Source: Omnitrophica bacterium GWA2_41_15 (GTDB lineage: Bacteria > Omnitrophota > Gorgyraeia > Gygaellales > UBA12090). Taken from it: DNA of 64,000 nt. Positions 1 to 64,000 of this stretch are shown piece after piece. The stretch covers positions 128,003 to 192,002 of the forward strand of contig CAKKRH010000001.1 of NCBI GenBank assembly GCA_919902675.1. Direction: 5' to 3'. Within the stretch, counting starts at the first letter, position 1. The number at the start of each line of letters is the position of its first letter. The notes beneath the pieces are model-generated. The model was not told the DNA's origin, made no database searches, and was given only the letters and a program-made list of their open reading frames with translations. Both the position numbers and the translations under genes were made by a program.

Positions 1-114
1 GGAAAATGCGGCCATTGCCAGATTGAAGGGGTATATGTCTGTCAGTGCGGCCCGGTCTTTGACTATGCCCAGTTAAAGAATTTTAAAGGAGAATGCCATG
101 AGAAAGCCGCCTAA
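1..114 (+). CDS. Partial (3' end) FAD/NAD(P)-binding Fe-S oxidoreductase, probably the gamma subunit of a group 3b (sulfhydrogenase-type) NiFe hydrogenase
   Basis: Frame-1 translation GKCGHCQIEGVYVCQCGPVFDYAQLKNFKGECHEKAA, stop at 112-114. The Cys pattern resembles the C-terminal 2Fe-2S motif of PyrK/HydG-type proteins. It directly precedes the hydrogenase subunit genes. Confidence 0.5.
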   Translation, partial: GKCGHCQIEGVYVCQCGPVFDYAQLKNFKGECHEKAA

Positions 115-862
115 ACCCAAGGCAGCCTTTTTTGATTTTACCGATTGCGAAGGCTGTCAACTGCAATTTGCCAATATGGGCGAGACTTTATTAGAACTGA
201 CTGAACTGGTGGATATTGTCAATTTCCGGGAGATTATGTCTGAGGCGGGTGAGGATTATGATGTTGCCTTCATTGAGGGAAGCATTACCACCGATACCGA
301 TGTCAAACGGATTAAGCGAATTCGTGAGAAGGCTAAGGTGATTATTGCCTTAGGCTCCTGCGCCACTATCGCCGGAGTCAACGGGATTAAAAACCGCAGC
401 CCTTTGGATTTAGCTAAACAAAGGGTTTATGGTGATAAGGCCGATACGGTAAACACTATCAAGGCCATGCCGGTGCATGAAGTAGTCAAAGTGGATTATT
501 TTATTAACGGCTGTCCGGTGTATATCCCGGAGGTTATCAGCGTTATTAAATGTGTTTTGATGGGCAAGCCTTATCCGGTGCCAAATTACCCGGTGTGCGT
601 GGAATGCAAGATGAATGAGAATGTCTGCCGCTATGAGAAGGACCAGGAGTGCTTAGGCCCGCTCACCCGGGCCGGATGTAATTCCTGGTGCGTTAATTAC
701 GGCAATAAATGTTACGGCTGCCGCGGCCTGGTGGAAAATCCGGCGGTCAACGGACAGAAAGATATTTTATTAAAATACGGGCTCAAGATAGAAGACATTC
801 TTAATAATTTTACTTTATATAATGATTCACTGGGAGAGAAATATGACCCCGAATTCAAGTAA
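98..862 (+). CDS. [NiFe] hydrogenase small (delta-type) subunit, group 3
   Basis: 254-aa ORF with AAGGAG RBS. N-terminal FDFTDCEGCQ, then GSCA, NGCP and a Cys-rich C-terminus typical of group 3 small subunits. Adjacent to the large subunit. Confidence 0.85.
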   Translation: MRKPPKPKAAFFDFTDCEGCQLQFANMGETLLELTELVDIVNFREIMSEAGEDYDVAFIEGSITTDTDVKRIKRIREKAKVIIALGSCATIAGVNGIKNRSPLDLAKQRVYGDKADTVNTIKAMPVHEVVKVDYFINGCPVYIPEVISVIKCVLMGKPYPVPNYPVCVECKMNENVCRYEKDQECLGPLTRAGCNSWCVNYGNKCYGCRGLVENPAVNGQKDILLKYGLKIEDILNNFTLYNDSLGEKYDPEFK

Positions 863-2198
863 GCAGGCTTATTCTAAAGATGTCAAGGTGGATGTGCATT
901 ATCTGACCCGGGTGGAAGGCCACGGCAATATCGTGGTTGATGTCAAAGACGGCCGGCTGACTAAATGCGAATTCCAGGTAATTGAGTCTCCCCGTTTTTT
1001 TGAATCAATGCTGGTAGACAGGTCTATCTGGGAGGCCCAGCATATCACCAGCCGCATCTGCGGCATCTGCGCCTGCGGCCACAGCTTAGCCAGCGTCAAG
1101 GCCGGCGAGGATGCCTTGGGGATAAAGCCTTCGGAGGATACCATTCTTTTGAGAAAGCTGCTTTTATATGCCGAGGCCCTGGACAGCCACATCCTGCATA
1201 TCTATGTTTTGGTCGCCCCTGACCTTTTAGGGGTAAAAAGCATTATGCCCTTGATTAAGACCGACAAGCCGATAGTGGAGATGGCCTTACGGATGAAACG
1301 GATGAGCGATTATGCCGGGGAGGTCCTGGCCGGAAGGCATATCCACCCCATCAGTTTTGTCATCGGCGGGCTTACCCAGATGCCCTCACAAGATGGCCTT
1401 GAGAAATTATACAAGCTGATGTTAGACTCCCGCAAGGACACCGATGAGACCTTAAAAATATTCAAGAAGCTGAAATTCCCGGAATTCCAGCGGCCCACCC
1501 AGTATATGTCACTGGCCTCGGATGAGGAATACGCCTTTTACGACGGGGACCTGGTGGTAAATGGCGGCAGTAAAACCAGGGTCAGGAATTATAAGCAACT
1601 TTTTACTGAAACGGTGGTGGATTATTCCCGGGCCAAGATTGCCACTATTAATAATAAACCTTACGCGGTAGGGGCGCTGTCCAGGTTTAACAATAATTTT
1701 GAGAAGCTGAACAAGAAGGCCAAGGCCGCCTCCGCGGAATTAGGGCTTAAGGCTCCCTGCCATAATCCATATCTAAACACCGTGGCTCAATTAGTGGAGT
1801 GGGTGCATTGCCTGGAGGAATCCATTGCCATTATGGAGAAAATCCTAAAGAACGGATTGGATGAGAAAAAGGTGGTGGTTTCCAGCTGGCCCAAAAGAAG
1901 CCAGATCGGTAAAATCAAATATAAGCCCAATACCGGGATTGCCTGCGTAGAGGTGCCCCGGGGTTCCTTATTCCACGAGTATTCAATTAACGAAAGCGGC
2001 CATATCACCCAGGCCAACTGTGTCATTCCCACCAACCAAAATATGGGAAATTTAGAAGAAGATATGCGTCAATTAGTGCCGCTTGTTTTGGGCAAAAAGA
2101 CCCAAGAAGAGATTACCCTGGATATGGAGATGCTGGCCCGTTCCTACGACCCCTGCATCTCCTGCTCCACGCACCTCTTGGATGTCAAATTCGTCTAA
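843..2198 (+). CDS. [NiFe] hydrogenase large (alpha) subunit, group 3
   Basis: RICGICACGHS (N-terminal) and DPCISCSTH (C-terminal) Ni-binding motifs, followed by a short C-terminal extension LLDVKFV. Start moved from 822 to ATG 843 behind GGGAGAG. Confidence 0.9.
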   Translation: MTPNSSKQAYSKDVKVDVHYLTRVEGHGNIVVDVKDGRLTKCEFQVIESPRFFESMLVDRSIWEAQHITSRICGICACGHSLASVKAGEDALGIKPSEDTILLRKLLLYAEALDSHILHIYVLVAPDLLGVKSIMPLIKTDKPIVEMALRMKRMSDYAGEVLAGRHIHPISFVIGGLTQMPSQDGLEKLYKLMLDSRKDTDETLKIFKKLKFPEFQRPTQYMSLASDEEYAFYDGDLVVNGGSKTRVRNYKQLFTETVVDYSRAKIATINNKPYAVGALSRFNNNFEKLNKKAKAASAELGLKAPCHNPYLNTVAQLVEWVHCLEESIAIMEKILKNGLDEKKVVVSSWPKRSQIGKIKYKPNTGIACVEVPRGSLFHEYSINESGHITQANCVIPTNQNMGNLEEDMRQLVPLVLGKKTQEEITLDMEMLARSYDPCISCSTHLLDVKFV

Positions 2199-2661
2199 TA
2201 AGTTCGCGGTTATCGGATTAGGAAATACTTTAAGGAGAGATGATGGGATAGGAATAGTTATCCTGGAATCTCTCCTTAATTCTTGCAAGAGGGAGAGGGT
2301 AGATTATTTTAACTTCGGGATTGCCAGCTTTGACCTGATATACAAGCTCCGGGAGTATGATAGTGTATTACTTATTGATGGCCTTGACGCCGGATTGGCC
2401 GCTGGAGAGCTGAAGATATTTGAGCTAAAAGATATAAGTTATCATTTAAAAGGCCCGGCCCTTTCCACCCACGAATTTGACCTGAAAAGCCTTTTTGAGC
2501 TGTATAAAAGATTTGAATTAAAGTCAAAGATATATGTCGCCGGCATCCAGGTCCAGGATGTCTCTTTTGGCGATAGCCTTAGCCAGCCCTTAAAGGATTC
2601 TCTGGAGCATTCCATTAGTGAAACCCGCCTTTTCATCGACAAAACCCTGTTGAGTTTTTAG
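2182..2661 (+). CDS. Hydrogenase maturation endopeptidase (HycI/HoxW family)
   Basis: FAVIGLGNTLRRDDGIG motif. ATG 2182 overlaps the large-subunit stop; the upstream part of the ORF-track entry (2083-) lies inside the large subunit. Confidence 0.75.
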   Translation: MSNSSNKFAVIGLGNTLRRDDGIGIVILESLLNSCKRERVDYFNFGIASFDLIYKLREYDSVLLIDGLDAGLAAGELKIFELKDISYHLKGPALSTHEFDLKSLFELYKRFELKSKIYVAGIQVQDVSFGDSLSQPLKDSLEHSISETRLFIDKTLLSF

Positions 2662-2768
2662 TATTCTCCCCCAGAAAGCGCTTTCCCCAAACTCCTGTTT
2701 TATCCTTATTTTACCCTTATTTATGTGGCATACTTTATATAAGAAGTTATAGCTTCTCTAACAACCAT

Positions 2769-5284
2769 ATGCTTCATAACCTCAATAAACTCATATCCCT
2801 TTTTATCTCCTTTTGCCTTATCCTTGAGCAGATAGCCTTTGCCCAAAGCTTAGACCTCTCCCGCTACCTTGCCAATTCAACCAAGCCTCTCATCCAGAGT
2901 GATAAGTTCCGCCCCTTACACCTAAGGTATATCTCCTATGACAGCCAGGCCAATGATTTTAAACTGCTCTCAGATAAGGGCGACTTTATAAAGGGACTGT
3001 CCCCCGAAGGGGACTGTCCCTGATGAGAGAATACAAGAGGAAACCCAAACCCTGCTCAAGTATTTTTTTATCGGTTTATCCTTGCCCAATGAGAAGTTTT
3101 GGGTTAACTTAAGACCAGACTCACCTGATAATATCTTAGACCCTGACTTAGAGAAAACCGACATCGGAAGGATATTCTTGGAAGCCGATGTCCAGCTTAA
3201 GAAAGACACCGCCGGTATGACCTCGCCCCAAACCCCCGAAGGCAAGGCCTATTGGGATAAGCTATATCAGAAAGCCGGAGAATTATTCGGCACAGAAAAT
3301 ATCACCATCCCCACCCTAACCCGGCCCTGGATAGTGCCCAATGAAATAATCATCCGAGAGGCCCCGGATAGCGCCTACATCTACAAAGCTACCCTTAAGG
3401 TAATGCTGGAAGAAGACTATCTCAGTTCTTGGCACATCCCAACCAAACTACCAACCTCTAACTTCTAACTACAGCTTCTCCGACCCCAGGCTAAAGGAGT
3501 TGAATCAATATTCTACCCAACTAATCAAGGAAACCATAATCCCCAAGCTAACCTATGAGGTAAACACTTCCAAAAGATACGCCTCCTTAAGGCAGGTGTA
3601 TTACTCGCTCATCCTGGCCCAGTGGTTTAAACAAAGTCACCGAGTCACAAGGTCACAAAGCCGCCAGTCACCGGAAAACCCATATATTAAGCTTATAGAC
3701 AGCGGCAGCCTAACTTCAAACTTCCAATCTCTAACTTCCCAGAACCCTTATTCTAAAGAGACTTACTTCCAGCAATACCAGAAGTCATTTAAAGATGGGG
3801 AATACAACCTCACTGAGCCAGTATACACCCCAATGGGTCAGAGTGTTCGCAGGTATATGAGCGGGGGGATAGTAATAAATCCTAAAGCTGAAACTGTTGT
3901 CGGGGGCAATGTTGGATATAATCCTGAAAAGTCGTATCTGATAATGAAAGAGATTAATTTTTCCGGTAGTCCAATAATCAGCGATGCGCAGAAAACAGGC
4001 ATTAACGATGAGCGGAAAAACATTCCGGCTAACGAAGATACTTATTTAATTTATCATGCCACTGTCCCGGAAAAATTAGATAGTATTGTTAAGTATGGCC
4101 CCATACCATTTGAAGAGAATATGTCTTTTCCTTACGATCCCAAAACAAAAATAAAGCTAAGCCATATTTATGGAACTATAGACCCTAAAAAAGCTGTTGA
4201 ACATGTTAAGAATAATGGTGTGCATAACAGCGATCCAGCATTAAACGCTCAATTTAGCAGGATACCAGTCATCTTGGAGCTGCGATTACCTAAGGATTGG
4301 GTAAGAAATCGTCCAGAAGCGCAAGAGAAGCAGGGAGGAAGTAAGACGAGGCGGGAGATATTTGAAGATGATTTAAAAAGTTCGCTTGCTGCCAGCTACG
4401 CGGGAATAACTATCCCGGTAGATAATGTGCCTCCTGAATTTATCTTTGTTCAGAGCGAAAAAGGAATTTTACCGATAAAAGAATACATAAAATTAATAAC
4501 CCCGGAGATCACTTCGCTTAAGAACGACATGGCAGCAGTATCGATAGAGCAGGAGATAAAGATAAAAGAAATGTTAGGTAAATATGGGATAGACCCTGAT
4601 TTAATAAAATGGTCTTCGGATGATTGGACTCCCAATCTTGTGTACGGTAAGGCATTTTTTACTAAAAGAGGCGAGGATTTAATTAAAGAAAATGAAGATC
4701 ATGTGAAATTATTCGATTTTTTCTGGTATAGAAATAAATTACCCGAAAAAATAAAAGCAGGCTTGCCAGAAAGTTTAAGAGAAATGATTATTAAGAACAG
4801 GGAAAAGCTTAATTCAGTAATGGGCGGCATAGTAGAAGGAAACATAAAAGGCAGCGTTCTTGAATTACTAAAGATTGTGTTAAAAAATGAGTTAAGTAAA
4901 GATGTGGCCGCGCGTGAATATTTGGGTTTGGTTGAAGCATTTCAAAATAAGAAAGGCGGTATTGATTTTACCAACCCGTCTATTATAACCCAGTCGATTG
5001 GTGGCCTTCAATCTCTGATTTCCGGCCCAATACCCATAAGTCCGGATTTTGATTTTGATAAGGAATGGGCTCAGATACAGCAAATCTTTAACGCCGACAT
5101 TCAACCTTCGGCCCTGCGCTTGGCGGAATTTAGCGTAGCGGTTTCCAGTAATCCTGCCGAGATCCGGCGCAAGGAAGATGTTATTGGTTTGATTGCCGAC
5201 CTTCTGCGCCGGGAGGAAGAGGATAAAAAACTCACCCTTGCCGACCCAGCCTTAAAAGTCCTGCTTAGCGCCCTGGAGGCGTAG
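2769..5284 (+). pseudogene. Large secreted protein of unknown function, split into three ORFs (2769-3023, 3082-3468, 3500-5284) by two +1 frameshifts at short repeats
   Basis: Signal-peptide-like N-terminus MLHNLNKLISLFISFCLILEQIAFAQS. Open frames overlap at both junctions. Removing 1 nt (or 16 nt) at 2991-3020 and one heptamer at 3446-3473 restores a single ORF. Confidence 0.55.
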
Positions 5285-5287
5285 CGA

Positions 5288-5998
5288 TTAGAGGCCGGCG
5301 ATTTCTAAGAAGTTTTGAAATAGTTTTTGACCGGTTGAAGTGTATTCCGCGAGGAAGGAATTGAAGTCGTCTCGAAGTTGTTTTTTATTTAAGCGCAACA
5401 AATCCGCGTCTTCATTAAGCCATACCTCAAACATCTCCGGGGTGAGTTCAAAATGGCACTGGATGCCGTAGGCATTGGAGCCGACTTTTATGATTTGGTT
5501 TTGACAGAATTCTCCCTTACCCAGAAGTTTCATCTCCGGGGTCAGTTCAACCGTCTCCCCGTGAAGCTGAAAGACCCGGAAATTATCCCCCAATCCCTTA
5601 AAAAGGGGATCTTTCTTCTCTGCCGCGGTTAGGCTAATGATAAAAGGTTTGTTGTCTGGGCCTTTAAAGCCTACTTCTTTTAATGGGCTCTTTGCTACCT
5701 TGCCTCCAGCAGCCTTGATTAAGGTTTGTAATCCTAAACAAATACCCAGATAAGGGATATTCAGGGAAAGGGCTTCTTGGATTCTTTGTAATTCAGATTT
5801 CATTTTTGGGGTGTGGTCATTGGCGCTGTCCGGCCCGCCCATAACTACAAGGGCAGAGTAATCTTGAGGATGAGGAAAGGTCTCGCCCTTATCAAGGTCA
5901 ATGACGGTATAATTAATATTCCGCTCTTTGAGCAGGTTTTCAATAATCCCCGGGCCTTCGCGGGTGATATTTTTTACAATAAGAACAATTTTTTTCAT
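5288..5998 (-). CDS. Class I glutamine amidotransferase (GATase1, GuaA-N-like)
   Basis: 236-aa ORF with the nucleophile-elbow GICLGLQ and C-terminal QCHFE motifs of type 1 GATases. Confidence 0.8.
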   Translation of the reverse strand: MKKIVLIVKNITREGPGIIENLLKERNINYTVIDLDKGETFPHPQDYSALVVMGGPDSANDHTPKMKSELQRIQEALSLNIPYLGICLGLQTLIKAAGGKVAKSPLKEVGFKGPDNKPFIISLTAAEKKDPLFKGLGDNFRVFQLHGETVELTPEMKLLGKGEFCQNQIIKVGSNAYGIQCHFELTPEMFEVWLNEDADLLRLNKKQLRDDFNSFLAEYTSTGQKLFQNFLEIAGL

Positions 5999-6173
5999 CC
6001 GCTCGGGATAATGTTTAGAGACAAAAGCAAGTCGAATAAGTCATAGGAGTAATTATAACCCCGGCAACGGTCAGGTCAAGAGAAAAAAGGCCATCATATT
6101 GATTCAATTTAATTGATTAGAGGCAAATAGTTTGCTATACTTTTCTTTATAGGATTTTTCGAAAAGGAGCTTA

Positions 6174-6557
6174 ATGAGAGAGATGCGTATATTATCTATT
6201 TTGGCAGTCCTTTGGTTTTCCGTATCCGGCTGCGCGGTTGTGCTGGTGGGGGCGGGGGCGGCCGGAGGATACGCTATAGGCAAAGATTATATTCAAGGCG
6301 AAACCGATAAGGATTTTGACCGGGTGTATGATTCCGCGGTAACCATCGCCGGGATTATGGGAGATATCGAATCCCAGTTTAGTAATCCCTCCACCGGAAA
6401 GATTAAAGCCAATGTGGAAACCAGCAGTTTAGAGATTTATGTGGAAAGGCTCACCAAAAAGACCGTGCGGCTTAAAGTAAGGAGCCGCAAAAACCTAATG
6501 CCCAATATTGAGTTGGCCCAGAAGGTCTACACCAAAATCATCCAGAATATCAGATGA
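6174..6557 (+). CDS. Putative lipoprotein (DUF3568-like)
   Basis: Signal peptide with lipobox-like VSGC. Family assignment is from memory only. Confidence 0.5.
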   Translation: MREMRILSILAVLWFSVSGCAVVLVGAGAAGGYAIGKDYIQGETDKDFDRVYDSAVTIAGIMGDIESQFSNPSTGKIKANVETSSLEIYVERLTKKTVRLKVRSRKNLMPNIELAQKVYTKIIQNIR

Positions 6558-7321
6558 TTTTTTATCGTTCGGCGGCCTTATTCCTGTTTTTATGTTTCTT
6601 TCTTTTTGGCTGCGGAGATAATTTCAGCGCCTCCAAGGAATTCCAGGTCAAGCAGGTTATTGACGGAGATACCATAGAGCTGGATAACGGCGAGTCCGTG
6701 CGCTATATCGGCATTGACACCCCGGAAACCAGAAAGCGCGAGGGCGATACCTGGGTTTATGTCGGAGAGCCGTTTGCTGAGAAGGCTAAGGATTTTAACC
6801 GCCGGATGGTTGAGGGTAAAGTCGCGCGCTTAGAGCTGGATGTCCAGAAAAAAGATAAATACGGTCGCCTCCTGGCTTATTGCTTTGTGGAAGATAACTT
6901 TGTAAATGCCAGGATGCTGCAGGAAGGCCTTGCTCTTCTCTACACCATTCCTCCTAATATTAAGTATGTAGACCCCCTAGTTAAGGCTCAGAAGGAGGCC
7001 CGCGAGAATAACCGCGGCCTTTGGGCGGAAATTCCGGTAATTTCGGTAAAAGAGGCCGGGAAATATCTTAACCAGGTAGCCATAGTAGAAGGGAAGGTTT
7101 CCTCTATTTACCAATCAGCCAAGGTAACCATTCTGAATTTCGGCCGCAGCGATTTCAAGGCGGTGATATTTAAAAATGATTTAGCTTCTTTTATGGCCGC
7201 CGGAGTTTCTGTTTCCTCTTATAAAGGCAAAACCTTAAGAATAAGCGGCAAGGTTAAGGAATATAAGGATAAGTTTGAGATTATTGTCAGCCATCCTTCA
7301 AGCATTGAGGTGGTGGACTGA
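6554..7321 (+). CDS. Thermonuclease (staphylococcal nuclease, SNase) family protein with C-terminal extension
   Basis: VIDGDTIELDNGESVRYIGIDTPE, YGRLLAY and NARMLQEGLA motifs; N-terminal lipoprotein-type signal (LFGC). Confidence 0.8.
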   Translation: MIFYRSAALFLFLCFFLFGCGDNFSASKEFQVKQVIDGDTIELDNGESVRYIGIDTPETRKREGDTWVYVGEPFAEKAKDFNRRMVEGKVARLELDVQKKDKYGRLLAYCFVEDNFVNARMLQEGLALLYTIPPNIKYVDPLVKAQKEARENNRGLWAEIPVISVKEAGKYLNQVAIVEGKVSSIYQSAKVTILNFGRSDFKAVIFKNDLASFMAAGVSVSSYKGKTLRISGKVKEYKDKFEIIVSHPSSIEVVD

Positions 7322-7327
7322 TTTTGA

Positions 7328-7355
7328 TTGACCCGATCGGAAATTATGTTATACT
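7328..7355 (+). promoter_or_regulatory. Sigma70-like promoter upstream of tRNA-Phe
   Basis: TTGACC (7328-7333), 16-nt spacer, TATACT (7350-7355). Confidence 0.45.
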
Positions 7356-7482
7356 AAAACGATTATTAAACGGAATTGCTAAAAGCAGAATTTTCATAAA
7401 TGCTGAAGTAGCTCTCCTGCTTCGCCCTTCAGCAGGTCAATAGCTGGTAGGGCTTCGTAGGATTCACCAACAAATAGATTTA

Positions 7483-7554
7483 GCCGAGGTAGCTCAGTGG
7501 TAGAGCGCGGCCCTGAAAAGGCCGGCGTGGGAAGTTCGATTCTTCTCCTCGGCA
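7483..7554 (+). tRNA. tRNA-Phe (GAA)
   Basis: Cloverleaf read by hand: acceptor GCCGAGG/CCTCGGC, D arm GCTC-AGTGGTA-GAGC, anticodon arm CGGCC-CTGAAAA-GGCCG, T loop TTCGATT. CCA is not encoded. Confidence 0.9.
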
Positions 7555-7564
7555 TTTAATTTTT

Positions 7565-7593
7565 AAGAGGGGGTTCCATAACCCCTCTTTTTT
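7565..7593 (+). terminator. Rho-independent terminator after tRNA-Phe
   Basis: AAGAGGGG (7565-7572) pairs with CCCCTCTT (7582-7589), followed by a T run. Confidence 0.75.
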
Positions 7594-7721
7594 GTTATAT
7601 TTAGGCGTAATTGCTTTATATTTGAGGCAGTTACGCTTTTTTATTTCTTTAGTGTCTTTTGTATGGTTTTGGCTTTATTTATGGACTTTAGAAAGTTATA
7701 GTCCCATATAGTCTCAAAATT

Positions 7722-8033
7722 ATGAAAAGAATGACTCCCGCGGCAAACTTACTTCTACGGACATTAACAGGCAAGTATAAACATTTTGCTCGAAAAGGGA
7801 TGTTAGCGGCAAACGGCTCATTTTATTGTCATGATGAGTATCTAATGCAGGAATTATATATCAGCGACAATACAATTAAAAGAGCGCGTATTTTTCTAAA
7901 AGAAGCCGGGGAAATTGACTATGTTATTGGTAAGTATAAGGGTGCGCCTACGCGGTACTGGATTATCTTAAAGGGTGCCAAGGAAAATAGGGACAGCGAC
8001 CATTTTATTGACTTCCTTCGCATTCCCTGGTAG
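7722..8033 (+). CDS. Hypothetical small protein, possibly winged-helix DNA-binding
   Basis: 103-aa ORF whose 3' end contains the left REP-like 20-mer. The central segment ELYISDNTIKRARIFLKEAGEIDY resembles an HTH. No firm family. Confidence 0.3.
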   Translation: MKRMTPAANLLLRTLTGKYKHFARKGMLAANGSFYCHDEYLMQELYISDNTIKRARIFLKEAGEIDYVIGKYKGAPTRYWIILKGAKENRDSDHFIDFLRIPW

Positions 8034-8757
8034 TATTACTTTATGCCCCGCATTGCCCGCGCAGTAGCTGTTGGATTACCGCACCATATCACCCAAAGAG
8101 GCAATTACCGCCAGGAGGTGTTTCGTGATGACAACGATAGAAGCCGGTATCTTTCCTGGATCAAAGACTACAGCCTAAAATACCGCCTCTCCATACTTGC
8201 TTATTGCCTTATGCAAAATCACGTGCATTTTATCGCCATTCCCAAAGAAGAAGATTCGCTCGCCAGGACTTTTAATTCTGCCCACATGCGCTACTCCCAG
8301 TACTTTAACAAAAGGATGAAAGCCAGAGGCCATCTCTGGCAGGGGCGTTTTTATTCCTGCATATTAGATGAACCCCGCCTGTTAATGGCATCCAGATACA
8401 TCGAGCGCAATCCGGTGCGCTCAGGGTTAGTGAAAAAACCCTGGGAGTGGCGCTGGTCCAGCGCGCCATACCATACAGGCAGAGAAAACAACCTTCTTAA
8501 TCTTGGGGATTTATTTAAGCTGACGGGTATGTCTTATGATTCCTGGAAGCAGTATATAGACACAAATGAGGAAGAAAAAGCCCTTGAGGCCATAAGAAGC
8601 CATACCTATACAGGCCGGCCCATAGGGTCTATTGACTTTGTTAAGAAGCTGGAAGAGAAATTCGGCAGGAGGCTGTTTGCCTTGCCAAGAGGCAGGCCAA
8701 GGGAAAACCCAGAATAAATGGTCGCTGTCCCTATTTTATGGTCGCTGTCCCTATTTT
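7984..8757 (+). mobile_element. RAYT gene flanked by inverted REP-like 20-mers (REPtron-like unit)
   Basis: AAAATAGGGACAGCGACCAT at 7984-8003. Its exact reverse complement ATGGTCGCTGTCCCTATTTT occurs twice in tandem at 8718-8737 and 8738-8757, bracketing the Y1 transposase gene. Confidence 0.75.
8043..8717 (+). CDS. REP-associated tyrosine transposase (RAYT) / IS200-like Y1 transposase
   Basis: LPHHITQRGN, CLMQNHVHFIAIP (HuH motif), GHLWQGRFYS and YIERNPVR motifs. Confidence 0.85.
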   Translation: MPRIARAVAVGLPHHITQRGNYRQEVFRDDNDRSRYLSWIKDYSLKYRLSILAYCLMQNHVHFIAIPKEEDSLARTFNSAHMRYSQYFNKRMKARGHLWQGRFYSCILDEPRLLMASRYIERNPVRSGLVKKPWEWRWSSAPYHTGRENNLLNLGDLFKLTGMSYDSWKQYIDTNEEEKALEAIRSHTYTGRPIGSIDFVKKLEEKFGRRLFALPRGRPRENPE

Positions 8758-8895
8758 CTATTTTCTATTTTGAAATGCGCAGGAATAATCTATCTTGATA
8801 GGCCCATTGAGTGGGTTGATGAAGCGAAGGGAATCTGCGTTTGCCCTCACTGCGGCGAAAAGGTAAAAGTTAATCTGTAAGAAATACTTATAAAC

Positions 8896-9840
8896 ATGGC
8901 ACATATTATTAAACAAGACATAATTGAGAAAAAGATATTCTTGATTAGAGGCCTCAATATAATGCTGGATAGGGATCTCGCTGAACTTTATGGGGTGTCT
9001 ACAAAACGATTAGTTGAACAAGTGAAGAGGAATATAAAACGTTTTCCAGCGGATTTTATGTTTCAATTAACAAAGGAAGAATTTAAAAACTTGAGATTTC
9101 ATTTTGGAATATCCATCTTGAGGTCGCAAAATGCGACCTCAAGATGGGGCGGCCGCCGTTATTTACCATATGTCTTTACAGAACAGGGAGTTGCGATGCT
9201 CTCTAGTGTTCTTAATAGCGAAAGAGCTATTTTGGTAAATATCGGCATAATGCGGATATTTGTTAATATACGAAAATTAGTTTCTACAAATAAAGGAATA
9301 CTTAACAAATTGAATCAATTGGAAAATAAGGTTCAATCACACGATAAGAAGATAAGGACAATTTTTGAAGTTATCCACAAGCCGATAGATGTAAAATTGT
9401 TATCTCCGGGAAAGCCATTTTCAAATAAAAAAGCGATTAGGGATATTATCAGTTCTTGCGAAAAGTATATTTACTGGGTAGATAAATATTTTTCAAGAGC
9501 GGGGTTAGATTGGTTATCAGAGTCACTTAATGCCGGCAAAGTAAAAGAGATAAGAATTCTAATGTCCTCAGAGAAAGCGGATACGAAATTCCTATCCTTA
9601 TATAAAGATTTAAAGGAAGAACTCAAAAACGATGGGATGAAGTGTGAATTGCGGGTTATATCCGATAATAAATTGAATGCTGATATCCACGACAGATGGA
9701 TTATCTCTGAGAATTTATGCTACAATATGCCATCAACTGATACCATTGCCAGAGGACAATATAGTGAAGTAAAAAGAACAGCGAATCTTCCTCCATTTGA
9801 TGAATGGTGGGAGAAAAGCAAGTGGCCGGTGACGTTGTAG
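8896..9840 (+). CDS. ORF6N (KilA-N-like) DNA-binding domain protein with a C-terminal PLD-like (IHDRWII) domain
   Basis: N-terminal IMLDRDLAELYGVSTKRLVEQVKRNIKRFPADFMFQLTKEE...GGRRYLPYVFTEQGVAMLSSVLNS is the ORF6N signature. The C-terminal domain assignment is tentative. Confidence 0.7.
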   Translation: MAHIIKQDIIEKKIFLIRGLNIMLDRDLAELYGVSTKRLVEQVKRNIKRFPADFMFQLTKEEFKNLRFHFGISILRSQNATSRWGGRRYLPYVFTEQGVAMLSSVLNSERAILVNIGIMRIFVNIRKLVSTNKGILNKLNQLENKVQSHDKKIRTIFEVIHKPIDVKLLSPGKPFSNKKAIRDIISSCEKYIYWVDKYFSRAGLDWLSESLNAGKVKEIRILMSSEKADTKFLSLYKDLKEELKNDGMKCELRVISDNKLNADIHDRWIISENLCYNMPSTDTIARGQYSEVKRTANLPPFDEWWEKSKWPVTL

Positions 9841-10040
9841 GCAACTTGTAAGTAAAGTTTACAGGTTCAAGCAAAACGAGGTCTCTGGTATATACGCCAG
9901 TTTTACCTTGAATACAAAAACGACGCAATTCTCCAACAGCTTGCTGGAGAATTACTCTGGGGGGCGGTAAATTCAATTAGAAAAATCTTAAAATCTGTGC
10001 TAAAATAACTTTTTTAAACAGCCTACCCGCAAGACGTGTA

Positions 10041-10069
10041 TTGCTGGGTTAAATTGCTTCTTATATAAT
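10041..10069 (+). promoter_or_regulatory. Sigma70-like promoter upstream of tRNA-Thr
   Basis: TTGCTG (10041-10046), 17-nt spacer, TATAAT (10064-10069). Confidence 0.5.
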
Positions 10070-10083
10070 GTTTTTAAGATATT

Positions 10084-10156
10084 GCCGGCGTAGCTCAGTT
10101 GGCAGAGCAACGGTTTCGTAAACCGTGGGCCGTGGGTTCGATTCCCCCCGCCGGCT
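10084..10156 (+). tRNA. tRNA-Thr (CGT)
   Basis: Acceptor GCCGGCG/CGCCGGC, D arm GCTC-AGTTGGCA-GAGC, anticodon arm ACGGT-TTCGTAA-ACCGT, T loop TTCGATT. Confidence 0.88.
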
Positions 10157-10173
10157 GTTTTAGTTTTGTGTAA

Positions 10174-10193
10174 GGGTCAGCGTAAGCTGACCC
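10174..10193 (+). repeat. Dispersed palindromic hairpin GGGTCAGC-GTAA-GCTGACCC (copy 1 of 3)
   Basis: Perfect 8-bp stem with a GTAA (GNRA-type) loop, 32 nt upstream of the MFS gene start. Related copies at 33010-33027 and 36629-36650. Confidence 0.7.
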
Positions 10194-10224
10194 GATATGT
10201 TGCCTTACGGCAACCGCTACAAAG

Positions 10225-11520
10225 ATGGCTCGTTTCCGAGAGGTTTTAAAAAATAAGAATTTTCTTCTTTTGTGGCTGAGCCAGATAATTTCCCAGTTTG
10301 GTGATAGGCTCAACCAGATGGCTCTGATCGGCTTTATCGCCCAGCGCTCACCCGGCAAAACCCTGCAATTAGCCAGCTTGCTGGCTTTTACCATACTGCC
10401 GGTATTCGTGGTGGGGCCGATTGCCGGGGTTTATGTGGACCGCTGGGACCGGCGCAAGACAATGTATTGCTGCGATTTCCTGCGCGGGCTTCTGGTTTTG
10501 CTCATCCCTTTGTATATAATTGATTCTCATAAATCTATTGTGCCGCTTTACGCGGTGGTGTTTTTGCTTTTTTGTATCGGCCGGTTTTTTGTTCCGGCTA
10601 AACTGGCCATTGTGCCGGAGCTTGTTCCTAAGGAGCAGATGCTGATGGCGAATTCTTTGGTGAATACTACCGGTATGATTGCCTCAACCGCGGGATTTGC
10701 CATCGGCGGGATAGTGGTAACCGTATTGGGGGCAAAGGGAGGTTTTTATATAGATTCGGCAAGTTTTTTTGTTTCCAGCTTCCTGGTATTCTTTATTCGT
10801 TTGGCCGGCAGGCAGAGAGTCAAGATTATGGAAGTGGGGAAAGAGGTGCTGGAGGCAATCAGGAAATCATCGGTGTTAGTTGAGGTTAAGGAAGGGATAA
10901 GATATCTGCTTGGCCAGAAGCAAATGCGGGGAGTGATTGCCGTTCTTTTTTTGATTTGGGCGGCCCTGGGAGCGATGTATGTGGTGGTGATTGTTTTTGT
11001 TCAGCAGACCCTGAAATCCCTGACTTTGGATTTAGGCTTATTAGCGATGTTCTTGGGAATGGGGCTCTTTTTGGGTTCAATTATATACGGCCGTTTTGGT
11101 AAGAGCGCGAATTGTTTTAAAACTATATTTTCTTCATTAATCTCCAGCGGCCTGGCCCTGGCGGGATTCGCCTTTGTCTTAAACCGCTATCCATTTTTCT
11201 ATACCGCGGCTATTTTAGCCGTTGTTTTTGGTTTGGCCGTGGGGCCGATAATGACCGCGGCCAATACCCTGATTCACGATGTTTCTTCCGGAGCCATGCT
11301 GGGAAAGGTCTTTAGCTCGGTTGAGGTGGTGATGCATCTGGCTTTTTTATTGTTTATGTTTATCGGTTCGGCTTTGGCCGAGATAAAGTCTATAGGACAA
11401 GGAGGGTTATTGATCGGGGTGGGGGTATTATTCTCCCTGATTGGCACCACGGGATACTTAAGGCAGAGATTCTCTGTTAATTCTAAAGGTAGTTCAAAGA
11501 CCGAATATGTTAAAACTTAA
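10225..11520 (+). CDS. MFS transporter
   Basis: 431-aa polytopic membrane protein with about 12 hydrophobic segments and a GVYVDRWDRRK loop motif typical of MFS_1 members. Confidence 0.8.
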   Translation: MARFREVLKNKNFLLLWLSQIISQFGDRLNQMALIGFIAQRSPGKTLQLASLLAFTILPVFVVGPIAGVYVDRWDRRKTMYCCDFLRGLLVLLIPLYIIDSHKSIVPLYAVVFLLFCIGRFFVPAKLAIVPELVPKEQMLMANSLVNTTGMIASTAGFAIGGIVVTVLGAKGGFYIDSASFFVSSFLVFFIRLAGRQRVKIMEVGKEVLEAIRKSSVLVEVKEGIRYLLGQKQMRGVIAVLFLIWAALGAMYVVVIVFVQQTLKSLTLDLGLLAMFLGMGLFLGSIIYGRFGKSANCFKTIFSSLISSGLALAGFAFVLNRYPFFYTAAILAVVFGLAVGPIMTAANTLIHDVSSGAMLGKVFSSVEVVMHLAFLLFMFIGSALAEIKSIGQGGLLIGVGVLFSLIGTTGYLRQRFSVNSKGSSKTEYVKT

Positions 11521-12787
11521 AGACAAAAAAGAACTTACCGCTGATTTGGCAATTCGTCAGGCCAGGCTTGCGATGAAGGCAATAATTCCCTTATCCCAGC
11601 ATATCGGCAAGGCGGCTAATCCAATAGTAAAAATAGGGGATCTGGTAAAAACCGGACAGCTTATCGCGGATTCGGCAGGGGGGTCGGTTTCGGCCCCGGT
11701 GCACAGCTCAATATCGGGAAAGATTTTGGCTATTGATGATTTAGCCCATCCGGTGTTAGGACGGGGGAGGGCAGTGGTAATTGCTTCAGACGGCTTAGAC
11801 CAGAAAGATGAATTTAAACCGATAGCCTCAGTTGAGACAGCAGAGCGCCTGAGCCCGGAGGATACCCGTAAAGCAGTTTTGACCGCCGGGATTGTGGGAA
11901 TGGGAGGGGCGGGTTTTCCCAGCCATATAAAGTTAAATCCGCCCAAGCCCATAGACAGCTTCATTCTTAACGGAGCGGAATGTGAACCGTATCTAACTTC
12001 GGATAACCGCCTGATGATTGAGAGGACGGATGAGATCATCCAGGGTATCGGTTTAGCGGCGCGATGTGTGGGGGCAAAGAATGTGTATATTGCTATTGAG
12101 GATAATAAGCCTGAGGCTGTCAAGGCCTTTAGCCGTAAATTAGCGGGAACAGGATATAGATTAAAGGTTCTCAAGTCAAGGTATCCCCAGGGCGGAGAAA
12201 AACAGTTGATTAAGGCGGTGCTGGGCCGGGAGGTTCCTGTGGGAAAACTTCCCTTTGATGTGGGCGCGGTGGTGAATAACGCGGCCACTATTTACGCGAT
12301 ATATGAGGCGGTGTATTCAGGTAAGCCGTTATATGAAAGGGTGATAACGGTTGCCGGGGATTGTTTGGAGAAGCCGGCCAATCTTCTGGCGCGTATCGGG
12401 ACGACTATCCGGGATTTGATCGGTGAGTGCGGGCCGTTAAAAGAAGAGCCCAAGAAAATAGTATTTGGCGGGCCGATGATGGGCATTGCCCAATACAGCC
12501 TGGATACGCCGATAATCAAGACTACCTCAGGTGTGATATTTTTAACCGAAAGCGAAGTCAAGCCGGCTGAGGATGCCTTTTGTCTGCGCTGCGGCAGGTG
12601 CGTGGAGAATTGTTCTTTAGGACTTGAACCTTGTATGATATCTCTGGCGGTAGAGAAAGAGAAGTGGGACCTGGCCAAAAGCTATGGGGCCCTGGAGTGC
12701 ATGGAGTGCGGCTCTTGCAGTTATGTCTGTCCCCAGGGAAGGAATATTGTGCAATCAATAAAATATGCTAAAATTAAATTAAAATGA
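11507..12787 (+). CDS. rnfC: Rnf electron transport complex subunit C
   Basis: GMGGAGFPSHIKL NADH/FMN-site motif and two 4Fe-4S motifs (CLRCGRCVENC, CMECGSCSYVCP). Confidence 0.9.
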   Translation: MLKLKDKKELTADLAIRQARLAMKAIIPLSQHIGKAANPIVKIGDLVKTGQLIADSAGGSVSAPVHSSISGKILAIDDLAHPVLGRGRAVVIASDGLDQKDEFKPIASVETAERLSPEDTRKAVLTAGIVGMGGAGFPSHIKLNPPKPIDSFILNGAECEPYLTSDNRLMIERTDEIIQGIGLAARCVGAKNVYIAIEDNKPEAVKAFSRKLAGTGYRLKVLKSRYPQGGEKQLIKAVLGREVPVGKLPFDVGAVVNNAATIYAIYEAVYSGKPLYERVITVAGDCLEKPANLLARIGTTIRDLIGECGPLKEEPKKIVFGGPMMGIAQYSLDTPIIKTTSGVIFLTESEVKPAEDAFCLRCGRCVENCSLGLEPCMISLAVEKEKWDLAKSYGALECMECGSCSYVCPQGRNIVQSIKYAKIKLK

Positions 12788-13320
12788 GGGAAACATTTAA
12801 ATACGCTCTGATTCTGGGTTTGATTTGCTTCTTGTCCAGTTCGGTCCTGGCGGTGATTAATTCGGTTACCGAGCCGATAATAAAGGCTCAGAAAGAAGAG
12901 CAGGAAACCCAGGCCTTAAAAGAGCTGCTGCCGCAAGCCGCTATGTTTAAACCGTATTATGAAGAGGATAAGGTGCTTTTTTACCGCGGCTATGACAGTA
13001 ATAATCGTCTTGGGGGATTTGTGCTTAAGTCTATGCAGAAGGGTTATTCTTCGGATATTGAGATTTTGATAAGCTTAGACCTCGCCTTAAGGATAGTCAG
13101 CGTCAAGATTTTATCCCAGAATGAAACCCCTTCCATAGGAAGCCGCATACTGGAGTTACCTTTTCTGGAGCAGTTTAGAAATAAGGCCCAGGAGTCTTTA
13201 GGAGAGGTGAACGCCATCAGCGCGGCGACCATTTCTTCCACCGCGGTGATTAATTCCGTAAAGAGTAAGATTTCACAACTTCAAAATACATTACTTGAGG
13301 AGTTAAAAAATGGAGGATAA
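12784..13320 (+). CDS. rnfG: Rnf complex subunit G (FMN-binding)
   Basis: N-terminal TM helix; FMN_bind-type motif ISAATISSTAV near the C-terminus; about 178 aa. Confidence 0.8.
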   Translation: MRETFKYALILGLICFLSSSVLAVINSVTEPIIKAQKEEQETQALKELLPQAAMFKPYYEEDKVLFYRGYDSNNRLGGFVLKSMQKGYSSDIEILISLDLALRIVSVKILSQNETPSIGSRILELPFLEQFRNKAQESLGEVNAISAATISSTAVINSVKSKISQLQNTLLEELKNGG

Positions 13321-14272
13321 GCTTTATGTCGGGGTTTCCCCGCATATTCACAGCCGGGAAAGCGTTTCTAGGGTAATGTGGGCGGTCTGCGTTGCCCTTA
13401 TTCCTTCAGGCTTGGCCGGGGTATTTATCTTTGGCCTCCCGGCTTTAAAGGTTACCCTGATTTCCATAGTAAGTTGTGTCTTTACCGAGGCCCTAATTCA
13501 GAAATCCCGGGGTAAGAAAATAACCGCGGGCGATGGCTCAGCTGTGCTCACCGGGATTTTGCTGGCCTATAACCTTTCCTCAAGCGTTCCCTTTTGGATC
13601 CCTTTGATAGGGGGAGTTTTTGCTATTGCCGTATGTAAACAGGCCTTTGGCGGGTTAGGGGCAAATATTTTTAATCCGGCCCTGGCTGCCCGGGCCTTTT
13701 TACTGGCCTCCTGGCCAAAGCAGATGACCGGGTTTGTCAAACCGTTTAGCTTAGACGCAATCAGTTCAGCCACTCCATTGGCGGTATTGAAAGAACAGAG
13801 TGCTAAAAGTTTATCTGACCTTGGGCTGTCTTACTGGGATTTATTTTTTGGCCGGCGGGGAGGATGCTTAGGAGAGGTCTGCGTTATCGCCTTACTCTTA
13901 GGAGCGGTATATCTTTTATGGAAAGGCTATATCTGGCCTCAGGCTCCGGTGGGGCTTATTTTATCTTTAGGGTTTTTAAGCTGGGTCTTTAGCCCGCGGG
14001 GATTTTTTAAAGGCGATTTTCTCTTCAGCATACTTTCCGGCGGGCTTATCCTGGGGGCGTTTTTTATGGCCACGGATTATGTAACTACTCCCTTGACCAA
14101 AAAGGGCCAATTGGTCTTTGGCCTAGGATGCGGGCTGATCGCCTTTGTTATCCGCAGGTTCGGGGGATATCCCGAGGGGGTATCCTATTCAATCCTGATG
14201 ATGAACGCGGCTGTGCCGTTGATTGATAGATGGGTCAGGCCGAAGAGATACGGAAATAAAGTTGAAAGTTAA
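13310..14272 (+). CDS. rnfD: Rnf complex subunit D
   Basis: VGVSPHIHS N-terminus, polytopic, SSATPL motif, 320 aa, typical RnfD/NqrB family. Confidence 0.88.
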   Translation: MEDKLYVGVSPHIHSRESVSRVMWAVCVALIPSGLAGVFIFGLPALKVTLISIVSCVFTEALIQKSRGKKITAGDGSAVLTGILLAYNLSSSVPFWIPLIGGVFAIAVCKQAFGGLGANIFNPALAARAFLLASWPKQMTGFVKPFSLDAISSATPLAVLKEQSAKSLSDLGLSYWDLFFGRRGGCLGEVCVIALLLGAVYLLWKGYIWPQAPVGLILSLGFLSWVFSPRGFFKGDFLFSILSGGLILGAFFMATDYVTTPLTKKGQLVFGLGCGLIAFVIRRFGGYPEGVSYSILMMNAAVPLIDRWVRPKRYGNKVES

Positions 14273-14368
14273 AAGTAAAAAGTAAAAATTAAAAATTACA
14301 ACGCAAAAATTTAAGATATTTCTTAAGTTTTGAATTGCAGTTTTGACTTTTGACTTTTTAATTTTGAG
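14265..14368 (+). repeat. Heptamer-periodic inverted arrays forming an AT-rich hairpin in the rnfD-rnfE spacer
   Basis: Left arm AAAGTTA AAAGTAA AAAGTAA AAATTAA AAATTAC (14265-14299). Right arm TTTTGAC TTTTGAC TTTTTAA TTTTGAG (14341-14368). The arms are roughly complementary. Confidence 0.7.
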
Positions 14369-14374
14369 TTAATT

Positions 14375-15010
14375 ATGAAGCGTCTTATTAAAGAGTTCAC
14401 GAAAGGTATCATAGTAGAGAATCCTACGTTTGGGCTGGTGCTGGGGTTATGTCCGACCTTGGCGATTTCTATCTCGGTCCGCAATGCCTTGGGTATGGGG
14501 TTGGCCGCTACCTTTGTTTTGGTCTGTTCTAATGTAATAATTTCTTTGGTGCGCAAAGTTATCCCAGACCAAATCCGCATTCCTTGTTTTATCGTGATTA
14601 TTGCTACTTTTGTAACTATTGTGGAGATGTTGATGAAGGCTTATTTTCCGGCTCTGAATGTTTCTTTAGGTATTTTTGTGCCTTTGATTGTGGTTAATTG
14701 CATCGTCTTGGGCCGGGCTGAGGCCTTTGCCTGTAAAAGTCCGGTTCTGCCTTCTCTCTTTGACGGACTTGGGATGGGGATAGGCTTTACCCTGGCTTTG
14801 GTTATTATCGCCTCAATAAGAGAGGTTCTGGGCGCGGGTAAATTTTTAGGTTTTCATTTAATTAAAGGTTTTGAGCCGATCAGAGTAATGGTCCTGGCCC
14901 CGGGAGCCTTATTGACTCTGGGGCTTTTAATCGGTCTGGTTAATTATTGGCATATCAGGAAAAAAACGAATAAAGAAATAAAGAAGGCAGGCTGTGATGG
15001 ATGCAGGTAA
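14375..15010 (+). CDS. rnfE: Rnf complex subunit E
   Basis: ENPTFGLVLGLCPTLA motif; RnfE/NqrD family; 211 aa. Confidence 0.88.
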   Translation: MKRLIKEFTKGIIVENPTFGLVLGLCPTLAISISVRNALGMGLAATFVLVCSNVIISLVRKVIPDQIRIPCFIVIIATFVTIVEMLMKAYFPALNVSLGIFVPLIVVNCIVLGRAEAFACKSPVLPSLFDGLGMGIGFTLALVIIASIREVLGAGKFLGFHLIKGFEPIRVMVLAPGALLTLGLLIGLVNYWHIRKKTNKEIKKAGCDGCR

Positions 15011-15605
15011 ATTTATAGCCATAATCATCTCCACGGTTTTTATCAATAATTTTATCCTTTCCCAGTTTCTGGGATTGTGTTCTTTTATCGGGGTCTCTAA
15101 GGAAACCAAGCCGGCAGTTTCCATGGGCCTGGCGGTTACTTTTGTAACCACAATGTCCAGCCTGATTACCTGGTTAGTTTACCGTTGGCTGTTATTTCCT
15201 TTCGGAATCACTTATTTGCGCACCATATCTTTTATTCTGATTATTGCCAGTTTTGTCCAGTTGGTGGAGATGGTGATTCGTAAGCTTTTCCCTCACCTTT
15301 ACCGGGCTTTTGGAATTTATCTGCCTTTGATTACGGTTAATTGCGCGGTGCTGGGGGTGGCGGTATTAAATTCCCAGGATTTCTTTGTTAACGGTCAGCC
15401 GGTGGCGGGAAGTTTCTGGCTTAGCCTGGCGCAAGGGTTTTTTGCCGGGATAGGTTATCTCTTGGCCATGCTTTTAATGTCGGGAATCCGGGAGCGCCTG
15501 GAGCTGATTGATCCGCCCAAGAGCCTAAGCGGAGTGCCTCTGGCTTTTATTATCGCCTCATTAATGAGCCTGGCGTTTATGGGATTCAGCGGATTTAAGT
15601 TTTAA
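14994..15605 (+). CDS. rnfA: Rnf complex subunit A
   Basis: INNFILSQFLGLCSFIGVS motif; RnfA/NqrE family; 203 aa. Confidence 0.88.
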   Translation: MMDAGKFIAIIISTVFINNFILSQFLGLCSFIGVSKETKPAVSMGLAVTFVTTMSSLITWLVYRWLLFPFGITYLRTISFILIIASFVQLVEMVIRKLFPHLYRAFGIYLPLITVNCAVLGVAVLNSQDFFVNGQPVAGSFWLSLAQGFFAGIGYLLAMLLMSGIRERLELIDPPKSLSGVPLAFIIASLMSLAFMGFSGFKF

Positions 15606-15728
15606 TGACAAAATTCAAAATCCAAAATAAATTTAAAACTTAAATGATAAATTTAAAAATAAAGGTTTTGTGTTTTGTTATTTGATATTTGGATTTATTT
15701 TGTCATTTGTGCTTTGACATTTGTCATT
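15606..15728 (+). repeat. Heptamer-periodic inverted arrays in the rnfA-rnfB spacer
   Basis: Left arm TGACAAA ATTCAAA ATCCAAA ATAAATT TAAAACT TAAATGA TAAATTT. Right arm TTTTGTG TTTTGTT ATTTGAT ATTTGGA TTTATTT TGTCATT TGTGCTT TGACATT TGTCATT. The arms are partly complementary. Confidence 0.7.
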
Positions 15729-15736
15729 AATATAAG

Positions 15737-16546
15737 ATGAATATTTTAATTCCAGTTTTAACCTTGAGCGGCCTGGGAATAGTTTTCGGGGCGGGGCTGG
15801 CTGTTGCCGCCAGGAAGCTCTGTGTCGCGGTTGACCCGCGTTTAGAGAAGATATACGCCAAGCTTCCCGGGGCGAATTGCGGGGCCTGCGGTATGCCGGG
15901 GTGTATGGGGCTGGCTGAGGCCCTTATCCAGGGAACCTGCACGGTAGAGCGCTGCGCGGTAATGCAGGATGAGGATCGGGCGGAGATAGCCGCTATCTTG
16001 GGGCTGGAGGCCAAGGCTAAGGTTAAGCTTGTGGCTGTGCTGCATTGTAACGGCGGCGCCAAAAGGGTAACGGATAAATTTATTTACACCGGCCCCAGGG
16101 ATTGCGTTTCGGCTAATTTAGCCGCGGGAGGGCCCAAGGCCTGTTTTTACGGCTGTATCGGCTATGGAACCTGCGCTGTGGCCTGCCCCTTTGGAGCGAT
16201 TATTATGAATCAGGAAGACCTGCCGGTAGTGGATGAAAATAAATGCACTGCCTGCGGGGCCTGCGTGGCGGCTTGTCCTAAGAAGCTCTTTAGCCTGGTT
16301 GCGGTAAGCAAGGCCTATGGCGTGCGCTGTAAATCACTGGATTTAGGCAAGAAGGTTTTAGATGTTTGTTCGGTGGGTTGTATTGCCTGCCGCAAATGCG
16401 AAAAGGCCTGCCCCACAGGAGCCATTAAGGTGATAAACAATCTGGCAGTGATTGACTATAATATCTGCGATAACCGGGGAGAGTGTTTTAAGGCCTGCCC
16501 CACCAGGACAATAGCCAGGAAGGAAGAGAAAATTTGGAAAACCTGA
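15737..16546 (+). CDS. rnfB: Rnf complex subunit B (polyferredoxin)
   Basis: N-terminal TM helix, GANCGACGMPGCMGLAEAL motif, several CxxCxxCxxxCP clusters. Confidence 0.88.
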   Translation: MNILIPVLTLSGLGIVFGAGLAVAARKLCVAVDPRLEKIYAKLPGANCGACGMPGCMGLAEALIQGTCTVERCAVMQDEDRAEIAAILGLEAKAKVKLVAVLHCNGGAKRVTDKFIYTGPRDCVSANLAAGGPKACFYGCIGYGTCAVACPFGAIIMNQEDLPVVDENKCTACGACVAACPKKLFSLVAVSKAYGVRCKSLDLGKKVLDVCSVGCIACRKCEKACPTGAIKVINNLAVIDYNICDNRGECFKACPTRTIARKEEKIWKT

Positions 16547-17151
16547 AGAATATCGCGGTTTTGGCCTCGGGTAATGGCTCAAACTTTCAAGCCATAGTTG
16601 AGGCGGTTAAGAGAGGAAAGATCAAGGCGCAGCTTAAACTTTTAGTTTCGGATAATCCTGAGGCCTATTGTTTACAAAGGGCGGCCAAGGCCAAGGTCAA
16701 AGCCTTTATCGCGGATAGGAGGGATTTTTCCGCTAAAGGAGATTTTGAAGAGCAGATTATCCTAAAACTCAAGTCAGAAAAAATAGGCTTAATAGTCCTG
16801 GCGGGATTTATGCGCCTGTTGAGCGCTGAATTTATCAGGAAATACCGGGGCAGGATTTTAAATATTCATCCTTCTCTGCTGCCGGCCTTTAAGGGCGCGC
16901 GAGCGATTAAAGACGCCTTTGATTATGGGGCTAAGGTGAGCGGGGTAACGGTGCATTTTGTGGATGAAGAGACAGACCACGGCCCGATAATCCTCCAGGA
17001 ACCGCTTAAGATTAAAACAGGGTGGGGCCTAAAGGAGTTAGAGAAGAATATTCATAGCTTAGAGCATAAAATATACCCGCGGGCAATCAGCTTATTTTTG
17101 AAAGGCCGCCTGCGCCTTGAGGGCAGGAAGGTAAGGATTTTAAAGCCGTAA
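16534..17151 (+). CDS. purN: Phosphoribosylglycinamide formyltransferase
   Basis: VLASGNGSNFQAI, NIHPSLLPAFKG and HFVDEETDHGPII motifs. Confidence 0.9.
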   Translation: MENLKNIAVLASGNGSNFQAIVEAVKRGKIKAQLKLLVSDNPEAYCLQRAAKAKVKAFIADRRDFSAKGDFEEQIILKLKSEKIGLIVLAGFMRLLSAEFIRKYRGRILNIHPSLLPAFKGARAIKDAFDYGAKVSGVTVHFVDEETDHGPIILQEPLKIKTGWGLKELEKNIHSLEHKIYPRAISLFLKGRLRLEGRKVRILKP

Positions 17152-18051
17152 CTATTCTTTGCTTTTTTCTAAAACCATTGCTTTGCTGAAAGAAATCTTT
17201 TTTTCGCTGGCCAGATTATATATATCTAAAGTCAGGAAGTCGCTAAAGTTGTATATTTTAAAGACGGTCCTGATTGATTTCAAGACCTCTTTTTCTATAT
17301 CCACACTGCCCGCCTTAGGAAGATCGGAAGAACGGCTGAATTTTATCCGCAGTCTCTGTTTTATCTGATCGATTAAAAACCTTTCAAAATTCACATCATA
17401 GAATTCCAGGTGTTCGCCTTTAAGGTCTCCGATTGCCTCCGGAGTGAGCTTGATATCCTCAACAGTGCGATATTGGTATTCTGTCCAGGAAATCATTTCG
17501 TAGAGAACCTTCTTTAAGTCATCAATATAGGTGGTGTCTGTGAGCTCAAATCCGTTTTTGGTATCCGCGGTCACCACCGTGAAAAACCTGGGGCCGTTTA
17601 TCTCTCGTTTGAGGCTAAAGACTACCCTGCGCACGCAGCGCAATACCTTATTTATTTTTTTACCGGCCTCAGGATTAAACTTTTTGTTTTGGCTTTCTTT
17701 GGTTTCCGGGATTTCCCGGATGTCATAGACGAAGTTTAAGGTCTTTTCCTTAAGAATTCCCTCCGCCTGTTTAAAATCAAATCTCGAAATGGATTCCAGG
17801 GGTTTATCCGAATCAACTAAAAGATCTTCTTCCAGAGGCAGATATATCCATAAGGTTTGCCCGATTAGCTTAGATACCAGATTTAGCTGGTATTCCTCCC
17901 GGGCTATTTTTACTACTGATTCAGCTATGTTTTTTGATGTGTAGGTAGGCTCGGAGGGAAGAAGATTGCATCCCCAGAGAGAAAAGAGTAAAACTGTCAG
18001 CCATAATCTGCGGGCGGGGAGGAATTTTTTGAGGCTAGCGCGTTGTAACAT
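17152..18051 (-). CDS. Hypothetical lipoprotein
   Basis: 299-aa ORF with signal peptide and lipobox (LWGC). No recognised domain. Confidence 0.45.
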   Translation of the reverse strand: MLQRASLKKFLPARRLWLTVLLFSLWGCNLLPSEPTYTSKNIAESVVKIAREEYQLNLVSKLIGQTLWIYLPLEEDLLVDSDKPLESISRFDFKQAEGILKEKTLNFVYDIREIPETKESQNKKFNPEAGKKINKVLRCVRRVVFSLKREINGPRFFTVVTADTKNGFELTDTTYIDDLKKVLYEMISWTEYQYRTVEDIKLTPEAIGDLKGEHLEFYDVNFERFLIDQIKQRLRIKFSRSSDLPKAGSVDIEKEVLKSIRTVFKIYNFSDFLTLDIYNLASEKKISFSKAMVLEKSKE

Positions 18052-18074
18052 TAATTTTGGATATTACAACGCGC

Positions 18075-19739
18075 TTACTGGGCGCGGCCTTTGCCGAATT
18101 CTTTGAAAATAGCCTCGATTTCATCATAGTTAAGTTCTTCTTTGGCAATCAGTTCTTTGGCTAAACGTTCCAGCAGGGCGTCTTCTTTCTTGAGTAATTC
18201 TTCAACTTCTCTGAGGCAGGCCTGCATTATCTCCTGAGCATCGATGTCTAAGCGGCTCTTGGTTTCCTCAGAGATATATTTATTATCTATGGCGTGAAAA
18301 TCACCGATCAGCCCGGTTTTGCCCATGCCAAAGCGCCAGACCATATTATGGGCGGTAGAAAAAGCCGTGTTAAAGTCTCCGCTTACCCCGGCGGTAGTGA
18401 AGCCCAATTTTAATTTCTCCGCGGCATAAGAACCAAGCGATATCTTTATTTCATCTAAAAGCTGATTCTGGTTTTCAATAAGAATTTCCTCGCGCTGGGG
18501 AACCCAGGTGGCGCCGCCGGTATGGCCGCGGGGAGTAATGGTAACCTTGAAGACATCTTTTTTAGGAACCAGTAGATAGGTGGTTACGGCGTGCCCGGCT
18601 TCATGATAGGCGGTTTGCAGTTTTTCCTCGGCTCCGTATTTAAATCTCCTCTTTATACCTAAAGCTATCCGCTCTCTGGCGTCGTCAATTTCTTTATCGC
18701 TGATTAGCTGTTTTTTATTGCGGATCGCGATTAACGCCGCCTCCTTGATGATATTGGCGATATCCGCCGGGCTGTATCCGACACAAATGCGGGCTAGGCG
18801 GTCTACTTTTATGGTAGCCGCGTCATATTCCACATCTTTAAGATAATAGGTGAATAACTTTTGCCGGTCTTCCAGATTGGGTTTATCCACGTAAATTTTA
18901 CGGTCAAACCTGCCCGGACGTAAAAGGGCGACGTCAAGAATATTTTCCGGAGCATTGGTCGCGCCGATTATGACAATATTCAGGTCTTTTTCTTTTAAGC
19001 CGTCCATTTCCACCAGGAGCTGGTTGAGGGTCTGATTGTGTTCGGCTTGTCCGCCGCCTCCACCTCTTTCTATACCGCGGGCCGTGCCTAAGGCATCAAG
19101 TTCATCAATAAAAATAAGGCACCCTCCGTCTAATTCCGCTAAATGGCGGGCTTTTTTAAAGAGGCTGCGGATTCTTCCCGCGCCCACGCCCACAAACATT
19201 TCCACAAATTCCGAGCCGGACATGGAGATGAAAGGAAGCTTGGCTTCAGTAGCAATGGCCTTGGCTAAATAGGTTTTACCGCAGCCGGGAGGCCCGAGCA
19301 TAAGCAGTCCTTTTAAAATTTTTCCGCCGATTTTATGCAAGGCCGCCCGGTCCATAATTAAATTCACTACCTCCAGGGCTTCTTGTTTAGCTTCATCCAT
19401 GCCAATTACATCATTCCAGGTGATTCCAATCTTCGCGCCGGCAATTGACTTTTTGCTGGTCTGGCTAAAGGAGCCGGCGCCTTTTTTGTAAATAAGCCAG
19501 TAAAAAAGCCAGGTGGTGATAACTCCCTGGATGAGCCCCATAACCATCCACATAAACATTTGCAGGGGTATTGCGGCTAATTGTGTCTGCCTAAGATAGG
19601 ATTCCGACTCTTTCCAGGCCTTGAGTCCGCTGAAGATTATGATTATAGTGGTAATGAGCGTCGCCAGTATAATAACCGAGAGAATAAGCTTAATCCAATG
19701 CAGGTTCAGATAAAATTTTATTTTTCTCCAATTCATCAT
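18075..19739 (-). CDS. ftsH: ATP-dependent zinc metalloprotease FtsH (short N-terminal region)
   Basis: Walker A GPPGCGKT, Walker B IIFIDELDA-like (LIFIDELDA), SRH region, and HEAGHA zinc site. Confidence 0.9.
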   Translation of the reverse strand: MMNWRKIKFYLNLHWIKLILSVIILATLITTIIIIFSGLKAWKESESYLRQTQLAAIPLQMFMWMVMGLIQGVITTWLFYWLIYKKGAGSFSQTSKKSIAGAKIGITWNDVIGMDEAKQEALEVVNLIMDRAALHKIGGKILKGLLMLGPPGCGKTYLAKAIATEAKLPFISMSGSEFVEMFVGVGAGRIRSLFKKARHLAELDGGCLIFIDELDALGTARGIERGGGGGQAEHNQTLNQLLVEMDGLKEKDLNIVIIGATNAPENILDVALLRPGRFDRKIYVDKPNLEDRQKLFTYYLKDVEYDAATIKVDRLARICVGYSPADIANIIKEAALIAIRNKKQLISDKEIDDARERIALGIKRRFKYGAEEKLQTAYHEAGHAVTTYLLVPKKDVFKVTITPRGHTGGATWVPQREEILIENQNQLLDEIKISLGSYAAEKLKLGFTTAGVSGDFNTAFSTAHNMVWRFGMGKTGLIGDFHAIDNKYISEETKSRLDIDAQEIMQACLREVEELLKKEDALLERLAKELIAKEELNYDEIEAIFKEFGKGRAQ

Positions 19740-19998
19740 TATTTCTCCGTTTGTAGTATATTAAGGCGCGTTACTTAAGATGTTTATTCTATGGAAGATA
19801 GCATATTTAACAATCGTAGTCAAATCTTTTCTTGGTAACTTCTTCTGTGGCCGGTAAGTGAACGAGAATAACAATGATATTTTAGGATAGGCGGGGTTTT
19901 TCCTGCCTTGCCGGCTTGCCTCTCGGCGCTCGTCTAGCGGCTAAGCCGCTGGAAGCCGAGGGCAGGCAGGTAACCCGCACTTGGCCGTAAATGTCCGC

Positions 19999-20026
19999 TT
20001 GACTTAAGTGCTTTTGTGGATATAAT
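19999..20026 (+). promoter_or_regulatory. Sigma70-like promoter of eno
   Basis: TTGACT (19999-20004), 16-nt spacer, TATAAT (20021-20026). Confidence 0.55.
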
Positions 20027-20047
20027 TACATTGTGCGTATCTGATGA

Positions 20048-21344
<1,297 letters not shown>

Positions 21345-21346
<2 letters not shown>

Positions 21347-21413
21347 TTTATAGTTGATAGCAGAAAACGAAAAGTATATTCTGCCATAAACCATAAGCTA
21401 TAAACTATCAACT
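21345..21413 (+). repeat. Heptamer-built hairpin downstream of eno
   Basis: AGTTTAT AGTTGAT AG (21345-21360) pairs with CT ATAAACT ATCAACT (21398-21413) at 14 of 16 positions. Confidence 0.6.
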
Positions 21414-21424
21414 GACACTTTAGC

Positions 21425-21703
21425 ATGCTCAAGATATTTAAGCAGACATCCTTCTTGGCGGCAGTGGGTATACTTTTGGTTATTTTTATACCCGGCTACG
21501 CCAAAATCCAGGAACTGCGCCGGAAAAACCAGGAATTAGAGGCCAGTGTCAGGAAACTGCAGGCTGAAAATTCCGCCTTTCAGCGGGAAAAGGAAAGATT
21601 GGAAAATGACCCGGAGTATCTGGAGCAGGTAGGCCGGAAGGAATTGGGCATTGTCAAAAAGGGCGAAATAGCCTACAGGCTGGTTCCCCAAGAGAAGAAA
21701 TAA
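21425..21703 (+). CDS. ftsB: Septum formation initiator (FtsB/DivIC family)
   Basis: 92-aa protein with one TM helix and a coiled coil (ELRRKNQELEASVRKLQAEN), ending in the GEIAYRLV motif. Confidence 0.65.
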   Translation: MLKIFKQTSFLAAVGILLVIFIPGYAKIQELRRKNQELEASVRKLQAENSAFQREKERLENDPEYLEQVGRKELGIVKKGEIAYRLVPQEKK

Positions 21704-21741
21704 AAATATAGACAATTTTATTTTTTGTGATATTATAATTA

Positions 21742-21818
21742 CGCGGGGTGGAGCAGCCTGGTAGCTCGTGAGGCTCATAACCTTAAGGTCGATAGTTCAA
21801 ATCTATCCCCCGCAACCA
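21742..21818 (+). tRNA. tRNA-Met (CAT), probably initiator; CCA encoded
   Basis: Acceptor CGCGGGG/CCCCGCA with a C1:A72 mismatch and an A11:T24 pair (initiator hallmarks). Anticodon arm TGAGG-CTCATAA-CCTTA, T arm GATAG-TTCAAAT-CTATC, then ACCA. The anticodon stem lacks the canonical three G-C pairs. Confidence 0.85.
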
Positions 21819-21906
21819 CCTTAATACGCAAAAGCCGTTTGATTTTAAGCGGCTTTTGCATTTGGGGCAGTGCCGCCGAGGGCTTTTGACGAGGCGACCA
21901 ACCATT

Positions 21907-21945
21907 AAAACCCGTTCCGACTTGTTTAGTCGGGGCGGGTTTTTC
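21907..21945 (+). terminator. Rho-independent terminator downstream of tRNA-Met
   Basis: AAAACCCG (21907-21914) pairs with CGGGTTTT (21937-21944). Inner stem CCGAC/GTCGG. T run follows. Confidence 0.6.
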
Positions 21946-21947
21946 AT

Positions 21948-21976
21948 TTGACGCTTGGGGTGATTTCTGTTACAAT
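21948..21976 (+). promoter_or_regulatory. Sigma70-like promoter of the purB-led purine cluster
   Basis: TTGACG (21948-21953), 17-nt spacer, TACAAT (21971-21976). Confidence 0.6.
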
Positions 21977-22036
21977 ATTTCTTCTTGCGGTATAGCCGAT
22001 TAATAATAAAAATCATACTTCATCACGGGGGTAATT

Positions 22037-23350
22037 ATGATTCCGCGCTACAGCCTTCCTCAAATGTCTGCCGTCTGGCAGGATGAGTCAAAACTCAGCA
22101 AATTTTTAGAAATTGAAGTGCTTACCTGCGAAGCCTACGCCAAATTAGGCAGGATACCTAAGGATGCGGCCGGGAAAATCCGCCGCCAGGCAAAATTTGA
22201 CCTTAAGCGGGTCAATAAGTTAGAGGAAGCCACTCAGCATGATGTGGTGGCCTTTGTCAGTTGCGTGGGAGAATCTTTAGGCCCTTATGCCAAATATCTG
22301 CATATTGGGCTTACCTCCAGCGACCTTCTGGATACTACCTTGGCTTTACAGGCTAAAGAGGCGGCTGAGATATTGATCGAGGATTTAGAGAGACTGCTTA
22401 AAGCCCTGGCTAAGAAGGCCCGTCTTTATAAAGATATGGTCTGTATGGGCCGGACTCACGGGGTGCACGCTGAGCCGACCACCTTCGGCTTGAAGTTAGC
22501 TCTGATGTATGATGAAACCCAGCGTAATTTAGAAAGGCTGAATTGGGAGAAAACGTTTATCTCTGTGGGAAAGCTTTCCGGCGCGGTAGGCACCTATTCC
22601 AATATTGACCCCCGGGTTGAGGCCTATGTTTGTGGTAAGCTAGGCTTAAGGTCAGCTAGGATTTCCACCCAGATTATTTCCCGGGATATTCACGCTGAGT
22701 TTATTAATGTCTTGGCCTTGGTGGGCTCTTCTTTAGAGAAATTCGCCACTGAAATCCGCCATCTCCAGCGCACTGAGGTTTTAGAGGCCGAGGAACCCTT
22801 TGGCCGGGGGCAAAAAGGCTCTTCGGCAATGCCCCATAAGCGCAATCCGGTTATCTGCGAACGTATCTGCGGTTTGGCCAGGATTTTAAGGGCCAATGCC
22901 ATGGCGGCCTTAGAAAATGTGAATCTTTGGCATGAGCGGGACATCAGCCATTCCTCTGCCGAGAGGGTGATTTTTCCCGATTCTACCATTGCCCTGGATT
23001 ATATGCTCAATAAGTTCATTGAGGTAATTGAAGGCCTGAAGGTATATCCGGAGAATATGCTGGAGAATTTGGTCCGCACCAAGGGTTTGATATTTTCCCA
23101 AAGACTATTGCTTATGTTGATGGATAAGGGTTTAAAAAGATCCACAGCCTATGATTTGGTGCAGGTATTGGCAATGAAAAGCTGGAAGGAAAAGCTGAAT
23201 TTCAAGGATTTGGTTTCCCGGGATAAGGGTATTGCTAACTATCTTAACGCCAAAGAGATTGAATCTTGCTTTGAATTGGATTATTACCTGCGTAATGTGG
23301 ATAAGATTTTCAAAAAAATAGGATTGTCTGTTAAAGATGGCGGTATATAA
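22037..23350 (+). CDS. purB: Adenylosuccinate lyase
   Basis: GLTSSDLLDT, MCMGRTHGVHAEPTTFG and SSAMPHKRNP signature motifs. Confidence 0.93.
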   Translation: MIPRYSLPQMSAVWQDESKLSKFLEIEVLTCEAYAKLGRIPKDAAGKIRRQAKFDLKRVNKLEEATQHDVVAFVSCVGESLGPYAKYLHIGLTSSDLLDTTLALQAKEAAEILIEDLERLLKALAKKARLYKDMVCMGRTHGVHAEPTTFGLKLALMYDETQRNLERLNWEKTFISVGKLSGAVGTYSNIDPRVEAYVCGKLGLRSARISTQIISRDIHAEFINVLALVGSSLEKFATEIRHLQRTEVLEAEEPFGRGQKGSSAMPHKRNPVICERICGLARILRANAMAALENVNLWHERDISHSSAERVIFPDSTIALDYMLNKFIEVIEGLKVYPENMLENLVRTKGLIFSQRLLLMLMDKGLKRSTAYDLVQVLAMKSWKEKLNFKDLVSRDKGIANYLNAKEIESCFELDYYLRNVDKIFKKIGLSVKDGGI

Positions 23351-26336
23351 AGTTAAGGTTTTTGATAAACAGGGTGTTTTTGACGCTGTGGGCCAAGGCG
23401 TACTCAGGGATATTCGGGACTTAGGCATAGAGTCTGCCAAAGAAGCGCGTTTCGCCTTTTTGTATTACTTAAGCGGCGATATTGACGAGACGGTAGTCAG
23501 GCGCATCGCTGAGGAACTGCTCATTGACAAAATTACCCAGGAGTATTCCATAGAAAGCAGCCACCGCCAAATGGCGGGGTGCCGCCACGGGCGGCAAGAG
23601 CCGAAAGCCGAAAACCGAGAGTTGATAGAGGTGGCTTATAATTCCGGGGTAATGGATCCGGTTGAGGAGTCGCTTTTAAAGGCGGTCTCGGATATGGGTA
23701 TTTCCGGGCTTAATTCCGCGCGCACTGCCAGGCAGTATATTTTAGAAGGCAGTCTTTCGGATAGAGAGCTAAAGATAATCAGCGAGAAGCTTCTTTATAA
23801 TAAAGTGATTCAGCATATTGTCAAGTCCACAGTCCACAGTCCACAGTCCACAGCTTTGTCCCAAGGTGGATATAAGTTTAAACTGCTTACGATAGATTTA
23901 CTCAAGGCCTCGGATAAGAAACTGTGTCAGATAAGCAGGCAAGGGCAATTATTTTTGAATCTTTCCGAGATGCGCCAGATTAGGGATTATTTTAAGAAAT
24001 TAGGCCGCAAGCCTACAGATGTTGAGTTGGAGACTATTGCCCAGACCTGGAGTGAGCATTGCCGGCATAAGACGTTTAGAGGGAAGATTGAATATGTTGA
24101 AGAAATCCGAAATCCGAAATCCGAAATCCGAAACAAACCCAAAACCCAAAACCCAAAACCCAAAACAAAAATAATAAACAATCTTCTGAAATCCACCATA
24201 ATGAAGGTTACTAAGGAGTTGAATAAGCCCTGGTGCGTTTCGGTGTTTGAGGATAATTCCGGGGTGATTAAGTTTGACGATGAATACAATATCTGTTTTA
24301 AGGTGGAAACGCATAATCATCCTTCCGCGCTTGAGCCTTTTGGCGGGGCCAATACCGGAATCGGCGGGGTAATCCGGGATCCTATGGGGACAGGCCTGGG
24401 GGCCAAGCCGATTTTTAATACCGATGTTTTTTGTTTTGGCCCTCCGGATTATCCCCAGGGTAAACTTTCCCGGGGCGTTCTGCATCCTAAGCGTGTTGCC
24501 AAAGGGGTGGTCAGCGGGGTGCGGGATTATGGTAATAAAATGGGAATTCCCACCATAAACGGAGCGGTTTTGTTTGATCCGGGTTATATTGCCAATCCTC
24601 TGGTATGCTGCGGCACCGCCGGAATATTACCCAAGGATAAATCTTTTAAAAAGGTTTCCAGGGGAGACTTGATTGTGGTAGCAGGCGGCAGGACCGGAAG
24701 AGACGGTATCCACGGGGCAACCTTTTCCTCGGGTGAGCTTACCGAGAAATCAGAAGAGATTTCCGGGGGAGCAGTCCAGATTGGCAATCCCATAACTGAG
24801 AAAAAGGTGCTGGAGGCGCTTTTGCAGGCCCGGGATAAAAATTTGTATTCAGCCATTACTGATTGCGGGGCAGGAGGCTTGTCCAGCGCGGTGGGGGAAA
24901 TGGGGGAGAAGTTAGGCGCGCGGGTAGACTTAGAAAAAGTGCCTTTAAAATACCAGGGGCTTAGTTACGCCGAGATTTGGATTTCTGAGGCCCAGGAGAG
25001 GATGGTTCTGGCGGTGCCTAAAGAAAACATAGATGAGCTTTTAGAATTATGCGCCGGGGAGAATGTTGAGGCTGTGGTGATTGGGGAATTTAGCGGCACT
25101 AAAAAGTTAGAATTGTTTTATCAGGGGAATAAAGTTGGGAATCTGGATACGGACTTTATGCATAACGGCCTTCCCCGGACAATCAAAAAGGCGGTCTGGA
25201 AGCAACTAAGATATCAGGAGCCGGATTTCAACTGTCCTCAGGATTTAACCGAGACCTTAAAGAAGCTTTTAGGCCATTACAATATCTCTTCCAAGGAATG
25301 GGTTATCCGCCAGTATGACCATGAGGTTCAGGGCGGCTCAGTGCTCAGGCCGTTGGTGGGAATTGCCAATGACGGGCCTTCGGATGCCGCCATAGTCAAG
25401 CCTCGCCTGGAAACCGATCGCGGGGTGATTGTTTCCTGCGGGATAAATTTTAAATTCGGACTGATTGACCCTTACTGGATGGCGGCTTCTTCCATCGATG
25501 AGGCCTTGCGCCAGATTATTGCCGTAGGCGGCTCATTGAAAGAAGCGGCTTTATTGGATAATTTCTGCTGGGGCAATCCGGATAAGCCGGACCGGCTGGG
25601 TTCTTTGGTGCGCGCCGCCTTAGGTTGTTATAAAATCGCTAAGGGTTTTGGGACGCCTTTTATTTCAGGAAAGGACAGCCTGTATAATGAGTATTCGGTT
25701 GAGGGAAAATCTCAGGCTATTCCCGGGACACTATTGATTTCCGCGATCGCGGTTATGGATGATGTTACTCAGGCTGTTTCCATGGATGCCAAAAAGGAAG
25801 GAAATTTGATTTATGTTATCGGGGATACCTTTGATGAATTAGGCGGATCGCACTATTTTGATATTTTGGGTTTCATCGGAAATAATGTGCCTAAGGTAGA
25901 TGTGAAAAGAGCGAAACTCCTGATGGAGAGAGTTTCTCTTGCTTCCAGGCGAAGTTTAATTCGAGCCGCCCACGATTGTTCTGAGGGCGGCCTGGCCGTG
26001 GCTTTGGCGGAGATGGCCTTTGCCGGCGGCTTGGGGATGGAGATTTTTCTTAGTGAAGTGCCCTATAGGACAGTCCACAGTCCACAGTCCATAGTCCACA
26101 GTAAAAGAAACGATACAATTTTGTTTTCAGAGTCAAATTCACGGTTCATAGTTGAAGTAGAAAAAAAGAAACAGAAAGAGTTTGAGAAGCTGATGCGCGG
26201 AGTTTCTTGCGGCCTGATTGGCTGTGTGTCCGAGAAAAGATATTTTAAGGTTTACGGCTTGGACAATAAGCCTTGCGTTGAGGCGGATATTTACGATTTG
26301 AAAGAATCCTGGCAGAAGCCATTACGATGGGGGTAA
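23337..26336 (+). CDS. purL: Phosphoribosylformylglycinamidine synthase: tandem PurS-like domains fused to PurL (FGAM synthase II), carrying repeat-derived inserts
   Basis: N-terminal PurS-like MAVYKVKVFDKQGVFDAVGQGV and a second PurS-like NSGVMDPVEESLLKAV block. PurL core motifs WSEHCRHKTF, ETHNHPSALEPFGGANTGIGG and GNPITEKK. 999 aa. Confidence 0.9.
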   Translation: MAVYKVKVFDKQGVFDAVGQGVLRDIRDLGIESAKEARFAFLYYLSGDIDETVVRRIAEELLIDKITQEYSIESSHRQMAGCRHGRQEPKAENRELIEVAYNSGVMDPVEESLLKAVSDMGISGLNSARTARQYILEGSLSDRELKIISEKLLYNKVIQHIVKSTVHSPQSTALSQGGYKFKLLTIDLLKASDKKLCQISRQGQLFLNLSEMRQIRDYFKKLGRKPTDVELETIAQTWSEHCRHKTFRGKIEYVEEIRNPKSEIRNKPKTQNPKPKTKIINNLLKSTIMKVTKELNKPWCVSVFEDNSGVIKFDDEYNICFKVETHNHPSALEPFGGANTGIGGVIRDPMGTGLGAKPIFNTDVFCFGPPDYPQGKLSRGVLHPKRVAKGVVSGVRDYGNKMGIPTINGAVLFDPGYIANPLVCCGTAGILPKDKSFKKVSRGDLIVVAGGRTGRDGIHGATFSSGELTEKSEEISGGAVQIGNPITEKKVLEALLQARDKNLYSAITDCGAGGLSSAVGEMGEKLGARVDLEKVPLKYQGLSYAEIWISEAQERMVLAVPKENIDELLELCAGENVEAVVIGEFSGTKKLELFYQGNKVGNLDTDFMHNGLPRTIKKAVWKQLRYQEPDFNCPQDLTETLKKLLGHYNISSKEWVIRQYDHEVQGGSVLRPLVGIANDGPSDAAIVKPRLETDRGVIVSCGINFKFGLIDPYWMAASSIDEALRQIIAVGGSLKEAALLDNFCWGNPDKPDRLGSLVRAALGCYKIAKGFGTPFISGKDSLYNEYSVEGKSQAIPGTLLISAIAVMDDVTQAVSMDAKKEGNLIYVIGDTFDELGGSHYFDILGFIGNNVPKVDVKRAKLLMERVSLASRRSLIRAAHDCSEGGLAVALAEMAFAGGLGMEIFLSEVPYRTVHSPQSIVHSKRNDTILFSESNSRFIVEVEKKKQKEFEKLMRGVSCGLIGCVSEKRYFKVYGLDNKPCVEADIYDLKESWQKPLRWG
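23824..23853 (+). repeat. 30-nt module (AGTCCAC)4AG, copy 1 (purS2/purL junction)
   Basis: Exact AGTCCACAGTCCACAGTCCACAGTCCACAG, translated KSTVHSPQSTA. Confidence 0.95.
24102..24164 (+). repeat. 63-nt compound heptamer tract inside purL: (GAAATCC)3 GAAACAA (ACCCAAA)4 ACAAAAA
   Basis: Nine consecutive 7-nt units = 21 codons, translated EIRNPKSEIRNKPKTQNPKPKTK. Confidence 0.9.
26072..26101 (+). repeat. 30-nt module (AGTCCAC)4AG, copy 2 (purL C-terminal region), one mismatch
   Basis: AGTCCACAGTCCACAGTCCATAGTCCACAG, translated TVHSPQSIVHS. Confidence 0.95.
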
Positions 26337-26337
26337 G

Positions 26338-26997
26338 ATGATACCAAAACAACTAACCGCTAAAGAGGAATTTACCCACGAAGACCCGTGGCGGATTTTT
26401 AGGATAATGTCGGAGTTCGTGGAGGGTTTTGAGGTTTTATCCGAGGTGGGGGACGCGGTGTCCATATTCGGCTCATCCCGCACTAAACCCAATGATAAGT
26501 ATTACGCCTTAACTGAAGATATCGCCTATCATCTGGCCAAGGCCGGCTATGCCATTATCACCGGAAGCGGGCCCGGAATGATGGAGGCGGCCAATAAGGG
26601 CGCGCGCAGGGCCAAGGGGCATTCCATCGGTTTAAATATTGAAATGCCCAGCGAGCAAAAGTCTAACCGCTACGTGGATACCTTGATAGATTTCCATTAT
26701 TTTTTTATCCGCAAGGTGATGTTTGTCAAATACGCCAAGGCTTTCGTGATTACCCCCGGAGGTTACGGCACCCTGGATGAATTATTTGAGGCCATCAATT
26801 TGATTCAGACTGAACGCATCGGGAAATTTCCGGTAGTTCTGGCCGGAAAAGAATATTGGAGCGGGATACTGCGCTGGCTCAAAAGCACGGTTTTAAAAAG
26901 AGGAAACATTTCAGCCTGCGATTTGGAAATCTTTAAGGTTATTGACGAACCCAAAAAAATCGTCCAATATATTAACAGCTTCTATGGCAAGACCTAA
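26338..26997 (+). CDS. LOG family / TIGR00730-type Rossmann-fold nucleotide-binding protein
   Basis: GSGPGMMEAANKGA and PGGYGTLDELFE motifs. Confidence 0.85.
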   Translation: MIPKQLTAKEEFTHEDPWRIFRIMSEFVEGFEVLSEVGDAVSIFGSSRTKPNDKYYALTEDIAYHLAKAGYAIITGSGPGMMEAANKGARRAKGHSIGLNIEMPSEQKSNRYVDTLIDFHYFFIRKVMFVKYAKAFVITPGGYGTLDELFEAINLIQTERIGKFPVVLAGKEYWSGILRWLKSTVLKRGNISACDLEIFKVIDEPKKIVQYINSFYGKT

Positions 26998-27787
26998 GGT
27001 TTTAGTTTTACGCGCCGCGGGAACTAACTGTGATATGGAAACCGCCTTTGCTTTTTCCCGCGCCGGGGCGGTGGTTGAGCGGGTGCATATCAATCAGCTT
27101 AAAAGCCGCGCCAAAGAGCTTTCGCGATATCAAATCTTGGCTCTGCCCGGAGGCTTCAGCTACGGAGATGACCTTGCCGCCGGAAAAATCCTGGCCAATG
27201 AGTTGAAATATACCCTGGCGGATGCGCTCAGGGATTTTATTAAAAATGGGAAACTGATTATCGGCATCTGCAACGGTTTTCAGATTTTGGTTAAGGCCGG
27301 GCTCTTGCCGGGAAACAGCAATTCAGAGCAAGAGGTAACCCTGACTATTAACGATTCAGGAAAGTTTGAAGACCGTTGGACGTATCTGAAAAGTCCACAG
27401 TCCACAGTCCACAGTCCACAGATTAAATGCGTGTGGATAAGCGGGCTGTCTGAAGTAATCTATCTTCCCGTTGCCCATGGGGAAGGCAAGTTTATGGCCA
27501 AAGATAAAGCAGTTTTGGAAAGATTAGAAAATAATGGGCAGGTGGTTTTGCGCTATTGCGATGAAAAGGGAAATCCCGCGCAATACCCGGATAACCCCAA
27601 TGGTTCAGAAAATGCTATTGCCGGGCTTTCGGATGAGACCGGCAGAATCTTCGGCTTAATGCCTCATCCGGAGCGCCATAGCTTTGGCTGGCAAAATCCC
27701 CGCTGGACGCGCCAGGGTTTAAAAAAAGAAGGCGATGGCCTGCTGATTTTCCGTAACGGAGTAGAATATGCCAGAAAACTCATATAA
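26984..27787 (+). CDS. purQ: Phosphoribosylformylglycinamidine synthase I (glutaminase subunit)
   Basis: VLVLRAAGTNCDMETA, GGFSYGDDL, GICNGFQIL and MPHPER motifs. Start moved to ATG 26984 (MARPKV). Confidence 0.9.
   Translation: MARPKVLVLRAAGTNCDMETAFAFSRAGAVVERVHINQLKSRAKELSRYQILALPGGFSYGDDLAAGKILANELKYTLADALRDFIKNGKLIIGICNGFQILVKAGLLPGNSNSEQEVTLTINDSGKFEDRWTYLKSPQSTVHSPQIKCVWISGLSEVIYLPVAHGEGKFMAKDKAVLERLENNGQVVLRYCDEKGNPAQYPDNPNGSENAIAGLSDETGRIFGLMPHPERHSFGWQNPRWTRQGLKKEGDGLLIFRNGVEYARKLI
27392..27421 (+). repeat. 30-nt module (AGTCCAC)4AG, copy 3 (purQ)
   Basis: Exact 30-mer, translated KSPQSTVHSPQI. Confidence 0.95.
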
Positions 27788-29210
27788 CGACGAGCCGAAA
27801 GAATACTGCGGTTTGTTTGGAATTATGAATCATAGACAGGCCAGTTGGCTTACTTATCTGGGTTTATATGCCCAACAGCACCGGGGGCAGGAGGCCTGCG
27901 GAATTGCCGTAAACAATAATGGAGCGCTCTCTATCCATAAAGGTATGGGGTTGGTCAGCGATGTGTTTGGCGAACAGGTGGTAAACAGTTTGAAAGGAAA
28001 TATGGCGGTAGGCCATGTGCGCTATTCTACCACCGGCTCAAGCATCTTGAAAAATGCCCAGCCGCTGTTGATTGAGTATGCCAAGGGTTCAATCTGTATT
28101 GCCCATAACGGAAACCTGGTGAATTCTTTAGAACTGCGCCAGTATCTGGAAAAAAGAGGTTCAATTTTCCAGACTACCACTGACTCGGAATTGATTATTC
28201 ATTTAATGGCCAGATCCCATTCCCAGGACATCAAAGAAAGCCTGCTGTATGCTTTAAGAAGGGTTAAGGGCGCTTATTCTTTGGTGATGATGAATAGCCA
28301 GTATCTTATCGGTGTCCGGGACCCTTTAGGGTTTCGCCCGCTTTGTCTGGGTAAGCTGGGCCCGGCCTGGTGTTTGGCTTCGGAGACCTGCGCTTTGGAT
28401 TTGATTGGGGCCAAGCTGGTGCGCGAGATTGACCCGGGGGAAATAGTTTTTATCAGCAAAGACGGACTGAAGTCCTTAAGGCCAAAAGAACTACGGCATA
28501 AAAGATACGCCCATTGCACTTTTGAACATGTGTATTTCGCCCGGCCGGATTCTGTGGTATTTGGCGAGACCGTGCATGTGGTCCGGCAGAAATTAGGCGA
28601 GCAATTAGCCAAAGAGCATCCGATAAAAGCGGATTTTGTGGTGCCGGTCCCGGATTCGGGATTTTCGGCGGCCTTGGGATATTCCAAGAGTTCGGGTATT
28701 CCCTTGGAGATGGGAATAATCCGCAACCATTATGTAGGCAGGACTTTTATCCAGCCGGCCCAGGATTCCAGGGAATTAAGCGTCAAGGTCAAATTTAACG
28801 TACTGAAGGATGTGTTGAGGGGTAAGCGTATTGTCATTGTGGATGATTCTATAGTCCGGGGTAATACCTCCAGGATCCGGGTGCGTAATCTGCGCAAGGT
28901 CGGAGTAAAAGAGGTGCACTTGAGGATATCCTGCCCGGCGCACCGCTATCCTTGTTTTTACGGAATAGATTTTCATAAAGCTAATGAATTAATTGCCAAC
29001 AGGTATGAATCCATAGAAAAAATCCGGCAGTATCTGGGCGTGGACAGTTTAGGCTACTTGAGTTTGGAAGGTATGCTGGGTTGTCTAAAACACCCCGTAA
29101 ATCACTATTGCACTGCCTGTTGGACGGGTAAATACCCCCTTACGGCGGAGAAAATGCACGGAAAGTTTTCCCTTGAGGCGCCTTGCTGTGGACAGGAAGA
29201 GACGGTTTAA
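27768..29210 (+). CDS. purF: Amidophosphoribosyltransferase
   Basis: Propeptide then CGLFGI nucleophile; GHVRYSTTG; PRTase motif VIVDDSIVRGNT. Confidence 0.93.
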   Translation: MPENSYNDEPKEYCGLFGIMNHRQASWLTYLGLYAQQHRGQEACGIAVNNNGALSIHKGMGLVSDVFGEQVVNSLKGNMAVGHVRYSTTGSSILKNAQPLLIEYAKGSICIAHNGNLVNSLELRQYLEKRGSIFQTTTDSELIIHLMARSHSQDIKESLLYALRRVKGAYSLVMMNSQYLIGVRDPLGFRPLCLGKLGPAWCLASETCALDLIGAKLVREIDPGEIVFISKDGLKSLRPKELRHKRYAHCTFEHVYFARPDSVVFGETVHVVRQKLGEQLAKEHPIKADFVVPVPDSGFSAALGYSKSSGIPLEMGIIRNHYVGRTFIQPAQDSRELSVKVKFNVLKDVLRGKRIVIVDDSIVRGNTSRIRVRNLRKVGVKEVHLRISCPAHRYPCFYGIDFHKANELIANRYESIEKIRQYLGVDSLGYLSLEGMLGCLKHPVNHYCTACWTGKYPLTAEKMHGKFSLEAPCCGQEETV

Positions 29211-29212
29211 GA

Positions 29213-30199
29213 ATGAAACAAGTAACTTATAAAAAATCCGGGGTTGATATTGAGGAGGCCGGTCGTTTTGTGGAAGCGATCAGGCCGTTAACCCGCGGCA
29301 TCGGCGGATTCGGCGGTTTGTTTAAATTTGATACCAAGAATTTTAAGGAACCGTATCTGGTTTCTTCAACCGACGGGGTGGGGACTAAGCTAAAGATTGC
29401 CTTTTTGGTTGGTAAGCACAATACCGTAGGGATTGATTTGGTAGGGATGAATGTCAATGATATTTTATGCGCCGGAGCCAAGCCTTTGTTTTTCCTTGAT
29501 TATATCGCCTGCGGAAAAATTCAGACAGGCGTCCTGACGGATGTGGTCAAAGGTATTGCCGAGGGTTGCCGCCAGGCCGGCTGTTCTTTGGTGGGCGGGG
29601 AAACCGCCGAGATGCCCGGGTTTTATAAAGAAGGCGAGTATGATTTAGCCGGGTTTTGCGTGGGGGTGGTTGATAAATCAAAGGCTGTCAATGGCTCAAA
29701 AATTAAGGCAGGGGATGTCCTTATAGGGATAGAATCTAACGGCCTGCACTCTAACGGATTTTCTTTGGTGAGAAAAGTTTTTACCAAAAAAGAACTAATA
29801 AAGTATGCTGACGCATTGCTCAAGCCCACCCGCATTTATGTTAAGCCAATTTTATCTTTACTGTCGACTATCGACTGTGGACTATCGACTATTAAAGGCA
29901 TCGCCCACATCACCGGCGGCGCCTTTTACGATAAAATCCCGCGGGTTATTCCAAAGGATTTAGGGATATACATAGACAAAAACAGCTGGCCGGTTCCGGA
30001 AATCTTCCGGCTGATTCAAGAAAAAGGCAATGTCCCGGAAAGCGATATGTACCGCACCCTGAATATGGGAATTGGTATGGTTTTAGCCCTTGAAAAGGGG
30101 AGAGCGGATAAGGTAATGTCCAGACTTAAGAGTTCAGGCCTCAGGTCCTGGGTAATTGGCGAAGTCATTAAGGGTAAAGAGCGGGTTAAAATTATCTAA
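29213..30199 (+). CDS. purM: Phosphoribosylformylglycinamidine cyclo-ligase (AIR synthetase)
   Basis: YKKSGVDIEEA, STDGVGTKL, DLVGMNVNDIL and AHITGGAF motifs. Start moved to ATG 29213. Confidence 0.92.
   Translation: MKQVTYKKSGVDIEEAGRFVEAIRPLTRGIGGFGGLFKFDTKNFKEPYLVSSTDGVGTKLKIAFLVGKHNTVGIDLVGMNVNDILCAGAKPLFFLDYIACGKIQTGVLTDVVKGIAEGCRQAGCSLVGGETAEMPGFYKEGEYDLAGFCVGVVDKSKAVNGSKIKAGDVLIGIESNGLHSNGFSLVRKVFTKKELIKYADALLKPTRIYVKPILSLLSTIDCGLSTIKGIAHITGGAFYDKIPRVIPKDLGIYIDKNSWPVPEIFRLIQEKGNVPESDMYRTLNMGIGMVLALEKGRADKVMSRLKSSGLRSWVIGEVIKGKERVKII
29861..29890 (+). repeat. 30-nt heptamer tract in purM: CTGTCGA CTATCGA CTGTGGA CTATCGA CT
   Basis: Period 7. It contains TGTGGAC, the reverse complement of GTCCACA. 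Translated LSTIDCGLST. Confidence 0.85.
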
Positions 30200-30211
30200 A
30201 GGAGGCGCAAA

Positions 30212-31072
30212 ATGAGTCTATTTTATCTTATTTTTATTGCGGGGATTGTGGTGTTTTTTTCAGGAATCAAGATTGTCCGGCCTACGCATCGCGGATTGAT
30301 TGAGCGTTTAGGCAAATACAACCGTTTTGCCCAGGCAGGGTTTCACTGGATTATTCCTGTAATCGAGCGGTTGTATATGATTAACGTAACTGAACAGATG
30401 GTGGATGCCGAGCCTCAGGAAATTATTACCTTTGATAACCTTAATGCCAAGGTGGATGCCCAGGTGTATTTTAAGGTCAAGCCGGATGAGCAAAGCGTGC
30501 AGAATACTGTTTATAATGTGAACAACTACCAGTGGCAGATAGTAAATCTGGCCCGGACTACCTTAAGAAATATTATCGGCACCCTGACTTTAAAATCCGC
30601 GAACTCCGAGCGTGGTAAAATTAATGATGAACTGCATAAGACGATGATGAGCGAAACTATGCATTGGGGAATTGAGATTGTGCGCACTGAGTTAAAAGAG
30701 ATTGACCCGCCTAAGGATGTTCAGGAGACGATGAATAAGGTAGTCAAGGCTGAGAATGAAAAGATTTCAGCGGTTGACTTTGCCACTGCCACCGAGACCG
30801 TAGCCGATGGGGCGCGCCGGGCCGAGATTAAGAAGGCCGAAGGCGTAAAGCAGGCCAAGATTTTAGAGGCGGAGGGCGAGTCCGAGGCTATCCGGCTGGT
30901 GAATGAGGCCGCGGAGAAATATTTCGTCGGCAATGCCCAGCTTTTAAGAAGACTGCAGATGGCCGAGCGGGCCCTGGAGTCTAATGCCAAAATTATTGTT
31001 CCCTCCAATACCGAATTAGTCAATGTTATCGGAGACTTGGCCGGGGTAGTGCCGATAAAGAAAAGCAGTTAG
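30212..31072 (+). CDS. SPFH/band 7 (stomatin/prohibitin-like) membrane protein
   Basis: N-terminal TM helix, SPFH core (VDAQVYFKV, TLRNIIGTLTL) and an Ala/Glu-rich coiled C-terminus. Confidence 0.85.
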   Translation: MSLFYLIFIAGIVVFFSGIKIVRPTHRGLIERLGKYNRFAQAGFHWIIPVIERLYMINVTEQMVDAEPQEIITFDNLNAKVDAQVYFKVKPDEQSVQNTVYNVNNYQWQIVNLARTTLRNIIGTLTLKSANSERGKINDELHKTMMSETMHWGIEIVRTELKEIDPPKDVQETMNKVVKAENEKISAVDFATATETVADGARRAEIKKAEGVKQAKILEAEGESEAIRLVNEAAEKYFVGNAQLLRRLQMAERALESNAKIIVPSNTELVNVIGDLAGVVPIKKSS

Positions 31073-31102
31073 GCTCAAGCCTTAAGCGGAAATACTTAAA
31101 AG

Positions 31103-32413
31103 ATGAAAATTTTAGTTATTGGTTCAGGCGGCAGGGAGCACGCGATAATCTGGAAGCTTAAGCAGTCTAAATCTTTGCCTGAGATATATTGCGCTCCGGG
31201 TAACGGCGGGATATCCCGCGATGCCCGGATTGTGGACATCCAATCCGATGATATCAAAGGCTTGTTGGATTTCGCGGTAAAGGAAAAAATAGATTTGACT
31301 ATTGTAGGGCCTGAAGCGGCCCTGGCCCATGGAATAGTGGATAGGTTTATGCGTAAAGGCTTAAGTATTTTCGGGCCCACCAAAGAGCTTGCCCTTTTAG
31401 AATCCAGCAAGGCCTATGCCAAAGAAACTATGCGCGGGCTTAATATCCCCACTGCCGGTTTTGAGATTTTTGCTGAACCTGATAAGGCCATAGATTTTAC
31501 TAATAGGCCGCGCCTCTTTGCCGCGCATTATCCGGTAGTAGTTAAGGCTGACGGCCTGGCCGCGGGTAAAGGGGTGGTGATTTGTAAAGACCGTAAAGAA
31601 GCCCAGATAGCTATTGAAGATATGATGGTTAGAAAGGTCTTTGGCCCCGCCGGGACGCGTGTAGTAATTGAGGAGCACCTGGAAGGCGAAGAGGCCTCAA
31701 TTTTAGTGGTTTCCGACGGAATCAATTTTACCGCCTTAGCTTCGGCGCAGGATCATAAGAGGGTCTTTGACCGCGATAAGGGCCCCAATACCGGAGGCAT
31801 GGGGGCATATTCTCCGGCGCCAATAGTAACCCGGGATACGCATAAGCGAATAATGGATCAGGTCATTGAGCCTTTAATTACCGGCCTGGCCAAGGAAGGT
31901 AAGTTTTATAAAGGGATTCTTTATGCCGGGATAATGATTACTAAGCAGGGGCCTCAGGTTTTAGAGTTTAATGTTCGTTTTGGCGATCCCGAGACTCAAG
32001 CTATTTTGCCGCGTTTAAAAACGGATTTAGCGGATTTGTGTTTCGCCTCAATTGAGGATAAGATTGACCGGCTAAAATTAGAGTGGGAAGAAAAATCAGC
32101 TGTCTGCGTGGTTTTGGCCTCTGGAGGCTACCCCGGGGATTATCAGAAAGGTCTTGAGATTTCCGGCTTAGAGGATGCCGATACTTTGGCTGATGGAGAT
32201 TCCCACATCTTTCATGCCGGCACCGCGATTAGTCCACAGTCCACAGTCCACAGTCCACAGTTTGTTACTGACGGGGGACGCGTGTTGAATGTAGTGGGTT
32301 TAGGGGATACTATTCGTCAGGCGGCGCAGAAGGCTTATAAGATAGCCGGTAAAATTAAGTTTGATAAGATGCATTACCGTAAGGACATCGCCCACAGGGC
32401 GCTTAAAAGTTAG
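31103..32413 (+). CDS. purD: Phosphoribosylamine-glycine ligase
   Basis: MKILVIGSGGREHA, VVKADGLAAGKGV, GPNTGGMGAY and GGRVLNV motifs. Confidence 0.93.
   Translation: MKILVIGSGGREHAIIWKLKQSKSLPEIYCAPGNGGISRDARIVDIQSDDIKGLLDFAVKEKIDLTIVGPEAALAHGIVDRFMRKGLSIFGPTKELALLESSKAYAKETMRGLNIPTAGFEIFAEPDKAIDFTNRPRLFAAHYPVVVKADGLAAGKGVVICKDRKEAQIAIEDMMVRKVFGPAGTRVVIEEHLEGEEASILVVSDGINFTALASAQDHKRVFDRDKGPNTGGMGAYSPAPIVTRDTHKRIMDQVIEPLITGLAKEGKFYKGILYAGIMITKQGPQVLEFNVRFGDPETQAILPRLKTDLADLCFASIEDKIDRLKLEWEEKSAVCVVLASGGYPGDYQKGLEISGLEDADTLADGDSHIFHAGTAISPQSTVHSPQFVTDGGRVLNVVGLGDTIRQAAQKAYKIAGKIKFDKMHYRKDIAHRALKS
32231..32260 (+). repeat. 30-nt module (AGTCCAC)4AG, copy 4 (purD)
   Basis: Exact 30-mer, translated ISPQSTVHSPQF, between FHAGTA and VTDGGRVL. 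Confidence 0.95.
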
Positions 32414-32490
32414 AAGTAGTGATGGTTCTTTAATGGTGAAAATTATTTGGTAAGAACTGTCCCTGCGCTCAGTCTTATCCTGGAGGCACT

Positions 32491-32982
32491 ATGAGCAATA
32501 ATCAAAAAATCGCGATAATAATGGGGAGCCAGTCGGATTTAGAGACAATGAACGAGGCGGTAAATTTATTAAAAGAATTTAAGGCGGATTATGAGGTAAG
32601 GGTTTTATCCGCCCACCGCAGCCCCGATGAGGTGGCTAAGTTTGCCAAGGAGGCCCGCAAGGATGGGGTCAAGGTTATTATTGCCGGAGCCGGGGGCGCG
32701 GCGGCTTTGGCCGGTTCAATCGCCGCCCATACCACCTTGCCGGTAATCGGCGTGCCTATGGAGACCTCTAGCCTTAATGGCCTGGATTCACTTTTATCTA
32801 CCGTGCAGATGCCCGGAGGTGTTCCGGTTGCTTCTATGGCTATTGGTAAGGCTGGAGCCAAAAACGCCGCGATCTTTGCCTTGGAAATACTGGGAGTCGC
32901 GGATTCCGATTTTGAGAAAAAGCTGAATAATTATAAGAAAGAATTAGCCAAAAAAGTTACAGAAATAAAACTGAAGGTGTAG
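32491..32982 (+). CDS. purE: 5-(carboxyamino)imidazole ribonucleotide mutase
   Basis: IIMGSQSDLETM, SAHRSP and AGGAAALAG motifs. Confidence 0.92.
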   Translation: MSNNQKIAIIMGSQSDLETMNEAVNLLKEFKADYEVRVLSAHRSPDEVAKFAKEARKDGVKVIIAGAGGAAALAGSIAAHTTLPVIGVPMETSSLNGLDSLLSTVQMPGGVPVASMAIGKAGAKNAAIFALEILGVADSDFEKKLNNYKKELAKKVTEIKLKV

Positions 32983-33009
32983 GCACATTTTTTGAGCAGG
33001 GCTATATAA

Positions 33010-33027
33010 GGTCAGCTTACGCTGACC
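33010..33027 (-). repeat. Dispersed palindromic hairpin, copy 2 (GGTCAGC-TTAC-GCTGACC on +, i.e. GTAA loop on -)
   Basis: Same 7-bp stem as 10174-10193 with the loop inverted; 22 nt upstream of the tsaC start. Confidence 0.7.
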
Positions 33028-33048
33028 ACTACTCATAACTTTTTTAAT

Positions 33049-34164
33049 ATGCCGACTGAAGTCTTAAAAGTTGATCCGGTCAGTCCGGATTCCGCGGTAA
33101 TAGAGAAAGCGGCCAGTTTTATCCGCCAGGGTAAGATTGTGGCTATTCCCACGGATACCGTGTATGGATTGGCAGTTGATTTCGGCAATCCCCAGGCTAT
33201 GAAAAGGCTTTATGAGTTGAAGAAGCGCCCTCTGAATAAGCCCTTTACTATCGCGGTCGCAAGCGAAGAATCTTTAGAGCGCCTTACGCGGGATGCCGGG
33301 CCTTTGGCCTATAAGCTAATGGAAAGATTTTGGCCCGGGCCCTTAACCCTGGTGTTAAAATCTGCCGGACTTATCGGGAATACCGGTGATGAACACAGCT
33401 CAACCACCTATGGTGAGCCGAGTCGAACCACCATCGGCTTGCGCCTTCCTAACAACCGGGTGGCTTTAAGGATTATTGAAGAATCCGGATGCGCGGTGGC
33501 CTTGCCTTCAGCTAATTATTCCGGCCAGAATCCGGCTTGCGATGCCCGGGAGGTTTTGTCCGCCCTTAAGGATAGCATAGATTTAATTATAGATGCCGGT
33601 AAAGTTGAGTTAGGGGTAGAGTCAACAGTGGTGGATTTGAGCACAGCTAATTTTAAGATATTGCGCCAGGGAGCGGTAAGCAAGGCTGAAATAGAAGCCC
33701 TGGCCAAACTAAAAAAAGTTCTTTTTGTCTGCACCGGAAATTCCTGCCGTTCGGTAATGGCCGAAGGCCTGCTGAAAAAAGCCCTAAAAGATAAAAACCG
33801 CCTGGATGTGGAGGTCCTGTCCGCCGGTATCTCAGCGTATGGCGGCCAGCCGGCAACACAGGAAACCTTGCGCTTACTCGCTAAAGCCGGCGCGGGCGTA
33901 TATGAGGCGCATTATTCCCGGAGAATAACCAAGCCCATGCTTTATTCTTCGGATTTAATTTTAGCCATGGAAAATATCCACGAGGAGCATATCCTGAATA
34001 TGGCCCCGGCTGTTCGCAGCCGGCTGTATTTATTAAAAGAATTTGCTAAAATTCCCGAGATAGATTTGAATATTCCGGATCCAATCGGCCAGAGCACAGC
34101 CTTTTATGAAATGACATTTTCGGCGATAAAAGAAGCGGTAGAAAAGATAGTTGAGTTGGTGTAA
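33049..34164 (+). CDS. tsaC: Fusion of threonylcarbamoyl-AMP synthase (TsaC/YrdC domain) with a low-molecular-weight phosphatase (YwlE-like)
   Basis: YrdC motifs VAIPTDTVYGL and STVVDL. C-terminal LMW-PTP P-loop VLFVCTGNSCRS and a DP motif (IPDPIG). Confidence 0.85.
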   Translation: MPTEVLKVDPVSPDSAVIEKAASFIRQGKIVAIPTDTVYGLAVDFGNPQAMKRLYELKKRPLNKPFTIAVASEESLERLTRDAGPLAYKLMERFWPGPLTLVLKSAGLIGNTGDEHSSTTYGEPSRTTIGLRLPNNRVALRIIEESGCAVALPSANYSGQNPACDAREVLSALKDSIDLIIDAGKVELGVESTVVDLSTANFKILRQGAVSKAEIEALAKLKKVLFVCTGNSCRSVMAEGLLKKALKDKNRLDVEVLSAGISAYGGQPATQETLRLLAKAGAGVYEAHYSRRITKPMLYSSDLILAMENIHEEHILNMAPAVRSRLYLLKEFAKIPEIDLNIPDPIGQSTAFYEMTFSAIKEAVEKIVELV

Positions 34165-34180
34165 TAACAGGAGTTATCCC

Positions 34181-34684
34181 ATGCCTAAGCAAAATATTCA
34201 AAAAGAAAGGATTATTATCGCCAGCGACCACGGCGGATTCAGATTAAAGGAAAAGATTAGAAACTTCCTGGAGAAAAAGGGTTATCAGGTTAAGGACGCG
34301 GGCTGTTTTAACCAGGAGTCTTGCGATTACCCGGCGTATGCTTACGCCGCGGCAAAAGAGGTGTCTTTAGGGAATTTTTCTAAGGGCATTTTAATCTGTA
34401 AAAGCGGAATCGGGAATTCTATAGTGGCAAATAAACTTCCCCGGGTGCGGGCGGCTTTATGTTATAATCTAAAAGCGGCCAAACTTTCCCGTAAGCATAA
34501 TGACGCTAATGTTTTGGTTTTGGGGGATTTATTCGTTAAGGAGACTATGGCCAAGAGAATAGTGAGCCTTTGGTTAAAAACCGAATTTGAGGGCGGAAGG
34601 CACTTAAGAAGGGTTGAGCAGATAAGAGATATTGAGGATAAGACCAATGAGTTGTTTAAAAAAGATAGACCCGCGAATATATAA
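34181..34684 (+). CDS. rpiB: Ribose-5-phosphate isomerase B
   Basis: [29 protein letters not shown] and [12 protein letters not shown] motifs. Start moved to ATG 34181. Confidence 0.9.
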
Positions 34685-35891
34685 GATAATTAAGGCGGAA
34701 GGCCTGCGTCAGAAAGAAAACTTAGAGCTGATTGCCTCGGAGAATTTTACCTCTTTGGGGGTCCTGGAGGCCCAGGGGTCAGTCCTGACCAACAAATACG
34801 CCGAAGGGTATCCTCATCACCGCTGGTATGGCGGCTGCGAGAATGTGGATCAGGTTGAAGGCCTGGCTATTGAGCGGGCCAAAGAACTTTTTAAGGCTGA
34901 GCATGTCAATGTCCAGGCCCACTCCGGAAGCCAGGCCAATATGGCAGTTTACTTCACCTGTCTTAATGTCGGGGATACCATAATGGCTCTAGACCTTGCC
35001 TGCGGAGGGCATCTTACCCATGGCCACGCGCATAATTTCTCCGGCAAGCTCTATAAAGTGGTTTCCTATGGGGTTGATCCCAAGAGTGAACAATTGGATT
35101 ATGATAAGATATTAACCCTGGCTAAGGAATGTCATCCCCGCCTGATTTTGGCCGGGGCATCGGCTTACCCTCGAATTATTGATTTTAAGAAATTCCGGTC
35201 TATCTGTGATAAGGTGGGAGCTTATCTGTTTGTGGATATGGCTCATATCGCCGGGTTGGTCGCGGCAGGGGTTCATCCTTCACCGGTTCCGGACGCGGAG
35301 TTTGTCAGCTCCACTACCCATAAGACCCTGCGCGGGCCGCGGGGAGGTTTTATCCTTTGCAAAAAAGAATTTAGCCGTAAGCTGGATTTAGAGATTTTTC
35401 CAGGGATACAGGGCGGGCCTTTGATGCATACCATTGCCGCCAAGGCCGTGGCTTTCAAAGAAGCCTCAAGCGCCAAGTTTAAGAAAGACCAGAAACAGAC
35501 TGTCCGAAACGCCCGGATCCTTTGCTCGGTCTTAATTGAGAAAGGGTATCGGGTGGTTTCCGGAGGAACAGACAATCATCTTTTCTTATTGGATTTAACC
35601 TTAAAAGGCGTAAGCGGCAAAGAGGCCCAGGAAAAATTAGACCGCTGCGGGATTACCGTGAATAAAAATATGATTCCTTTTGATGTTAAATCTCCTTCTT
35701 TGGCCAGCGGAATACGTATCGGCACCCCCGCGGTTACCACCCGGGGAATGAAGGAAAAAGAAATGCGCCTCATCGCCGGTTTTATTGACCGGGGATTGTG
35801 GGCTTGCGGGGAGAGAGAAATCAGCAAGATTAAGAAAGAGGTGAAGGGATTAACCTCTAAATTCCCTCTTTATCCTAAAATTAAAAAGTGA
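34647..35891 (+). CDS. glyA: Serine hydroxymethyltransferase
   Basis: [20 protein letters not shown] and [12 protein letters not shown] (PLP-Lys) motifs. Start at ATG 34647 overlaps rpiB. Confidence 0.93.
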
Positions 35892-35905
35892 GGCAGCAAC
35901 AGGAA

Positions 35906-36035
35906 AATGTCTAATGACGAAATCCGAATGGCGAATTAATGTCCAATGCCTAAAGGCCTAAATAAATCTTTTAGACATTAGAGAATTGAATAATTAGTCA
36001 TTTATTCGGCATTCGTTATTAGGAAATTCGACATT
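35906..36035 (+). repeat. Heptamer-periodic inverted arrays in the glyA / dCMP deaminase spacer
   Basis: Left AATGTCT AATGACG AAATCCG AATGGCG AATTAAT GTCCAAT. Right ...TTTATTC GGCATTC GTTATTA GGAAATT CGACATT. Terminal blocks AATGTC.../...GACATT and CGAATGGCGAAT/ATTCGGCATTCG are complementary. Confidence 0.65.
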
Positions 36036-36072
36036 AACAGGCTATTACATATATTATACGAGGATATAGGGT

Positions 36073-36582
36073 ATGATAAAACACCAGCAAAAAAATCATT
36101 TAGATGCCCGTCCTGATTGGGATGAATATTTCCTGGGGATAATTCAGGAAGTGGCTAAAAGAGCTACCTGCGACCGGGGCAAGGCCGGTTGTATAATCGT
36201 TAAGGATAAGAGGATATTGGCTACCGGTTATGTGGGCTCGCCCGTCGGACAGCCGCACTGCGACGAGTCCGGGCATATGATGCGCGATGTAGTCAGCCCC
36301 GACGGCTCAATAAGTAAGCATTGTATCCGGACAATCCATGCCGAGCAGAACGCCATTTGTCAGGCGGCCCGCTTTGGCATACCTTTAGAGGGCTCAACCC
36401 TGTATTGTAAAATGGAGCCTTGCTTTACCTGCGCCAAGATGATCGTCAACTGCGGGATAAAAAAGGTGGTCTGCTCCGGCAGATACCACGCGGCCCAGCC
36501 CAGCCGCGAATTGTTTAAAAAAGCAAAAGTAGAACTGCGCGTTTTATCTAAAGAAATAATAAGATATAAAGACCAGAGATAA
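36073..36582 (+). CDS. Deoxycytidylate (dCMP) deaminase
   Basis: HAEQNAI and PCFTCAKMI zinc-binding motifs. Confidence 0.88.
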   Translation: MIKHQQKNHLDARPDWDEYFLGIIQEVAKRATCDRGKAGCIIVKDKRILATGYVGSPVGQPHCDESGHMMRDVVSPDGSISKHCIRTIHAEQNAICQAARFGIPLEGSTLYCKMEPCFTCAKMIVNCGIKKVVCSGRYHAAQPSRELFKKAKVELRVLSKEIIRYKDQR

Positions 36583-36628
36583 TCTATATTGGCTCCTGCC
36601 GCGGTTTACTTGTAGCGGCCAGGGTGTA

Positions 36629-36650
36629 GGGGTCAGCGTAAGCTGAACCC
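36629..36650 (+). repeat. Dispersed palindromic hairpin, copy 3 (GGGGTCAGC-GTAA-GCTGAACCC, one bulge)
   Basis: Same core as 10174-10193; 28 nt upstream of the nrdR start. Confidence 0.65.
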
Positions 36651-36677
36651 TGTGCGTTGCTAAAAAGAGGATATGGG

Positions 36678-37187
36678 ATGAAGTGCATTTACTGCGGGCA
36701 TCTGGAGGATAAGGTAATTGACTCGCGCCTGAGCGCCGAAGGCAATTCCGTGAGGAGGAGGCGGGAGTGCCTTAAGTGCGAGAGGCGTTTTACTACCTAC
36801 GAATATGTTGAACAGATACCGCTTTTAGTGGTTAAAAAAGACGCCAGGAGGGAGTCTTATGACCGCAACAAAATTCTCTCCGGCATCATTAAGGCCTGCG
36901 AGAAGCGCCCGGTAAGTATCCAGAAGATTGAGGATATGGTTACCTCCATTGAGCGGGTTATGATGCGTAAATACGAGAAAGAAATACCCTCGGCGGTAAT
37001 CGGCGAGCTGATTATGGAAAAATTGGCCGGCGTTGATGATGTGGCTTATGTGCGCTTCGCTTCGGTATACCGGCAGTTTAAGGATGTGAATCAGTTTATG
37101 AGCGAGTTAAAGGATATATTAGGAAAGGATGTAAAAAAGGAAGGTAAGGCAGTACCATCCAAGCCTAAGGCCAAGTCCCGGAGATAG
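36678..37187 (+). CDS. nrdR: Transcriptional repressor NrdR
   Basis: MKCIYCGHLEDKVIDSR zinc ribbon, RRRECLKCERRFTTYE, and ATP-cone domain. Start moved to ATG 36678. Confidence 0.92.
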   Translation: MKCIYCGHLEDKVIDSRLSAEGNSVRRRRECLKCERRFTTYEYVEQIPLLVVKKDARRESYDRNKILSGIIKACEKRPVSIQKIEDMVTSIERVMMRKYEKEIPSAVIGELIMEKLAGVDDVAYVRFASVYRQFKDVNQFMSELKDILGKDVKKEGKAVPSKPKAKSRR

Positions 37188-37189
37188 TT

Positions 37190-37591
37190 ATGATTGAGAT
37201 GGAGTTAAATAAAATTATCATTGATGAAAAGCGCCAGGATCAGGTGATTGTCTTAAAGGAGAAAAACGGAACCAAAACCCTTACCATCGTTATAGGCTTA
37301 ATTGAGGCCTCCAGCATTAAGATGAAGCTTGCCGGAATCAAGGCTCCCCGTCCTTTAACCCATGATCTTCTGTATTCCATAATTGAAGGTCTTAAAGTTA
37401 AGGTTGAGAAAATAACCATTGATAAATTAGAGAATAATACCTTTTACGCCAAGATATTCATCGCCTCCGAGAATCAGGAAATCAGGATAATTGACGCCCG
37501 TCCTTCGGATTCAATCGCCCTGGCCGTGCGCGCCAAAGCCCCTATCTTCGTTGAGGAAGAGGTTTTGGAACAGTCCGCCAAGTATACATAA
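37190..37591 (+). CDS. Bifunctional nuclease family protein (DUF151)
   Basis: IGLIEASSI, PRPLTHDLL and DARPSDSIALAVR motifs. Confidence 0.7.
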   Translation: MIEMELNKIIIDEKRQDQVIVLKEKNGTKTLTIVIGLIEASSIKMKLAGIKAPRPLTHDLLYSIIEGLKVKVEKITIDKLENNTFYAKIFIASENQEIRIIDARPSDSIALAVRAKAPIFVEEEVLEQSAKYT

Positions 37592-37604
37592 ACCTTCCTT
37601 ACTT

Positions 37605-39086
37605 ATGGATGCTATCCTTAAGGAAATCAGGGCAAACCCTTACCTGAAGTTAATTACCCGCCAGCTCAATAAATATCCTCAAGAATCTTATCTGGTCGGC
37701 GGATACCCGCGCGACCTGTTTCTAAAAAGAAAAAAAGAAGTTTTTGATTTTGATTTCGCGCTTTCCTCGGACGCGGTAAAGATTGGCCGGGAAATCGCTA
37801 AAAGCCTCAAAAGCGGATTTGTGGTTTTAGACAAAGAGCACGGTTCCTGCCGGATGGTGTATAACAAAGGCGGACAATCCTGCAATTTTGATTTTACCGA
37901 TTTTCGTGGTTCGTCCGCCTCTACCATAGGCGGCGGGGATATTCTTACCGACCTTTCTCTCAGGGATTTTACCATAAACAGCTTAGGCCTGGATTTGAGG
38001 GCGTTGGGTAAGGCTAAAAATATTAAGGATGTTCTTATTGATAAATATGGAGCGATAAAGGATATAAAAAGCGGAAACATCCGGGTAGTCTCGGATTCCA
38101 GCCTTAGGGACGATCCTTTAAGGATTTTGCGGGCCTACTCCTTAAGCGCGGTCCTGGATTTTAAGATTGAGCCGAAAACCAGGAGTCTGATTAAAAAATA
38201 TAAAGATAAAATCACCTCTTCAGCCTATGAGCGTATAAGCGAGGAATTATTCAAGATTCTAAATTCTAAAAAGGCCTTTATCGCTTTTAAAGATATGGAT
38301 GATTCCGGGGTTTTGGATAAGATTATCCCCGAGATAAAATCTATGCGCAAGGTTAATCAGGGGCCGTATCATCACCTGGATGTTTACCGGCATTGTTTTG
38401 AGGCGCTAAGGCAGATCGAGAGGCTTTTTGAGGAATTAAAAAGATATGGCGACATTCAGTCTTTTCTCAACCGGATCGTATCCGGAACTCACACCAAAAG
38501 AGCCCTGCTTAAGTTCAGCGCCTTCCTGCATGATATCGGAAAACCGGTTTCCAGGGAGCGCATTAAAGATAAGATTTGTTTTCACGGCCATGAAAGGACC
38601 GGGCGCAATATCGTCAGGGGTATTGCCGAGCGCCTGAGGCTTTCTAACGACGAAAGAAACGCCCTGGATAAAATTATCTTCTGGCATCTGCGCCCCGGGT
38701 ATCTGGCTGATCTTAAGGATTTAAGCCGCCGGGCAGTATACAGATTTTTCCGGGATACCCAGAATGAAGCGGTAAGCGTGCTTTTGCTCTCAATCGCCGA
38801 CCAGCGCTCAACCCGGGGTCCTTTAACCCGGGGGGCAAACCGCAAGCACCATGAAGAGGTCTGTTTGGCCCTGGTAAGGGATTTCTTTAAGAAGTCCAAA
38901 GAAAAGAAGCTTGTTAAATTGCTTGATGGTAATGACTTGATCGCGGAATTCAAGCTTGAGCCCGGCCCTATAATCGGGAAGCTCCTGGCCGCCGTTGAGG
39001 AGGCCCATGCTGTCGGAGACGTCCGCGATAAGGCCCAGGCCCTGGCCCTGGCTAAAAAGCTTCTGAATAAAGAAAGGCGGAAATGA
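37605..39086 (+). CDS. CCA-adding enzyme / poly(A) polymerase family nucleotidyltransferase with HD domain
   Basis: VGGYPRDLFL and DFDFA (DxD) head motifs, RDFTINS, LRILRA, and HD motif FLHDIGKP. Start at ATG 37605. Confidence 0.82.
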   Translation: MDAILKEIRANPYLKLITRQLNKYPQESYLVGGYPRDLFLKRKKEVFDFDFALSSDAVKIGREIAKSLKSGFVVLDKEHGSCRMVYNKGGQSCNFDFTDFRGSSASTIGGGDILTDLSLRDFTINSLGLDLRALGKAKNIKDVLIDKYGAIKDIKSGNIRVVSDSSLRDDPLRILRAYSLSAVLDFKIEPKTRSLIKKYKDKITSSAYERISEELFKILNSKKAFIAFKDMDDSGVLDKIIPEIKSMRKVNQGPYHHLDVYRHCFEALRQIERLFEELKRYGDIQSFLNRIVSGTHTKRALLKFSAFLHDIGKPVSRERIKDKICFHGHERTGRNIVRGIAERLRLSNDERNALDKIIFWHLRPGYLADLKDLSRRAVYRFFRDTQNEAVSVLLLSIADQRSTRGPLTRGANRKHHEEVCLALVRDFFKKSKEKKLVKLLDGNDLIAEFKLEPGPIIGKLLAAVEEAHAVGDVRDKAQALALAKKLLNKERRK

Positions 39087-39304
39087 GGGCATTTCTCACG
39101 GGGTTGGCATTTCTGGCTGCGGCAGCGATATTGGCTGGCATCGGGTTTATGTTATTACCGCTTCTGGTATTGATGGGTTTACTTTTAAGGTTTCTTCTGG
39201 TGTGCGTATTCGTTATCGGCGGTATCTGGCTTTTGGGCAAGCTGATAATTTTTATCTGGGGGAAATTGAATCAGCAAAATAATTCGCGTTCTCACGAAAA
39301 CTGA
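39083..39304 (+). CDS. Small hypothetical membrane protein
   Basis: 73-aa ORF with two predicted TM helices; start overlaps the preceding stop (ATGA). Confidence 0.4.
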   Translation: MRAFLTGLAFLAAAAILAGIGFMLLPLLVLMGLLLRFLLVCVFVIGGIWLLGKLIIFIWGKLNQQNNSRSHEN

Positions 39305-39308
39305 ACCA

Positions 39309-40271
39309 ATGTTTATAAGAAATACCGAGATAAGGATAATCCAGGGAGATATTACCGAAATTGAGGCTGAGGCAATTGTCAACGCCGCCAATAACCGGCT
39401 TTTGATGGGCGGCGGGGCGGCGGGCGCGATTAAGAAAAAAGGCGGCAAGATTATTGAGGACGAGGCAGTTAAAAAAGGGCCGATAGAAATCGGCGCGGCA
39501 ATATCCGGCCCTGCCGGGAAGCTGAAGGCAAAATATGTTATCCATGCCGCGACTATGGGTATGGATTTTAAGACCGATGAGGCAAAGATCCGCCTGGCCT
39601 CTCGCAGCTCTTTAAAAGAAGCTGAAAGATTAAAAGTCAGCTCTATCGCTTTTCCCGCGCTGGGTTGCGGGGTGGGCGGGTTTCCCGAGATTGGCTCGGC
39701 CAAGATTATGGCCCAGGAAATATTCCGGCACCTCTGGTTTGATTGCCCGGGCAGTCATTTAAAGGAAATAACCTTTGTCCTTTTCGATAAGCCCGCTTAC
39801 GCCGCCTTTAATAAAAATGTGCTAAGTTATCTGGAATATATTATTCATAAAATTCAACAAGGGCCGTTTATTACCGTAGACATAATAATTGAGCTTCCGG
39901 AAGGGATTGTGCTGATCGAGCGCTCCAATCCTCCTTATGGCTGGGCTATTCCCGGAGGATTTCTGGATTATAACGAGAGCTTAGAAGACTGCGCGGCGCG
40001 TGAGGCTAAGGAGGAGACATCGCTGGAGGTCTATGATTTAAAGCAGATGCATACTTACTCAAGGCCTGGACGAGACCCCCGCTTTCACACGGTAACCACG
40101 GTATTCACGGCTAAAGCTAAAGGTGAGCCCCAGGCCGGCTCCGATGCCGCCAATCTTAAGGTGGTAGGGCCGGAGGACGCGTCAAAACTTAACCTGGCTT
40201 TTGATCATAAGCAGGTTATTTCAGATTATTTGATGGTCAGAAAAGAATATCAGATGCGGCGACAAAGTTGA
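39309..40271 (+). CDS. Macro domain (ADP-ribose binding/hydrolase) fused to a NUDIX hydrolase
   Basis: IIQGDITEIEAEAIVNAANNRLLMGGGAAGAI and AFPALGCGVGG (macro). GGFLDYNESLEDCAAREAKEETSL (Nudix box). Confidence 0.82.
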   Translation: MFIRNTEIRIIQGDITEIEAEAIVNAANNRLLMGGGAAGAIKKKGGKIIEDEAVKKGPIEIGAAISGPAGKLKAKYVIHAATMGMDFKTDEAKIRLASRSSLKEAERLKVSSIAFPALGCGVGGFPEIGSAKIMAQEIFRHLWFDCPGSHLKEITFVLFDKPAYAAFNKNVLSYLEYIIHKIQQGPFITVDIIIELPEGIVLIERSNPPYGWAIPGGFLDYNESLEDCAAREAKEETSLEVYDLKQMHTYSRPGRDPRFHTVTTVFTAKAKGEPQAGSDAANLKVVGPEDASKLNLAFDHKQVISDYLMVRKEYQMRRQS

Positions 40272-40361
40272 GGTATTATGCGGTACAAATCGCAAAGATG
40301 GCCAATTTTGTGATGTCGGAAGGTGAATTCTTAGGGAATACAAATTCCCGCAAATTTCTCC

Positions 40362-40392
40362 TTGACAAAGGTTAGCAAATTTGCTAACCTTT
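40362..40392 (+). promoter_or_regulatory. Promoter -35 box plus perfect 26-nt palindromic operator of the TA module
   Basis: TTGACA at 40362-40367, overlapping AAAGGTTAGCAAA|TTTGCTAACCTTT (40367-40392). Confidence 0.6.
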
Positions 40393-40408
40393 GTGTGAGA
40401 GGCGATGT

Positions 40409-40816
40409 GTGGCAATTCCAAAGAAAGAAGAATACATTTTCTATCAGGGAGAGAAGTTTCAAGTAGAGTTTTATTTTACTGTGGCAGGAAAGATGCCTGC
40501 TAAAGAGTGTTTGGAAGAGACGGCTTTAGATGTAAAAGTAAAACTGGCTACTCTGGTAAAATATATGGCAGAGCAGGGCAAGATTTTCGATATAACAAAA
40601 TTTAGAGTGGTGGATTCTAAAGAAAAAATCTATGAGTTTAAGCCTTTGCAATATCGTTTTTTTAATTTTTTCTATGAAGGAAGAAAAATAATCATTACCA
40701 GCGGCTATATGAAAAAATCTCAAAAGGTGAGTGGAAAAGATTTAGAAAGAGCCAGAGAGATAAAGAGAGATTATGTTTATAGAGTAAAAGGGGGTAGTTA
40801 TTATGGAAAAGAATAA
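40409..40816 (+). CDS. Type II toxin, RelE/ParE superfamily (Gp49/HigB-like)
   Basis: KIYEFKPLQYRFFNFFYEGRKIIITSGYMKKSQK is typical of the Gp49-like family. GTG 40409 behind GAGAGG chosen as start. Confidence 0.75.
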   Translation: MAIPKKEEYIFYQGEKFQVEFYFTVAGKMPAKECLEETALDVKVKLATLVKYMAEQGKIFDITKFRVVDSKEKIYEFKPLQYRFFNFFYEGRKIIITSGYMKKSQKVSGKDLERAREIKRDYVYRVKGGSYYGKE

Positions 40817-41120
40817 AACATATATGGATAAGTTAATGACCGAAAAAGATTTTCGGGAAAAGTTTGATCAGAAATACCAGAATCTTTGTATCGCGGAGCA
40901 GATTGCCCAGGCGCGTCATCAGGCGCATTTAACTCAATCCGAGCTGGCTAAGCGAATCCATACCACTAAATCGGCTATCTCTCGTTATGAAAGCGCTGAT
41001 TACGATAAATACGGGATTACACTCTTAACTAGAATTGCCAAGGCCTGTGGAGCAGATTTAAAAATAATTTTTGTTACTTCTAAGCATATAAAGAATGGCC
41101 ATCGTTTTGCTGCCGTTTAA
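40803..41120 (+). CDS. XRE-family HTH antitoxin (HigA-like)
   Basis: HLTQSELAKRIHTTKSAISRYES helix-turn-helix. Overlaps the toxin stop by 14 nt. Confidence 0.78.
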   Translation: MEKNKTYMDKLMTEKDFREKFDQKYQNLCIAEQIAQARHQAHLTQSELAKRIHTTKSAISRYESADYDKYGITLLTRIAKACGADLKIIFVTSKHIKNGHRFAAV

Positions 41121-41204
41121 TGTTTACCGAGAAGGCTAGGCGAAAAGAGGTTAGAGTGGAATTCCTCTAATAAAGTGGACACTTTTTAAAATGGGGGAGG
41201 TAAT

Positions 41205-42248
41205 ATGCTACGATATTTAACCGCGGGTGAGTCGCACGGGGAGGCCTTGATGGCTATTTTGGAAGGCTTGCCTGGAGGATTAAGGGTTGATAAGCAAAGA
41301 ATTGACCAGGATTTAGCCCGCAGGCAGGCAGGCTACGGCCGGGGGGAACGGATGCGCCTTGAAAGCGATAAGGCTGAGATTCTCTGTGGCTTGCATAAGG
41401 GCAAGACCATTGCCAGTCCTGTAGGGATCTTAATTAGAAACAAGGATTTCAGCTTAGACAGGCAGGCGGAGATTCTTAATCCCCGCCCTGGGCACGCGGA
41501 TTTGGCCGGGTTGTTAAAATATGGTTTTTCCGGAGCCCGGCCGGTTTTAGAAAGGGCCTCAGCCCGCTCAACTGCCGCGGTGGTGGCAGTGGGCGCGATA
41601 GGTAAGATTTTCTTAGATGAATTTGCTATTGAGATTAGCTCCCGGGTTTTAAATATCGGCGGTAAAACTACTGAAAATGAAAGGCGTAAGGCAATTGACG
41701 CGGCTAAAAGCAAAGGAGACAGCTTAGGGGGTGTATTTGAGTTAATTATTAAAGGTGTGCCTTGCGGCTTAGGCAGTTATGTTCAATTTGACCGGCGTTT
41801 GAATGCCCGTTTATCTTACGCATTGATGTCCATTCCCGGAATCAAGGCGGTTGAAATCGGCCTGGGTTTTGGTTATGGCTATAAATCCGGTTCTCAGGCG
41901 CATGATGTAATCTGTTATTCTAAAGACAAAGGTTATTACCGCAAGACCAACAACGCCGGAGGCATCGAAGGCGGCATTTCCAACGGAGAGGATATAGTTA
42001 TCCGTTGTTGTATGAAGCCGATTGCCACCTTAGCTAAGCCCTTAGCCTCGGTAGATATAAAAACCAAAAAGGCTGTCTTGGCCTCTATCCAGCGCGCCGA
42101 CACCTGCGCGGTGGAGGCCGCCGGGGTGGTGGCGGAGGCAGTCTCAGCCCTGGAAATAGCCGATTGTCTGTTGGAGAAATTTGGCGGGGATTGTTTAGCG
42201 GATATTAAACAAGCCTTTCGTGCTTACCTCAAAAGAATTAGTCAATAG
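41205..42248 (+). CDS. aroC: Chorismate synthase
   Basis: MLRYLTAGESHG, GRGERMR, RPGHADL, SARSTA and NNAGGIEGGISNG motifs. Confidence 0.93.
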   Translation: MLRYLTAGESHGEALMAILEGLPGGLRVDKQRIDQDLARRQAGYGRGERMRLESDKAEILCGLHKGKTIASPVGILIRNKDFSLDRQAEILNPRPGHADLAGLLKYGFSGARPVLERASARSTAAVVAVGAIGKIFLDEFAIEISSRVLNIGGKTTENERRKAIDAAKSKGDSLGGVFELIIKGVPCGLGSYVQFDRRLNARLSYALMSIPGIKAVEIGLGFGYGYKSGSQAHDVICYSKDKGYYRKTNNAGGIEGGISNGEDIVIRCCMKPIATLAKPLASVDIKTKKAVLASIQRADTCAVEAAGVVAEAVSALEIADCLLEKFGGDCLADIKQAFRAYLKRISQ

Positions 42249-42816
42249 ATGCGTCAATAAGGACAAGCCCGCCTGGAGTGAATTTGTCGTGCGCTTTCGC
42301 CCCATAGTCGAGAGATCTGTCCGCGCCAGGCTCACCCGCCATAATTTTTCCCACACCGCCGAAGACATAAAAGACATTACCCAGGGAATATTCCTGGACA
42401 TCTGGGAAAATAACAAATTAGCCTTAGTTAAGGATGAAGATAGAATCACTGGCTGGCTGGCAGTTGTTTCTCAAAATGCCGCGATTGATTATATTCGTTC
42501 CCAGGCAAAATTTAACCGCCAGCGCTCGGTTTGCGTTGATGAAGACGGCACATTAAATGATATCTTGAATATCCTGCCTTCAGAAATCAGCCTTTCCCGG
42601 GAATTAGCCAAAGAAGACTTAACTGAAGCTGTGGATAAATTAATCGAGGTTCTGGAACCCAGAGAGAAGTTGATCTTAAGGCTGAATATCCAGCATAATC
42701 AGACTCATAAGGAAATCGCGGACTTCTTAAATATCCCGCTTAACACCGTTTCCAGCATCCTGCGCCGGACAATGATTAGCCTTAGGGAGAATTTGAAGAA
42801 AAAGGGATATACCTAA
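42220..42816 (+). CDS. ECF-type RNA polymerase sigma factor
   Basis: Region 2 (FVVRFRPIV, DITQGIFLDIWE, WLAVVSQNAAIDYIR) and region 4 HTH (HKEIADFLNIPLNTVSSILRR). GTG start overlaps the aroC end. Confidence 0.85.
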   Translation: MLTSKELVNRCVNKDKPAWSEFVVRFRPIVERSVRARLTRHNFSHTAEDIKDITQGIFLDIWENNKLALVKDEDRITGWLAVVSQNAAIDYIRSQAKFNRQRSVCVDEDGTLNDILNILPSEISLSRELAKEDLTEAVDKLIEVLEPREKLILRLNIQHNQTHKEIADFLNIPLNTVSSILRRTMISLRENLKKKGYT

Positions 42817-42826
42817 AGAATATTTT

Positions 42827-42853
42827 TGCACGAAAACAGCCGGTTCTTACGTC
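42827..42853 (+). promoter_or_regulatory. ECF-like promoter motif, copy 1 (TGCACG-N17-CGTC) within a ~55-nt repeated segment
   Basis: TGCACG 42827-42832, 17-nt spacer, CGTC 42850-42853. Upstream of the anti-sigma gene. Duplicated at 43320-43346. Confidence 0.45.
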
Positions 42854-42873
42854 TTAATAAGTAGGGAGGAAAT

Positions 42874-43332
42874 ATGCCGGATTTAACCAAGATAATTAAA
42901 AATGGCTTTAGCCGCGCCTCATGCGGCCTTAAAAAGACTCCGCAGTGTCCGTCAGAGCTGGAACTGGGTAAATATTTGGATAAGTCCGCCTCTGTCAGCC
43001 AGAAAGAGAAAATTGAAAGGCATCTGGCGGACTGCGGCTATTGCTTAGATTTATTAGTTACGGCTAAAGAGGCGTTGAAGGATTTCTCAACGAAGCCAAA
43101 TATTCTCCGGGCTCTAAAACAACAGAAGTGGTTTATCTTAAGTATGTTGAGCCTGGGAATGTCCTTCTTTATCAAAAAGTATTTCTTTCAATTCCTCACC
43201 CTTAGCCTTATCTTTGGCCTTAAGTGGGCCCTTGGTGCCGAAGGCAGCCGGAACCTGGTAATGATTTTCCGCAGCCTGGGCCAAAAAGATACCACGGATA
43301 GCGAAAAAGAAAATATTTTTGCACGAAAATAG
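42874..43332 (+). CDS. Anti-sigma factor (zf-HC2 type) with one TM segment
   Basis: HLADCGYCLDLL zinc-finger motif; hydrophobic segment WFILSMLSLGMSFFI; immediately downstream of the ECF sigma gene. Confidence 0.7.
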   Translation: MPDLTKIIKNGFSRASCGLKKTPQCPSELELGKYLDKSASVSQKEKIERHLADCGYCLDLLVTAKEALKDFSTKPNILRALKQQKWFILSMLSLGMSFFIKKYFFQFLTLSLIFGLKWALGAEGSRNLVMIFRSLGQKDTTDSEKENIFARK

Positions 43333-43346
43333 CCTCTTCTTACGTC
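43320..43346 (+). promoter_or_regulatory. ECF-like promoter motif, copy 2, upstream of spoVG
   Basis: TGCACG 43320-43325, 17-nt spacer, CGTC 43343-43346. Overlaps the last codons of the anti-sigma gene. Confidence 0.45.
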
Positions 43347-43468
43347 TATATAAGTAAGGACAGAAATTATGGTGAAGGTGTGGCCGTAGTTTGGATGTCC
43401 GAAACTTATCCCGCCGCTTTGCTTCGGGAAGCGAAGATACGGGATGCATTTGAGTAGGAGGTGGCAAG

Positions 43469-43732
43469 ATGGTAGAGGCAAGCGATATTCAGGTGGCTCG
43501 GCTCTTTAGGGTCGAGAAGGAAGGCAGTAAGCTTAAGGCCTTTGTGGATTTAGCCATAGGCGGCTGTCTTATCGTCAAAGGGTTCAAGGTGGTGGAAGGC
43601 GAAGAAGGCTTGTTTGTGGGTATGCCCAGCGAGCCAGGAAAAGACGGCAAGTGGTATGAGGTGGCAACCCCGCTAACCAAAGAAAAAAAGCAGGAGATAA
43701 GCGAGCTTATCCTCTCGGCCTATAAGGAATAA
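43469..43732 (+). CDS. spoVG: SpoVG family nucleic-acid-binding protein
   Basis: KLKAFVDLAIGGCLIVKGFKVVEGEEGLFVGMPS is typical of SpoVG. 87 aa. Confidence 0.88.
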   Translation: MVEASDIQVARLFRVEKEGSKLKAFVDLAIGGCLIVKGFKVVEGEEGLFVGMPSEPGKDGKWYEVATPLTKEKKQEISELILSAYKE

Positions 43733-43946
43733 ACAACAGGTTGCTTTATTTTAGTATTGGGGTAAAATAAACCATAAAGCAGGGATGGCCATAACAAGCT
43801 ATCCTTGCTTTATGGTGAAGAAAAATGGCGGATTGCCGCCAGATGAATTCTAAGCTAATCTTTTTGACAAAGAACAAAAACTCGGCCTCTGTTAATTTAG
43901 TCTAACTTAAGATTATAGACAGGGGGGGTCATCACACTTGAATAAT

Positions 43947-44681
43947 ATGAAACAACACGAAGCAGTAATAAGAATAATGGAGTAAAATGGTGGATTTGCG
44001 ACGCTTGGTTATCTTAATCAGCAAGTTTTGAAAGTGCCGGGCGTAGAGTGGAAGACGAAAACGCCTTTTGCGAGCATTCGCCGTATAGTCCAAGACGAGA
44101 GGTTTTTTTTCAAGATAAAGCCCGGACTATGGGCATTGCTTTTACACAAAGATAAGCTGCCACCAGAGATTTTCCCAACGAATATAGTTCCGAAATCAGA
44201 GCGAGAATTATTTAATCACAGCTATTATCAGGGATTGTTAGTGGAAATAGGCAATCTGAAGAAGTACGAGACTTTTGTACCAGGTCAGGATAAAAACAAA
44301 AGATTTCTCGGCAAGACATTAAGAGAAGTCAGCTCGCAAGAAAGTTTTTATCAATTCGGTTACGACCATATTGTAAGAAAAGCGAAAACCGTTGATGTTT
44401 GCTGGTTTAACGTCAGAAAAATGCCAAGCGTTCTCTTTGAAGTTGAACACTCAACGGATATTCAAAATTCGTTGCTGAAATTCGTCGAATTACAGGATTT
44501 CAACCCTAACTTTTTTATTGTCGCGGACAAGGCAAGAAAAGAAGAGTATCTTGGGAAACTTGCACTTAACGCATTTGTGCCGATAAAACAACGAGTCCAA
44601 TTTATGGACTATGACAAATTATCGGATTGGCATGCAAAAACTTTTGAAATTGTAAGCGTGGAAAATAATCTTACTTTTTAG
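43947..44681 (+). pseudogene. HARE-HTH-like N-terminal domain protein with a nuclease-like C-terminal domain, interrupted by an in-frame TAA at 43983-43985
   Basis: ATG 43947 gives MKQHEAVIRIME-stop-NGGFATLGYLNQQVLKVPGVEWKTKTPFASIRRIVQDERFFFKIKPGLWAL in one frame. The ORF track only picks up the part from 44028. Confidence 0.5.
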
Positions 44682-44682
44682 T

Positions 44683-44874
44683 ATGGAAATATCACTCTCG
44701 CCATTTTTTGCAAAACTAATTTTACGGCTCAATCCGTTTCGCCGTGTATTGGTGATGTGCAAAGGGTACAGCGAAGACTACGAAAATTTTACCGAACTAG
44801 GGTGGGAAGAAGATAAGCATTTGGATTTTTACGACAAAGAAATATATCCCGAATTCCAGCTATGGTTACGATAG
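44683..44874 (+). CDS. Hypothetical small protein
   Basis: 63-aa ORF starting 1 nt after the preceding stop. No recognisable motif. Confidence 0.25.
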   Translation: MEISLSPFFAKLILRLNPFRRVLVMCKGYSEDYENFTELGWEEDKHLDFYDKEIYPEFQLWLR

Positions 44875-45031
44875 TCAATTCGTTTTCTAAAAGCCGGGTT
44901 ATATTAAAAGAAGATGTCATTAAGGTTCAGCATAATTGTTAAACCACGAGATACTGGGGGCGCGTAAGAATTAAAGATACAAATTCAGCAATATTTAGGG
45001 CATTTGGATGTGGCAACGATATTGAAAAATT

Positions 45032-45511
45032 ATGGCAGAAAGAATAGTTAGCGCTAAAAGCTTAAAGAATAAAATCCTTAAGATTATCAAGGGAAGTAAA
45101 TTGGCCAGCTTTGCCACTATTGCTGATGGTAAGCCATGGGTAAGATATGTGGTTGCCCGCAGTGAAGGGTTAACCATCTATATCTGCACCTTTAAGGATT
45201 CGCGTAAGGTCCGGCAAATACAGAAAAACCCTAATGTGCATATTACTATTGGCGGGAGTATGGAGAATATGGAGGCTTCCTATGTCCAGATTGCGGCTTC
45301 TGCCAGGGTGCGCTCTGACGCCGGGATTAGAAAAAGACTCTGGGTGCCCTTTATGAAAAAATACTATACCGGCGTAGATGACCCTGAGTATGTGGTTATT
45401 GAGGCCAAGCCGATATTAATAGAGTATATGAGCGCGGAAACCCATACAGCGCAGATATATAAGGTTAGCCAGAAGGAGGCAGGCTTGACTTCAACCCGGA
45501 ATTTGCAATAG
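45032..45511 (+). CDS. Pyridoxamine 5'-phosphate oxidase-like FMN-binding protein (general stress protein 26-like)
   Basis: LASFATIADGKPWVRYV...VHITIG pattern of the PNPOx-like split-barrel family. Confidence 0.7.
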   Translation: MAERIVSAKSLKNKILKIIKGSKLASFATIADGKPWVRYVVARSEGLTIYICTFKDSRKVRQIQKNPNVHITIGGSMENMEASYVQIAASARVRSDAGIRKRLWVPFMKKYYTGVDDPEYVVIEAKPILIEYMSAETHTAQIYKVSQKEAGLTSTRNLQ

Positions 45512-45696
45512 TAATGGCATTCGCCGCCAAAGAAGGGCGCATCTTCGTCAGAAAAAAGCGCTTACATACTAAAAGTATGCGCGCACTTTTTTCTGCCAAA
45601 TCTGCATCCTTCTTTGGCGTCTCGGTGCCGCATTCCTATTGCAAAATCCGGGTTAAATAGTGATTTAACCCATTGATAATCAGAGAGTTATAAAAT

Positions 45697-45723
45697 CCCG
45701 CCTTAAAAATAGCGGGTTTTTTG
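45697..45723 (+). terminator. Short rho-independent terminator
   Basis: CCCGC (45697-45701) pairs with GCGGG (45712-45716), followed by TTTTTTG. Confidence 0.45.
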
Positions 45724-45763
45724 TTTTGACAGGCCTTCCTAAATGTGTTAAACTTATAAGATT

Positions 45764-46267
45764 ATGCGAAATATATACTTAACCGGCTTTATGGGCACGG
45801 GTAAGACTTCAGTTGGCCGCGAAATAGCCCTTAACCTGGGCTTAAAGTTCATAGATTTAGATGAGCTGATTGTTAAAAAAGAAGGCCGCAGTATCAATGA
45901 TGTTTTTAATTCATCCGGCGAGCCGTATTTTCGTAAGGTTGAAAAAGAGACTTTAACGGAGGTTTCAAGAGGTATTGGACAGGTTGTTTCCTGCGGCGGA
46001 GGGATAGTAATTGACCCGGAAAATATTGCCATTATGAAGCAAAGTGGAAGATTTATCGCTCTTTTCGCCCGGCCGGAAGTTATTTTTGAGCGGGTCAAGA
46101 AGGAGACACATCGTCCGCTTTTAAATACCGCGGACCCTTTAGCCAGGATAAAAGAACTGCTTGCTATCCGCAAGCCCTATTATGATCAGGCCGAGTTTTT
46201 GATAGATACCTCGGATATGTCTGTCCAAGAGGCGGCAGAGAGGGTAATCAAGCTGATAAATGACTGA
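45764..46267 (+). CDS. aroK: Shikimate kinase
   Basis: IYLTGFMGTGKTSVGR Walker A, DLDELI and SCGGGIV motifs. Confidence 0.9.
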   Translation: MRNIYLTGFMGTGKTSVGREIALNLGLKFIDLDELIVKKEGRSINDVFNSSGEPYFRKVEKETLTEVSRGIGQVVSCGGGIVIDPENIAIMKQSGRFIALFARPEVIFERVKKETHRPLLNTADPLARIKELLAIRKPYYDQAEFLIDTSDMSVQEAAERVIKLIND

Positions 46268-47114
46268 AAGAGAAGCGCTGATAGCTTTGAATTTAATTCC
46301 GGATATCGGAAGTGTCCGCTTAAAGAATCTGCGGGAGGCCTTTGGCAGCGCGCCCAAGATATTTCTTAATTCCAAGGATTCGCTTAAAAGGGTGGATAAG
46401 ATCGGGGATAAAATTGCCTCTGCTATTGCCGGGTTTTCCTTTGAGAGCCTGAAAAAAGAATTAGAATTAGCCCAGAAGTTAAAGATTCAGGTGATGACCT
46501 TGCAGGATAAAGATTATCCGCAAAGCCTCAAGGAAATTTATGATCCTCCTCTATGCCTTTATGTTAAAGGCGCTTTATTGCCTTCGGATATAGTGTCTTT
46601 GGCGATTGTCGGCAGCCGCCGGGCTTCTTATTATGGATTGTCCTGCGCGCAAAATTTTGCTTATTCTTTAGCCGGAGCCGGAATTACCATTGTTTCCGGC
46701 CTGGCCCGGGGTATTGATACCCAGGCGCATAAAGGGGTCTTAAAAGCCAAGGGCAGGACAATAGCGGTTTTAGGCAGCGGCTTGAACCGCGTATATCCGG
46801 CGGAGAATAAAGATTTGGCCGAGAAAATAGCCGAGCGAGGGGCGGTGGTTTCAGAATTTCCTTTAAACACCGAACCGCTGGCCAGGAATTTTCCCCGGCG
46901 TAACCGGCTCATCAGCGGCCTGTCTTTGGGGACGATAGTGGTTGAAGCCGCCAAAAACAGCGGTGCCCTGATTACCGCGGATTTTGCCCTGGAACAAGAC
47001 AGGGAAGTGCAATTTATACAGCAGGAACTCTGCGAGAAGATAATGAGATCAGGCACCTCATCATTAGAATACCTGCAGATTCTAAAAGGGAAGTTGGAGT
47101 TGGTAGCAATGTAA
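46260..47114 (+). CDS. dprA: DNA processing protein DprA with an atypical/short C-terminus
   Basis: Rossmann core GLARGIDTQAHKG, TIAVLGSGLNRVYPAEN, FPRRNRLISGLS and VVEAAKNSGALITADFALEQDREV. Sequence after ~47008 no longer matches the usual FAVPG... continuation. Confidence 0.8.
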   Translation: MTEREALIALNLIPDIGSVRLKNLREAFGSAPKIFLNSKDSLKRVDKIGDKIASAIAGFSFESLKKELELAQKLKIQVMTLQDKDYPQSLKEIYDPPLCLYVKGALLPSDIVSLAIVGSRRASYYGLSCAQNFAYSLAGAGITIVSGLARGIDTQAHKGVLKAKGRTIAVLGSGLNRVYPAENKDLAEKIAERGAVVSEFPLNTEPLARNFPRRNRLISGLSLGTIVVEAAKNSGALITADFALEQDREVQFIQQELCEKIMRSGTSSLEYLQILKGKLELVAM

Positions 47115-47146
47115 AAGATAGTTCAATTAAGTTTATAAGATAGTTT

Positions 47147-47180
47147 AACTCCTATTCAAAAGATAGGAGTTTTTGTTTTT
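47147..47180 (+). terminator. Rho-independent terminator after dprA
   Basis: AACTCCTAT (47147-47155) pairs with ATAGGAGTT (47163-47171), followed by TTTGTTTTT. Confidence 0.8.
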
Positions 47181-47199
47181 AAGGAGGTGGTTATAGAAA

Positions 47200-48570
47200 A
47201 TGATCCCTTCAGGCATATCTCCCACAGAAGCGGCATTTGAGGTTGTTGGCTTGGTTAATGCAAAGTCAATAATAGATTTTTTGTTTTTTGAGACCAAAAT
47301 AGGCTTAGCAGTCTTTCTTATTGGAATGTTAACCGCTTTATGGAGATCGGTCAAGGAAACAGACTTCTCAGTTTTATGGAGTTACTTGATGATGTTTTGT
47401 ATTCTTTTATTTATCTTTATTAAGCCTATGGCCGGTCTTGAGAATGCTACTTCTACCATGGAAGCAGCCGGCTGGAAAGGCACCACAACCCAGGAAGCCC
47501 TAAAAGAAGTCTTTATTGATTCTGGCAAAGCTCGGGCTAGCTCTTTAGGGCTTGTTTTAATCAGTCAGGGTTACAATGCCATTATCTATGGCACGGTAAG
47601 CGCTATTACTAAGGTTACTCAGCAGAAAGATTTCAACTATCTTAACAACCCTTTTATCGTAAATAAGGTATCTTTATATTTACAGCATTTTAGCAGTGAA
47701 GGCATTAAAAAGGATAACGCCTTAAAGAAGGATCTCGAGGACTTCCTTAGAAACGACTATCCGCAGACCTTGGGACGAATGGTTAACAACGGCAAGACTC
47801 AAGCAAGCATAACCAAGAAATGGTGGCCAGGGGATGAAGAGATCATAATGAACTATGATTTAAATCAGAGAAAGCGTTGGGAAGCTCTGGATTTAAAACT
47901 AACTGACTATATCAAAACAGAGATAGGCAAATTAGGCGCTAAAGGCCCATTTACCGACCTCTTCATAGATTACAAGGCAATAAAGATAAAGCTGCTTGCC
48001 GTACACACTGAAAAGGCAGCTACAGACATAGCATCTAATATGACCGGCTACGGCCTAGAACCTAAGGCTGTCAGCTTGAGCTGGATGATGAGGCAGCCTG
48101 CCAGCTGGCTGGCCTTTGCCTCATCATTTGTAGGGCAGTTCTTTTCAACCACGCTGTCTGAGTTTATGATTAAGGCTCTGCCGTACTTACAGGGCTACGC
48201 GGTGATGATTATCTACAGCTTATTTCCATTTACTTTGTTGCTGTGCCTTTTATTTGGAACCTTCAGTATTTTAAAGGAGTATTTTATCTATCTCTTTTGG
48301 GTGAAATCCTGGGTCATTGTTTGGGCTCTTATTCATTACGCGGCTATCTATATGTCAACCTTGCAGACAAGGCTGGGTTCCGAGCCCAGCTCCTGGTTCT
48401 TTGAGAAGCCCTATTTTAATACGGTTACCGGAGTGCTTTTGGTTATGTCTCCGGGGATAGCCTGGTTTATGACTAAAGGGGTATTATCCGGCATAGGAGA
48501 AGCAGCTACAGCCTTGACTCTTCATGCGGATAAAGGGACAGGAAAAGTAGGCTCTAAAATAGGAATTTAA
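47200..48570 (+). CDS. Polytopic T4SS inner-membrane protein (VirB6/TrbL or TraG N-terminal-domain-like)
   Basis: 456 aa with TM clusters at both ends and a soluble middle. First gene of the T4SS block. Family call is by architecture only. Confidence 0.4.
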   Translation: MIPSGISPTEAAFEVVGLVNAKSIIDFLFFETKIGLAVFLIGMLTALWRSVKETDFSVLWSYLMMFCILLFIFIKPMAGLENATSTMEAAGWKGTTTQEALKEVFIDSGKARASSLGLVLISQGYNAIIYGTVSAITKVTQQKDFNYLNNPFIVNKVSLYLQHFSSEGIKKDNALKKDLEDFLRNDYPQTLGRMVNNGKTQASITKKWWPGDEEIIMNYDLNQRKRWEALDLKLTDYIKTEIGKLGAKGPFTDLFIDYKAIKIKLLAVHTEKAATDIASNMTGYGLEPKAVSLSWMMRQPASWLAFASSFVGQFFSTTLSEFMIKALPYLQGYAVMIIYSLFPFTLLLCLLFGTFSILKEYFIYLFWVKSWVIVWALIHYAAIYMSTLQTRLGSEPSSWFFEKPYFNTVTGVLLVMSPGIAWFMTKGVLSGIGEAATALTLHADKGTGKVGSKIGI

Positions 48571-48574
48571 TAGT

Positions 48575-48910
48575 ATGGAAAACTTTGGGATGACCATTAG
48601 AAAAAGCCGCGAAGAGCTTGCCTTGAAAGCATACGAACTCGCCAGGGAAGTTGGCATTAACCCTGTATATATAACCCAGATTGAGAAACATGGTAAATTG
48701 CCTTCTCCTATTGTCATGAAAAGAATCAGTGAGGTGTTATGTGATGAACAGCTCTTTGGTATGTATCTTAAGATGAAATATCCTGTGGTTTACGGTAAGG
48801 CCAGCAATAGAGAAATCGGCTCTGTATTTAATATAACCAACGAGGTCTTAATGGAGGAGCTAGGGAAGATAAGGAACATATTAGAAAGAATCGAGAAGAG
48901 GATAAATTAA
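48575..48910 (+). CDS. XRE-family HTH regulator
   Basis: IRKSREELALKAYELAREVGINPVYITQIEKHGKLPS helix-turn-helix. Confidence 0.7.
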   Translation: MENFGMTIRKSREELALKAYELAREVGINPVYITQIEKHGKLPSPIVMKRISEVLCDEQLFGMYLKMKYPVVYGKASNREIGSVFNITNEVLMEELGKIRNILERIEKRIN

Positions 48911-49032
48911 TGCGCAATTTAATTTCTAAAAAATTCACCGTTACCTGTGACTTACCTAATTTGAATTGCGTGAATCATCTTGAGAATAATTTTTTAAGTA
49001 TGTTCTTTACCCCCAAGCACTTAAAGCTATTC

Positions 49033-49091
49033 GCGTGCGGCGAGCCTAATAGGCGCTTTCGTCAACAACCCTGACGAAGGCTACCGCACGC
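49033..49091 (+). promoter_or_regulatory. Nested inverted repeat, candidate oriT/nic-region hairpin
   Basis: GCGTGCGG (49033-49040) pairs with CCGCACGC (49084-49091). It encloses TTCGTCA-ACAACCC-TGACGAA. 80 nt upstream of the replication-relaxation gene. Confidence 0.35.
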
Positions 49092-49170
49092 TCGTTCCAA
49101 TCAAAATCACCCAAACCCAACCCCTAACCAAAAACCCACAAGGGCAGGGCGGGGCAAGAAAGGCAAAATC

Positions 49171-49944
49171 ATGAAAAGAGGAAGATTAACCCAGGAAGAA
49201 CAGACACGCAGAATTAAGTCAGTGCTAATTTTTATCTATACTTTCCGATACGCTACACGAAAGCAATTGGAAATGTTTATTCAGGTAGTAATGAATTTAT
49301 CCTATACGCGTTGGCTTATAGATTATTCCCTTAGAGAGGGTTTTATCAGCGCTTACTATGAGCCTTTATTTAAGACAAAAATCTACTATTTGACCTATAA
49401 AGGCAAGGAAATGATTTGCGATCAAGCCATGGTTGAGCATTACCATTTTGAGAAGAGCCATGCCGGGTTAAATACCTTTATTCATCACAATAATATGATA
49501 GAGACTTTTATTATCCTTAAAAGCCACCTGAATATTAAAGAATGGGTGTGCGAGTGGGACCTAAGGAAAGGTAAAAGAGCCGGAGAAAAAATCCCTGATG
49601 GTTTAATAATGTTTACGGATGGAATGAACGTAGCTTTAGAAGTAGAAACCCGGTATAAAAAGCTGGGCATTTTAAGGAACCTCGTTAAAAGATACCGCTA
49701 CGATATCGAAAAGATTTCCCGGTATCACTGCGTTTTGGTAGTTGCTTCGAGCAGGTTTAATTATGACGGCTTAAAGACTAGGCTCTATAATCTTGCCCCG
49801 GAATTTTGCTCAAAAGCTCTTATTCTGTCTGATTTGGGGATGCTTGAGCTGGGGATGTGTTTTTACCAGAATAAATTAATCCACCTGGAAGAAGCAATCG
49901 GATTATTAAAAGTAGGAGGACAAGTCCATGGACAAGCCATTTAG
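49171..49944 (+). CDS. Replication-relaxation family protein
   Basis: N-terminal winged-helix-like region and IPDGLIMFTDGMNVALEVETRYKK block, resembling the Replic_Relax family (from memory). Confidence 0.5.
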   Translation: MKRGRLTQEEQTRRIKSVLIFIYTFRYATRKQLEMFIQVVMNLSYTRWLIDYSLREGFISAYYEPLFKTKIYYLTYKGKEMICDQAMVEHYHFEKSHAGLNTFIHHNNMIETFIILKSHLNIKEWVCEWDLRKGKRAGEKIPDGLIMFTDGMNVALEVETRYKKLGILRNLVKRYRYDIEKISRYHCVLVVASSRFNYDGLKTRLYNLAPEFCSKALILSDLGMLELGMCFYQNKLIHLEEAIGLLKVGGQVHGQAI

Positions 49945-52192
49945 CTTAAAAGGACTGTTTATAAAGATACTGCTGCTTATTCCGCTTATCTATATCGGTT
50001 TTGGCTGGTATGTCGGCCTAAGCTACGGCAGAAAGGCCGCCTTGTTTGGCCCCTATAAAGATATTCCTGTGATGATGAAAACTCATCTCTTGGGCTCATC
50101 TCTTAGTGAGATTTCCGGCAGTAATACGCTTGTGATGGTTGTGCCGCCAGGAGAGGCTGATAAATCTGAACTAGACTCAACCTATTTTAAGCTAACCGGC
50201 TATTTTGAGGTCCCCGGAACTTGGAACTTTGATTTTACGCCTTCTGATGCTGATGATAGCTTTAAAGAGACATTTGTTTTAACCGGAAGCTATTCCCGCG
50301 CCATAGCCCATGAGCTTAAGAACCCTAACCGTAGCTTGGGAAGCCTGTCAGTAAGAGAGCTTAATCATTTCCTTAAGGCAACCGGCAGGATCAAAGACAT
50401 GGAAAAGTTAAGGCCCTATCTTTTTCTGGCAAGGATGGAAGAGAAGTATCCTTGGCTGTACTCTGATACTGTGCTTTTATCCAGGGCAATGGGAAATATC
50501 TTTAAAGATAATATGCTTCCTTATGACATATTAGGGTTAGTAGGTATAGTAATCTTCTTTATCGGATTAGCGACCAGAGGCTTTTGGCTGTGGGGATATT
50601 ACCTATTTTGGGTATTTGCTTATTGGCTGGGCAGGATTGGATACCACGATATAAATCTAGCCTTTACTAATAACGGTTACCAGATAATCCTTTGGAGCTT
50701 CTGGAACGGTTTTATAGTCAAAGAGGGCAGACTGTTTTTGCTGATTGCCGCGGGATTATATCTTATCAGTTTTGTGGCCTTGGCTGTTGTGTACGTATTC
50801 AAACATATCTTGCCGCGCAAAAAGCGGGAGCTTGAGGATTTCTTCAAAATCGACAAAGACGCTTTAAAAAGAAAAGAACTCTCCATTGAGACTGTTGAGT
50901 TTAAAAGAGTACACTATGACATCAATAAAAAGTTAAATCAATACGCGAAAACAGACAAGTATTTTTTGGCTGTCTCAGATAATAAACAAGATGTTGTCGT
51001 TGAGGAAAGCGCGCTTAACCGCCATCTGCACGTATTAGGCCCGACCGGAGGCGGAAAGACTTCTTTAGTGATACTTCCTTTAAGCAGACAGGCGATAGAA
51101 AAAGGAAGGGGCTGCTGCTTTATTGACTTTAAGGGCGATGATGTTTTTAAGAAGTATGTTCAGCGGAAGGCGAAAGAAAAAGGCAGGAGGTTCTATTATT
51201 TCAGCATTGACCCTAATGAGCCGTCGGCAGGATATAATCCGCTGTCTTCCGGCGATATCCATTCCAAGGTAGACAGGATTATGACCGCGCTGGAACTGAT
51301 TTATCATGGCCCGGCAGGTTTTTACTCTAACGTGCAGGCGATGACTTTTGTTGAATTATTAAAAGAAATGGTTCAGGGAAAGAAAGAGATAAATTTCCTT
51401 TCAGTTAAGGACGCTTTGGAGGATCCTATCTTCTTAGAGAGAACGGATGTGCGCGCCCAGGACGTTAAGGGCCTTTTGGCGGCAATTTCCTGGATCGCGG
51501 GAATTGAGGTAATAAACAGGGATGGGTTAGATTTAGCTAAAGTGATCAAGAACGGGGATGTGGTATTCTTTGCTCTGAAAAGTCAGGTGAATACGCGCTT
51601 AGCTGAGGCAATTGGAAAAATGCTTATCATTGATATTAAGTCTCAGGCTGTATCACGCCAGGAAACCGATCCGCCATACTTTATCTTCATTGATGAATTC
51701 CAGAATTTAGCCTGCTCGCATTTTGTAGATGTAATCTCTAAGGTAAGGAGCGCTAATTTTTGTCTGGTTTTGTCTAATCAGTCGCGGGGAAACTTATCCA
51801 ACGTATCAGCCGCGTTTGAAAACGCCATTTTTACCAATTCCGCGACCAAGGTAATTTTTATGCAGGAGGACCCCTTTGACGCGAAATTCTGGTCAGATAA
51901 AACAGGGCAGACCACCTATCAGGATAAAAGCGTATTCCAGGTGGATAATATAACTACTGATAAAACAGGCGCGAAGCTTGACGGCCTAAGATCTGCCCAG
52001 GGCAATATCCGCACAGCTGTTAAAAACTACATCTCAGAGAATGTGTTTTTAAGGCTGCCCTTTTCTAAATCCGTTATTTTTTCCAGAGGCAAGCTTACAG
52101 TAATAGCTAATCATGAATTCTTGTTTGGTAAGGCAGAAAGGGATAAGATTATTTTAAGTCCGTTTGAATACGAGAGGAAGAAAGCTGCATAA
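49928..52192 (+). CDS. Type IV coupling protein (TraD/VirD4 family)
   Basis: N-terminal TM helices, Walker A LGPTGGGKTS, Walker B YFIFIDEFQNL. 754 aa. Confidence 0.8.
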   Translation: MDKPFSLKGLFIKILLLIPLIYIGFGWYVGLSYGRKAALFGPYKDIPVMMKTHLLGSSLSEISGSNTLVMVVPPGEADKSELDSTYFKLTGYFEVPGTWNFDFTPSDADDSFKETFVLTGSYSRAIAHELKNPNRSLGSLSVRELNHFLKATGRIKDMEKLRPYLFLARMEEKYPWLYSDTVLLSRAMGNIFKDNMLPYDILGLVGIVIFFIGLATRGFWLWGYYLFWVFAYWLGRIGYHDINLAFTNNGYQIILWSFWNGFIVKEGRLFLLIAAGLYLISFVALAVVYVFKHILPRKKRELEDFFKIDKDALKRKELSIETVEFKRVHYDINKKLNQYAKTDKYFLAVSDNKQDVVVEESALNRHLHVLGPTGGGKTSLVILPLSRQAIEKGRGCCFIDFKGDDVFKKYVQRKAKEKGRRFYYFSIDPNEPSAGYNPLSSGDIHSKVDRIMTALELIYHGPAGFYSNVQAMTFVELLKEMVQGKKEINFLSVKDALEDPIFLERTDVRAQDVKGLLAAISWIAGIEVINRDGLDLAKVIKNGDVVFFALKSQVNTRLAEAIGKMLIIDIKSQAVSRQETDPPYFIFIDEFQNLACSHFVDVISKVRSANFCLVLSNQSRGNLSNVSAAFENAIFTNSATKVIFMQEDPFDAKFWSDKTGQTTYQDKSVFQVDNITTDKTGAKLDGLRSAQGNIRTAVKNYISENVFLRLPFSKSVIFSRGKLTVIANHEFLFGKAERDKIILSPFEYERKKAA

Positions 52193-52212
52193 AATTAAAA
52201 GGAGGAAAAAAT

Positions 52213-52536
52213 ATGCGCAGAGATATTAAAAGGAAGAGATTTATGCTAAAGGCCTTTGTGGCCTTGTGTTTGGTTCTGGGACTTTCGATGGCGGTCGCGC
52301 CTTTTGTTTTCGCGCAAATAAGCACTACCCAAGAGCAGCAGGTAGTAGGAGACTTTGCTACTTTTATCATCAATATACTCACCGGGCCTGTATCAAAGAT
52401 CTTAGGGGCAATATTGCTGATTGGCGGAGTAATCGCGCTTTTAAACGGAAAACAGGAAGTAGCCATTGCCTGCGGTTTTGGGTTCCTGATCCTTATATTT
52501 GTACCGAAGATCTTGGAGGGATTGTTTAAACAATAA
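52213..52536 (+). CDS. T4SS pilin-like protein (TrbC/VirB2/TraA class)
   Basis: 107 aa with a long signal peptide ending FVFAQ, then two hydrophobic helices (GPVSKILGAILLIGGVIALL, IACGFGFLILIFVP). Confidence 0.65.
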   Translation: MRRDIKRKRFMLKAFVALCLVLGLSMAVAPFVFAQISTTQEQQVVGDFATFIINILTGPVSKILGAILLIGGVIALLNGKQEVAIACGFGFLILIFVPKILEGLFKQ

Positions 52537-52823
52537 TGAGAAAATGCCTGCGCACTATTGATAAACCTCTGCTTCTTTTTGGCCTGGAGCCTGAAGACGT
52601 AGGGATACTGGCTTTAGCCTGTGGCGCTATGTTGATTTTATTCGATACCTTTTACGCGGGCCTGGTTTTCTTTGGAGGCTGGATGTTTTTAAGGTTAATA
52701 AAACAAGGTAAGCCTCAGGGTTATGTTATCCATTTGTTTTATAAATACGGGATTCGTATAAAAGGGTTGATCGAACCTCCAAAAATAATCAGCAGGTATT
52801 CGGTTTTTAGGAGAGAGGATTAA
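52536..52823 (+). CDS. TraL/VirB3-like small T4SS membrane protein
   Basis: 95 aa. IDKPLLLFGLEPEDVGILAL followed by two TM helices. Sits immediately after the pilin gene. Confidence 0.55.
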   Translation: MRKCLRTIDKPLLLFGLEPEDVGILALACGAMLILFDTFYAGLVFFGGWMFLRLIKQGKPQGYVIHLFYKYGIRIKGLIEPPKIISRYSVFRRED

Positions 52824-52825
52824 AA

Positions 52826-53017
52826 ATGCAGATGCAAAACTTCACCATGCTGGAGCTTTTATTGGTAATTCTAATCTTTGCCTTTTACTTCTTGCCGACT
52901 TTGATCGCGTTCTTAAGGCAGCACAAAAATAAGCTGGCGATATTTTTATTAAACCTGCTTTTAGGCTGGACTGTCTTGGGGTGGGTGGTTTCGTTGGTCT
53001 GGTCGGTAATAAAGTAA
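52826..53017 (+). CDS. Superinfection-immunity (Imm_superinfect) family small membrane protein
   Basis: FLPTLIAFLRQHKNKLAIFLLNLLLGWTVLGWVVSLVWSV matches the family signature from memory. Confidence 0.7.
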   Translation: MQMQNFTMLELLLVILIFAFYFLPTLIAFLRQHKNKLAIFLLNLLLGWTVLGWVVSLVWSVIK

Positions 53018-53031
53018 ATCTTACGTCTGTA

Positions 53032-53086
53032 TACAGAGAGTTTTTCTGTCGCATCATATTTCTGGGCCGCCTGAGAGAGAATACCC
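53032..53086 (+). repeat. Direct repeat A flanking the AT-rich cassette
   Basis: TACAGAGAGTTTTTCTGTCGCATCATATTTCTGGGCCGCCTGAGAGAGAATACCC. Similar copy at 57362-57416. Confidence 0.85.
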
Positions 53087-53193
53087 ATAGAAACACATTG
53101 ACAAATTCAATAGTTATGATAAATTAATGCTGTAAGAAGATTATAATCGTCCCGAGTTGGAAGGGATAAATCCTGGACGTTAAAAAAGCAAAA

Positions 53194-53228
53194 CCTTCGT
53201 AGACATAAATCTGCGGAGGTTTTTTTTC
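53194..53228 (+). terminator. Rho-independent terminator
   Basis: CCTTCGTA (53194-53201) pairs with TGCGGAGG (53212-53219), two G-U pairs, followed by T8. Confidence 0.65.
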
Positions 53229-53286
53229 TTCAGAAAGTAGTAAGATATGGATTTAGGAGGAATGTATGTAGTTATGGGGGGATTAT

Positions 53287-53970
53287 ATGCGCGCAAAAGA
53301 GATTTATTTTGGGCTGTTAAAAAGATGGGAAAGTGAATGTAGTGACGGACCTTGGTTAGAGTCTCTAAAAAAGCAATACAATATAGGTACTAACGAATGG
53401 ACAGGAGATAGGTTCTTCTTAATAACGATTTCATGGGGGCCGTGGAGACCAGAAAGGCAGATGGATGTTTGGATATTAATGAAAAATAAATATCCAAAAG
53501 TAGTAGAGGATTTACGCGAAGCAAGAGAAGATTTCAAAGGTTTTCCATTGCCTTGGCAGAACGCAAGAATAATGGCTGCTTCGCGATATTTAAGAAACAA
53601 TTCGAAAGCGCTTAAGGATGTAATTTCCGAGTTGCGTCCACTTCCAGGACTAGAAGCTATTAATTATCTCGCTGATATCTGTGAAGTTAAACAAAATAAA
53701 AAGACAATAAGCTGTTTTATAAGAGATTTTTTACTCAAAGACACTTTTCCTATTGATACGAGAGTAGCTGCAATGCTTTCGTGTTTAGAATTGCCAAAAA
53801 CGGAAGAAGAAGTTGTCGAGGTATGCAAAAAAGAAGGAATTAGCTCAAGGGTATTAGATAGAATGTTTTATTCCCAATGGGATGAGTGTCCGGGTAAATT
53901 AAAAGAGAAATATAAATGCGAAAAATGTGGCATTGAAAGATATTGTCGAGATTCTTTTCTTAAAAAGTAG
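53287..53970 (+). CDS. HhH-GPD superfamily DNA glycosylase-like protein with a C-terminal Cys4 motif
   Basis: LPGLEAINYL...NKKTISCFIRDFLLKDTFPIDTRVAAML resembles the HhH plus catalytic Asp region of Ogg2/EndoIII-type enzymes. C-x9-C-x2-C-x5-C (CPGKLKEKYKCEKCGIERYC) resembles an Fe-S cluster loop. Confidence 0.45.
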   Translation: MRAKEIYFGLLKRWESECSDGPWLESLKKQYNIGTNEWTGDRFFLITISWGPWRPERQMDVWILMKNKYPKVVEDLREAREDFKGFPLPWQNARIMAASRYLRNNSKALKDVISELRPLPGLEAINYLADICEVKQNKKTISCFIRDFLLKDTFPIDTRVAAMLSCLELPKTEEEVVEVCKKEGISSRVLDRMFYSQWDECPGKLKEKYKCEKCGIERYCRDSFLKK

Positions 53971-54018
53971 GACCTTCATAGGAACGGGTTCTGTGAAGGT
54001 TATGTGCTTTAGACAACT

Positions 54019-55149
54019 ATGACTGAAAAAATAAATTTATATATCTTAGGTGCTGGGGCTTCTAATCCGGATGGGGTTCCAGTTACAAGTGAATTAATAG
54101 ATCAGGCATTTTGGAATTTTGGCGGAAAATATGATAACAAAGATATGTTTCTCATGGGAACTTGGGACAAAGAAACGGAAGTTTTACCTATTGTAAAACC
54201 CGTTCTAGAATTATACGATAAATTCTACGGAACAGATTTAGTTGAAAAGTTAAAAAATTATTATAAAGATGGCTATCATCCTGTTAGTTTAGGTATTGCT
54301 ACCAACAACATAGAAGATTTTTTCAGTAGGTTATATTATTTATCTAAAGGAATAGAAAGTTATAATCTTAATTTAACTAAACAAGAAATCTCAGATTTAT
54401 CAAAAAAAGCTAATTATTTATTTTTCCATACTTTAGCCCATTCTACTATAGGAATTTCAAAGCCGAAATATTATTCAACTTTTGTAGAAAAACTGCTCAA
54501 GCGTAATGGTAAACATTGCATAATGTCATTTAATTATGACCTACTCTTGGAGGATGTTTTTACATCCAGAGATTATTTAAAATATGATGGGTATAAATGG
54601 CTTTATCCTGAAGAGTTAAAATGGTCTTATTGTATCAATTTTAATAACGTCTCTGGTGTACCATATGACTTTCCGCAAGAAGAGCAGGCGAGAATACTTT
54701 ATTTAAAATTACATGGCTCTTTAAATTGGAGTTTTTGCCCTCTGACTCAAGAAGTTTCAATGCATACGCTACATGCCGATGCATGGATATATAAAAGGTT
54801 TTATAAAGAGGAACTTCGTTGTCGCAATGGTTCTCATGTTAACTTACCACTTTTAATTCCTCCTATAAAAAATAAAGAAATAGATAGTCCGGAGCTTAGA
54901 TCTTTATGGAGTAAAGCCTATAACTTAGTTTCTCAAGCAAAAGAGGTTCATATTATCGGCTATTCTTTGCCGGAAGTTGACATAGAAGCAAATAAATTAT
55001 TAGGACAGCTTCCTGTTAAAATGTTGGAGAGAATAGTAATAGTTAACCCTAATAAGAACCATATAAATAAGTTTATTAGAATTTTGCAGGATAAAAGCAA
55101 AATTTCACTATTTGATAATTTTGAGCAATACCTTGTAAATTATAAATGA
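54019..55149 (+). CDS. SIR2-like (SIR2_2 type) domain protein
   Basis: LYILGAGASNPDGVP, IMSFNYDLLLED (catalytic Asn context), YLKLHGSLNW (catalytic His context) and HIIGYSLPEVD. Confidence 0.7.
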   Translation: MTEKINLYILGAGASNPDGVPVTSELIDQAFWNFGGKYDNKDMFLMGTWDKETEVLPIVKPVLELYDKFYGTDLVEKLKNYYKDGYHPVSLGIATNNIEDFFSRLYYLSKGIESYNLNLTKQEISDLSKKANYLFFHTLAHSTIGISKPKYYSTFVEKLLKRNGKHCIMSFNYDLLLEDVFTSRDYLKYDGYKWLYPEELKWSYCINFNNVSGVPYDFPQEEQARILYLKLHGSLNWSFCPLTQEVSMHTLHADAWIYKRFYKEELRCRNGSHVNLPLLIPPIKNKEIDSPELRSLWSKAYNLVSQAKEVHIIGYSLPEVDIEANKLLGQLPVKMLERIVIVNPNKNHINKFIRILQDKSKISLFDNFEQYLVNYK

Positions 55150-55216
55150 AAGGAAGGATCTGCTCCGATAACGAAAGAGACTTTATTTCGGAGTAACATA
55201 ATCCCATCCGTTGTTT

Positions 55217-56239
55217 ATGAAAATAGAAGAGTTAGATTTAGGAAAAGCAAAAAGTATCATTATAAAATGGGCGCAGACCAAACCATTTATAACCAAGGTT
55301 TATTTATTTGGCTCAAGAATTACTGGTAATAGCAAAAAGACAGGTATGCTTGTTAGGCCTGATAGTGATTTAGATGTAGCTTTAGAATTTACAAGGATTT
55401 CTCAAGAAGAAAATCTTCTTACTACTTGGACTTGCGAAGCGAAAAACTGGCGTAAGGAATTATTAGACCTTTTAGGTTTTACTAATGAAAAAGATTTGCA
55501 CTTGGAGTGGCTTCATGAAACAGAAGCTCCTCATGTAGCGCGGTATACAGAAGAAGGCTCTGAACTCATATATACTTCGATGGAAAAATGGTTTGAGGAA
55601 CTTAATAAAGAGGCTTTCTTAATTTTTCATCACCTTAATTTATTCAAACAATTGTTCGAGATTCTCGATAAAAATAAATCTCTGGAAAACATGGATCAAA
55701 CTATTTTTCAATGGATGAGAACAGCATTTACTGCGGATTTAGTTATTGCTATAGGTCGTCTTCTCGATGATAAAAAAAGCTCTCGTAGTTTTATTCGTTT
55801 CCTTCATGAGTTAAAAGATAGAGATGACTATTTGAGTCGCGAGAAATATGTTGAAAAATATAATAATTTTCCCGGGGTCAGTTCTGTAAGAAAATATATG
55901 CTTGAACTTGCGAATAAACATTTCGATAGTTTAGCTGGGGAAAACACTAAGATTTATCCGGCAGATAATGTAAATGAAGATATATCTATACTAACCCAAA
56001 GAACTCCATGCGGGGATATCATTGGGTTTAGAAATCAATATTTAGCGCATCTTAGTAAAATAAAATATTCTTCGCCTCCTACGTATGGCGAGTTATTCAA
56101 GACTTTCGAAATTATTGAAACAGTAATGAAAAAGTATAATTTGATTATGAACGCAGCTCATGTAGATAGCTTTACTCCTATTCCGCAAGGGTATTGGCAA
56201 CAGCCGTTAACCATTCCTTGGATTGGAGAAGAGAAATAA
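55217..56239 (+). CDS. Fusion of an MNT-type nucleotidyltransferase domain with a HEPN-like (AbiU2-like) domain
   Basis: VYLFGSRITGNS...RPDSDLDVALEF (GS...DxD NTase motif). C-terminal FRNQYLAHLSK fits the HEPN Rx4-6H motif. ATG 55217 preferred over TTG 55211. Confidence 0.55.
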   Translation: MKIEELDLGKAKSIIIKWAQTKPFITKVYLFGSRITGNSKKTGMLVRPDSDLDVALEFTRISQEENLLTTWTCEAKNWRKELLDLLGFTNEKDLHLEWLHETEAPHVARYTEEGSELIYTSMEKWFEELNKEAFLIFHHLNLFKQLFEILDKNKSLENMDQTIFQWMRTAFTADLVIAIGRLLDDKKSSRSFIRFLHELKDRDDYLSREKYVEKYNNFPGVSSVRKYMLELANKHFDSLAGENTKIYPADNVNEDISILTQRTPCGDIIGFRNQYLAHLSKIKYSSPPTYGELFKTFEIIETVMKKYNLIMNAAHVDSFTPIPQGYWQQPLTIPWIGEEK

Positions 56240-56270
56240 GGTCATCTAAAACCAGAAACTCATCTGAATA

Positions 56271-57311
56271 ATGGCAACTATTCGCTGTCATACAGTCCCT
56301 CAATTTTATTTAAACTATTTTTTACAGTCCGGATCGAATCTTCTTTGGGTGTATGACAAGAAATATTTTGATATTCGACCCCAGTCTCCTGTGAATACCA
56401 CCGTAATAGGAGATTACTATTTATCAGAACCCGATGATAGAGGAGAGAAAGATCAAAGGGCTGAAAAATTTCTTTCCGTTATAGAAGGCTGGGCAAAGCC
56501 AATTTTAGATAGATTAGTTAATCGTCCTAATAGTTTAGTAGGAGCGAATAAGGATGTTCTAGCAATGTTTATTGCTTTTACACATTGCCGAAGCCCACGC
56601 TCCGTTCAAGCTATTAAGGAAATAAGCGAGGCTGGTGTTGATTATGCGCTTGATCAAGTTAAGGAGATAGCTCTAGATTCTATAGAGATGAGGAAATTAT
56701 ATGAGAGGTTCTCGCAAAAAGAAAACAATGAGTCTAATCTATCTTATGATGAGTTTATTCAAGTAATGAAAGATCCAAAAAATGGCGTTTATACCGAGGT
56801 CAATGAAAAATACGCTATCGGAGAAAGTTTGCTTCTTGCCGAAGTAGTTCATCGAAGAATTAAGGATTTATATTGGCACATACGCATAGCCTCTAAGGGA
56901 CATTTTTTCATTACTTCTGATGCCCCGGTGACAATATTTACACCCCTTCCGAATAATAAAGCAATTTTTGGCGGTGGATTAGAATTACCTACCGTGCAGT
57001 TGACTTTCCCGTTGTCTCCGAGGGTATGTTTGCATATGGACAAAAATCCATTAGGTCAGACTGAACGGGCCGATGTCAACTATGTCAATGAAATAAATCG
57101 CAGATCAATATATATGGCCGAGCGCTTTGTAATATCCCCTTTTCGCAGTAATAGAATAAAAAATATGGTTGAGAAATACTCAGCTACCTATAAAACCCCT
57201 AAGATAGATGCTGAGGAGATTAAAAATATGCTCAGAAAGGAAGGTTTAGATCTTAGAGATAAGCTGAGCGAGGGGTTTAAGGAAAAACTGGATTTACGTG
57301 AGCACGATTAA
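56271..57311 (+). CDS. DUF4238 family protein
   Basis: N-terminal HTVPQFYLNYF matches the DUF4238 signature H-x-V/I-P-Q-F-Y-L (from memory). Confidence 0.6.
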   Translation: MATIRCHTVPQFYLNYFLQSGSNLLWVYDKKYFDIRPQSPVNTTVIGDYYLSEPDDRGEKDQRAEKFLSVIEGWAKPILDRLVNRPNSLVGANKDVLAMFIAFTHCRSPRSVQAIKEISEAGVDYALDQVKEIALDSIEMRKLYERFSQKENNESNLSYDEFIQVMKDPKNGVYTEVNEKYAIGESLLLAEVVHRRIKDLYWHIRIASKGHFFITSDAPVTIFTPLPNNKAIFGGGLELPTVQLTFPLSPRVCLHMDKNPLGQTERADVNYVNEINRRSIYMAERFVISPFRSNRIKNMVEKYSATYKTPKIDAEEIKNMLRKEGLDLRDKLSEGFKEKLDLREHD

Positions 57312-57361
57312 CTTTCTCTTCTAAGGCTTTACCATTTTCAGATAAGCTGTTTACAGAGAGT

Positions 57362-57416
57362 TTTTCTCCTGCGCCGTATTTCTGGGCGCCCTGAGTGAGA
57401 ATACCCTTTGAAATAA
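57362..57416 (+). repeat. Direct repeat B flanking the AT-rich cassette
   Basis: TACAGAGAGTTTTTCTCCTGCGCCGTATTTCTGGGCGCCCTGAGTGAGAATACCC. Same orientation as repeat A. Confidence 0.85.
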
Positions 57417-57484
57417 TTTTACAAAAGATTTTACAAAGGATTGCTGAAAAGTCCAAAAATAGGCAGCAATCTCTGATTAAAAGA

Positions 57485-57606
57485 TTAAAGGCAGATTACA
57501 GAGATTAAATGCTCGTCGGAGAAATCTGTGTAATCTAAGGTAATCTATGTAATCAGAGGTCGCTGATATAGTTTTAGGAGTTTTTCAGCGACCTCTACAA
57601 AAAATC
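57485..57606 (+). promoter_or_regulatory. Cluster of GATTA / TAATC short repeats plus a 12-bp-stem hairpin abutting the traE-like promoter
   Basis: GATTA at 57485, 57493, 57504 and 57513. GTAATC at 57540, 57550 and 57559. AGAGGTCGCTGA (57565-57576) pairs with TCAGCGACCTCT (57595-57606). Confidence 0.5.
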
Positions 57607-57634
57607 TTGACAAGTTAAAATTATGGTGTATAGT
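57607..57634 (+). promoter_or_regulatory. Sigma70-like promoter of the traE-to-traC-like operon
   Basis: TTGACA (57607-57612), 16-nt spacer, TATAGT (57629-57634). Confidence 0.6.
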
Positions 57635-57692
57635 AATTTTTAGAAGTTAAAATTTAGCAGCAGACAGTCCTATTTGAAAAACAAAGGGGCTG

Positions 57693-58355
57693 GTGTTTCT
57701 GAGGAAAGTCTCAGGAATGCCGGCCCCTTTTTTATTTGCCATGAATGATCTTAAACCCGAAAAAGTAAAACGCGCCGGTTTCGTTGAGAAATGGGCTCAT
57801 GCCGAACAAACATCCGCATTTTTAGGAATCAGCCTTTATGCCGTGATTGCTTTCTGCATAGCCTTGCTAGTTACACTATTTAAAGTATCCACCAAGCCAC
57901 AGTCTATTTATTACATCCCCAGCGCCCAGGAAGCAGGTGTTGCCTATCCAAACCGCGTAGATAAAGCAGTAGTATGCGGCTTTGCCTCAAACTGGCTCCT
58001 GAACCGCAATAACTTTACGCCTGTTACAGTCAAGGATACTTATATGAGGGCAATGCGTTATATGGCGCCAGCGCTTCTTTCCAGGACCAAGGCAAACCTT
58101 GAAGATGAAATATCCAGGGTTACGCGCGACAACATCTCCTCCTTATTTTCCCTGAGTAAAGAACCGGAATTAGAAGACTCAGGGATAGATTTCAAAGTGA
58201 CATTGACCGGAGAAAAGATTATTTTCATGGGCAAGGAAAAATTGGATGACCGTATTCTTCGCTACACCATAACCTTGCAAAGAATCCCGCCTATTGAAAC
58301 CAACCCCTACGGCCTGGTGATTGCCGGGGTTAAACAGGAAGAGGTAGAGCCATAA
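57693..58355 (+). CDS. TraE/VirB8-like bitopic T4SS protein
   Basis: Single TM helix (FLGISLYAVIAFCIALLVTLF) plus a periplasmic domain. Position before the TraK/TraB-like genes. Start uncertain (GTG 57693, ATG 57717 or ATG 57741). Confidence 0.55.
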   Translation: MFLRKVSGMPAPFLFAMNDLKPEKVKRAGFVEKWAHAEQTSAFLGISLYAVIAFCIALLVTLFKVSTKPQSIYYIPSAQEAGVAYPNRVDKAVVCGFASNWLLNRNNFTPVTVKDTYMRAMRYMAPALLSRTKANLEDEISRVTRDNISSLFSLSKEPELEDSGIDFKVTLTGEKIIFMGKEKLDDRILRYTITLQRIPPIETNPYGLVIAGVKQEEVEP

Positions 58356-59077
58356 TGAAAATACTTAAAAGACTATTTTATTCGATGATTATTTCCGGAC
58401 TTGTTCTTACGGGGAAGGCCGATGCTTCAAATGCATCTGATTACAATGATGAGATTACTTTAAGATTAAAAGCAGGCATGATTACCGAAGCGGAATTCCC
58501 GGACAAAATCGCCAATGTCACAAAAAGCGTCACCAGCGAAATCTTACAGATTGAAACCTTAGGAAACAGGATTTTCTTGCTACCCATAGAAAATTTGGAA
58601 TCTCAAGTTTACGTAGTTACCCAGGATAATGTTTCCTATTGCCTGCGTTTAATCATGGATGAAGCCCAAGCCCCTACCCGCATAAAGATTGAAAAGCCTC
58701 ATCAGGCAGCAAATGAAGAGCAGGGTAGAGACACAGCAAATACGGTTGAACTCATGAAAGCGCTTCTTACGGGCAGGCAGCCGCCTGGTTCAGTCAGCTC
58801 AAAGCTGCATCCTCAGGATATTTTTAATAACGCTAAATTGCGCATCACTGTAGATGAGGTTTATGAGCTTCAGGGTGGCACAAAAGCCTTTGTTTTGACC
58901 TTTGAGAACCTCATAGATAAACCGGTTGTGGTGCCAATTGAGCATATAGAGCTGCCGGGTCTATTGGCCATAAGCGTAGACAGCCAAATATTGGAGGCGC
59001 GGCCGCTGGATACAAAGAGGAAGCCCTCAAAACATACCACCAGGGCTTACATGATCGTGGAAGAGCTGACGCAATGA
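58355..59077 (+). CDS. TraK/VirB9-like periplasmic T4SS protein
   Basis: Signal peptide. The ITEAEFPDKIANV...NRIFLLP...VYVVTQDNVSYCLRLI pattern resembles TraK. Confidence 0.55.
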   Translation: MKILKRLFYSMIISGLVLTGKADASNASDYNDEITLRLKAGMITEAEFPDKIANVTKSVTSEILQIETLGNRIFLLPIENLESQVYVVTQDNVSYCLRLIMDEAQAPTRIKIEKPHQAANEEQGRDTANTVELMKALLTGRQPPGSVSSKLHPQDIFNNAKLRITVDEVYELQGGTKAFVLTFENLIDKPVVVPIEHIELPGLLAISVDSQILEARPLDTKRKPSKHTTRAYMIVEELTQ

Positions 59078-60309
59078 AGATAACCCTTGATAAGATTCCC
59101 GGCTTTAATAAGCTTCCGCCGGTGCTGCGTAATAATCCGAAGTTAACCTTCGTAATTATTTCCTCTTTAAGTATAGCTCTTACGCTGCTGGTATTTACAG
59201 GAAGCAAGGAAACCAAAAATATCAGGAAAAGCCTGGATCCGGCTGAGGCTAAAAAAACCGCTGGTCCGGGGGAAGATAAAGATGTCGGTGTCTTAGTAGG
59301 TTCTGTGGATACAAAGTCTTATGTTAACCGCATTGAAAAGCAGTATTACGATATCACGGCAAAGTTTGATTCTCTCAATGAGCGTATTGGAGGGTTTGAG
59401 AACAATGTTCAAGAGCTGCGTAAAAACCAAAGCCAGATTAGTAAGATTGTCGTGGATTTGGATAAAAGAGTAACGGACACTCTTACGCAGAATAGTGGTT
59501 TAACAAAGCAAGTCTTTGAGCGGGGGCAAAGCACCGACTCTATCGAAGAGACACTTCTTGGTCCTCTTTCTATGTCGCAACCAGCCGGTAAGATAATTAA
59601 TCTGGAGATGGCTAAGGTTGGCGAAATCAAGATTGAGGAAAAAGTTCCCGGGAAGAGGTACGTGTATCTTCCCTTGGGAAGCTTTGTCAAGTGCACTCTT
59701 CTCACCGGTGTGTATGCCCCTGCTAATGAAAGTAACCCCTTGCCGGTATTAATCAGCATTGACGAGGCCTTTTACGGCCCGAATAACACCAGGATTCCCC
59801 TCAAGGGTGCCTTTGCCATTGGCAAGGCTGTAGGAGATACGGTCTCAAAAAGGGCGATTATCCAGGTGGTGAGTTTTTCTACAGTATTGCCGGATGGAAA
59901 GGTTTTTGAACATGAGGCGAATTTGGGTTATTTGGCTGATAGTGACGGACGCTTAGGTATACAGGGTGAGTTAATTTACAATACCGGAAAACAATTAAGC
60001 CTGAGTTTTTTATCCGGATTCCTGGCAGGAGGCTCTGAGGCACTCTCCCAGGCCGAGACCTCAACCGTTACCGGCGCCTACGGCCAAACCTCTAAAAACG
60101 TTACCGGAAACACCGGCCGCTATTCCATGTTTTCCGGACTGGCTAATAGCGCGCAAGGGATGTCCAGTTATTACCAAAAACAATTAGAAGCCATGATCCC
60201 CGCGGTAAAAATTGAGGCAGGCAAAAAAGCTGTCTTGGTTATCCAGAAAGGAGTACAAATTGAAGGCCTTGAAGCACCTCACGATAATTTTGGTTCTCTT
60301 GATTACTAA
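59074..60309 (+). CDS. TraB/VirB10 (TrbI) family T4SS protein
   Basis: N-terminal TM helix, coiled coil, and C-terminal block LPLGSFVKCTLLTGVYAP...PVLISI...GDTVSKRAIIQV...DGRLGIQGELIYNTGKQL. Confidence 0.75.
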   Translation: MKITLDKIPGFNKLPPVLRNNPKLTFVIISSLSIALTLLVFTGSKETKNIRKSLDPAEAKKTAGPGEDKDVGVLVGSVDTKSYVNRIEKQYYDITAKFDSLNERIGGFENNVQELRKNQSQISKIVVDLDKRVTDTLTQNSGLTKQVFERGQSTDSIEETLLGPLSMSQPAGKIINLEMAKVGEIKIEEKVPGKRYVYLPLGSFVKCTLLTGVYAPANESNPLPVLISIDEAFYGPNNTRIPLKGAFAIGKAVGDTVSKRAIIQVVSFSTVLPDGKVFEHEANLGYLADSDGRLGIQGELIYNTGKQLSLSFLSGFLAGGSEALSQAETSTVTGAYGQTSKNVTGNTGRYSMFSGLANSAQGMSSYYQKQLEAMIPAVKIEAGKKAVLVIQKGVQIEGLEAPHDNFGSLDY

Positions 60310-60661
60310 CGGATGTGTTGCGTCTAAAGGATTAGTTAAAGACAGCCCAAACAAGGTAATGGACGTATACCTGGAAGCTGTATCCAGCGGCCGGGCTGAC
60401 GCGGTTAGTTATATCAAGGAAAACTTAAAAGTAAATAAAGCCTTTGGCTATGTCAAGCCTTATGTCCCGGTGGTTGAGCCGGCGGATGTCAGGCTTGTCT
60501 GGCTTCCGGCGCATAAATCAAAATATTCACCTGAAGTTTTAGTCAGCGGACACTGGGTCTATATTATGGTAAAAGAGTCGCGCTGGTTTATTGATTCGCA
60601 AACTCACGGTGAAGCCAAGATTCCTTTGATAGTCCCTTATAAGGAAACTATTAAAAAATGA
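60260..60661 (+). CDS. TraV-like T4SS lipoprotein
   Basis: TTG 60260 behind AAGGAG gives MKALKHLTIILVLLITNGC (lipobox). Position between the TraB-like and TraC-like genes. Confidence 0.5.
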   Translation: MKALKHLTIILVLLITNGCVASKGLVKDSPNKVMDVYLEAVSSGRADAVSYIKENLKVNKAFGYVKPYVPVVEPADVRLVWLPAHKSKYSPEVLVSGHWVYIMVKESRWFIDSQTHGEAKIPLIVPYKETIKK

Positions 60662-63195
60662 TCAAGAAACAAACCCTGGAATCTTTTCTCGATGAAGGTA
60701 GGCCTTTCGCGGAACTCCTGCCTTATTTTAGCCATGAGAACGGTTTCTTCGCGCTAAAAGACGCAAGCCTGGGACAAGCCTGGGATATTTCCTTAATTGA
60801 AAGCGAAACAAAATCCAGCGTTTATTTAGAACAGTTAGCTCAGATGATCGAGGGTATCATTATCCGGCTTCCGGAAGACCTGGTGAGCTGCCAGTTTATT
60901 CTTATCTGCGATGAAGATTTAAACGACCGGCTCCAAAGCTATACTGATTTTTCCCAGGCCTTGGATAACCAGATAGTAAGAGAAGCCGCTAAAGCCAAGA
61001 TTGAACACCTGAATTCAGGAAAGGCCGGATTTTTCGAACAGCATACCGGCTCCTATTCCAGTAAAAGAATACGCTGCCTTTTTACCCTGCGCTATTTTCC
61101 TTCGGATTTAGGTATAACCTGGAGCGATAAAGTGCGGTTTTATTTTACCGGGAAGAATAACATCAGGGAAAAAATATCAACTGGTTTTTTGGCGAATTGC
61201 CAGAGTATTGCCAGGTTCTCTGATGTGGTGGAAGGGGTATTTAAGGCCTGCGAAATAAGATACAGTAAGCTTAAGGAAAAAGAGCTGCACCGCCTGCTTT
61301 ATAAATTACTGAATCCTAAACGCGCTAATGCCCTGCCTATGCCTGTATTTAGGGAAGGTGAATCCTTAACCGACCAGCTTTTATACAATTGCCCGAAAGC
61401 CTCTTTAGAGGGTTTTGAATTTGAAGGTCAACTGTGTAAGGTAGTAACCTTAAAGGAACTGCCTCTTGCTACGGAAACCGGTATGTTTACCGCGGAGCTT
61501 GCCAGGGGAACGCGCTTTTCCATGCTGGATTTATTAAAAAATTTTATTATGGTAATTAACTTCTATATCCCAAAACAGGAAGAGGCGATAAGAAGGATAA
61601 AAATGCAGAAGGCCTTCGCCTTTATGCAGCGTTCTACTTACTTCGGCGATAAGTCAATTGAGGCCTCTGAGAAAAAAGAAGAGCTTGATTCTGTTATTAG
61701 AGAGACCTTTAGCGCGGGCCATAAGATAATCTATCCCCGGATACATTTTATTGTTTCGGAAAGCTCCCAAGACAAATGCGAGAGCTCCATTGCTAACATC
61801 TTAAACATGTTATCGCGCGTAGGCTGTGAGGGCCTAAAAGAAGAGACTATCGGCGCTTCGCTCTTTTTATCATGCCTGCCTTTGTGTTTCGACCACTCTT
61901 ATGAGAGGTTTATCAAGCGCACCAGGCGTATGATCTCTTCTAACTTGAGCGATATGCTTCCTTTATACGGTTCAGTCAAGGGAACTTCTACTCCCGCGCA
62001 AGTATATTTGAATAGAAGAGGTGAATTGGTTAATTGGGATTTTTTTGACTCCAATACCAATCCGCACGCGATCATTATCGGCGCATCCGGCGCGGGAAAA
62101 AGCTTCCTGGTGAATGATTTTATCCTGCAGAACGCCCGGCTCGATGCCCATTTCTTTGTCCTGGATAAAGGAGATTCTTACCGGAAACTCTGCCAAATCT
62201 TAGGAGGCCGGTATATCAGGTTTGAGTTGAATGACCCGGTTACTATTAATCCTTTCTTAAAAGAGCCGGATGCCGAACATTTGGCATTTTTGGTCACAGT
62301 ATTATCCCAGATGTGCTCCGGCGGCGATGAAAGGGAGCGGTTGTTCAGAGAGCAGGAAGGGGTTCTGCAAAAGGCGATTCTTGCCGCTTATGAAGAGAGA
62401 AGAAATAAGGATGAGGAGGTGGTGTTATCTGACGTAGTGGATAAGCTCAAAAGCCATGCCTGTAACCGAAAACTGGGATTAGGCGAGAGCATAGGATTAA
62501 AGCTTGCCTTAAAACTTACGCCTTTTACCAGAGAAGGATCATACGGCAAGTTCTTTGACGGCAAAAATCAGTTTAAGATGGACACTAAGTTTACGGTATT
62601 TGAATTGGGGAATTTAAGCGCTCATTCCGATTTACAGCTTGTAGTTTTGCTGAACATTATGTACTTTATCACCAATTTTGTTTCACAGCTTGAGATGAAG
62701 CCCAAGCGCAAGTTCCTGCTCATAGATGAGGCCTGGAGCCTGCTGCGTTTGAAAAATACTGCTGAATTTATCACCAATTCCTTTAAGACCTATCGTAAAT
62801 ACCGCTGTTCAGCTGTGGCCATAACCCAGGAAATAACTGACCTTGTAGGGGGAGACTGCGGCATTGCCATCCAGGCAAATGCCGCGAACAAAGTGTTTTT
62901 AAAGCAAGAACCCAATGTCGTTGATTCCCTGAAGACCTTTGCTTCTTTAACGGATAAGGAAATAGAGCTCTTAAAGTCAGTGGAGACCCAGAAAGGAAAA
63001 TTTTCCGAGGCACTTTTAATCTCTGATTCATCCCGCGGCGTAATCCGCCTGGTGCCTGATCCGTTTCTTTATTGGGTGGCAACCAGCGACGCCAAAGACA
63101 ATGAATATCTGGAGAATAAAGTGCGGCAATTTGAAGGTAACTATTTAAAAGCGCTGGAAGCTTGCGCGAAGGAGCGTCCGTATGGATTACATTAA
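60658..63195 (+). CDS. TraC/VirB4 family T4SS ATPase
   Basis: 845 aa. Walker A IIIGASGAGKSFLVND, Walker B FLLIDEAWSLL. Confidence 0.85.
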   Translation: MIKKQTLESFLDEGRPFAELLPYFSHENGFFALKDASLGQAWDISLIESETKSSVYLEQLAQMIEGIIIRLPEDLVSCQFILICDEDLNDRLQSYTDFSQALDNQIVREAAKAKIEHLNSGKAGFFEQHTGSYSSKRIRCLFTLRYFPSDLGITWSDKVRFYFTGKNNIREKISTGFLANCQSIARFSDVVEGVFKACEIRYSKLKEKELHRLLYKLLNPKRANALPMPVFREGESLTDQLLYNCPKASLEGFEFEGQLCKVVTLKELPLATETGMFTAELARGTRFSMLDLLKNFIMVINFYIPKQEEAIRRIKMQKAFAFMQRSTYFGDKSIEASEKKEELDSVIRETFSAGHKIIYPRIHFIVSESSQDKCESSIANILNMLSRVGCEGLKEETIGASLFLSCLPLCFDHSYERFIKRTRRMISSNLSDMLPLYGSVKGTSTPAQVYLNRRGELVNWDFFDSNTNPHAIIIGASGAGKSFLVNDFILQNARLDAHFFVLDKGDSYRKLCQILGGRYIRFELNDPVTINPFLKEPDAEHLAFLVTVLSQMCSGGDERERLFREQEGVLQKAILAAYEERRNKDEEVVLSDVVDKLKSHACNRKLGLGESIGLKLALKLTPFTREGSYGKFFDGKNQFKMDTKFTVFELGNLSAHSDLQLVVLLNIMYFITNFVSQLEMKPKRKFLLIDEAWSLLRLKNTAEFITNSFKTYRKYRCSAVAITQEITDLVGGDCGIAIQANAANKVFLKQEPNVVDSLKTFASLTDKEIELLKSVETQKGKFSEALLISDSSRGVIRLVPDPFLYWVATSDAKDNEYLENKVRQFEGNYLKALEACAKERPYGLH

Positions 63196-63634
63196 AAAGT
63201 TTCTGATTATTTGTTTTATTCTGCTCTTAGGCGGCTGCTCTACTCTGGGCAGGAAAGACAAAGTTTTTGAAACAGGCTATCGTGCGGGAGTAAGGGAGAA
63301 TATAGAAGATTTTGCCCAGGCTTTCCACGGGAATGATTTTCCTTACTTTTACTGGTCAAGCCCGGTTGTGCAAAACGTTAAAATTCCGGCGCATATTGAG
63401 AACGGCGTATTTATCCCGGAGCATAATGAGCCGGTGGTGATTACACCTGCCGAATGGAGGAATAAACCGAGTTATCCGATAAATTGCCCCCCAGGAAAGA
63501 AAGAACCAAAACAGAAAGAAGGAGGAGAAGACTATGCGTTTAATTATCTTAATTTTAGTGTCAGGGATATTACTGTTCTGCCCGAATCTTTTACTTGCGT
63601 TAAACCAGGAAACCAAGACAAAGATTCTCATTGA
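63182..63634 (+). CDS. Hypothetical lipoprotein of the T4SS block
   Basis: Signal peptide with lipobox LLGGC. The 3' ~100 nt overlap the next ORF, so the true end or function of the tail is uncertain. Confidence 0.4.
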   Translation: MDYIKKFLIICFILLLGGCSTLGRKDKVFETGYRAGVRENIEDFAQAFHGNDFPYFYWSSPVVQNVKIPAHIENGVFIPEHNEPVVITPAEWRNKPSYPINCPPGKKEPKQKEGGEDYAFNYLNFSVRDITVLPESFTCVKPGNQDKDSH

Positions 63635-64000
63635 TGAATGGAAGCAACAGGCGGAAAAATTAGAGAAAAGCCCCCTTAAAGAAAAGGAAGGCCAAGACGA
63701 GGCACCTTCGGTTAAAGTAGAAAGCCCTAAACCAGAACTACCGGCAGTCTTTGACAAAAAAATTACCCTGCGCTCATCCGGAGTAAATTTGAAAACGCTT
63801 CTTAACAAAATTGGCGAAGTAACCGGATACAACGTTGTATATGATCCCGAGGTTGATTCAAATATCAGCGTGTCGCTTGACGCACGGGATGTGCCTGTAT
63901 GGCGGGCATTAAATACCGTGTTTTTTCCTTTAGCTTACGGTTTTAAGATAAAGGATAATGATTTGGTCATCCTGTCCCAGGAGACGCGCGCCTTTAAGCT
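63534..64000 (+). CDS. Partial (5' end) secreted protein with a secretin-N0/STN-like domain
   Basis: ATG 63534 behind AAGGAGGAG. Signal peptide MRLIILILVSGILLFCPNLLLA. ITLRSSGVNLKTLLNKIGEVTGYNVVYDPEVDSNISVSLDARDVPVWRALNTVF resembles secretin N-terminal domains. Open to the window end and absent from the ORF track. Confidence 0.5.
   Translation, partial: MRLIILILVSGILLFCPNLLLALNQETKTKILIDEWKQQAEKLEKSPLKEKEGQDEAPSVKVESPKPELPAVFDKKITLRSSGVNLKTLLNKIGEVTGYNVVYDPEVDSNISVSLDARDVPVWRALNTVFFPLAYGFKIKDNDLVILSQETRAFK

Follow-up and report, generated by a model that had tools for sequence, protein, structure and literature searches.

Tandem heptanucleotide arrays in purine genes and intergenic hairpins of an uncultivated Omnitrophota bacterium

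Does a single process with a 7-nt step generate both in-frame peptide inserts and intergenic hairpins? The question was raised by a sequence-only reading of DNA from an uncultivated Candidatus Omnitrophota bacterium, which described multiple loci of tandem 7-nt units and ascribed them to one lineage-specific mechanism. We analyzed this stretch of 64,000 nt (the window) together with 80 related Omnitrophota loci (1.26 Mb in all). Seven nucleotides was indeed the strongest period at 13 of the 13 listed loci (TRF and autocorrelation). When every period from 2 to 15 was subjected to an equal score threshold, the window held eight arrays of period 7 and none of any other period, and 30 Markov shuffles of it held none. 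Another 128 kb of the same genome yielded eight period-7 arrays against one of other period (shuffles, 0). In the window and relatives combined, period 7 was represented by 54 arrays, period 8 by 16 and any other by at most 6, periods 6 and 9 being nearly missing (0 and 1). The window, the further 128 kb of the genome and the relatives all show a strong, non-random leaning toward a 7-nt step, 8 nt being a lesser alternative; the excess over other periods, whose absence would have refuted the earlier reading, is present at all three levels. Long ORFs hold 47 of the 54 arrays, roughly matching ORF content, array lengths are concentrated at 30-33 nt, and many distinct units coexist within one genome. 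Lag 7 is also the top autocorrelation (P <= 0.01 against shuffles) at the degenerate loci that escaped TRF: 3446-3473, 3712-3739, the two arms of 35906-36035 and the left arm at 21345-21365.

Seven arrays lie in pur genes:

23597..23617, + strand: ARAGCCG x3, 21 nt, in frame in the PurS-PurL fusion gene (TRF, 23599-23618; lag-7 autocorrelation 0.86; ortholog alignment)
23824..23853, + strand: AG(TCCACAG)x4, 30 nt, in frame in purS-purL, encoding part of the cyclic peptide SPQSTVH (TRF, 100% match)
24102..24166, + strand: adjacent arrays GAAATCC x4.6 and AAACCCA x4.6, 63 nt in frame in purS-purL (TRF, 24102-24133 and 24135-24166, 100% match)
26070..26102, + strand: AGTCCAC x4.7 with one variant unit, in frame near the PurL C-terminus (TRF)
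27392..27421, + strand: AG(TCCACAG)x4, 30 nt, in frame in purQ (TRF, 100% match)
29860..29892, + strand: ACTATCG-type array (CTGTCGA CTATCGA CTGTGGA CTATCGA CT), in frame in purM (TRF)
32231..32261, + strand: AG(TCCACAG)x4, 30 nt, in frame in purD (TRF, 100% match; ortholog alignments)

These intragenic arrays, mostly of about 30 nt (4.3 units), occupy length-variable loops of PurL, PurQ, PurM and PurD. Their lengths of 21, 30, 63, 30, 30, 30 and 30 nt bear out the claim that arrays in essential genes are multiples of 3, and the ORFs that carry them are intact and give full-length Pfam matches. Only frame-preserving arrays were seen in coding DNA.

The same loops carry arrays of different units, at times of 8 nt, in other genomes. 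Alignment shows other units in orthologs at 23824..23853. The array pair at 24102..24166 is common to the sister genome (L001), where a 21-nt GC-rich palindrome splits each array; this palindrome also interrupts arrays in L064 and L040 and is absent from the window. At 26070..26102, AGTCCAC is also found in L003 and L034, and AAAGGCA in L001. The purM array, placed between the motifs YVKPxLSLL and IKGIAHIT, has perfect ACTATCG counterparts in L001, L079 and L064, other units in L013, L034, L066 and L024, and 8-nt units in L016 and L017; it differs from that of L001 at three positions, all toward the reverse complement of AGTCCAC. The purQ array falls in an insertion relative to solved PurL structures. 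Its loop measures 3 aa in array-free orthologs, contains a single AAGTCACAAG in the array-free genomes L049 and L070, and holds (AAGTCAC)x4 in L040 and (AAGTCACA)x4 in L024, 7- and 8-nt versions being built around the same local motif. Compared with array-free orthologs, the loops in purQ, in purD and at 26072 in purL are longer by about 7 aa where the array has period 7 and by about 8 aa where it has period 8, equal to three added units in either case. In purD the array replaces a short 'KNNK'-type loop of the sister genome (net +18 nt), and the purQ difference from that genome is +15 nt, not a clean +21. The sister genome has kept the operon with other units or no array at 5 of 7 sites. The loops vary freely in length and the sister genome is without arrays at two sites; exaptation as loop peptides is conjectural.

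Five AGTCCAC arrays with identical 30-nt boundaries occur in this one genome (two in purL, the others in purQ, purD and hemB), always on the sense strand and using all three reading frames. Unit pairs differing by at most one base make up 12% within genomes against 3.8% between them (permutation p = 0.002), a statistic driven largely by the window's own four arrays. AGTCCAC is common to the window and L003 at three sites, yet the flanks are no closer to L003, and near-perfect ACTATCG and AGTCCAC arrays occupy the same loops in genomes with just 60-67% protein identity. Divergence from the sister genome is raised within about 250 nt of arrays, is tripled adjacent to them and peaks where the arrays of the two genomes differ. 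The arrays are stable within the species: independent assemblies revealed no copy-number polymorphism, the four PurSL variants all being 999 aa long with identical arrays and the PurD variants either having the array or lacking it. Fragmented PurSL calls on a 2.16-Mb contig break away from the arrays. (AGTCCAC)n arrays also turned up in unrelated taxa, within unrelated genes: they sit on metagenome contigs whose GC content spans 26-70%, and these contigs carry 77 other period-7 arrays. Because heptanucleotide repeats are widely known in bacteria and AGTCCAC is so distributed, the process cannot be called lineage-specific.

Two degenerate tracts lie in a gene of a large paralog family.

3446..3473, + strand: degenerate heptamer tract AACTACC AACCTCT AACTTCT AACTACA, 28 nt (lag-7 autocorrelation 0.71, P = 0.0005)
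3712..3739, + strand: AACTTCN x4, a second tract of the same gene, in frame (lag-7 autocorrelation 0.67, P = 0.0005)

ORFs 3082-3468 and 3500-5284 are one gene, since homologs (P0002 and P0007) align straight across the 3468/3500 junction. The 28-nt tract lies in a variable loop where the reading frame switches, and tblastn puts the shift between 3426 and 3437. The earlier reading had a tract break the frame of a non-essential gene; this gene has another frameshift around 2993-3031, at a distance from every heptamer tract, and the 28-nt tract is a plausible rather than a proven cause. A tract of about 8-nt period at 3626-3672 had been overlooked.

In spacers, the arrays had been described as inverted pairs forming hairpins. 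Four elements do form long, imperfectly paired hairpins on folding (z = -3.2 to -5.0), but inverted pairing, though common, is not universal: 5 of the 8 intergenic arrays examined have a partner.

14258..14372, + strand: hairpin with AAAGTAA-type and TTTTGAC-type arms in the spacer from rnfD to an rnfE/A-type gene (TRF, 14258-14298 and 14341-14367; RNA fold -25 kcal/mol, z = -3.2; arm lag-7 autocorrelation 0.83 and 0.71)
15606..15728, + strand: hairpin with CAAAATC-type and TTTGTCA-type arms between an rnfA/E-type gene and rnfB (TRF, 15609-15628 and 15699-15728; fold -33.1 kcal/mol, z = -5.0; 0.61 and 0.59)
21345..21413, + strand: hairpin with AGTTTAT-type and ATAAACT-type arms, beginning in the last bases of eno, whose stop codon ends at 21346 (TRF, right arm, 21386-21413; fold -18 kcal/mol, z = -4.8; 0.71 and 0.81)
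35906..36035, + strand: long hairpin with degenerate AATNNNN arms in the glyA-deaminase spacer (fold -32.7 kcal/mol, z = -3.4; 0.54 in each arm, P <= 0.0005)

The glyA-deaminase spacer measures 0-14 nt in most relatives, and the homolog of its hairpin in L001 lies in a different spacer, one gene further downstream. A GGGA-type array pair was observed downstream of eno in L002. The spacer hairpins lack conservation in the relatives, do not resemble terminators and have no match among Rfam families. Exaptation as RNA hairpins is likewise conjectural, and one mechanism for both inserts and hairpins is a hypothesis as well.

A link to repeat-handling enzymes had also been suggested. The 64-kb window contains no reverse transcriptase or primase-polymerase, and its sole candidate is a RAYT-like gene.

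7984..8757, + strand: RAYT-like Y1 transposase gene (8043-8717) between REP-like repeats (Pfam Y1_Tnp)
8751..8771, + strand: CTATTTT x3 without inverted partner (TRF, 100% match; repeat search)

The protein scores 73.7 bits against NCBIfam REP_Tyr_transpos (cut-off 80). The REP-like inverted repeats (7984-8005; 8716-8737 and 8738-8757) are perfect, 20-22 nt long and 100% complementary. The CTATTTT array, overlooked earlier, grows from the 3' end of the right-hand repeat and is the only tie between this gene and the heptamer arrays. An 'empty' doublet of the same RAYT-flanking 22-mer occurs in L038, and the homologous doublet there has two CTATTTT copies against three in the window.

We favor, with a probability of about 0.55, the explanation that these are heptanucleotide SSR arrays of a known type, made by slipped-strand expansion with a 7-8-nt register and filtered by selection. 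In replication or in repair synthesis the nascent strand would slip back on its template, with a strong bias toward realignment by about 7 nt and a minor one toward 8 nt, and a short local sequence would become a tandem array. Within a gene, an array would survive only in a tolerant, length-variable loop, if free of stop codons in every frame, since a 7-nt unit is translated in all three, and if it altered length by a multiple of 3, that is, by whole sets of three units, which would give the stereotyped four or so units, 30 nt and 7-8 extra residues. Out-of-frame tracts would last only in a dispensable, already decaying paralog, and in spacers copy number would be free. Inverted pairs probably come from one arm being copied or corrected off the other, or from whole hairpin elements moving. 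We infer slippage and its step from the period-7 excess, the single units in array-free purQ loops, the two versus three CTATTTT copies, the three-unit additions, the 30-33 nt lengths, the AGTCCAC arrays of unrelated organisms, the published heptanucleotide excess with its polymerase-contact proposal, and the four-unit preference and inverted pairs of GGGNATC repeats. The exact unit was found in array-free orthologs at 3.1% for the same site against 1.9% for other sites (p = 0.025), a local-seed test that was not significant with one mismatch allowed. Other observations count against slippage. Stepwise growth from 1 to 2 to 3 to 4 units would frameshift essential genes, so that three units would be needed in one event; five arrays with identical boundaries make independent local seeds unlikely; and the purD loop replacement, the purQ difference of +15 nt and arrays common to genomes at 60-67% protein identity point the same way. 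The constancy of copy number within the species argues against simple slippage, and plain slippage predicts no rise in divergence beside arrays.

Possible, though in our judgment unlikely, is that pre-formed arrays, such as the 30-nt AG(TCCACAG)4, were written into tolerant sites by copy-paste or templated insertion from an existing copy or a trans-acting template, or that dispersed arrays were homogenized by ectopic gene conversion, perhaps in the course of patch-wise repair or recombination. The boundary-identical AGTCCAC 30-mers in all three frames, the likeness of units within genomes, the purM differences toward AGTCCAC, the replaced purD loop, the flank divergence where arrays differ, the hairpin element relocated in L001 and the palindromes inserted within arrays of relatives would all be in keeping with such writing. 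It is harder to reconcile with many different units side by side in one genome, with 7- and 8-nt versions arising around the same motif, with a window that encodes neither reverse transcriptase nor primase-polymerase and with flanks no closer to L003; moreover, the similarity statistic is mostly due to the window's own four arrays. We regard as improbable that the arrays are selected cis-elements, mRNA or DNA binding sites for a genome-specific factor that mark a post-transcriptional or chromosomal regulon. AGTCCAC does keep to the sense strand at all four of its pur-operon sites and in hemB, but it also forms arrays in unrelated genes of unrelated taxa; and while arrays are kept perfect, invariant within species and at the same loops in distant genomes, the sister genome departs at 5 of 7 sites in the same operon, units vary freely between genomes in purM, the arrays sit in coding loops rather than untranslated leaders, and no candidate binding protein was identified. 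Phase variation, in which gain or loss of one 7-nt unit switches a gene off or on, is disfavored as very improbable: every single-unit change would shift the frame, and the frame break of a paralog-family gene falls at one tract, but that gene has its second frameshift elsewhere, the genes concerned encode housekeeping enzymes of biosynthesis, up to seven tracts falling in one operon, assemblies lack copy-number variants, and the fragmented PurSL calls break elsewhere. Chance, base composition or assembly artefact, which could invoke nothing but the degeneracy of three listed loci, is refuted by the empty shuffles, by recovery of the same arrays in independent NCBI and ENA assemblies and by the many MAGs of different studies that carry arrays at orthologous sites.

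The slippage explanation has precedents. As related in PMC4679880 and PMC4692102, Mrazek (2007) found that, among prokaryotic genomes with long-unit SSRs, most have heptanucleotides as the commonest class of these repeats, and slippage with a polymerase contact length of about 7 nt was already proposed; units that are multiples of 3 were likeliest in coding regions (Mrazek, Guo and Shah 2007, as given in PMC4679880). Over-represented 7-nt units of many kinds, scattered genome-wide, are common to that survey, as there related, and to our data. Here, in contrast, most period-7 arrays (47 of 54) are situated within long ORFs, periods 6 and 9 hardly occur, and Omnitrophota are not among the genomes described in those accounts. 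Our literature search found no paper connecting Omnitrophota with heptanucleotide repeats. The STRR heptamers of cyanobacteria, reportedly first described by Mazel et al. in 1990, are likewise genome-characteristic units in short tandem arrays at many loci, but they are described mainly from intergenic DNA, whereas ours are in-frame inserts of other units in conserved enzymes. Three such heptanucleotides are attributed to Calothrix PCC 7601 in the account of PMC4692102. The GGGNATC heptamers of Xanthomonas and Nostoc favor sets of four units and also occur as inverted pairs (Rehm et al. 2015, PMC4692102), the preference of these G-rich repeats being attributed to G-quadruplex formation. Window units are not G-rich, and their four-unit preference needs another explanation, which inside genes the frame rule provides. 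TAACTGA repeats, known from marine Beggiatoaceae and some Cyanobacteria and Bacteroidetes, have been proposed to mark a post-transcriptional or chromosomal regulon in Beggiatoaceae (MacGregor 2015, PMC4679880). They share one dominant heptamer per genome, 2-6 copies per set and a few sets within ORFs at protein peripheries, but have stops in all forward frames and lie mostly just upstream of start codons; TRF detected no TAACTGA array in the window. Borg extrachromosomal elements carry perfect tandem repeats in spacers and ORFs (Schoelmerich et al. 2023, PMC9879509) that, like ours, originate independently in related genomes and add new unstructured peptide segments to existing proteins, with flanking partial repeats proposed as seeds. 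All Borg ORF units have lengths that are multiples of three, and copy number varies within populations, whereas here the units are of 7 or 8 nt, only the number of units added preserves the frame, and the species showed no variation.

REP/REPIN systems with RAYTs resemble the window in their hairpin elements of about 70-130 nt in spacers of co-directional genes and in the RAYT-like gene flanked by inverted REP-like repeats. However, the heptamer hairpins are unlike the RAYT-flanking repeat and are not a dispersed near-identical family, each being unique in the DNA analyzed apart from the one relocated homolog in L001. Tandem heptamers of Nostoc reportedly contain small dispersed repeats (SDR; Elhai et al. 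in 2008), and the palindrome within arrays of the relatives L001, L064 and L040 parallels these small hairpin insertions. A 7-nt preference is known from other bacteria; in Omnitrophota, for which our literature search found no earlier report of it, it takes on some unusual features.

Tandem repetition in the window has a preferred period of 7 nt, and the same period prevails elsewhere in the genome and in its relatives. TRF returned 13 period-7 rows of 2.9-6 copies each, six of them with a 100% match, and just scattered two-copy matches at other periods. These rows confirm the tandem 7-nt loci described in the sequence-only reading, which had overlooked three copies of CTATTTT at 8751-8771; at the loci missed by TRF (3446-3473, 3712-3739 and both arms of 35906-36035), the top autocorrelation lag was 7 (P <= 0.01). 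A lag-p self-match scan, written for this study with a single score threshold for every period, identified 8 arrays of period 7 in the window, none of any other period from 2 to 15, and none in 30 second-order Markov shuffles. In 128 kb of non-overlapping DNA from six other regions of this genome, there were 8 arrays of period 7 and a total of 1 for all the other periods from 4 to 15, with 0 in shuffles. When the window was combined with 80 relatives (1.26 Mb), consisting of the sister genome L001 and 79 further Omnitrophota genomes represented by DNA centered on the pur operon with 10-kb flanks, the scan returned 54 arrays of period 7, 16 of period 8, 6 of period 12, 1 of period 9 and 0 of period 6, so that any period other than 7 and 8 accounted for 6 arrays or fewer. 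The over-representation of period 7, on which the sequence-only reading had staked its case, therefore holds in all three samples. Since periods 6 and 9, which always remain in frame, are essentially absent, the excess reflects a mutational preference and is not the product of frame selection.

The window proteins correspond to NCBI entries MEK6563554-60 (192-kb contig), and a 2.155-Mb ENA contig encodes them as well. The window shares 98% PurF identity with MAG JAUSCZ01 (L001), and the phylogeny is ((window, L001), (L002, L003)), with L034 and L064 placed farther out.

Gene content of the window, assigned from Pfam
Window: hydrogenase module
3082-5284: frame-broken member of a very large paralog family
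8043-8717: RAYT-like transposase
About 11.5-17.1 kb: rnf operon
Between the rnf and purine operons in the gene list: eno
Purine operon, co-directional: purB, purS-purL fusion, purQ, purF, purM, SPFH gene, purD
Listed after the purine operon: sua5 and glyA
From about 44 kb: conjugation and defence-like genes

A single 999-aa protein (23337-26336) combines PurL with an N-terminally fused PurS, and PurQ has its own gene. The last 28 kb (36100-64000) contain no heptamer array; given the array density of the genome as a whole, this absence is not statistically significant. The segment, which may have been acquired recently as an element, carries DprA, TraG/TraC/VirD4-like conjugation genes, a stretch of low GC (32-39%) between 52 and 58 kb, and defence-like genes (SIR2-like; HEPN AbiU2 with a Pol-beta-type nucleotidyltransferase). 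A spacer in the low-GC region (57416-57560) holds a cluster of 8-, 9-, 12- and 19-nt repeats.

Judged by open frames alone, 47 of the 54 period-7 arrays lie inside ORFs of at least 150 aa, which make up 92% of the DNA scanned. Array hosts are purL, purQ, purM, purD, hemB and carB, and the expectation that arrays in essential genes keep the frame is borne out, with every pur-gene array leaving its ORF intact. Ortholog alignments place every intragenic array in a length-variable segment between conserved motifs, which in PurM are YVKPxLSLL and IKGIAHIT; the PurQ insert is an insertion relative to solved PurL structures. Within any one loop the unit differs between genomes (ACTATCG, CGACCAT, ACGAAGG, CTCCAGG, CTAAACG and GAACCTA in the PurM loop) and is present in about 4.3 copies; several genomes use 8-nt units instead. 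Array lengths in the window and relatives concentrate at 30-33 nt. At purQ, purL-26072 (the purS-purL site at 26072) and purD, loops with a period-7 array are about 7 residues longer, and those with a period-8 array about 8 residues longer, than the commonest array-free loop, a gain of three units for both periods; the excess is smaller at purM and purL-23824, another purS-purL site, because array-free loops there already vary in length. Because successive 7-nt units pass through all three frames, each unit specifies one cyclic heptapeptide regardless of frame, and SPQSTVH is indeed encoded by AGTCCAC in three different frames within this genome. Repeats of non-triplet units can extend the protein loops of essential genes without breaking them, provided that units come three at a time.

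In-frame heptamer arrays are not a peculiarity of the pur operon, since they also occur elsewhere in this genome in hemB (ALAD), with AAAAGGC x4.6 and an AGTCCAC 30-mer (locus L203, 17193-17224 and 17677-17706), and in carB, with AAACCCG x4.6 (locus L205, 21821-21852). Some arrays of relatives are interrupted in frame. The purD loop of L003 (about 12.6 kb into the locus) has an AGTCCAC array with a 24-nt insert (CCCGCGACTGCGCTCAGGGCAGGC), and that of L064 a GACGCAG array with an insert of about 66 nt.

We consider slipped-strand reiteration in a 7-8-nt register, with selection acting as a filter, to be the best explanation of the arrays, at a probability of roughly 55%. The purQ loop illustrates local expansion: the array-free relatives L049 and L070 have a single AAGTCACAAG at the place where L040 has (AAGTCAC)x4 and L024 has (AAGTCACA)x4. 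Similarly, AGCCCGCAG (Ser-Pro-Gln) in L006 corresponds to AGTCCACAG plus three further TCCACAG units in the window, and a REP-like 22-mer with 100% conservation between the window and a distant relative, L038, ends in two copies of CTATTTT in L038 and three in the window. In array-free orthologs, the exact unit was found at its own site in 3.1% of cases and at other sites in 1.9% (p = 0.025), a weakly positive result that was not significant when one mismatch was allowed; the seed model thus draws mainly on the purQ example.

The main rival to slippage is a copy-paste, conversion or templated component, which we regard as possible but rather unlikely, and it draws on the identity of AGTCCAC blocks across genes. 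The 30-nt block AG(TCCACAG)4 accounts for 5 of the 17 arrays in about 192 kb of this genome, occurring once each in purQ, purD and hemB and at two places in purL, where one of the copies carries a single variant. Units are more similar within than between genomes (permutation p = 0.002), a signal driven largely by the window's own arrays. AGTCCAC arrays are common to the window and L003 at three sites and to the window and L034 at one; at the sites of shared arrays, L001 has different units or is array-free. Recombination with an L003-like donor was rejected for these shared arrays, the window flanks being no closer to L003. Near-perfect ACTATCG arrays occupy the PurM loop of genomes at about 60% protein identity, and in purD the array replaces a native KNNK-type loop that is kept by L001 and outgroups. 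These observations, like the lack of copy-number variation among independent assemblies of the species, indicate that simple slippage does not account for everything.

The copy-paste, conversion or templated alternative also draws on a gradient of divergence around the arrays, computed between the window and L001 over window positions 23337-32413.

Window-L001 nucleotide identity by distance from the nearest array
Less than 30 nt: 78%
30-60 nt: 85%
60-150 nt: 88%
150-250 nt: 90%
More than 250 nt: 93%

Divergence from the sister thus rises about three-fold beside arrays. Within 100 nt, identity is 78-83.5% at five sites where the arrays differ, as compared with 87% and 91% at two sites where they are shared; deeper comparisons are flat, with 72-81% identity at all distances. 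Lower constraint accounts for part of the flank divergence at three sites. The remainder suggests that array turnover was accompanied by patch-wise recombination or by error-prone synthesis (mutagenic repair). A bolder version, which we hold to be more doubtful still, is that the arrays are actively written: a genome-specific copy-paste or templated process would place a ready-made block of ~30 nt, AG(TCCACAG)4, in tolerant sites of essential genes in any frame, with replacement or mutation of roughly 100-250 nt of flank in the course of these events. If true, active writing would represent a novel type of mobile or templated element, extremely small and operating within coding sequence, and would also account for the genome-specific dominant heptamers of other phyla.

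Phase variation was rejected, as no copy-number variants were found among independent assemblies: the arrays are the same in all four full-length PurSL variants, PurD variants differ only in the presence or absence of the array, the breaks in fragmented PurSL calls on the 2.16-Mb contig lie away from the arrays, and the hosts (purL to carB) are not surface, virulence or restriction-modification genes.

Among the enzymes that could be candidates for generating arrays, neither a reverse transcriptase nor a primase-polymerase was found in the 45 window ORFs (Pfam, NCBIfam), and the single match was the RAYT-like Y1 transposase at 8043-8717 (NCBIfam REP_Tyr_transpos, 73.7 bits against a cut-off of 80). 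The RAYT-like transposase was rejected as the array enzyme, since its flanking 20-22-mers are unrelated to the heptamer hairpins of the spacers; the hairpins have neither a cognate RAYT flanked by their inverted repeat nor the many near-identical dispersed spacer copies of REP/REPIN elements. The gene itself is flanked by perfect inverted repeats of 20-22 nt (7984-8757), the right-hand one tandemly duplicated, and in L038 (2772-2817) the same 22-mer, at 100% identity, forms an 'empty' inverted doublet resembling a REPIN. A different repeat, a GC-rich palindrome of 20-21 nt with consensus CTGCCTGCCGGCAGGCAGGC, is absent from the window but scattered through at least nine genomes of relatives. 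It lies in frame inside heptamer arrays of L001 (about 6280-6325, purL), L064 (purQ and purD loops) and L040 (purM loop), with more copies in L013, L015, L035, L039, L046, L059 and L079. In Nostoc, very small hairpin elements are embedded in heptamer repeats, and the palindrome is reminiscent of them.

The spacers between co-directional genes hold four heptamer elements, two in the rnf operon (14258-14372 and 15606-15728), one after eno (21345-21413) and one after glyA (35906-36035). The sequence-only reading saw spacer arrays as inverted pairs; all four elements are indeed predicted to fold as long imperfect hairpins (z = -3.2 to -5.0), but a partner was present for only 5 of the 8 intergenic arrays examined. 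Intrinsic terminators are an improbable identity, as the stems are AT-rich and none of the three elements scanned (the two in the rnf operon and the one after eno) is among the terminator-like sites (GC-rich stem followed by a T-run). A known structured RNA family was likewise set aside: at family gathering scores, Rfam matched three tRNAs in the whole window and none of the hairpins. The hairpins may plausibly act as stem-loops in mRNA. In most relatives, only 0-14 nt separate glyA from the deaminase gene, which makes the 130-nt element at this place an insertion. Its homolog in L001 (20119-20265), with AATGNCN-periodic arms that are 89-91% identical, follows the deaminase gene instead of preceding it, which indicates that the hairpin moved as a unit, by one gene. 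With this exception, each heptamer hairpin is unique across the window and 206 loci; after eno, L002 carries a separate inverted pair built of GGGA-type arrays.

The frame-broken gene at 2769-5284 belongs to an Omnitrophota-specific paralog family with >532 database matches and several members per MAG, whose proteins (mostly 900-1250 aa) have conserved N- and C-terminal modules and variable middle domains. It is spread over three reading frames (2769-2993, 3031-3426 and 3437-5281) and is therefore probably a pseudogene. The suggestion that a tract breaks the frame in this non-essential gene stands in that the frame is broken, but the second frameshift is unrelated to any heptamer tract. An AGTCAC-type tract with a period of about 8 nt occurs at 3626-3672, and 11-nt tandem repeats (TTTTACCCTTA-type) occur in the N-terminal part (2698-2722 and 2794-2814).

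That bacterial genomes hold an excess of 7-nt tandem repeats has been known since 1990 and 2007; to our knowledge no cause has been established so far, and most published cases are intergenic. The present arrays share the hallmarks of heptanucleotide SSR and STRR-type repeats, namely three or more head-to-tail copies of a 7-nt unit at many dispersed loci with one or a few dominant units. Heptanucleotide repeats are reported to be the commonest long-unit SSR class in most prokaryotic genomes that contain long-unit SSRs, and slippage linked to polymerase contact has been put forward as a model for them (PMC4679880). Heptamers of Xanthomonas and Nostoc show a four-unit preference and occasional inverted pairs (PMC4692102). 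Furthermore, (AGTCCAC)n arrays occur on metagenome contigs of 26-70% GC that carry many further period-7 arrays. Together with the published heptamer excess, this shows that the 7-nt preference is not specific to the lineage, contrary to the sequence-only reading, and it disqualifies AGTCCAC as an Omnitrophota marker, only one such locus having any homology to the window. Overall, the Omnitrophota arrays belong to a known repeat class, and the earlier interpretation is partly supported.

Particular systems differ from ours in several respects. TAACTGA repeats, dominant in some Beggiatoaceae genomes (PMC4679880), are absent from the TRF table of the window. GGGNATC G-quadruplex repeats have four G-tracts, one per unit, whereas the window units (AGTCCAC, GAAATCC, AAACCCA, ACTATCG, AAAGTAA and others) lack a G3 tract. 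Borg elements have in-ORF repeats whose unit length is always divisible by three (PMC9879509); units in Omnitrophota are of 7 or 8 nt. STRR, GGGNATC and TAACTGA repeats are predominantly intergenic, a feature that describes those cases without defining the class, whereas 47 of 54 arrays here lie in ORFs. We found no paper on heptamer repeats in Omnitrophota, and relative to the published cases the phylum differs, arrays are not depleted from coding DNA, the same enzyme loops are used recurrently, and frame is kept by sets of three units. This lineage offers a natural experiment, in which a few loops of conserved enzymes have been hit repeatedly in dozens of genomes with differing units of 7 or 8 nt and sister genomes provide clear presence/absence pairs, so that comparative genomics can measure the step size, the units added per event and the local collateral damage.

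Follow-up and report, generated by a model that had tools for sequence, protein, structure and literature searches.

The STRR repeats of heterocystous cyanobacteria are built from the units CCCCAGT, TTGGTCA, and CAACAGT. Coding minisatellites and low-complexity loop insertions evolve by replication slippage, usually with a unit length that is a multiple of three, and non-triplet simple-sequence repeats (SSRs) are expected to be absent from essential genes. Rickettsia palindromic elements (RPEs), 100-150 bp long and containing a hairpin, are reportedly in-frame 'selfish DNA' within protein-coding genes. In a survey of prokaryotic genomes by Mrazek (2007), as cited in PMC4679880, heptanucleotide repeats were reported to outnumber every other class of long SSR in most genomes. 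TAACTGA repeats occur in Beggiatoaceae, cyanobacteria, and Bacteroidetes (MacGregor 2015, PMC4679880), and the heptamer repeats described are overwhelmingly intergenic, the few cases in ORFs lying at protein ends or in hypothetical proteins (PMC4679880).

Here we describe heptanucleotide arrays within the purine biosynthesis genes of a groundwater Omnitrophota MAG, in a 64-kb stretch of DNA that we call the window. Like STRR and TAACTGA-type repeats, they are short arrays, typically of 2-6 copies, of a 7-nt unit repeated head to tail, one favoured unit is reused often per genome, their phylogenetic distribution is scattered, and the window also contains ordinary AT-rich intergenic heptamer arrays. 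The kinship to STRR heptamers proposed in a preliminary description of this DNA is reasonable, as CCACAGT shares the NNNCAGT form with CCCCAGT and CAACAGT, although strict STRR differ in both host and unit. Unlike these repeats, the arrays described here lie mid-protein in essential enzymes, at orthologous slots conserved across the phylum, with lengths quantised in 21-nt steps and a genome-specific unit common to several slots. None of these features was found in the literature searched, and this in-frame behaviour seems to be previously undescribed.

Other systems share some of these properties. RPEs are likewise repeated DNA lying in frame in many unrelated housekeeping genes, leaving the host ORF and protein intact, and they occupy surface segments, as the present arrays may also do, but the arrays described here are direct tandem repeats of 21-50 nt in which no self-complementarity was found, and they vary by whole units whose sequence changes in concert. 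Concerted unit evolution, rapid turnover, and location in disordered loops are common to coding minisatellites, whereas a 7-nt unit forces a 21-nt (7-residue) step and a frame-independent peptide. Phase-variable contingency loci of Haemophilus, Neisseria, and other bacteria (PMC2651432) also have non-triplet SSRs in ORFs in which a change of one unit is a frameshift, but they reside in surface or restriction genes rather than central metabolism; here several arrays occur per gene, away from the 5' end, and at the level of the population consensus no length polymorphism was seen. MITEs and other IS-derived mini-elements differ from these arrays, which have no terminal inverted repeats, target-site duplication, or constant length.

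Heptamer arrays of the pur genes

A motif search of the window finds the 30-mer AGTCCACAGTCCACAGTCCACAGTCCACAG, or (AGTCCAC)4AG, exactly at 23824-23853, 27392-27421, and 32231-32260, and with one mismatch (C>T) at 26072-26101, where 100 shuffles give an expectation of 0 matches. All four copies are on the + strand, in agreement with the positions and orientation first reported. They lie in frame within intact + strand ORFs, and the peptides given for them (KSTVHSPQSTA, TVHSPQSIVHS, KSPQSTVHSPQI, and ISPQSTVHSPQF) are read as written. TRF assigns period 7 and 4.3-4.7 copies to the four tracts, lag 7 is the only lag from 4 to 12 that gives arrays in the window, and five of the six lag-7 arrays are in the pur cluster; period 7 is thus a real and specific signal. 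Every AGTCCAC-family array of the window, and three more of its arrays, are within ORFs; its AT-rich heptamer arrays are located between genes. Since 3 and 7 have no common factor, a heptamer array encodes one and the same cyclic 7-residue peptide (here STVHSPQ) in whichever frame it is read, and this arithmetic also accounts for the different phases in which the copies are read.

The gene originally named purL does hold both of the copies assigned to it but is actually a purS-purL fusion with Pfam PurS, FGAR-AT linker, and AIRS domains. Besides the four copies originally listed, the pur genes contain three further arrays (24102-24166, 23597-23620, and 29860-29892). The host genes and their slots are:

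23337..26336, + strand: purS-purL fusion gene (999 aa), hosting four slots
23597..23620, + strand: PurS-PurL fusion linker slot, short AGCCGAA-type array, about (AGCCGAA)3, read QEPKAENR
23824..23853, + strand: slot purL-a, (AGTCCAC)4AG in the N-terminal linker region of PurS-PurL, read KSTVHSPQST
24102..24166, + strand: slot hept2 of PurS-PurL, double array (GAAATCC)4.6 + (AAACCCA)4.6, read EIRNPKSEIRNKPKTQNPKPKTK
26070..26102, + strand: slot purL-b, AGTCCAC array with one C>T near the PurS-PurL C terminus, read TVHSPQSIVHS
26984..27787, + strand: purQ (267 aa from the ATG at 26984), hosting one slot
27392..27421, + strand: PurQ slot, (AGTCCAC)4AG between FEDRWTYL and KCVW, read SPQSTVHSPQ
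29183..30199, + strand: purM, hosting one slot
29860..29892, - strand: PurM slot, decayed heptamer array AGTCGAT AGTCCAC AGTCGAT AGTCGAC AGT, translated LSTIDCGLSTI
31103..32413, + strand: purD (436 aa), hosting one slot
32231..32260, + strand: PurD slot, (AGTCCAC)4AG between FHAGT and VTDGGRVL, read SPQSTVHSPQ

The PurM array is an inverted, diverged member of the AGTC family and holds the sole further AGTCCACAG 9-mer in the 64 kb. The four 30-mer copies agree in register and in length. This favours copying over four separate origins. Their flanks have no common sequence. Neither target-site duplications around the four copies nor terminal inverted repeats on them were found.

Comparison with solved structures and an AF2 model upholds the view that the copies are in variable loops. 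The PurD loop (FHAGT to VTNGGRVL) is 5 residues longer than that of Yersinia PurD (3mjf; E. coli 1gso scores about equal), the length proposed for it earlier, and the array falls between two strands of the model in a block with pLDDT of 80-86. Compared with the glutaminase domain of Salmonella PurL, PurQ has 4 additional residues in its loop. In the PurSL model, which is poor (pLDDT 61), the slots are in segments with pLDDT <50 or in parts unaligned to solved PurL.

Other groundwater samples from Hainich yielded three further assemblies with 99.8% identity to the window, and the arrays checked in them are identical in length and sequence (one slot was unlocated in one assembly). One of the three is a 2.15-Mb long-read contig with frameshift errors elsewhere, and a fourth, 3.5-kb contig confirms the purD array. 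Short tandem repeats can be mis-assembled, but an assembly or sequencing artefact, one of the refutations envisaged in the preliminary description, is almost inconceivable; it is refuted by identical arrays in four independent assemblies, with short-read and long-read contigs, and by orthologous arrays in relatives from other samples and studies. No length variants occur among the consensus sequences of the four assemblies, which are about 0.2% different from the window.

Conservation and turnover of the slots

In Omnitrophota, PurSL, PurQ, PurM, and PurD contain about seven conserved slots that in most lineages hold 7-nt-periodic DNA of many different units. These slots, old and hypervariable, are probably surface loops or linkers. 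When 120 homologs per protein are aligned for PurD, PurSL, and PurQ, six recurrent hypervariable places have a lag-7 residue self-match of 0.10-0.35, compared with about 0.06 elsewhere. The slots come in length classes spaced about 7 residues (21 nt, three units) apart, namely 5-6, 12-13, and 19-21 aa for purL-b, 8, 14-15, 21-22, and 28 aa for purD, 10, 16-17, and 23 aa for hept2, 7, 14-15, 21-22, and 29 aa for the purS linker, and 4-6, 11-13, and 18-22 aa for purQ. These steps support the purifying selection on length that had been suggested. The purL-a slot is 16 aa in most of the 120 homologs, whatever its unit. Related genomes have arrays that differ by whole units, in three-unit (21-nt) steps because of the reading frame; purQ of locus L243 is longer than that of L242 by exactly 21 nt, and KRAESKIE and KTADSRQPTADSKIE are both found inside one 90%-identity cluster.

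The unit of an array changes in concert at fixed phase and length. The (AGTCCAC)4 of purD in the window is (GGTCCAC)4 in L127, again followed by AG, and the purM unit is CTATCGA, CTATCCG, CTATACG, or CTGTCAG depending on the genome, with perfect orthologous arrays in L242 (CTATCGA), L125 (CTATCCG), and L130 (GCTGTCA). In the PurD slot, L120 has the same 30-mer interrupted by a 24-nt insert, L019 has the array in shifted phase, and locus comparison shows it to be absent from L125 and L242; a 90% cluster of PurD includes alleles with and without the array. The purL-b ortholog of L120 is AGTCCAC AGTCCAC AGTCAAT AGTCAAT, the T variant being common to both, while L242 has AAAGGCA and L129 a period-8 derivative in which the repeated units are lengthened from 7 to 8 nt. 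The PurQ array of L120 is that of the window with 2 synonymous changes, and STVHSPQ is also present in PurQ homologs of 64-80% identity; relatives of 88-90% identity have TCAAAAA, ACAGCCG, or a short base state there. At purL-a the AGTCCAC copy is specific to the window lineage, the same place holding GCGATAC in L120, CCAGAAA in L242, and GACGAGG in L128. The fusion linker slot has the exact (AGTCCAC)4AG 30-mer in L129, GACGAGG in L128, and an AACAGAG array of about 70 nt in L242. At hept2, P0132 (70% identity) has the very same peptide as the window and four other homologs have a nearly identical one, and the same hept2 arrays are also present in L242, each interrupted by a GC palindrome of about 20 nt. 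In purL-a and the purS linker of L129, an array has been replaced by an unrelated unit at constant slot length, which weighs against slippage and copying as proposed below.

Slot content turns over rapidly, and relatives at 88-90% identity can differ in it completely. In L242, which is about 90% identical, none of the slots contains an AGTCCAC array, and three of the four window arrays are common to a 75-80% relative and missing from 88-90% relatives, a patchy distribution. Many lineages are in a short, non-slippery base state. The same slots of relatives hold quite different heptamer units or none, contrary to the idea of a fixed module recurring in this pathway. The peptides encoded span neutral S/T/P-rich to strongly charged or basic. 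Third-position identity between orthologous arrays of the window and L120 is 79%, versus 52% at neutral sites (P = 2e-4), a likeness that a purely neutral process of array shrinkage and re-expansion does not predict.

Sharing of units within and between genomes

Units are shared among the slots of one genome. AGTCCAC occurs four times in the window together with the inverted, decayed copy, GACGAGG fills five slots in L128, AACAGAG/CCAGAAA fills two in L242, and AGCGACG is in purSL and purQ of L166. Pairs of arrays share a unit (<=1 mismatch) in 13.7% of cases within a locus and 2.9% between loci (Fisher P = 3e-9), and the excess holds without the window. Intergenic and coding arrays have common units in L128 and L130, which points to a process at the DNA level. 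Coding arrays are 5.6-fold enriched in purSL, purQ, purM, and purD relative to other coding sequence of the same loci, an enrichment for which permissive loops may not fully account. At the four best-studied loci, the remaining genes of the cluster and its flanks, among them purB, purE, LOG, and SPFH, yielded no arrays.

Recurrence in a single pathway, as the preliminary description had it, does not extend to other genomes, where the AGTCCAC repeat is found in frame in HisF, PheT, TsaD, LeuRS, LpxB, GatA, PolA, ThiC, DnaE, and SbcD. Nor is the module of fixed length; the window copies are all 30 nt, whereas lengths run from 21 to 96 nt across 131 arrays from other genomes. Exact (AGTCCAC)4AG is also present in PheT of the Omnitrophota MAG L023, and in L015 and L093.

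Origin of the arrays

We consider it probable that the four 30-mers are translated, slippage-driven heptanucleotide arrays that are kept in frame by selection and copied between neighbouring arrays. They occupy hypervariable slots of PurS-PurL, PurQ, and PurD, with a fifth, inverted and decayed relative in PurM. Only a change of three units (21 nt, 7 codons) preserves the frame, so that selection holds the arrays at discrete lengths, and 30 nt would represent three units added to a core of about 9 nt. We infer slippage to be the motor of an 'accordion' in which arrays shrink and then re-expand over time, such that units would stay mutually identical, all copies would switch unit together, and slot content would turn over fast. 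The unit would be copied between nearby arrays of one genome, probably by template switching or short-tract conversion, which would explain one 30-mer in several genes of one operon. The array peptide is most likely a tolerated spacer, and PurD and PurQ accommodate 5 and 4 aa more, respectively, than solved structures. Weighing against slippage and copying, slippage is not directly seen and assemblies divergent by about 0.2% contain no length variant; four-unit arrays are short for high slippage rates; and simple slippage cannot put one unit into four loops, so that a copying step has to be postulated. The patchy distribution among relatives also weighs against this account.

Were this behaviour general, it would give bacteria a cheap route to making and remodelling loops and linkers, and would vary their proteins very fast at restricted places of enzymes that are conserved elsewhere. 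Throughout a whole phylum, 7-nt arrays are tolerated at fixed places of core purine enzymes, the reading frame imposes a visible rule upon them (7-residue length steps and a frame-independent peptide), and a single unit would spread among the loops of one genome. Such arrays would have to be taken into account in alignments, phylogenies, primer design, and strain typing for uncultured lineages. As every slot preserves a history of its own, they would also be a natural setting in which to measure slippage, template switching, and frame selection.

Of the roles offered in the preliminary description, a mini mobile element tolerated in loops came closest in its tolerance by loops, but the arrays behave as simple-sequence repeats. 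Insertion of a discrete 30-nt module at permissive sites by a dedicated enzyme, the four copies being four insertions, is an unlikely origin. It would agree with the equal register and length of the window copies, with the exact 30-mer in another slot of L129 and in L023, L015, and L093, and with the ends of isolated arrays across phyla, which preferentially start with AGTCCAC (28/60) and end with CACAG or CACAGTC; short GC palindromes, moreover, do insert into such arrays. The preferred ends are, however, equally expected from expansion between AG..AG or AGTC..AGTC microhomologies. Target-site duplications, inverted ends, and flank similarity are all absent, lengths vary elsewhere, the net gain of the loops relative to array-free homologs is about 5-7 aa rather than 10, orthologous arrays have unit-wide substitutions at fixed phase, and the same slots show like behaviour for many other units.

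Regulatory, phase-variation, or protein-tag roles are unsupported. The concentration of coding arrays in four purine genes and their absence from purB, purE, LOG, and SPFH at the four best-studied loci, the tendency of several of these enzymes to carry one unit per genome, and the conservation of window and L120 array nucleotides beyond synonymous expectation would suit a shared array that serves either as a nucleic-acid site acting in cis or through a common encoded peptide tag, and so co-ordinates the purine enzymes of a genome through mRNA co-regulation or PurL/PurQ/PurM/PurD co-assembly. We regard this as quite unlikely, given that relatives at 88-90% identity have other units, unit mixtures, or no array, that the peptides differ so widely in charge, that intergenic arrays have the same units, and that the same repeat is in unrelated housekeeping proteins of other phyla. 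Folding of the four arrays revealed no consistent common fold (z = -0.4, -1.95, -1.8, and +1.4), and no Rfam family matched them, which, with the lack of AGTCCAC arrays in L242, makes the shared cis-RNA site once proposed unlikely. Contingency switching, in which an organism that may depend on a host would toggle its purine synthesis genes through slippage by one unit, with selection for switching maintaining perfect arrays, is very unlikely. In its favour, the sequence dictates that a one-unit change shifts the frame, old arrays are still perfect and conserved at synonymous positions, and phase variation by heptanucleotide SSRs is known in Haemophilus (PMC2651432, PMC8262952). Every assembly that spans a slot nevertheless has the in-frame 30-nt allele, the arrays are mid-gene or near the 3' end, several per gene and of only about four units, many lineages are in the non-slippery base state, and out-of-frame alleles number 0 among about 360 homologous proteins, although protein searches mostly miss frameshifted genes. 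Unit sharing might not be a by-product, a reading that we think improbable but that three findings allow: array nucleotides are conserved more than the synonymous rate predicts, four pur genes are 5.6-fold enriched in arrays, and a 30-nt tract has been replaced exactly with no change in slot length. Directed copying might 'paint' the current unit onto fixed loops, a homotypic peptide tag might join PurL, PurQ, PurM, and PurD, or slippage-prone arrays might act as purine control points in a possibly host-dependent bacterium.

The AGTCCAC repeat itself is generic. In viral contigs, composition-matched heptamer arrays are about equally common (16 and 4 loci, versus 11 for AGTCCAC). In coding sequence its sense orientation outnumbers the antisense by 55 to 27, a bias that fits peptide disorder, for which one scale places the sense peptide at the 85th percentile and the antisense peptide at the 15th.

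Heptanucleotide arrays in the purine biosynthesis operon

The 30-mer (AGTCCAC)4AG occurs four times in the window, where none would be expected by chance, and TRF assigns the copies a period of 7 and 4.3-4.7 units. Their hosts are a purS-purL fusion (purSL, 999 aa), purQ and purD, within an operon ordered purB, purSL, LOG-family gene, purQ, purF, purM, SPFH gene, purD and purE. The frames and peptide readings of the preliminary description were confirmed, and all four copies lie within intact open reading frames. A scan of the window at lags 4-12 found arrays at lag 7 only, five of six in the pur cluster; the heptamer arrays besides those in pur genes are AT-rich and intergenic. The arrays of the pur genes are as follows.

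Start 23824, plus strand: (AGTCCAC)4AG, exact
Start 26072, plus strand: (AGTCCAC)4AG with one C-to-T change
Start 27392, plus strand: (AGTCCAC)4AG, exact
Start 32231, plus strand: (AGTCCAC)4AG, exact
23597-23620: approximately (AGCCGAA)3, in purSL
24102-24166: (GAAATCC)4.6 and (AAACCCA)4.6, in purSL
29860-29892: decayed heptamer array in purM, its minus strand reading AGTCGAT AGTCCAC AGTCGAT AGTCGAC

Outside the four 30-mers, the 9-mer AGTCCACAG occurs only once more in the 64 kb, in the purM array, which is therefore an inverted and diverged fifth member of the AGTCCAC family. Comparison of the flanks of the four 30-mers revealed no common sequence, target duplication or inverted ends.

The tracts are not an assembly artefact. 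The closest protein matches carry the names Omnitrophica or Omnitrophota, and the PurD, PurQ and PurL of the window are also present in NCBI from a 'Candidatus Omnitrophota bacterium' MAG, which includes the entries MEK6563554/56/60. Seven contigs from Hainich groundwater metagenomes encode this PurD, and the four that were compared, including a 2.15-Mb long-read contig (contig_28 of ERZ1286166), match the window at 99.8-99.9% identity. Their arrays, wherever locatable, have the same length and sequence as in the window (one slot was not locatable in one contig, where the flank differs, and a 3.5-kb contig covers purD only), so the tracts are real. No variation in array copy number was seen among these four contigs.

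Hypervariable slots and the reading frame

Because 7 and 3 are coprime, any of the three frames of a heptamer array gives one cyclic heptapeptide, which for AGTCCAC is S-P-Q-S-T-V-H in sense and V-D-C-G-L-W-T in antisense. The different phases of the copies, noted earlier, are thus uninformative. A change in array length keeps the frame only if it comprises three units (21 nt, 7 codons).

For each of PurD, PurSL and PurQ, 120 homologs were aligned, almost exclusively from Omnitrophota. Hypervariability recurs at six places: the PurS-PurL linker, purL-a, hept2 and purL-b in the fusion protein, a PurQ loop after FEDRW.YL, and a loop of PurD flanked by FHAGT and GGRVL. Peptides with a period of seven residues, such as STVHSPQ, RDEGRGT, KSQKSKV, SQVTGHR and SPVTSHQ, fill these slots in most lineages. 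Within the slots, residues match themselves at lag 7 with a frequency of 0.10-0.35, compared with about 0.06 at other lags and across the rest of PurL. The slots are old and hypervariable, and successive classes of slot length differ by about 7 residues.

Slot length classes among 120 homologs per protein (residues)
PurS-PurL linker: 7, 14-15, 21-22, 29
purL-a: 9, 16, 23-24, with an additional 12-14 class
hept2: 10, 16-17, 23
purL-b: 5-6, 12-13, 19-21
PurQ slot: 4-6, 11-13, 18-22
PurD slot: 8, 14-15, 21-22, 28

This spacing is the signature expected of a 7-nt repeat that changes its copy number under the constraint of the reading frame. It also argues that the arrays are translated, since removal at the RNA level would permit any multiple of 7 nt rather than the 7-residue classes seen.

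In the window, the slot of PurD is 5 aa longer than its counterpart in Yersinia PurD, and that of PurQ exceeds its Salmonella counterpart by 4 aa. PurD was modelled confidently by AF2 (pLDDT 90.5), with the array insert placed between two strands. In the PurSL model (pLDDT 61), which is too poor for structural conclusions, the slots lie either where pLDDT is under 50 or in stretches without an alignment to solved PurL.

Turnover of array units among relatives

The slots of related loci (designated by L and a number, from other genomes or contigs) show differences at fixed slot length that are concerted changes of the unit. In L120, whose proteins are 75-80% identical to those of the window, the purQ array keeps its site and length and differs by two synonymous changes, the purL-b array shows four changes, one of them common to the window, and purL-a holds a different unit, GCGATAC, with its slot length unchanged. 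L127 (59% PurD identity) carries (GGTCCAC)4AG in purD, in the phase and length of the window, with A changed to G in four of four units. The same PurD loop of L019 (about 58% PurD identity) is occupied by a perfect AGTCCAC array in another phase. The purM slot contains perfect CTATCGA in L242, perfect CTATCCG in L125, CTATACG/CTAAACG in L019 and perfect GCTGTCA in L130; these units are in register, and one to three positions differ in every unit. At purL-a, the purD slot of L126 and the purS linker of L129, simple in-phase descent was rejected; only two or three of seven positions match, and these are therefore replacements and not drift. The exact (AGTCCAC)4AG form appears in new colonisations of purL-a (window) and the purS linker (L129), again with slot length unchanged.

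Slot content turns over fast. L242 is about 90% identical to the window over purSL, purQ, purM and purD, yet AGTCCAC arrays occupy none of its slots: the purS linker, purL-a and purL-b contain other units, purQ is in the short base state and purD lacks an array. The purQ of L243 (89%) holds a perfect (ACAGCCG)4.7 and is exactly 21 nt longer than that of L242. Single clusters at 90% identity include PurD alleles with and without an array, and coexisting PurQ alleles whose slots measure 8, 11 and 15 residues. The distribution is patchy, with arrays common to the window and its 75-80% relative and missing from relatives at 88-90%.

Arrays with a period of eight were seen four times in purSL genes. 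One of them, CAAGGTCA in four copies (36 nt), lies in purL-b of L129 (purSL at 1700-4666), where the window has a 7-nt period over 33 nt; three of the four full units carry one extra base, and the frame is again kept.

One unit in several slots of a genome

Different slots of one genome tend to hold the same unit. AGTCCAC occupies four slots of the window in addition to the inverted purM copy. GACGAGG is found in five slots of L128 (purS linker, purL-a, purL-b, purQ and purM) and in an intergenic spacer, AACAGAG/CCAGAAA is common to two slots of L242, AGCGACG occurs in both purSL and purQ of L166, and GCTGTCA in purM and an intergenic array of L130. Among 91 arrays from 89 loci, with at most one mismatch allowed in any rotation or strand, units were shared by 13.7% of array pairs within loci and 2.9% between loci (Fisher P = 3e-9); the within-locus value is 16.3% with the window left out.

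Distribution beyond the purine genes

Recurrence within a single pathway, as the preliminary description had it, proved not to be specific in general. Tracts of (AGTCCAC)3 or longer, 21-96 nt in length, are present in at least 119 loci from many phyla. Of 131 such arrays, 55 lie in sense open reading frames of at least 150 aa and 27 in antisense ones. Hosts confirmed by NCBIfam include HisF, PheT and TsaD in Omnitrophota, and further LeuRS, LpxB, GatA, PolA, ThiC, DnaE and SbcD. Within Omnitrophota pur loci, coding arrays are nonetheless 5.6-fold enriched in purSL, purQ, purM and purD over other coding sequence (40 arrays in 334 kb versus 15 in 699 kb, P = 1e-9). More distant JGI loci have 14 arrays in the four pur genes and 12 in other coding sequence, about a 2.5-fold enrichment with sequence length roughly estimated. 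In the four best-studied loci, the remaining genes (purB, purE, purN, LOG, SPFH, sua5, rpiB, glyA and others where present) yielded no arrays.

Convergence on a generic repeat is the simplest reading of the spread of AGTCCAC across phyla. The idea that this unit is specially favoured, or spreads horizontally, was rejected, as composition-matched control heptamers are about equally frequent in viral contigs. Nor was the unit chosen for the most benign peptide: SPQSTVH reaches only the 85th percentile when stop-free units are ranked on an approximate disorder scale, a rank that explains the sense bias and not the choice of unit. Nucleation of the array in locus L112 by a tRNA T-loop (GGTTCAAGTCC...) was likewise discarded, ARAGORN giving no tRNA with or without the array.

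The LeuRS genes of four Verrucomicrobia MAGs (L059, L065, L095 and L115) carry an in-frame AGTCCAC array at one place, after the motif HLAEELWEKL where this can be seen. They supply a second case of slot conservation, from a different phylum and a different enzyme.

Origin and possible function of the arrays

We interpret the 30-mers as translated heptanucleotide SSR arrays in permissive loops. Heptanucleotide repeats reportedly outnumber every other class of long SSR in most of the surveyed prokaryotic genomes, with polymerase slippage as a suggested cause (Mrazek 2007, as cited in PMC4679880). Slippage would alter array length, with the reading frame filtering the changes to multiples of three units, and contraction to about one unit followed by re-expansion could produce perfect arrays and unit-wide changes. 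Arrays are probably also copied between nearby sites of one genome, by template switching or short conversion. In contrast to the pur arrays, which lie in in-frame slots, STRR and TAACTGA repeats lie chiefly between genes; those few that fall in open reading frames are at protein ends. Searches of the literature for the repeat sequence, its peptide and heptamer repeats in Omnitrophota or coding regions returned nothing relevant, and we found no description of conserved in-frame heptamer slots, 7-residue length quantisation or genome-specific sharing of units among enzymes.

A role as an RNA structure or known RNA family was rejected; no common fold was found among the arrays with their flanks, and Rfam has no match in the window except three tRNAs elsewhere. 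The arrays may well lack a function. The four orthologous arrays of the window and L120 are 90% identical versus 74% for the genes, and 79% versus 52% at third positions (P = 2e-4), which speaks against pure neutrality.

Insertions and other features of the loci

A GC-rich palindrome of about 20 nt, CCTGCCTGCCGGCAGGCAGG, is absent from the window and recurs in Omnitrophota loci at the following sites.

L242, hept2 of purSL: two copies
L129: 2184-2203
L130: 10768-10787 and 16889-16908
L126: 6129-6148
L013: 5603-5622

Four of the seven occurrences are inside a purSL slot, three splitting a heptamer array and one lying between degenerate repeats; the other three are intergenic, one in a Chitinophaga MAG. 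The coding copies are in frame (CLAGRQA, PACRQAG, CLPAGR), and many homologs of PurL and PurD contain comparable peptides. The palindrome looks like a second, hairpin-type mini-insertion that targets arrays. A 24-nt element, CCCNNCGACTRCGCTCRGGGCAGG (peptide PRLRSGQA), cuts the purD 30-mer of L120 exactly mid-way into equal halves (8541-8565), and in the purQ-purF spacer of L128 (14607-14631) it stands between two half-arrays of that locus's own unit, GACGAGG.

The AT-rich spacer arrays of the window (8748-8774, 14258-14365, 15609-15728 and 21386-21413; units CTATTTT, AAAGTTA, TTTTGAC, CAAAATC, TTTGTCA and ATAAACT) are similar to the heptamer repeats reported from spacers upstream of genes in other phyla, and the genes at 14375-15605 lie between two groups of these arrays. 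The LOG-family gene (PF03641, 26338-26997), the SPFH/Band-7 gene (30212-31072) and the purS-purL fusion all recur in several of the Omnitrophota loci compared. A toxin-antitoxin-like Gp49-like/HTH pair at about 40391-41100 (19307-20018 in L121) is differently placed in the 90% relative L242 (18245-18959), in a region that is otherwise syntenic.

Follow-up and report, generated by a model that had tools for sequence, protein, structure and literature searches.

The four-gene, AT-rich block described here likely represents an anti-phage defence cassette that occupies a strain-variable slot in a conserved conjugation-type secretion cluster (T4SS) of an Omnitrophota genome. It lies in a window of 64 kb (the whole stretch of DNA analysed), bordered by two members of a dispersed repeat family, here termed REP. 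An explanation in which the block is one occupant of a T4SS hotspot, and in which cassettes are exchanged by recombination between dispersed REP copies, is the one we favour, with moderate confidence. Omnitrophota are abundant, mostly uncultured and often host-dependent, and little is known of how their genomes change. The locus shows turnover of defence and toxin-antitoxin modules between close strains, inside a widely conserved T4SS cluster of one clade.

Repeat search of the window recovered a single two-copy family, a pair of same-strand direct repeats at 53027-53105 and 57347-57425 (79 nt, 80% identity, 4320 nt apart). With profile scans and alignments added, the left repeat (REP copy A) was placed at 53024..53105 (+) and the right repeat (REP copy B) at 57344..57425 (+), with nhmmer E values of ~1e-18 to 1e-20. 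A sequence-only reading had described direct repeats of ~55 nt at this site; they are real and in the same orientation, but the homology is longer and the second interval had been set 10 nt too far to the right (TACAGAGAG begins in copy B at 57352, not 57362). The four blocks that it listed as shared, TACAGAGAGTTTTTCT, TATTTCTGGGC, CCTGAG and GAGAATACCC, are present in both copies, and the mismatches between A and B are clustered in one block. A repeat pattern of 21 specified bases had exactly two matches in the window at ≤3 mismatches, and two or more matches occurred in 0 of 100 shuffles; no third REP copy was detected in the 64 kb by profile scans, and the sole two copies are the two borders of the cassette. 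Other T4SS loci with an occupied slot have the 5' half of REP A in their left copies, and the 3' half of REP A is locus-specific. The 5' half of REP B varies from locus to locus, and its 3' half and the bases that follow are common to the right copies of L001, L016 and the L045/L047 type.

The cassette between the repeats is foreign in composition. Its reported AT-richness holds when computed over sliding windows: G+C is 0.347 for 53106-57343 against a window mean of 0.443, the minimum of all 4.2-kb windows (the lowest non-overlapping one has 0.41). GC3 agrees, at 0.24-0.33 in the cargo genes versus 0.43-0.49 in TraD, pilin, TraL, TraE, TraK, TraB and TraC.

Four ORFs, all on the same strand, lie between the copies, as the sequence-only reading had proposed. 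Cargo gene 1 (53287..53970, +; 227 aa) had no match in Pfam, PADLOC, NCBIfam or PDB; its family is small (9 clusters, ~55% identity, one member named Omnitrophota), and a poor structure model (pLDDT 57) gave no matches in a fold search. Cargo gene 2 (54019..55149, +; 376 aa) is SIR2-like: it reached 21.3 bits with Pfam SIR2_2, below the cut-off of 24.5, yet matched the PADLOC SIR2 and Aga_SIR2 models at E values of 4e-8 to 1e-3, and PF13289 is present in its distant homologues. Cargo gene 3 (55211..56239, +) encodes a fusion of a nucleotidyltransferase domain (Polbeta, 27.1 bits, Pfam cut-off 26.9) with HEPN_AbiU2 (51.1 bits, cut-off 26.8), and its start is likely the ATG at 55217, giving 340 aa as in the gene call of L044. 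Cargo gene 4 (56271..57311, +; 346 aa) encodes a DUF4238 protein, also above the Pfam cut-off (E = 2e-42, 145.9 bits); in E. coli, protection against T7 was conferred by one such protein on its own, encoded in a P2 prophage hotspot (bioRxiv 10.1101/2021.01.21.427644). No complete PADLOC system was recognised among the four genes, and the statement that the cassette holds no recombinase was borne out by searches of all four proteins against Pfam, PADLOC and NCBIfam. Judging from these families and from the products of other slot occupants, the predicted role of the cassette is most likely anti-phage or anti-plasmid defence.

A predicted sigma-70-like promoter (53098..53125, +; TTGACA, 16 nt, TAAATT, TG-extended; 10/12 in the consensus scan) lies at the 3' edge of REP A and points into the cargo, which it may transcribe; a similar promoter follows REP A of L001. 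The leader before cargo gene 1 (53149..53231, +) contains a conserved motif, GUCCYGAGUU...CCYGGACGUUAAAAAAG, and then a terminator-like hairpin with a T-run (53190-53223). The leader had no match in Rfam, and the motif was also found 5' of unrelated cargo genes in L034, L015 and L041.

The genes on either side belong to a conserved core shared among relatives, with TraD, pilin, TraL and the Imm_superinfect protein on the left and TraE, TraK, TraB, TraV and TraC on the right. Amino acid identity of the flanks is 65-95% in loci spanning both sides (e.g., L002-L005, L008 and L044) and falls further in L010 and L011, the partial loci that diverge most; the upstream gene order (aroK, dprA) differs in L002, L004, L005 and L008. 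The traL-like gene (52536..52823, +; Pfam TraL 25.9 bits, cut-off 24.4) has a product with 86-89% identity in most relatives and 68% in L011. The insertion had been placed at a traL/traE junction; the slot does end at traE, but a gene for a 63-aa membrane protein of the Imm_superinfect family (52826..53017, +; Pfam PF14373, E = 7e-21) separates traL from the slot in all relatives that cover the site. It is the last conserved gene, and variability begins a few nucleotides past its stop codon.

To the right of REP B, comparison of loci revealed a 158-nt insert (57438..57595, +) with three hairpins and a TACAAA direct repeat at its ends. This insert, present only in the window, L044 and L062, parts REP B from the predicted traE promoter (57607..57634, +; TTGACA, 16 nt, TATAGT; 11/12 in the consensus scan), whereas REP B abuts that promoter in L001, L016 and L045, which lack the insert. 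The traE promoter is kept in all loci, occupied or empty, and forms the invariant right boundary of the hotspot. It is followed by a conserved leader hairpin with a U-tract (57684..57729, +), a terminator-like site of 20 pairs that stops ~8 nt before the traE start codon and for which RNAalifold on 12 loci predicted 19 pairs, 3 with compensatory changes. The traE-like gene itself (57741..58355, +; Pfam TraE 35.7 bits, cut-off 24.8) is followed by traK-, traB-, traV- and traC-like genes. TraE had 227 homologues at E ≤ 1e-3, the best 120 of which are 82-100% identical, their named sources being mostly Candidatus Omnitrophota/Omnitrophica.

The homologues of TraL, TraE, TraK, TraB, TraV and TraC stand in F-like order, as in an F-type (MPF-F-like) T4SS. 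Pfam TraL, TraE and TrbI were above their cut-offs and TraC_F_IV was precomputed on the TraC homologue, with a weak TraK_Ftype match (E = 0.0037) and TraV assigned solely from its position; downstream come a secretin and a T2SSE ATPase, which are atypical for the F-type. The subset of window proteins scanned for features of an integrative conjugative element (ICE) included a MobC-like protein and a TraD-like coupling protein, but no integrase or relaxase.

The stretch between the Imm_superinfect gene and traE is a cargo hotspot in related Omnitrophota: the core is conserved on both sides, and empty sites and unrelated inserts occur at one position. The slot extends from a few bases past the Imm_superinfect stop codon to the -35 box of traE's own promoter. 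It is empty, at 6-218 nt, in seven relatives (L002-L005, L008, L010 and L011), and it holds at least seven unrelated cargo sets elsewhere, including toxin-antitoxin pairs, a PD-Lambda-2-like system and a methyltransferase. The four-gene cassette was found at this slot only, in the window, L044 and L062. L001 carries HigB, an HTH-Peptidase_M78 protein and a Beta protein matching PADLOC PD-Lambda-2_C at 1e-34; L016 a type II/IIG methyltransferase; the L047 type RelE/MqsA and four further genes; and L067 an FRG-domain protein with an integrase (tyrosine-recombinase) remnant, which points to other integration routes. Further variants occur in L050/L051/L061, L055/L059 and L006/L007, and many contigs end ~130 nt upstream of traE. 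The earlier suggestion of a secondary insertion, or of a dedicated hot spot for cargo, is thus supported by the empty sites and the many different cargos of relatives, which make the cassette a strain-variable occupant. The position of the slot between two transcription units would allow insertions without harm to T4SS expression.

REP does not flank every cargo at the slot. Copies stand on both sides of differing cargo in L001 and L016, on the right side only in the L047 type, and on neither side in L050/L051/L061, L055/L059, L006/L007 and L067, so that repeat-bounded variability is not the general rule that had been supposed. No REP was found by blastn-short or nhmmer in any of the seven empty slots, although the sequence-only reading had expected a single copy there.

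The flanking repeats are members of a dispersed, strand-oriented and non-palindromic family of ~70-76 nt, a membership that the sequence-only reading had missed. REP was found in 32 metagenome stretches, 28 of them without a T4SS gene match. Two of the carriers, L039 and L041, come from Omnitrophota MAGs. Two conserved blocks were set as constant in the search pattern, and the conservation seen is biased accordingly. REP shares its strand with the ORF downstream in 38 of 39 cases and with the ORF upstream in 36 of 41, and it usually stands after a terminator and before the next promoter. REP-plus-promoter modules recur as conserved units, and tandem arrays of two or three directly abutting units without genes also occur.

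In Omnitrophota genomes REP often lies at the borders of variable gene modules. In L069/L070, a homologue of cargo gene 1 with a 142-aa gene is followed by REP, a 348-aa gene, REP, a MazE-like pair and a REP-like unit. REP also follows housekeeping genes (SurE, GpmA, Fur and ComEC): L041 has SurE, REP, a three-gene cassette and REP, L032 has SurE and then a REP array without cargo, and in L033 SurE is followed by 9.4 kb and then REP. A full-text literature search and a recent complete-genome Omnitrophota preprint yielded no published description, and REP is apparently an undescribed repeat family marking module borders in several chromosomal contexts.

Several known classes were rejected. An integron attC identity fails on the lack of an imperfect-palindrome fold: RNAalifold predicted 0 consensus pairs for 46 copies, and single copies folded on either strand gave z-scores of +0.4 to -1.4, except copy B on the plus strand (-3.1). 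No IntI was detected among the subset of proteins scanned near REP arrays, on short contigs, or in the window. REP/REPIN-RAYT was rejected since REP is not self-complementary and the Y1_Tnp gene of the window (8043-8717) is flanked by a different 20-mer; Y1_Tnp homologues in L039 and L004 do not adjoin REP. The aligned copies show no inverted termini and no recurrent duplicated flank, and units abut in arrays, unlike a MITE. A known Rfam RNA family was also rejected, as covariance models gave nothing relevant, either for 52000-58500 (E ≤ 1) or for ten REP loci (E ≤ 0.1).

Homology between loci switches repeatedly in the middle of REP, the 5' half tracking the upstream context and the 3' half the downstream cassette. 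In pairs homologous only upstream, the 5' halves are 94% identical and the 3' halves 60%; in pairs homologous only downstream, the 3' halves are 90% and the 5' halves 85% identical, against backgrounds of 72% and 45%, figures that come mostly from the single T4SS site and from locus pairs that are not independent. At an unrelated site, L069 matches the MazE cassette of L031 over a 661-nt HSP (92% identity) that starts 33 nt inside REP, in its 3' half and behind 5' halves of different subtypes. In L024 versus L037, too, homology begins at REP, at its 5' edge. Against this, the sequence common to the window and L001 runs ~45 nt past REP A and through the promoter, which indicates that not every breakpoint falls in REP.

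We infer that REP copies may act as recombination joints for cassette exchange. The travelling unit would be a REP-promoter-genes-terminator cassette, gained, lost or swapped through REP-by-REP recombination with a crossover in or beside the central TATTTCTGGGC block, and the resulting REP would be a hybrid with its 5' half from the upstream context and its 3' half from the downstream cassette. This crossover could be carried out by RecA or by a dedicated recombinase, and whole slot contents may pass between strains when DNA that has been taken up or transferred recombines homologously within the highly conserved tra flanks. Because the empty T4SS slots lack REP, recombination between REPs cannot account for the first insertion there. 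The occupied slots with one-sided REP or none, and the finding of the four-gene cassette at a single site, count against the model, no excised circle or solo-REP state of the T4SS slot was seen, and no recombinase gene was tied to REP in any locus examined.

A possible but distinctly less probable reading is that REP is no more than a passive repeat dispersed among intergenic sites, much like REP/BIME or the neisserial NIME arrays, and is carried along while the slot changes by homologous recombination in the tra flanks and by occasional illegitimate or integrase-mediated insertions. It would accommodate the empty sites without REP, the cargos lacking one or both copies, the integrase remnant of L067, the copies behind housekeeping genes, and limits of variability that are identical with or without REP. 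Against it stand the position of the only two copies in 64 kb exactly at both cassette borders, the recurrence of switches at the REP centre at both T4SS junctions and in an unrelated locus pair, and the separation of successive modules of a defence island by REP. A regulatory or insulating role at the DNA level, for example as a platform for a regulator or silencer upstream of a promoter, with recombination incidental, appears unlikely. The position between terminator and promoter, the shared orientation with the downstream gene, the recurrent promoter modules and the strong conservation of primary sequence rather than RNA structure would all be consistent with it, yet the traE promoter is identical with or without an upstream REP, gene-free tandem arrays are hard to explain as operators, a conserved unit of 70 nt is long for an operator, and no binding factor is known. 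Least plausible is the model first proposed, site-specific insertion into a short conserved spacer duplicated as attL and attR, which fits direct repeats around foreign DNA and around different cargo in L001 and L016 but is already contradicted by seven empty sites without the repeat, so that the pair cannot derive from a duplicated resident attB, and also sits poorly with copies at 28 stretches without T4SS gene matches and with just 80% identity between A and B, differing in one block.

If REP is borne out as a recombination joint, its sequence would serve as a simple tag by which mobile cassettes and new defence genes could be found in these genomes, and it would represent an independent, second answer to the problem addressed by integrons. 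In a stronger form, which we offer tentatively, REP might be the site of an unrecognised Omnitrophota cassette-exchange system in which promoter-gene-terminator modules, many with a defensive role, move between chromosomal slots when a recombinase encoded elsewhere in the genome makes a crossover at one fixed position within the repeat; the 3' end of surE and that of the T4SS Imm gene would be among these slots. In function the system would resemble an integron, but its site would be defined by sequence, its cassettes would bring their own promoters, and no integrase would be linked to it. The likeness to integrons lies in co-oriented modules parted by a recurring site (~60-130 nt) whose parts travel with different cassettes. 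Unlike integrons, no IntI was seen among the proteins scanned beside the arrays, REP conserves primary sequence and not an imperfect palindrome, the Omnitrophota cassettes bear their own promoters and terminators, and REP stands before genes, not after them.

Other known systems share parts of this organisation. In SXT/R391-type ICEs, hotspots of variable DNA carry phage-defence systems, and the Omnitrophota locus resembles them in its fixed intergenic slot among transfer genes, its unrelated and often defensive cargo and its intact core genes. It differs in that the host cluster belongs to uncultured Omnitrophota, that a MobC-like and a TraD-like protein, and no integrase or relaxase, were detected among the window proteins scanned, and that some cargo is bordered by a dispersed repeat of ~75 nt; to our knowledge, such a border repeat is not a described feature of SXT hotspots. 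Neisserial minimal mobile elements have conserved flanking genes, strain-specific cassettes and no mobility gene, with exchange proposed to occur by homologous recombination after DNA uptake, and the neisserial NIME/dRS3 repeats form mosaic arrays of short dispersed repeats at intergenic sites. The fixed flanks, differing cassettes and dispersed repeats recall both, as does the dprA gene of the window, although phylum and repeat sequence are unrelated and REP is non-palindromic and oriented with the downstream gene, with breakpoints clustered inside it. As in the REP/REPIN-RAYT system (Y1 HUH), short extragenic repeats are dispersed in many copies and in arrays, and a Y1_Tnp gene is present in the window; the Omnitrophota REP forms no hairpin and no inverted doublets, and the inverted repeats on either side of the Y1 gene (20 nt; 7984-8003 and 8718-8757) are its own and differ from REP. 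Finally, the slots of P2 prophages and P4 satellites hold diverse compact defence systems (Rousset et al., bioRxiv 10.1101/2021.01.21.427644). The T4SS slot shares with them its short extent between conserved genes and the DUF4238 family, whereas its carrier is a T4SS cluster and not a prophage, and its cassettes are punctuated by repeats.

Our analysis of related loci indicates that the interval between Imm, the 63-aa Imm_superinfect gene that follows traL, and the traE promoter is almost certainly a cargo hotspot. In the window, this slot has on its left genes for a TraG_N protein, a MobC-like protein, a TraD-like coupling protein, a TrbC/VirB2-like pilin, TraL and the Imm_superinfect protein, and on its right those for TraE, TraK (a weak match), TraB (TrbI), a gene in the TraV position and TraC. 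A search with TraE at E ≤ 1e-3 gave 227 homologues. Identity was 82-100% for the best 120 of these, and those of the 120 with a named source came mostly from Candidatus Omnitrophota or Omnitrophica. Relatives were sampled as 11 genome loci reached through the TraE alignment, together with contigs found by exact look-ups of TraE variants. Six loci (L002, L003, L004, L005, L008 and L010) have empty slots, with 174-218 nt from the Imm stop to the traE start, a spacer holding ~45 nt, the traE promoter, the leader hairpin and nothing more; in a seventh, L011, this distance is 6 nt.

Occupied slots differ widely in content. Two other assemblies carry the four cargo genes of the window, one at 100% protein identity (L044) and one with the SIR2 gene call truncated to 287 aa (L062). 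Source metagenomes with this cassette include ENA ERZ1292622 and ERZ1300416. L001 encodes HigB, an HTH-Peptidase_M78 protein, a Beta protein (PADLOC PD-Lambda-2_C, 1e-34) and a 'cll'-like protein, and L016 a 793-aa type II/IIG methyltransferase with three genes of no known function. The L047 type, present in eight contigs, comprises RelE/MqsA, an HTH protein, a 397-aa protein, a His_Phos_1 protein, and 267-aa and 712-aa proteins. L067 has the RelE/MqsA module in common with L047 (92% over 1.36 kb), followed by the remnant of a tyrosine-recombinase C-terminus, an FRG-domain protein and a 272-aa protein, while further, different genes occupy the slots of L050/51/61, L055/59, L006/7 and L009. The variable region always starts a few bases past the Imm stop codon (AAGTAAAT...) and always ends at ACAAAAAATCTTGACA, the traE -35 region. 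Because one pair of flanks with fixed limits encloses empty or varied contents, the hotspot proposed by the sequence-only reading is supported, with seven empty slots and multiple unrelated cargos between the same flanks; the site, however, is Imm-traE and not the traL/traE junction which that reading had named. Many contigs end ~130 nt upstream of traE, as a strain-variable site would predict. Synteny of the T4SS cluster with housekeeping genes upstream was not kept among the relatives compared. The remnant in L067 (~6950-7200) represents the C-terminal catalytic part of the recombinase (..HSLRHTVGTRLL..LGHSDVATTLKY; frame read by eye), and its presence inside the slot may indicate that integrase-mediated insertion brought at least some cargo.

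Tolerance of inserts at this position would follow from its location between two transcription units, with traE under its own promoter. In every relative, traE is preceded by a strong promoter (57607-57634 in the window) and a leader hairpin (57684-57729). This hairpin has a U-tract and ends ~8 nt short of the ATG, and no Shine-Dalgarno sequence is obvious; RNAalifold gave 19 pairs, three with compensatory changes. The leader resembles an attenuator, or else a small leader RNA by which the T4SS genes are controlled. Downstream of traC, several loci (L045, L046, L048, L060 and others) carry a Secretin (PF00263) gene and a T2SSE-family ATPase fused to STAND/AAA domains. Such a combination is not usual for F-like conjugation and points to a hybrid apparatus.

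The cargo of the window lies between two copies of a dispersed, oriented repeat of ~70-76 nt (REP), REP A at 53024-53105 and REP B at 57344-57425. A repeat search of the window recovered them as its single two-copy direct repeat family (53027-53105 and 57347-57425; 79 nt, 80% identity, spacing 4320 nt). Two repeats in the same orientation had been read from the sequence, and all four of the blocks then named are present, although copy B had been placed 10 nt too far right (TACAGAGAG begins at 57352). A 21-base pattern derived from the repeat, with up to 3 mismatches, matched only these two copies in the window, none of 100 shuffles had two matches, and profile scans found no third copy within the 64 kb. 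On the forward strand, the 5' half of REP A ends ..CTGTCGCATCA and its 3' half begins CCGCCTGAGAGAGAATACCCATAG.., and the 5' half of REP B ends ..TTTTTCTCCTGCGCCG and its 3' half begins GCGCCCTGAGTGAGAATACCCTTTG.. The window also contains short tandem runs of the heptamer AGTCCAC, detected by repeat search at five sites over 9 kb, four on the forward strand (23823-23856, 26057-26104, 27391-27424, 32230-32263) and one inverted (29857-29893).

Between REP A and REP B are four ORFs, all in one direction, and their composition is foreign: the G+C content of 53106-57343 is 0.347 versus 0.443 for the window, the lowest of all 4.2-kb windows (the lowest non-overlapping one has 0.41), and GC3 is 0.24-0.33 in the cargo genes versus 0.43-0.49 in the tra genes. 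These profiles bear out the earlier description of an AT-rich four-gene cassette, as does the search for recombinase families, which matched none of the cargo proteins, the claim that it contains no recombinase. Gene 1 (53287-53970, 227 aa) had no family match in Pfam, PADLOC or NCBIfam, no PDB match and no match in a fold search with a low-confidence AlphaFold model (pLDDT 57); its FPIDTRV motif and C-terminal Cys cluster are reminiscent, as a visual lead only, of HhH-GPD glycosylases. Gene 2 (54019-55149) is SIR2-like by PADLOC SIR2 models (E down to 4e-8) and falls under the Pfam cut-off, gene 3 (55211-56239) encodes a fusion of a Polbeta nucleotidyltransferase and HEPN_AbiU2, and gene 4 (56271-57311) encodes a DUF4238 protein (145.9 bits). 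A DUF4238 protein of a P2 prophage hotspot shields E. coli against T7 (bioRxiv 10.1101/2021.01.21.427644). The predicted role of the cargo is probably defence against phages or plasmids. Occurrence of the same cassette at a second genomic site was rejected by tracing homologues of the SIR2-like gene and gene 1, which placed the four-gene set at this slot only (L044, L062); their more distant homologues stand singly in other contexts, so that pairing of genes 1 and 2 is not obligatory. Elsewhere in the window, directly upstream of aroC, a Gp49-like (HigB-type) toxin gene (40391-40816) within a stretch of low G+C (0.358 at 40501-41000) and a gene for a Macro-NUDIX fusion protein (39309-40271) may form another small acquired module.

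The cassette would be an autonomous unit, with a putative promoter (53098-53125) and a leader with a terminator-like hairpin (53149-53231) ahead of the genes. This leader carries the motif GUCCYGAGUU..GGG..CCYGGACGUUAAAAAAGNAAAACCUUCG, after which comes a terminator or anti-SD hairpin. The arrangement is conserved in four loci (53149-53231 in the window; L034 ~580-640, reverse strand; L015 1058-1107, forward; L041 ~9506-9552, reverse), each time between a promoter and unrelated cargo genes. No Rfam family matched this motif, which may represent a novel cis-regulatory leader for acquired genes. On the other side of the cassette, a 158-nt insert with three hairpins (57438-57595) lies between 6-nt direct repeats TACAAA (57432-57437 and 57596-57601). 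It is restricted to loci of the window type (L044, L062), is missing from those in which REP B directly adjoins the traE promoter, and could be a small mobile insertion.

REP is widespread outside the slot. Scanning JGI metagenome contigs with GAGAGTTTTTCT-N9-TATTTCTGG yielded 32 stretches, just 4 of which adjoin Imm/TraL. The aligned copies start with CTGT(A/T)TACAGAGAGTTTTTCTG, continue through a 9-nt variable block to a (G/A)TATTTCTGGGC centre and then a variable stretch, often ending in ACCTCTC, two of the apparently conserved blocks being fixed by the search pattern itself. The family is broader than this pattern, since nhmmer found more divergent units beside the seeds. Units occur singly or in tandem arrays mixing subtypes, typically after an intrinsic-terminator hairpin and before a sigma-70-like promoter, a location that makes REP probably little transcribed. 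Two REP-bearing loci, L039 and L041, are Omnitrophota MAGs. According to gene names read from the sequences by eye, only some of them tested, neighbours include housekeeping genes (SurE twice, GpmA, Fur, ComEC, two-component systems) and cargo-like genes (GmrSD-like DUF262, a large STAND-like protein, methyltransferases, helicases, terminase-like, ORF6N, antitoxins). Upstream of REP in L028, L029, L069 (two sites), L024 and L022 is a conserved module, a promoter-like site and ~115 nt that contain two hairpins and end in GGCTATTGATCGGATACGGTCAATAGCC and a T-run; it had no Rfam match and resembles either a gene for a small RNA or another type of repeat. Neither REP nor the slot was found in the published literature by full-text search or in a recent preprint on 176 complete Omnitrophota genomes (bioRxiv 10.64898/2026.06.07.730766).

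At several of these sites REP lies on the borders of cassettes. In the defence island of L069/L070, which carries a homologue of cargo gene 1 (53% identical), REP units separate successive modules: the gene-1 homologue and a 142-aa gene, REP, a 348-aa gene, REP, a MazE-like pair and a REP-like unit. At the surE 3' end, content varies among three related genomes. L032 has a cargo-free array of three REPs; L041 has two REPs enclosing a three-gene cassette (RelA/SpoT-like, ParA-like and one without assignment, read by eye), then a further unit; and in L033 REP comes after 9.4 kb of low-GC genes.

Within REP, the two halves have a hybrid pattern. Left copies at the T4SS slot, from five cargo contexts, share a 5' half that includes the diagnostic GTCGCATCA block and diverge past TATTTCTGGGCCGC; right copies, from four contexts, differ in their 5' halves and are near-identical from TATTTCTGGGCGCCCTGAG on. 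Pairs homologous only upstream had 94% identity in the 5' half and 60% in the 3' half, pairs homologous only downstream 85% and 90%, and unrelated background pairs 72% and 45%, most of these pairs being non-independent because they come from the T4SS site alone. The MazE cassettes of L069 and L031 align at 92% in an HSP of 661 nt whose start lies 33 nt into REP; in the alignment of the copies, the match sets in within the REP 3' half, behind 5' halves of different subtypes. Such hybrids are the expected product of REP-by-REP recombination with a central crossover, which would also bind REP more strictly to the downstream than to the upstream gene; REP shares its strand with the following ORF in 38 of 39 cases and with the preceding one in 36 of 41. 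Homology of L024 with L037/L042 begins at the REP 5' edge, and breakpoints are not confined to REP, since the window and L001 have ~45 nt in common past REP A. Cassettes would be exchanged by REP-by-REP recombination together with homologous recombination in the tra flanks. Recombination between REP copies does not account for how REP first came into an empty slot. From this comparison of sequences, we regard REP as a recombination joint only tentatively, at slightly under even chances.

It is unlikely that the crossover is made by a dedicated site-specific enzyme. REP flanks the different cargos of L001 and L016 on both sides, is present on the right side only in the L047 type and is absent from several occupied variants. 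A pair of attL/attR sites was rejected, as attB is missing from the empty sites, and the suggestion that the repeat is a duplicated short conserved spacer serving as a site-specific target was not borne out: no empty site contains REP. Nor did the 11 genome loci, the 4 metagenome loci or the contigs obtained by seven TraE-homologue look-ups include an empty slot with a solo REP. A coding repeat was rejected, one frame being open in both window copies but interrupted by TGA in others, and so was an RNA element, given 0 pairs by RNAalifold on 46 copies, mostly non-significant single folds and no Rfam match. REP is not a MITE (no TIR, TSD or inverted termini), and two repeat patterns had no matches among IMG/VR viral contigs, against a phage origin. 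REP also lacks the hairpin of a REPIN/RAYT element, and a link to a RAYT was rejected since the Y1 transposase-like gene of the window has different flanking repeats of its own. This 224-aa Y1_Tnp gene (IS200-like or RAYT-like; 8043-8717, within 7984-8757) is flanked by the 20-nt ATGGTCGCTGTCCCTATTTT, with one inverted copy upstream (7984-8003) and two in tandem downstream (8718-8757), and none in the rest of the window or in the fetched loci; its neighbours are tRNA-Phe (7483-7554) and an ORF6N gene (8896-9840).

The preferred reading of REP as a joint between exchangeable modules has parallels in known systems. Unlike integron attC, as which it was rejected, REP has no palindromic structure; the loci nevertheless resemble integron arrays in their co-oriented modules punctuated by repeats and in their hybrid sites. 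As in the neisserial minimal mobile elements, with their NIME repeat arrays, exchange would be defined by the flanks, and the slot itself behaves like the variable hotspots of SXT/R391 ICEs and, similarly, the P2/P4 defence hotspots.
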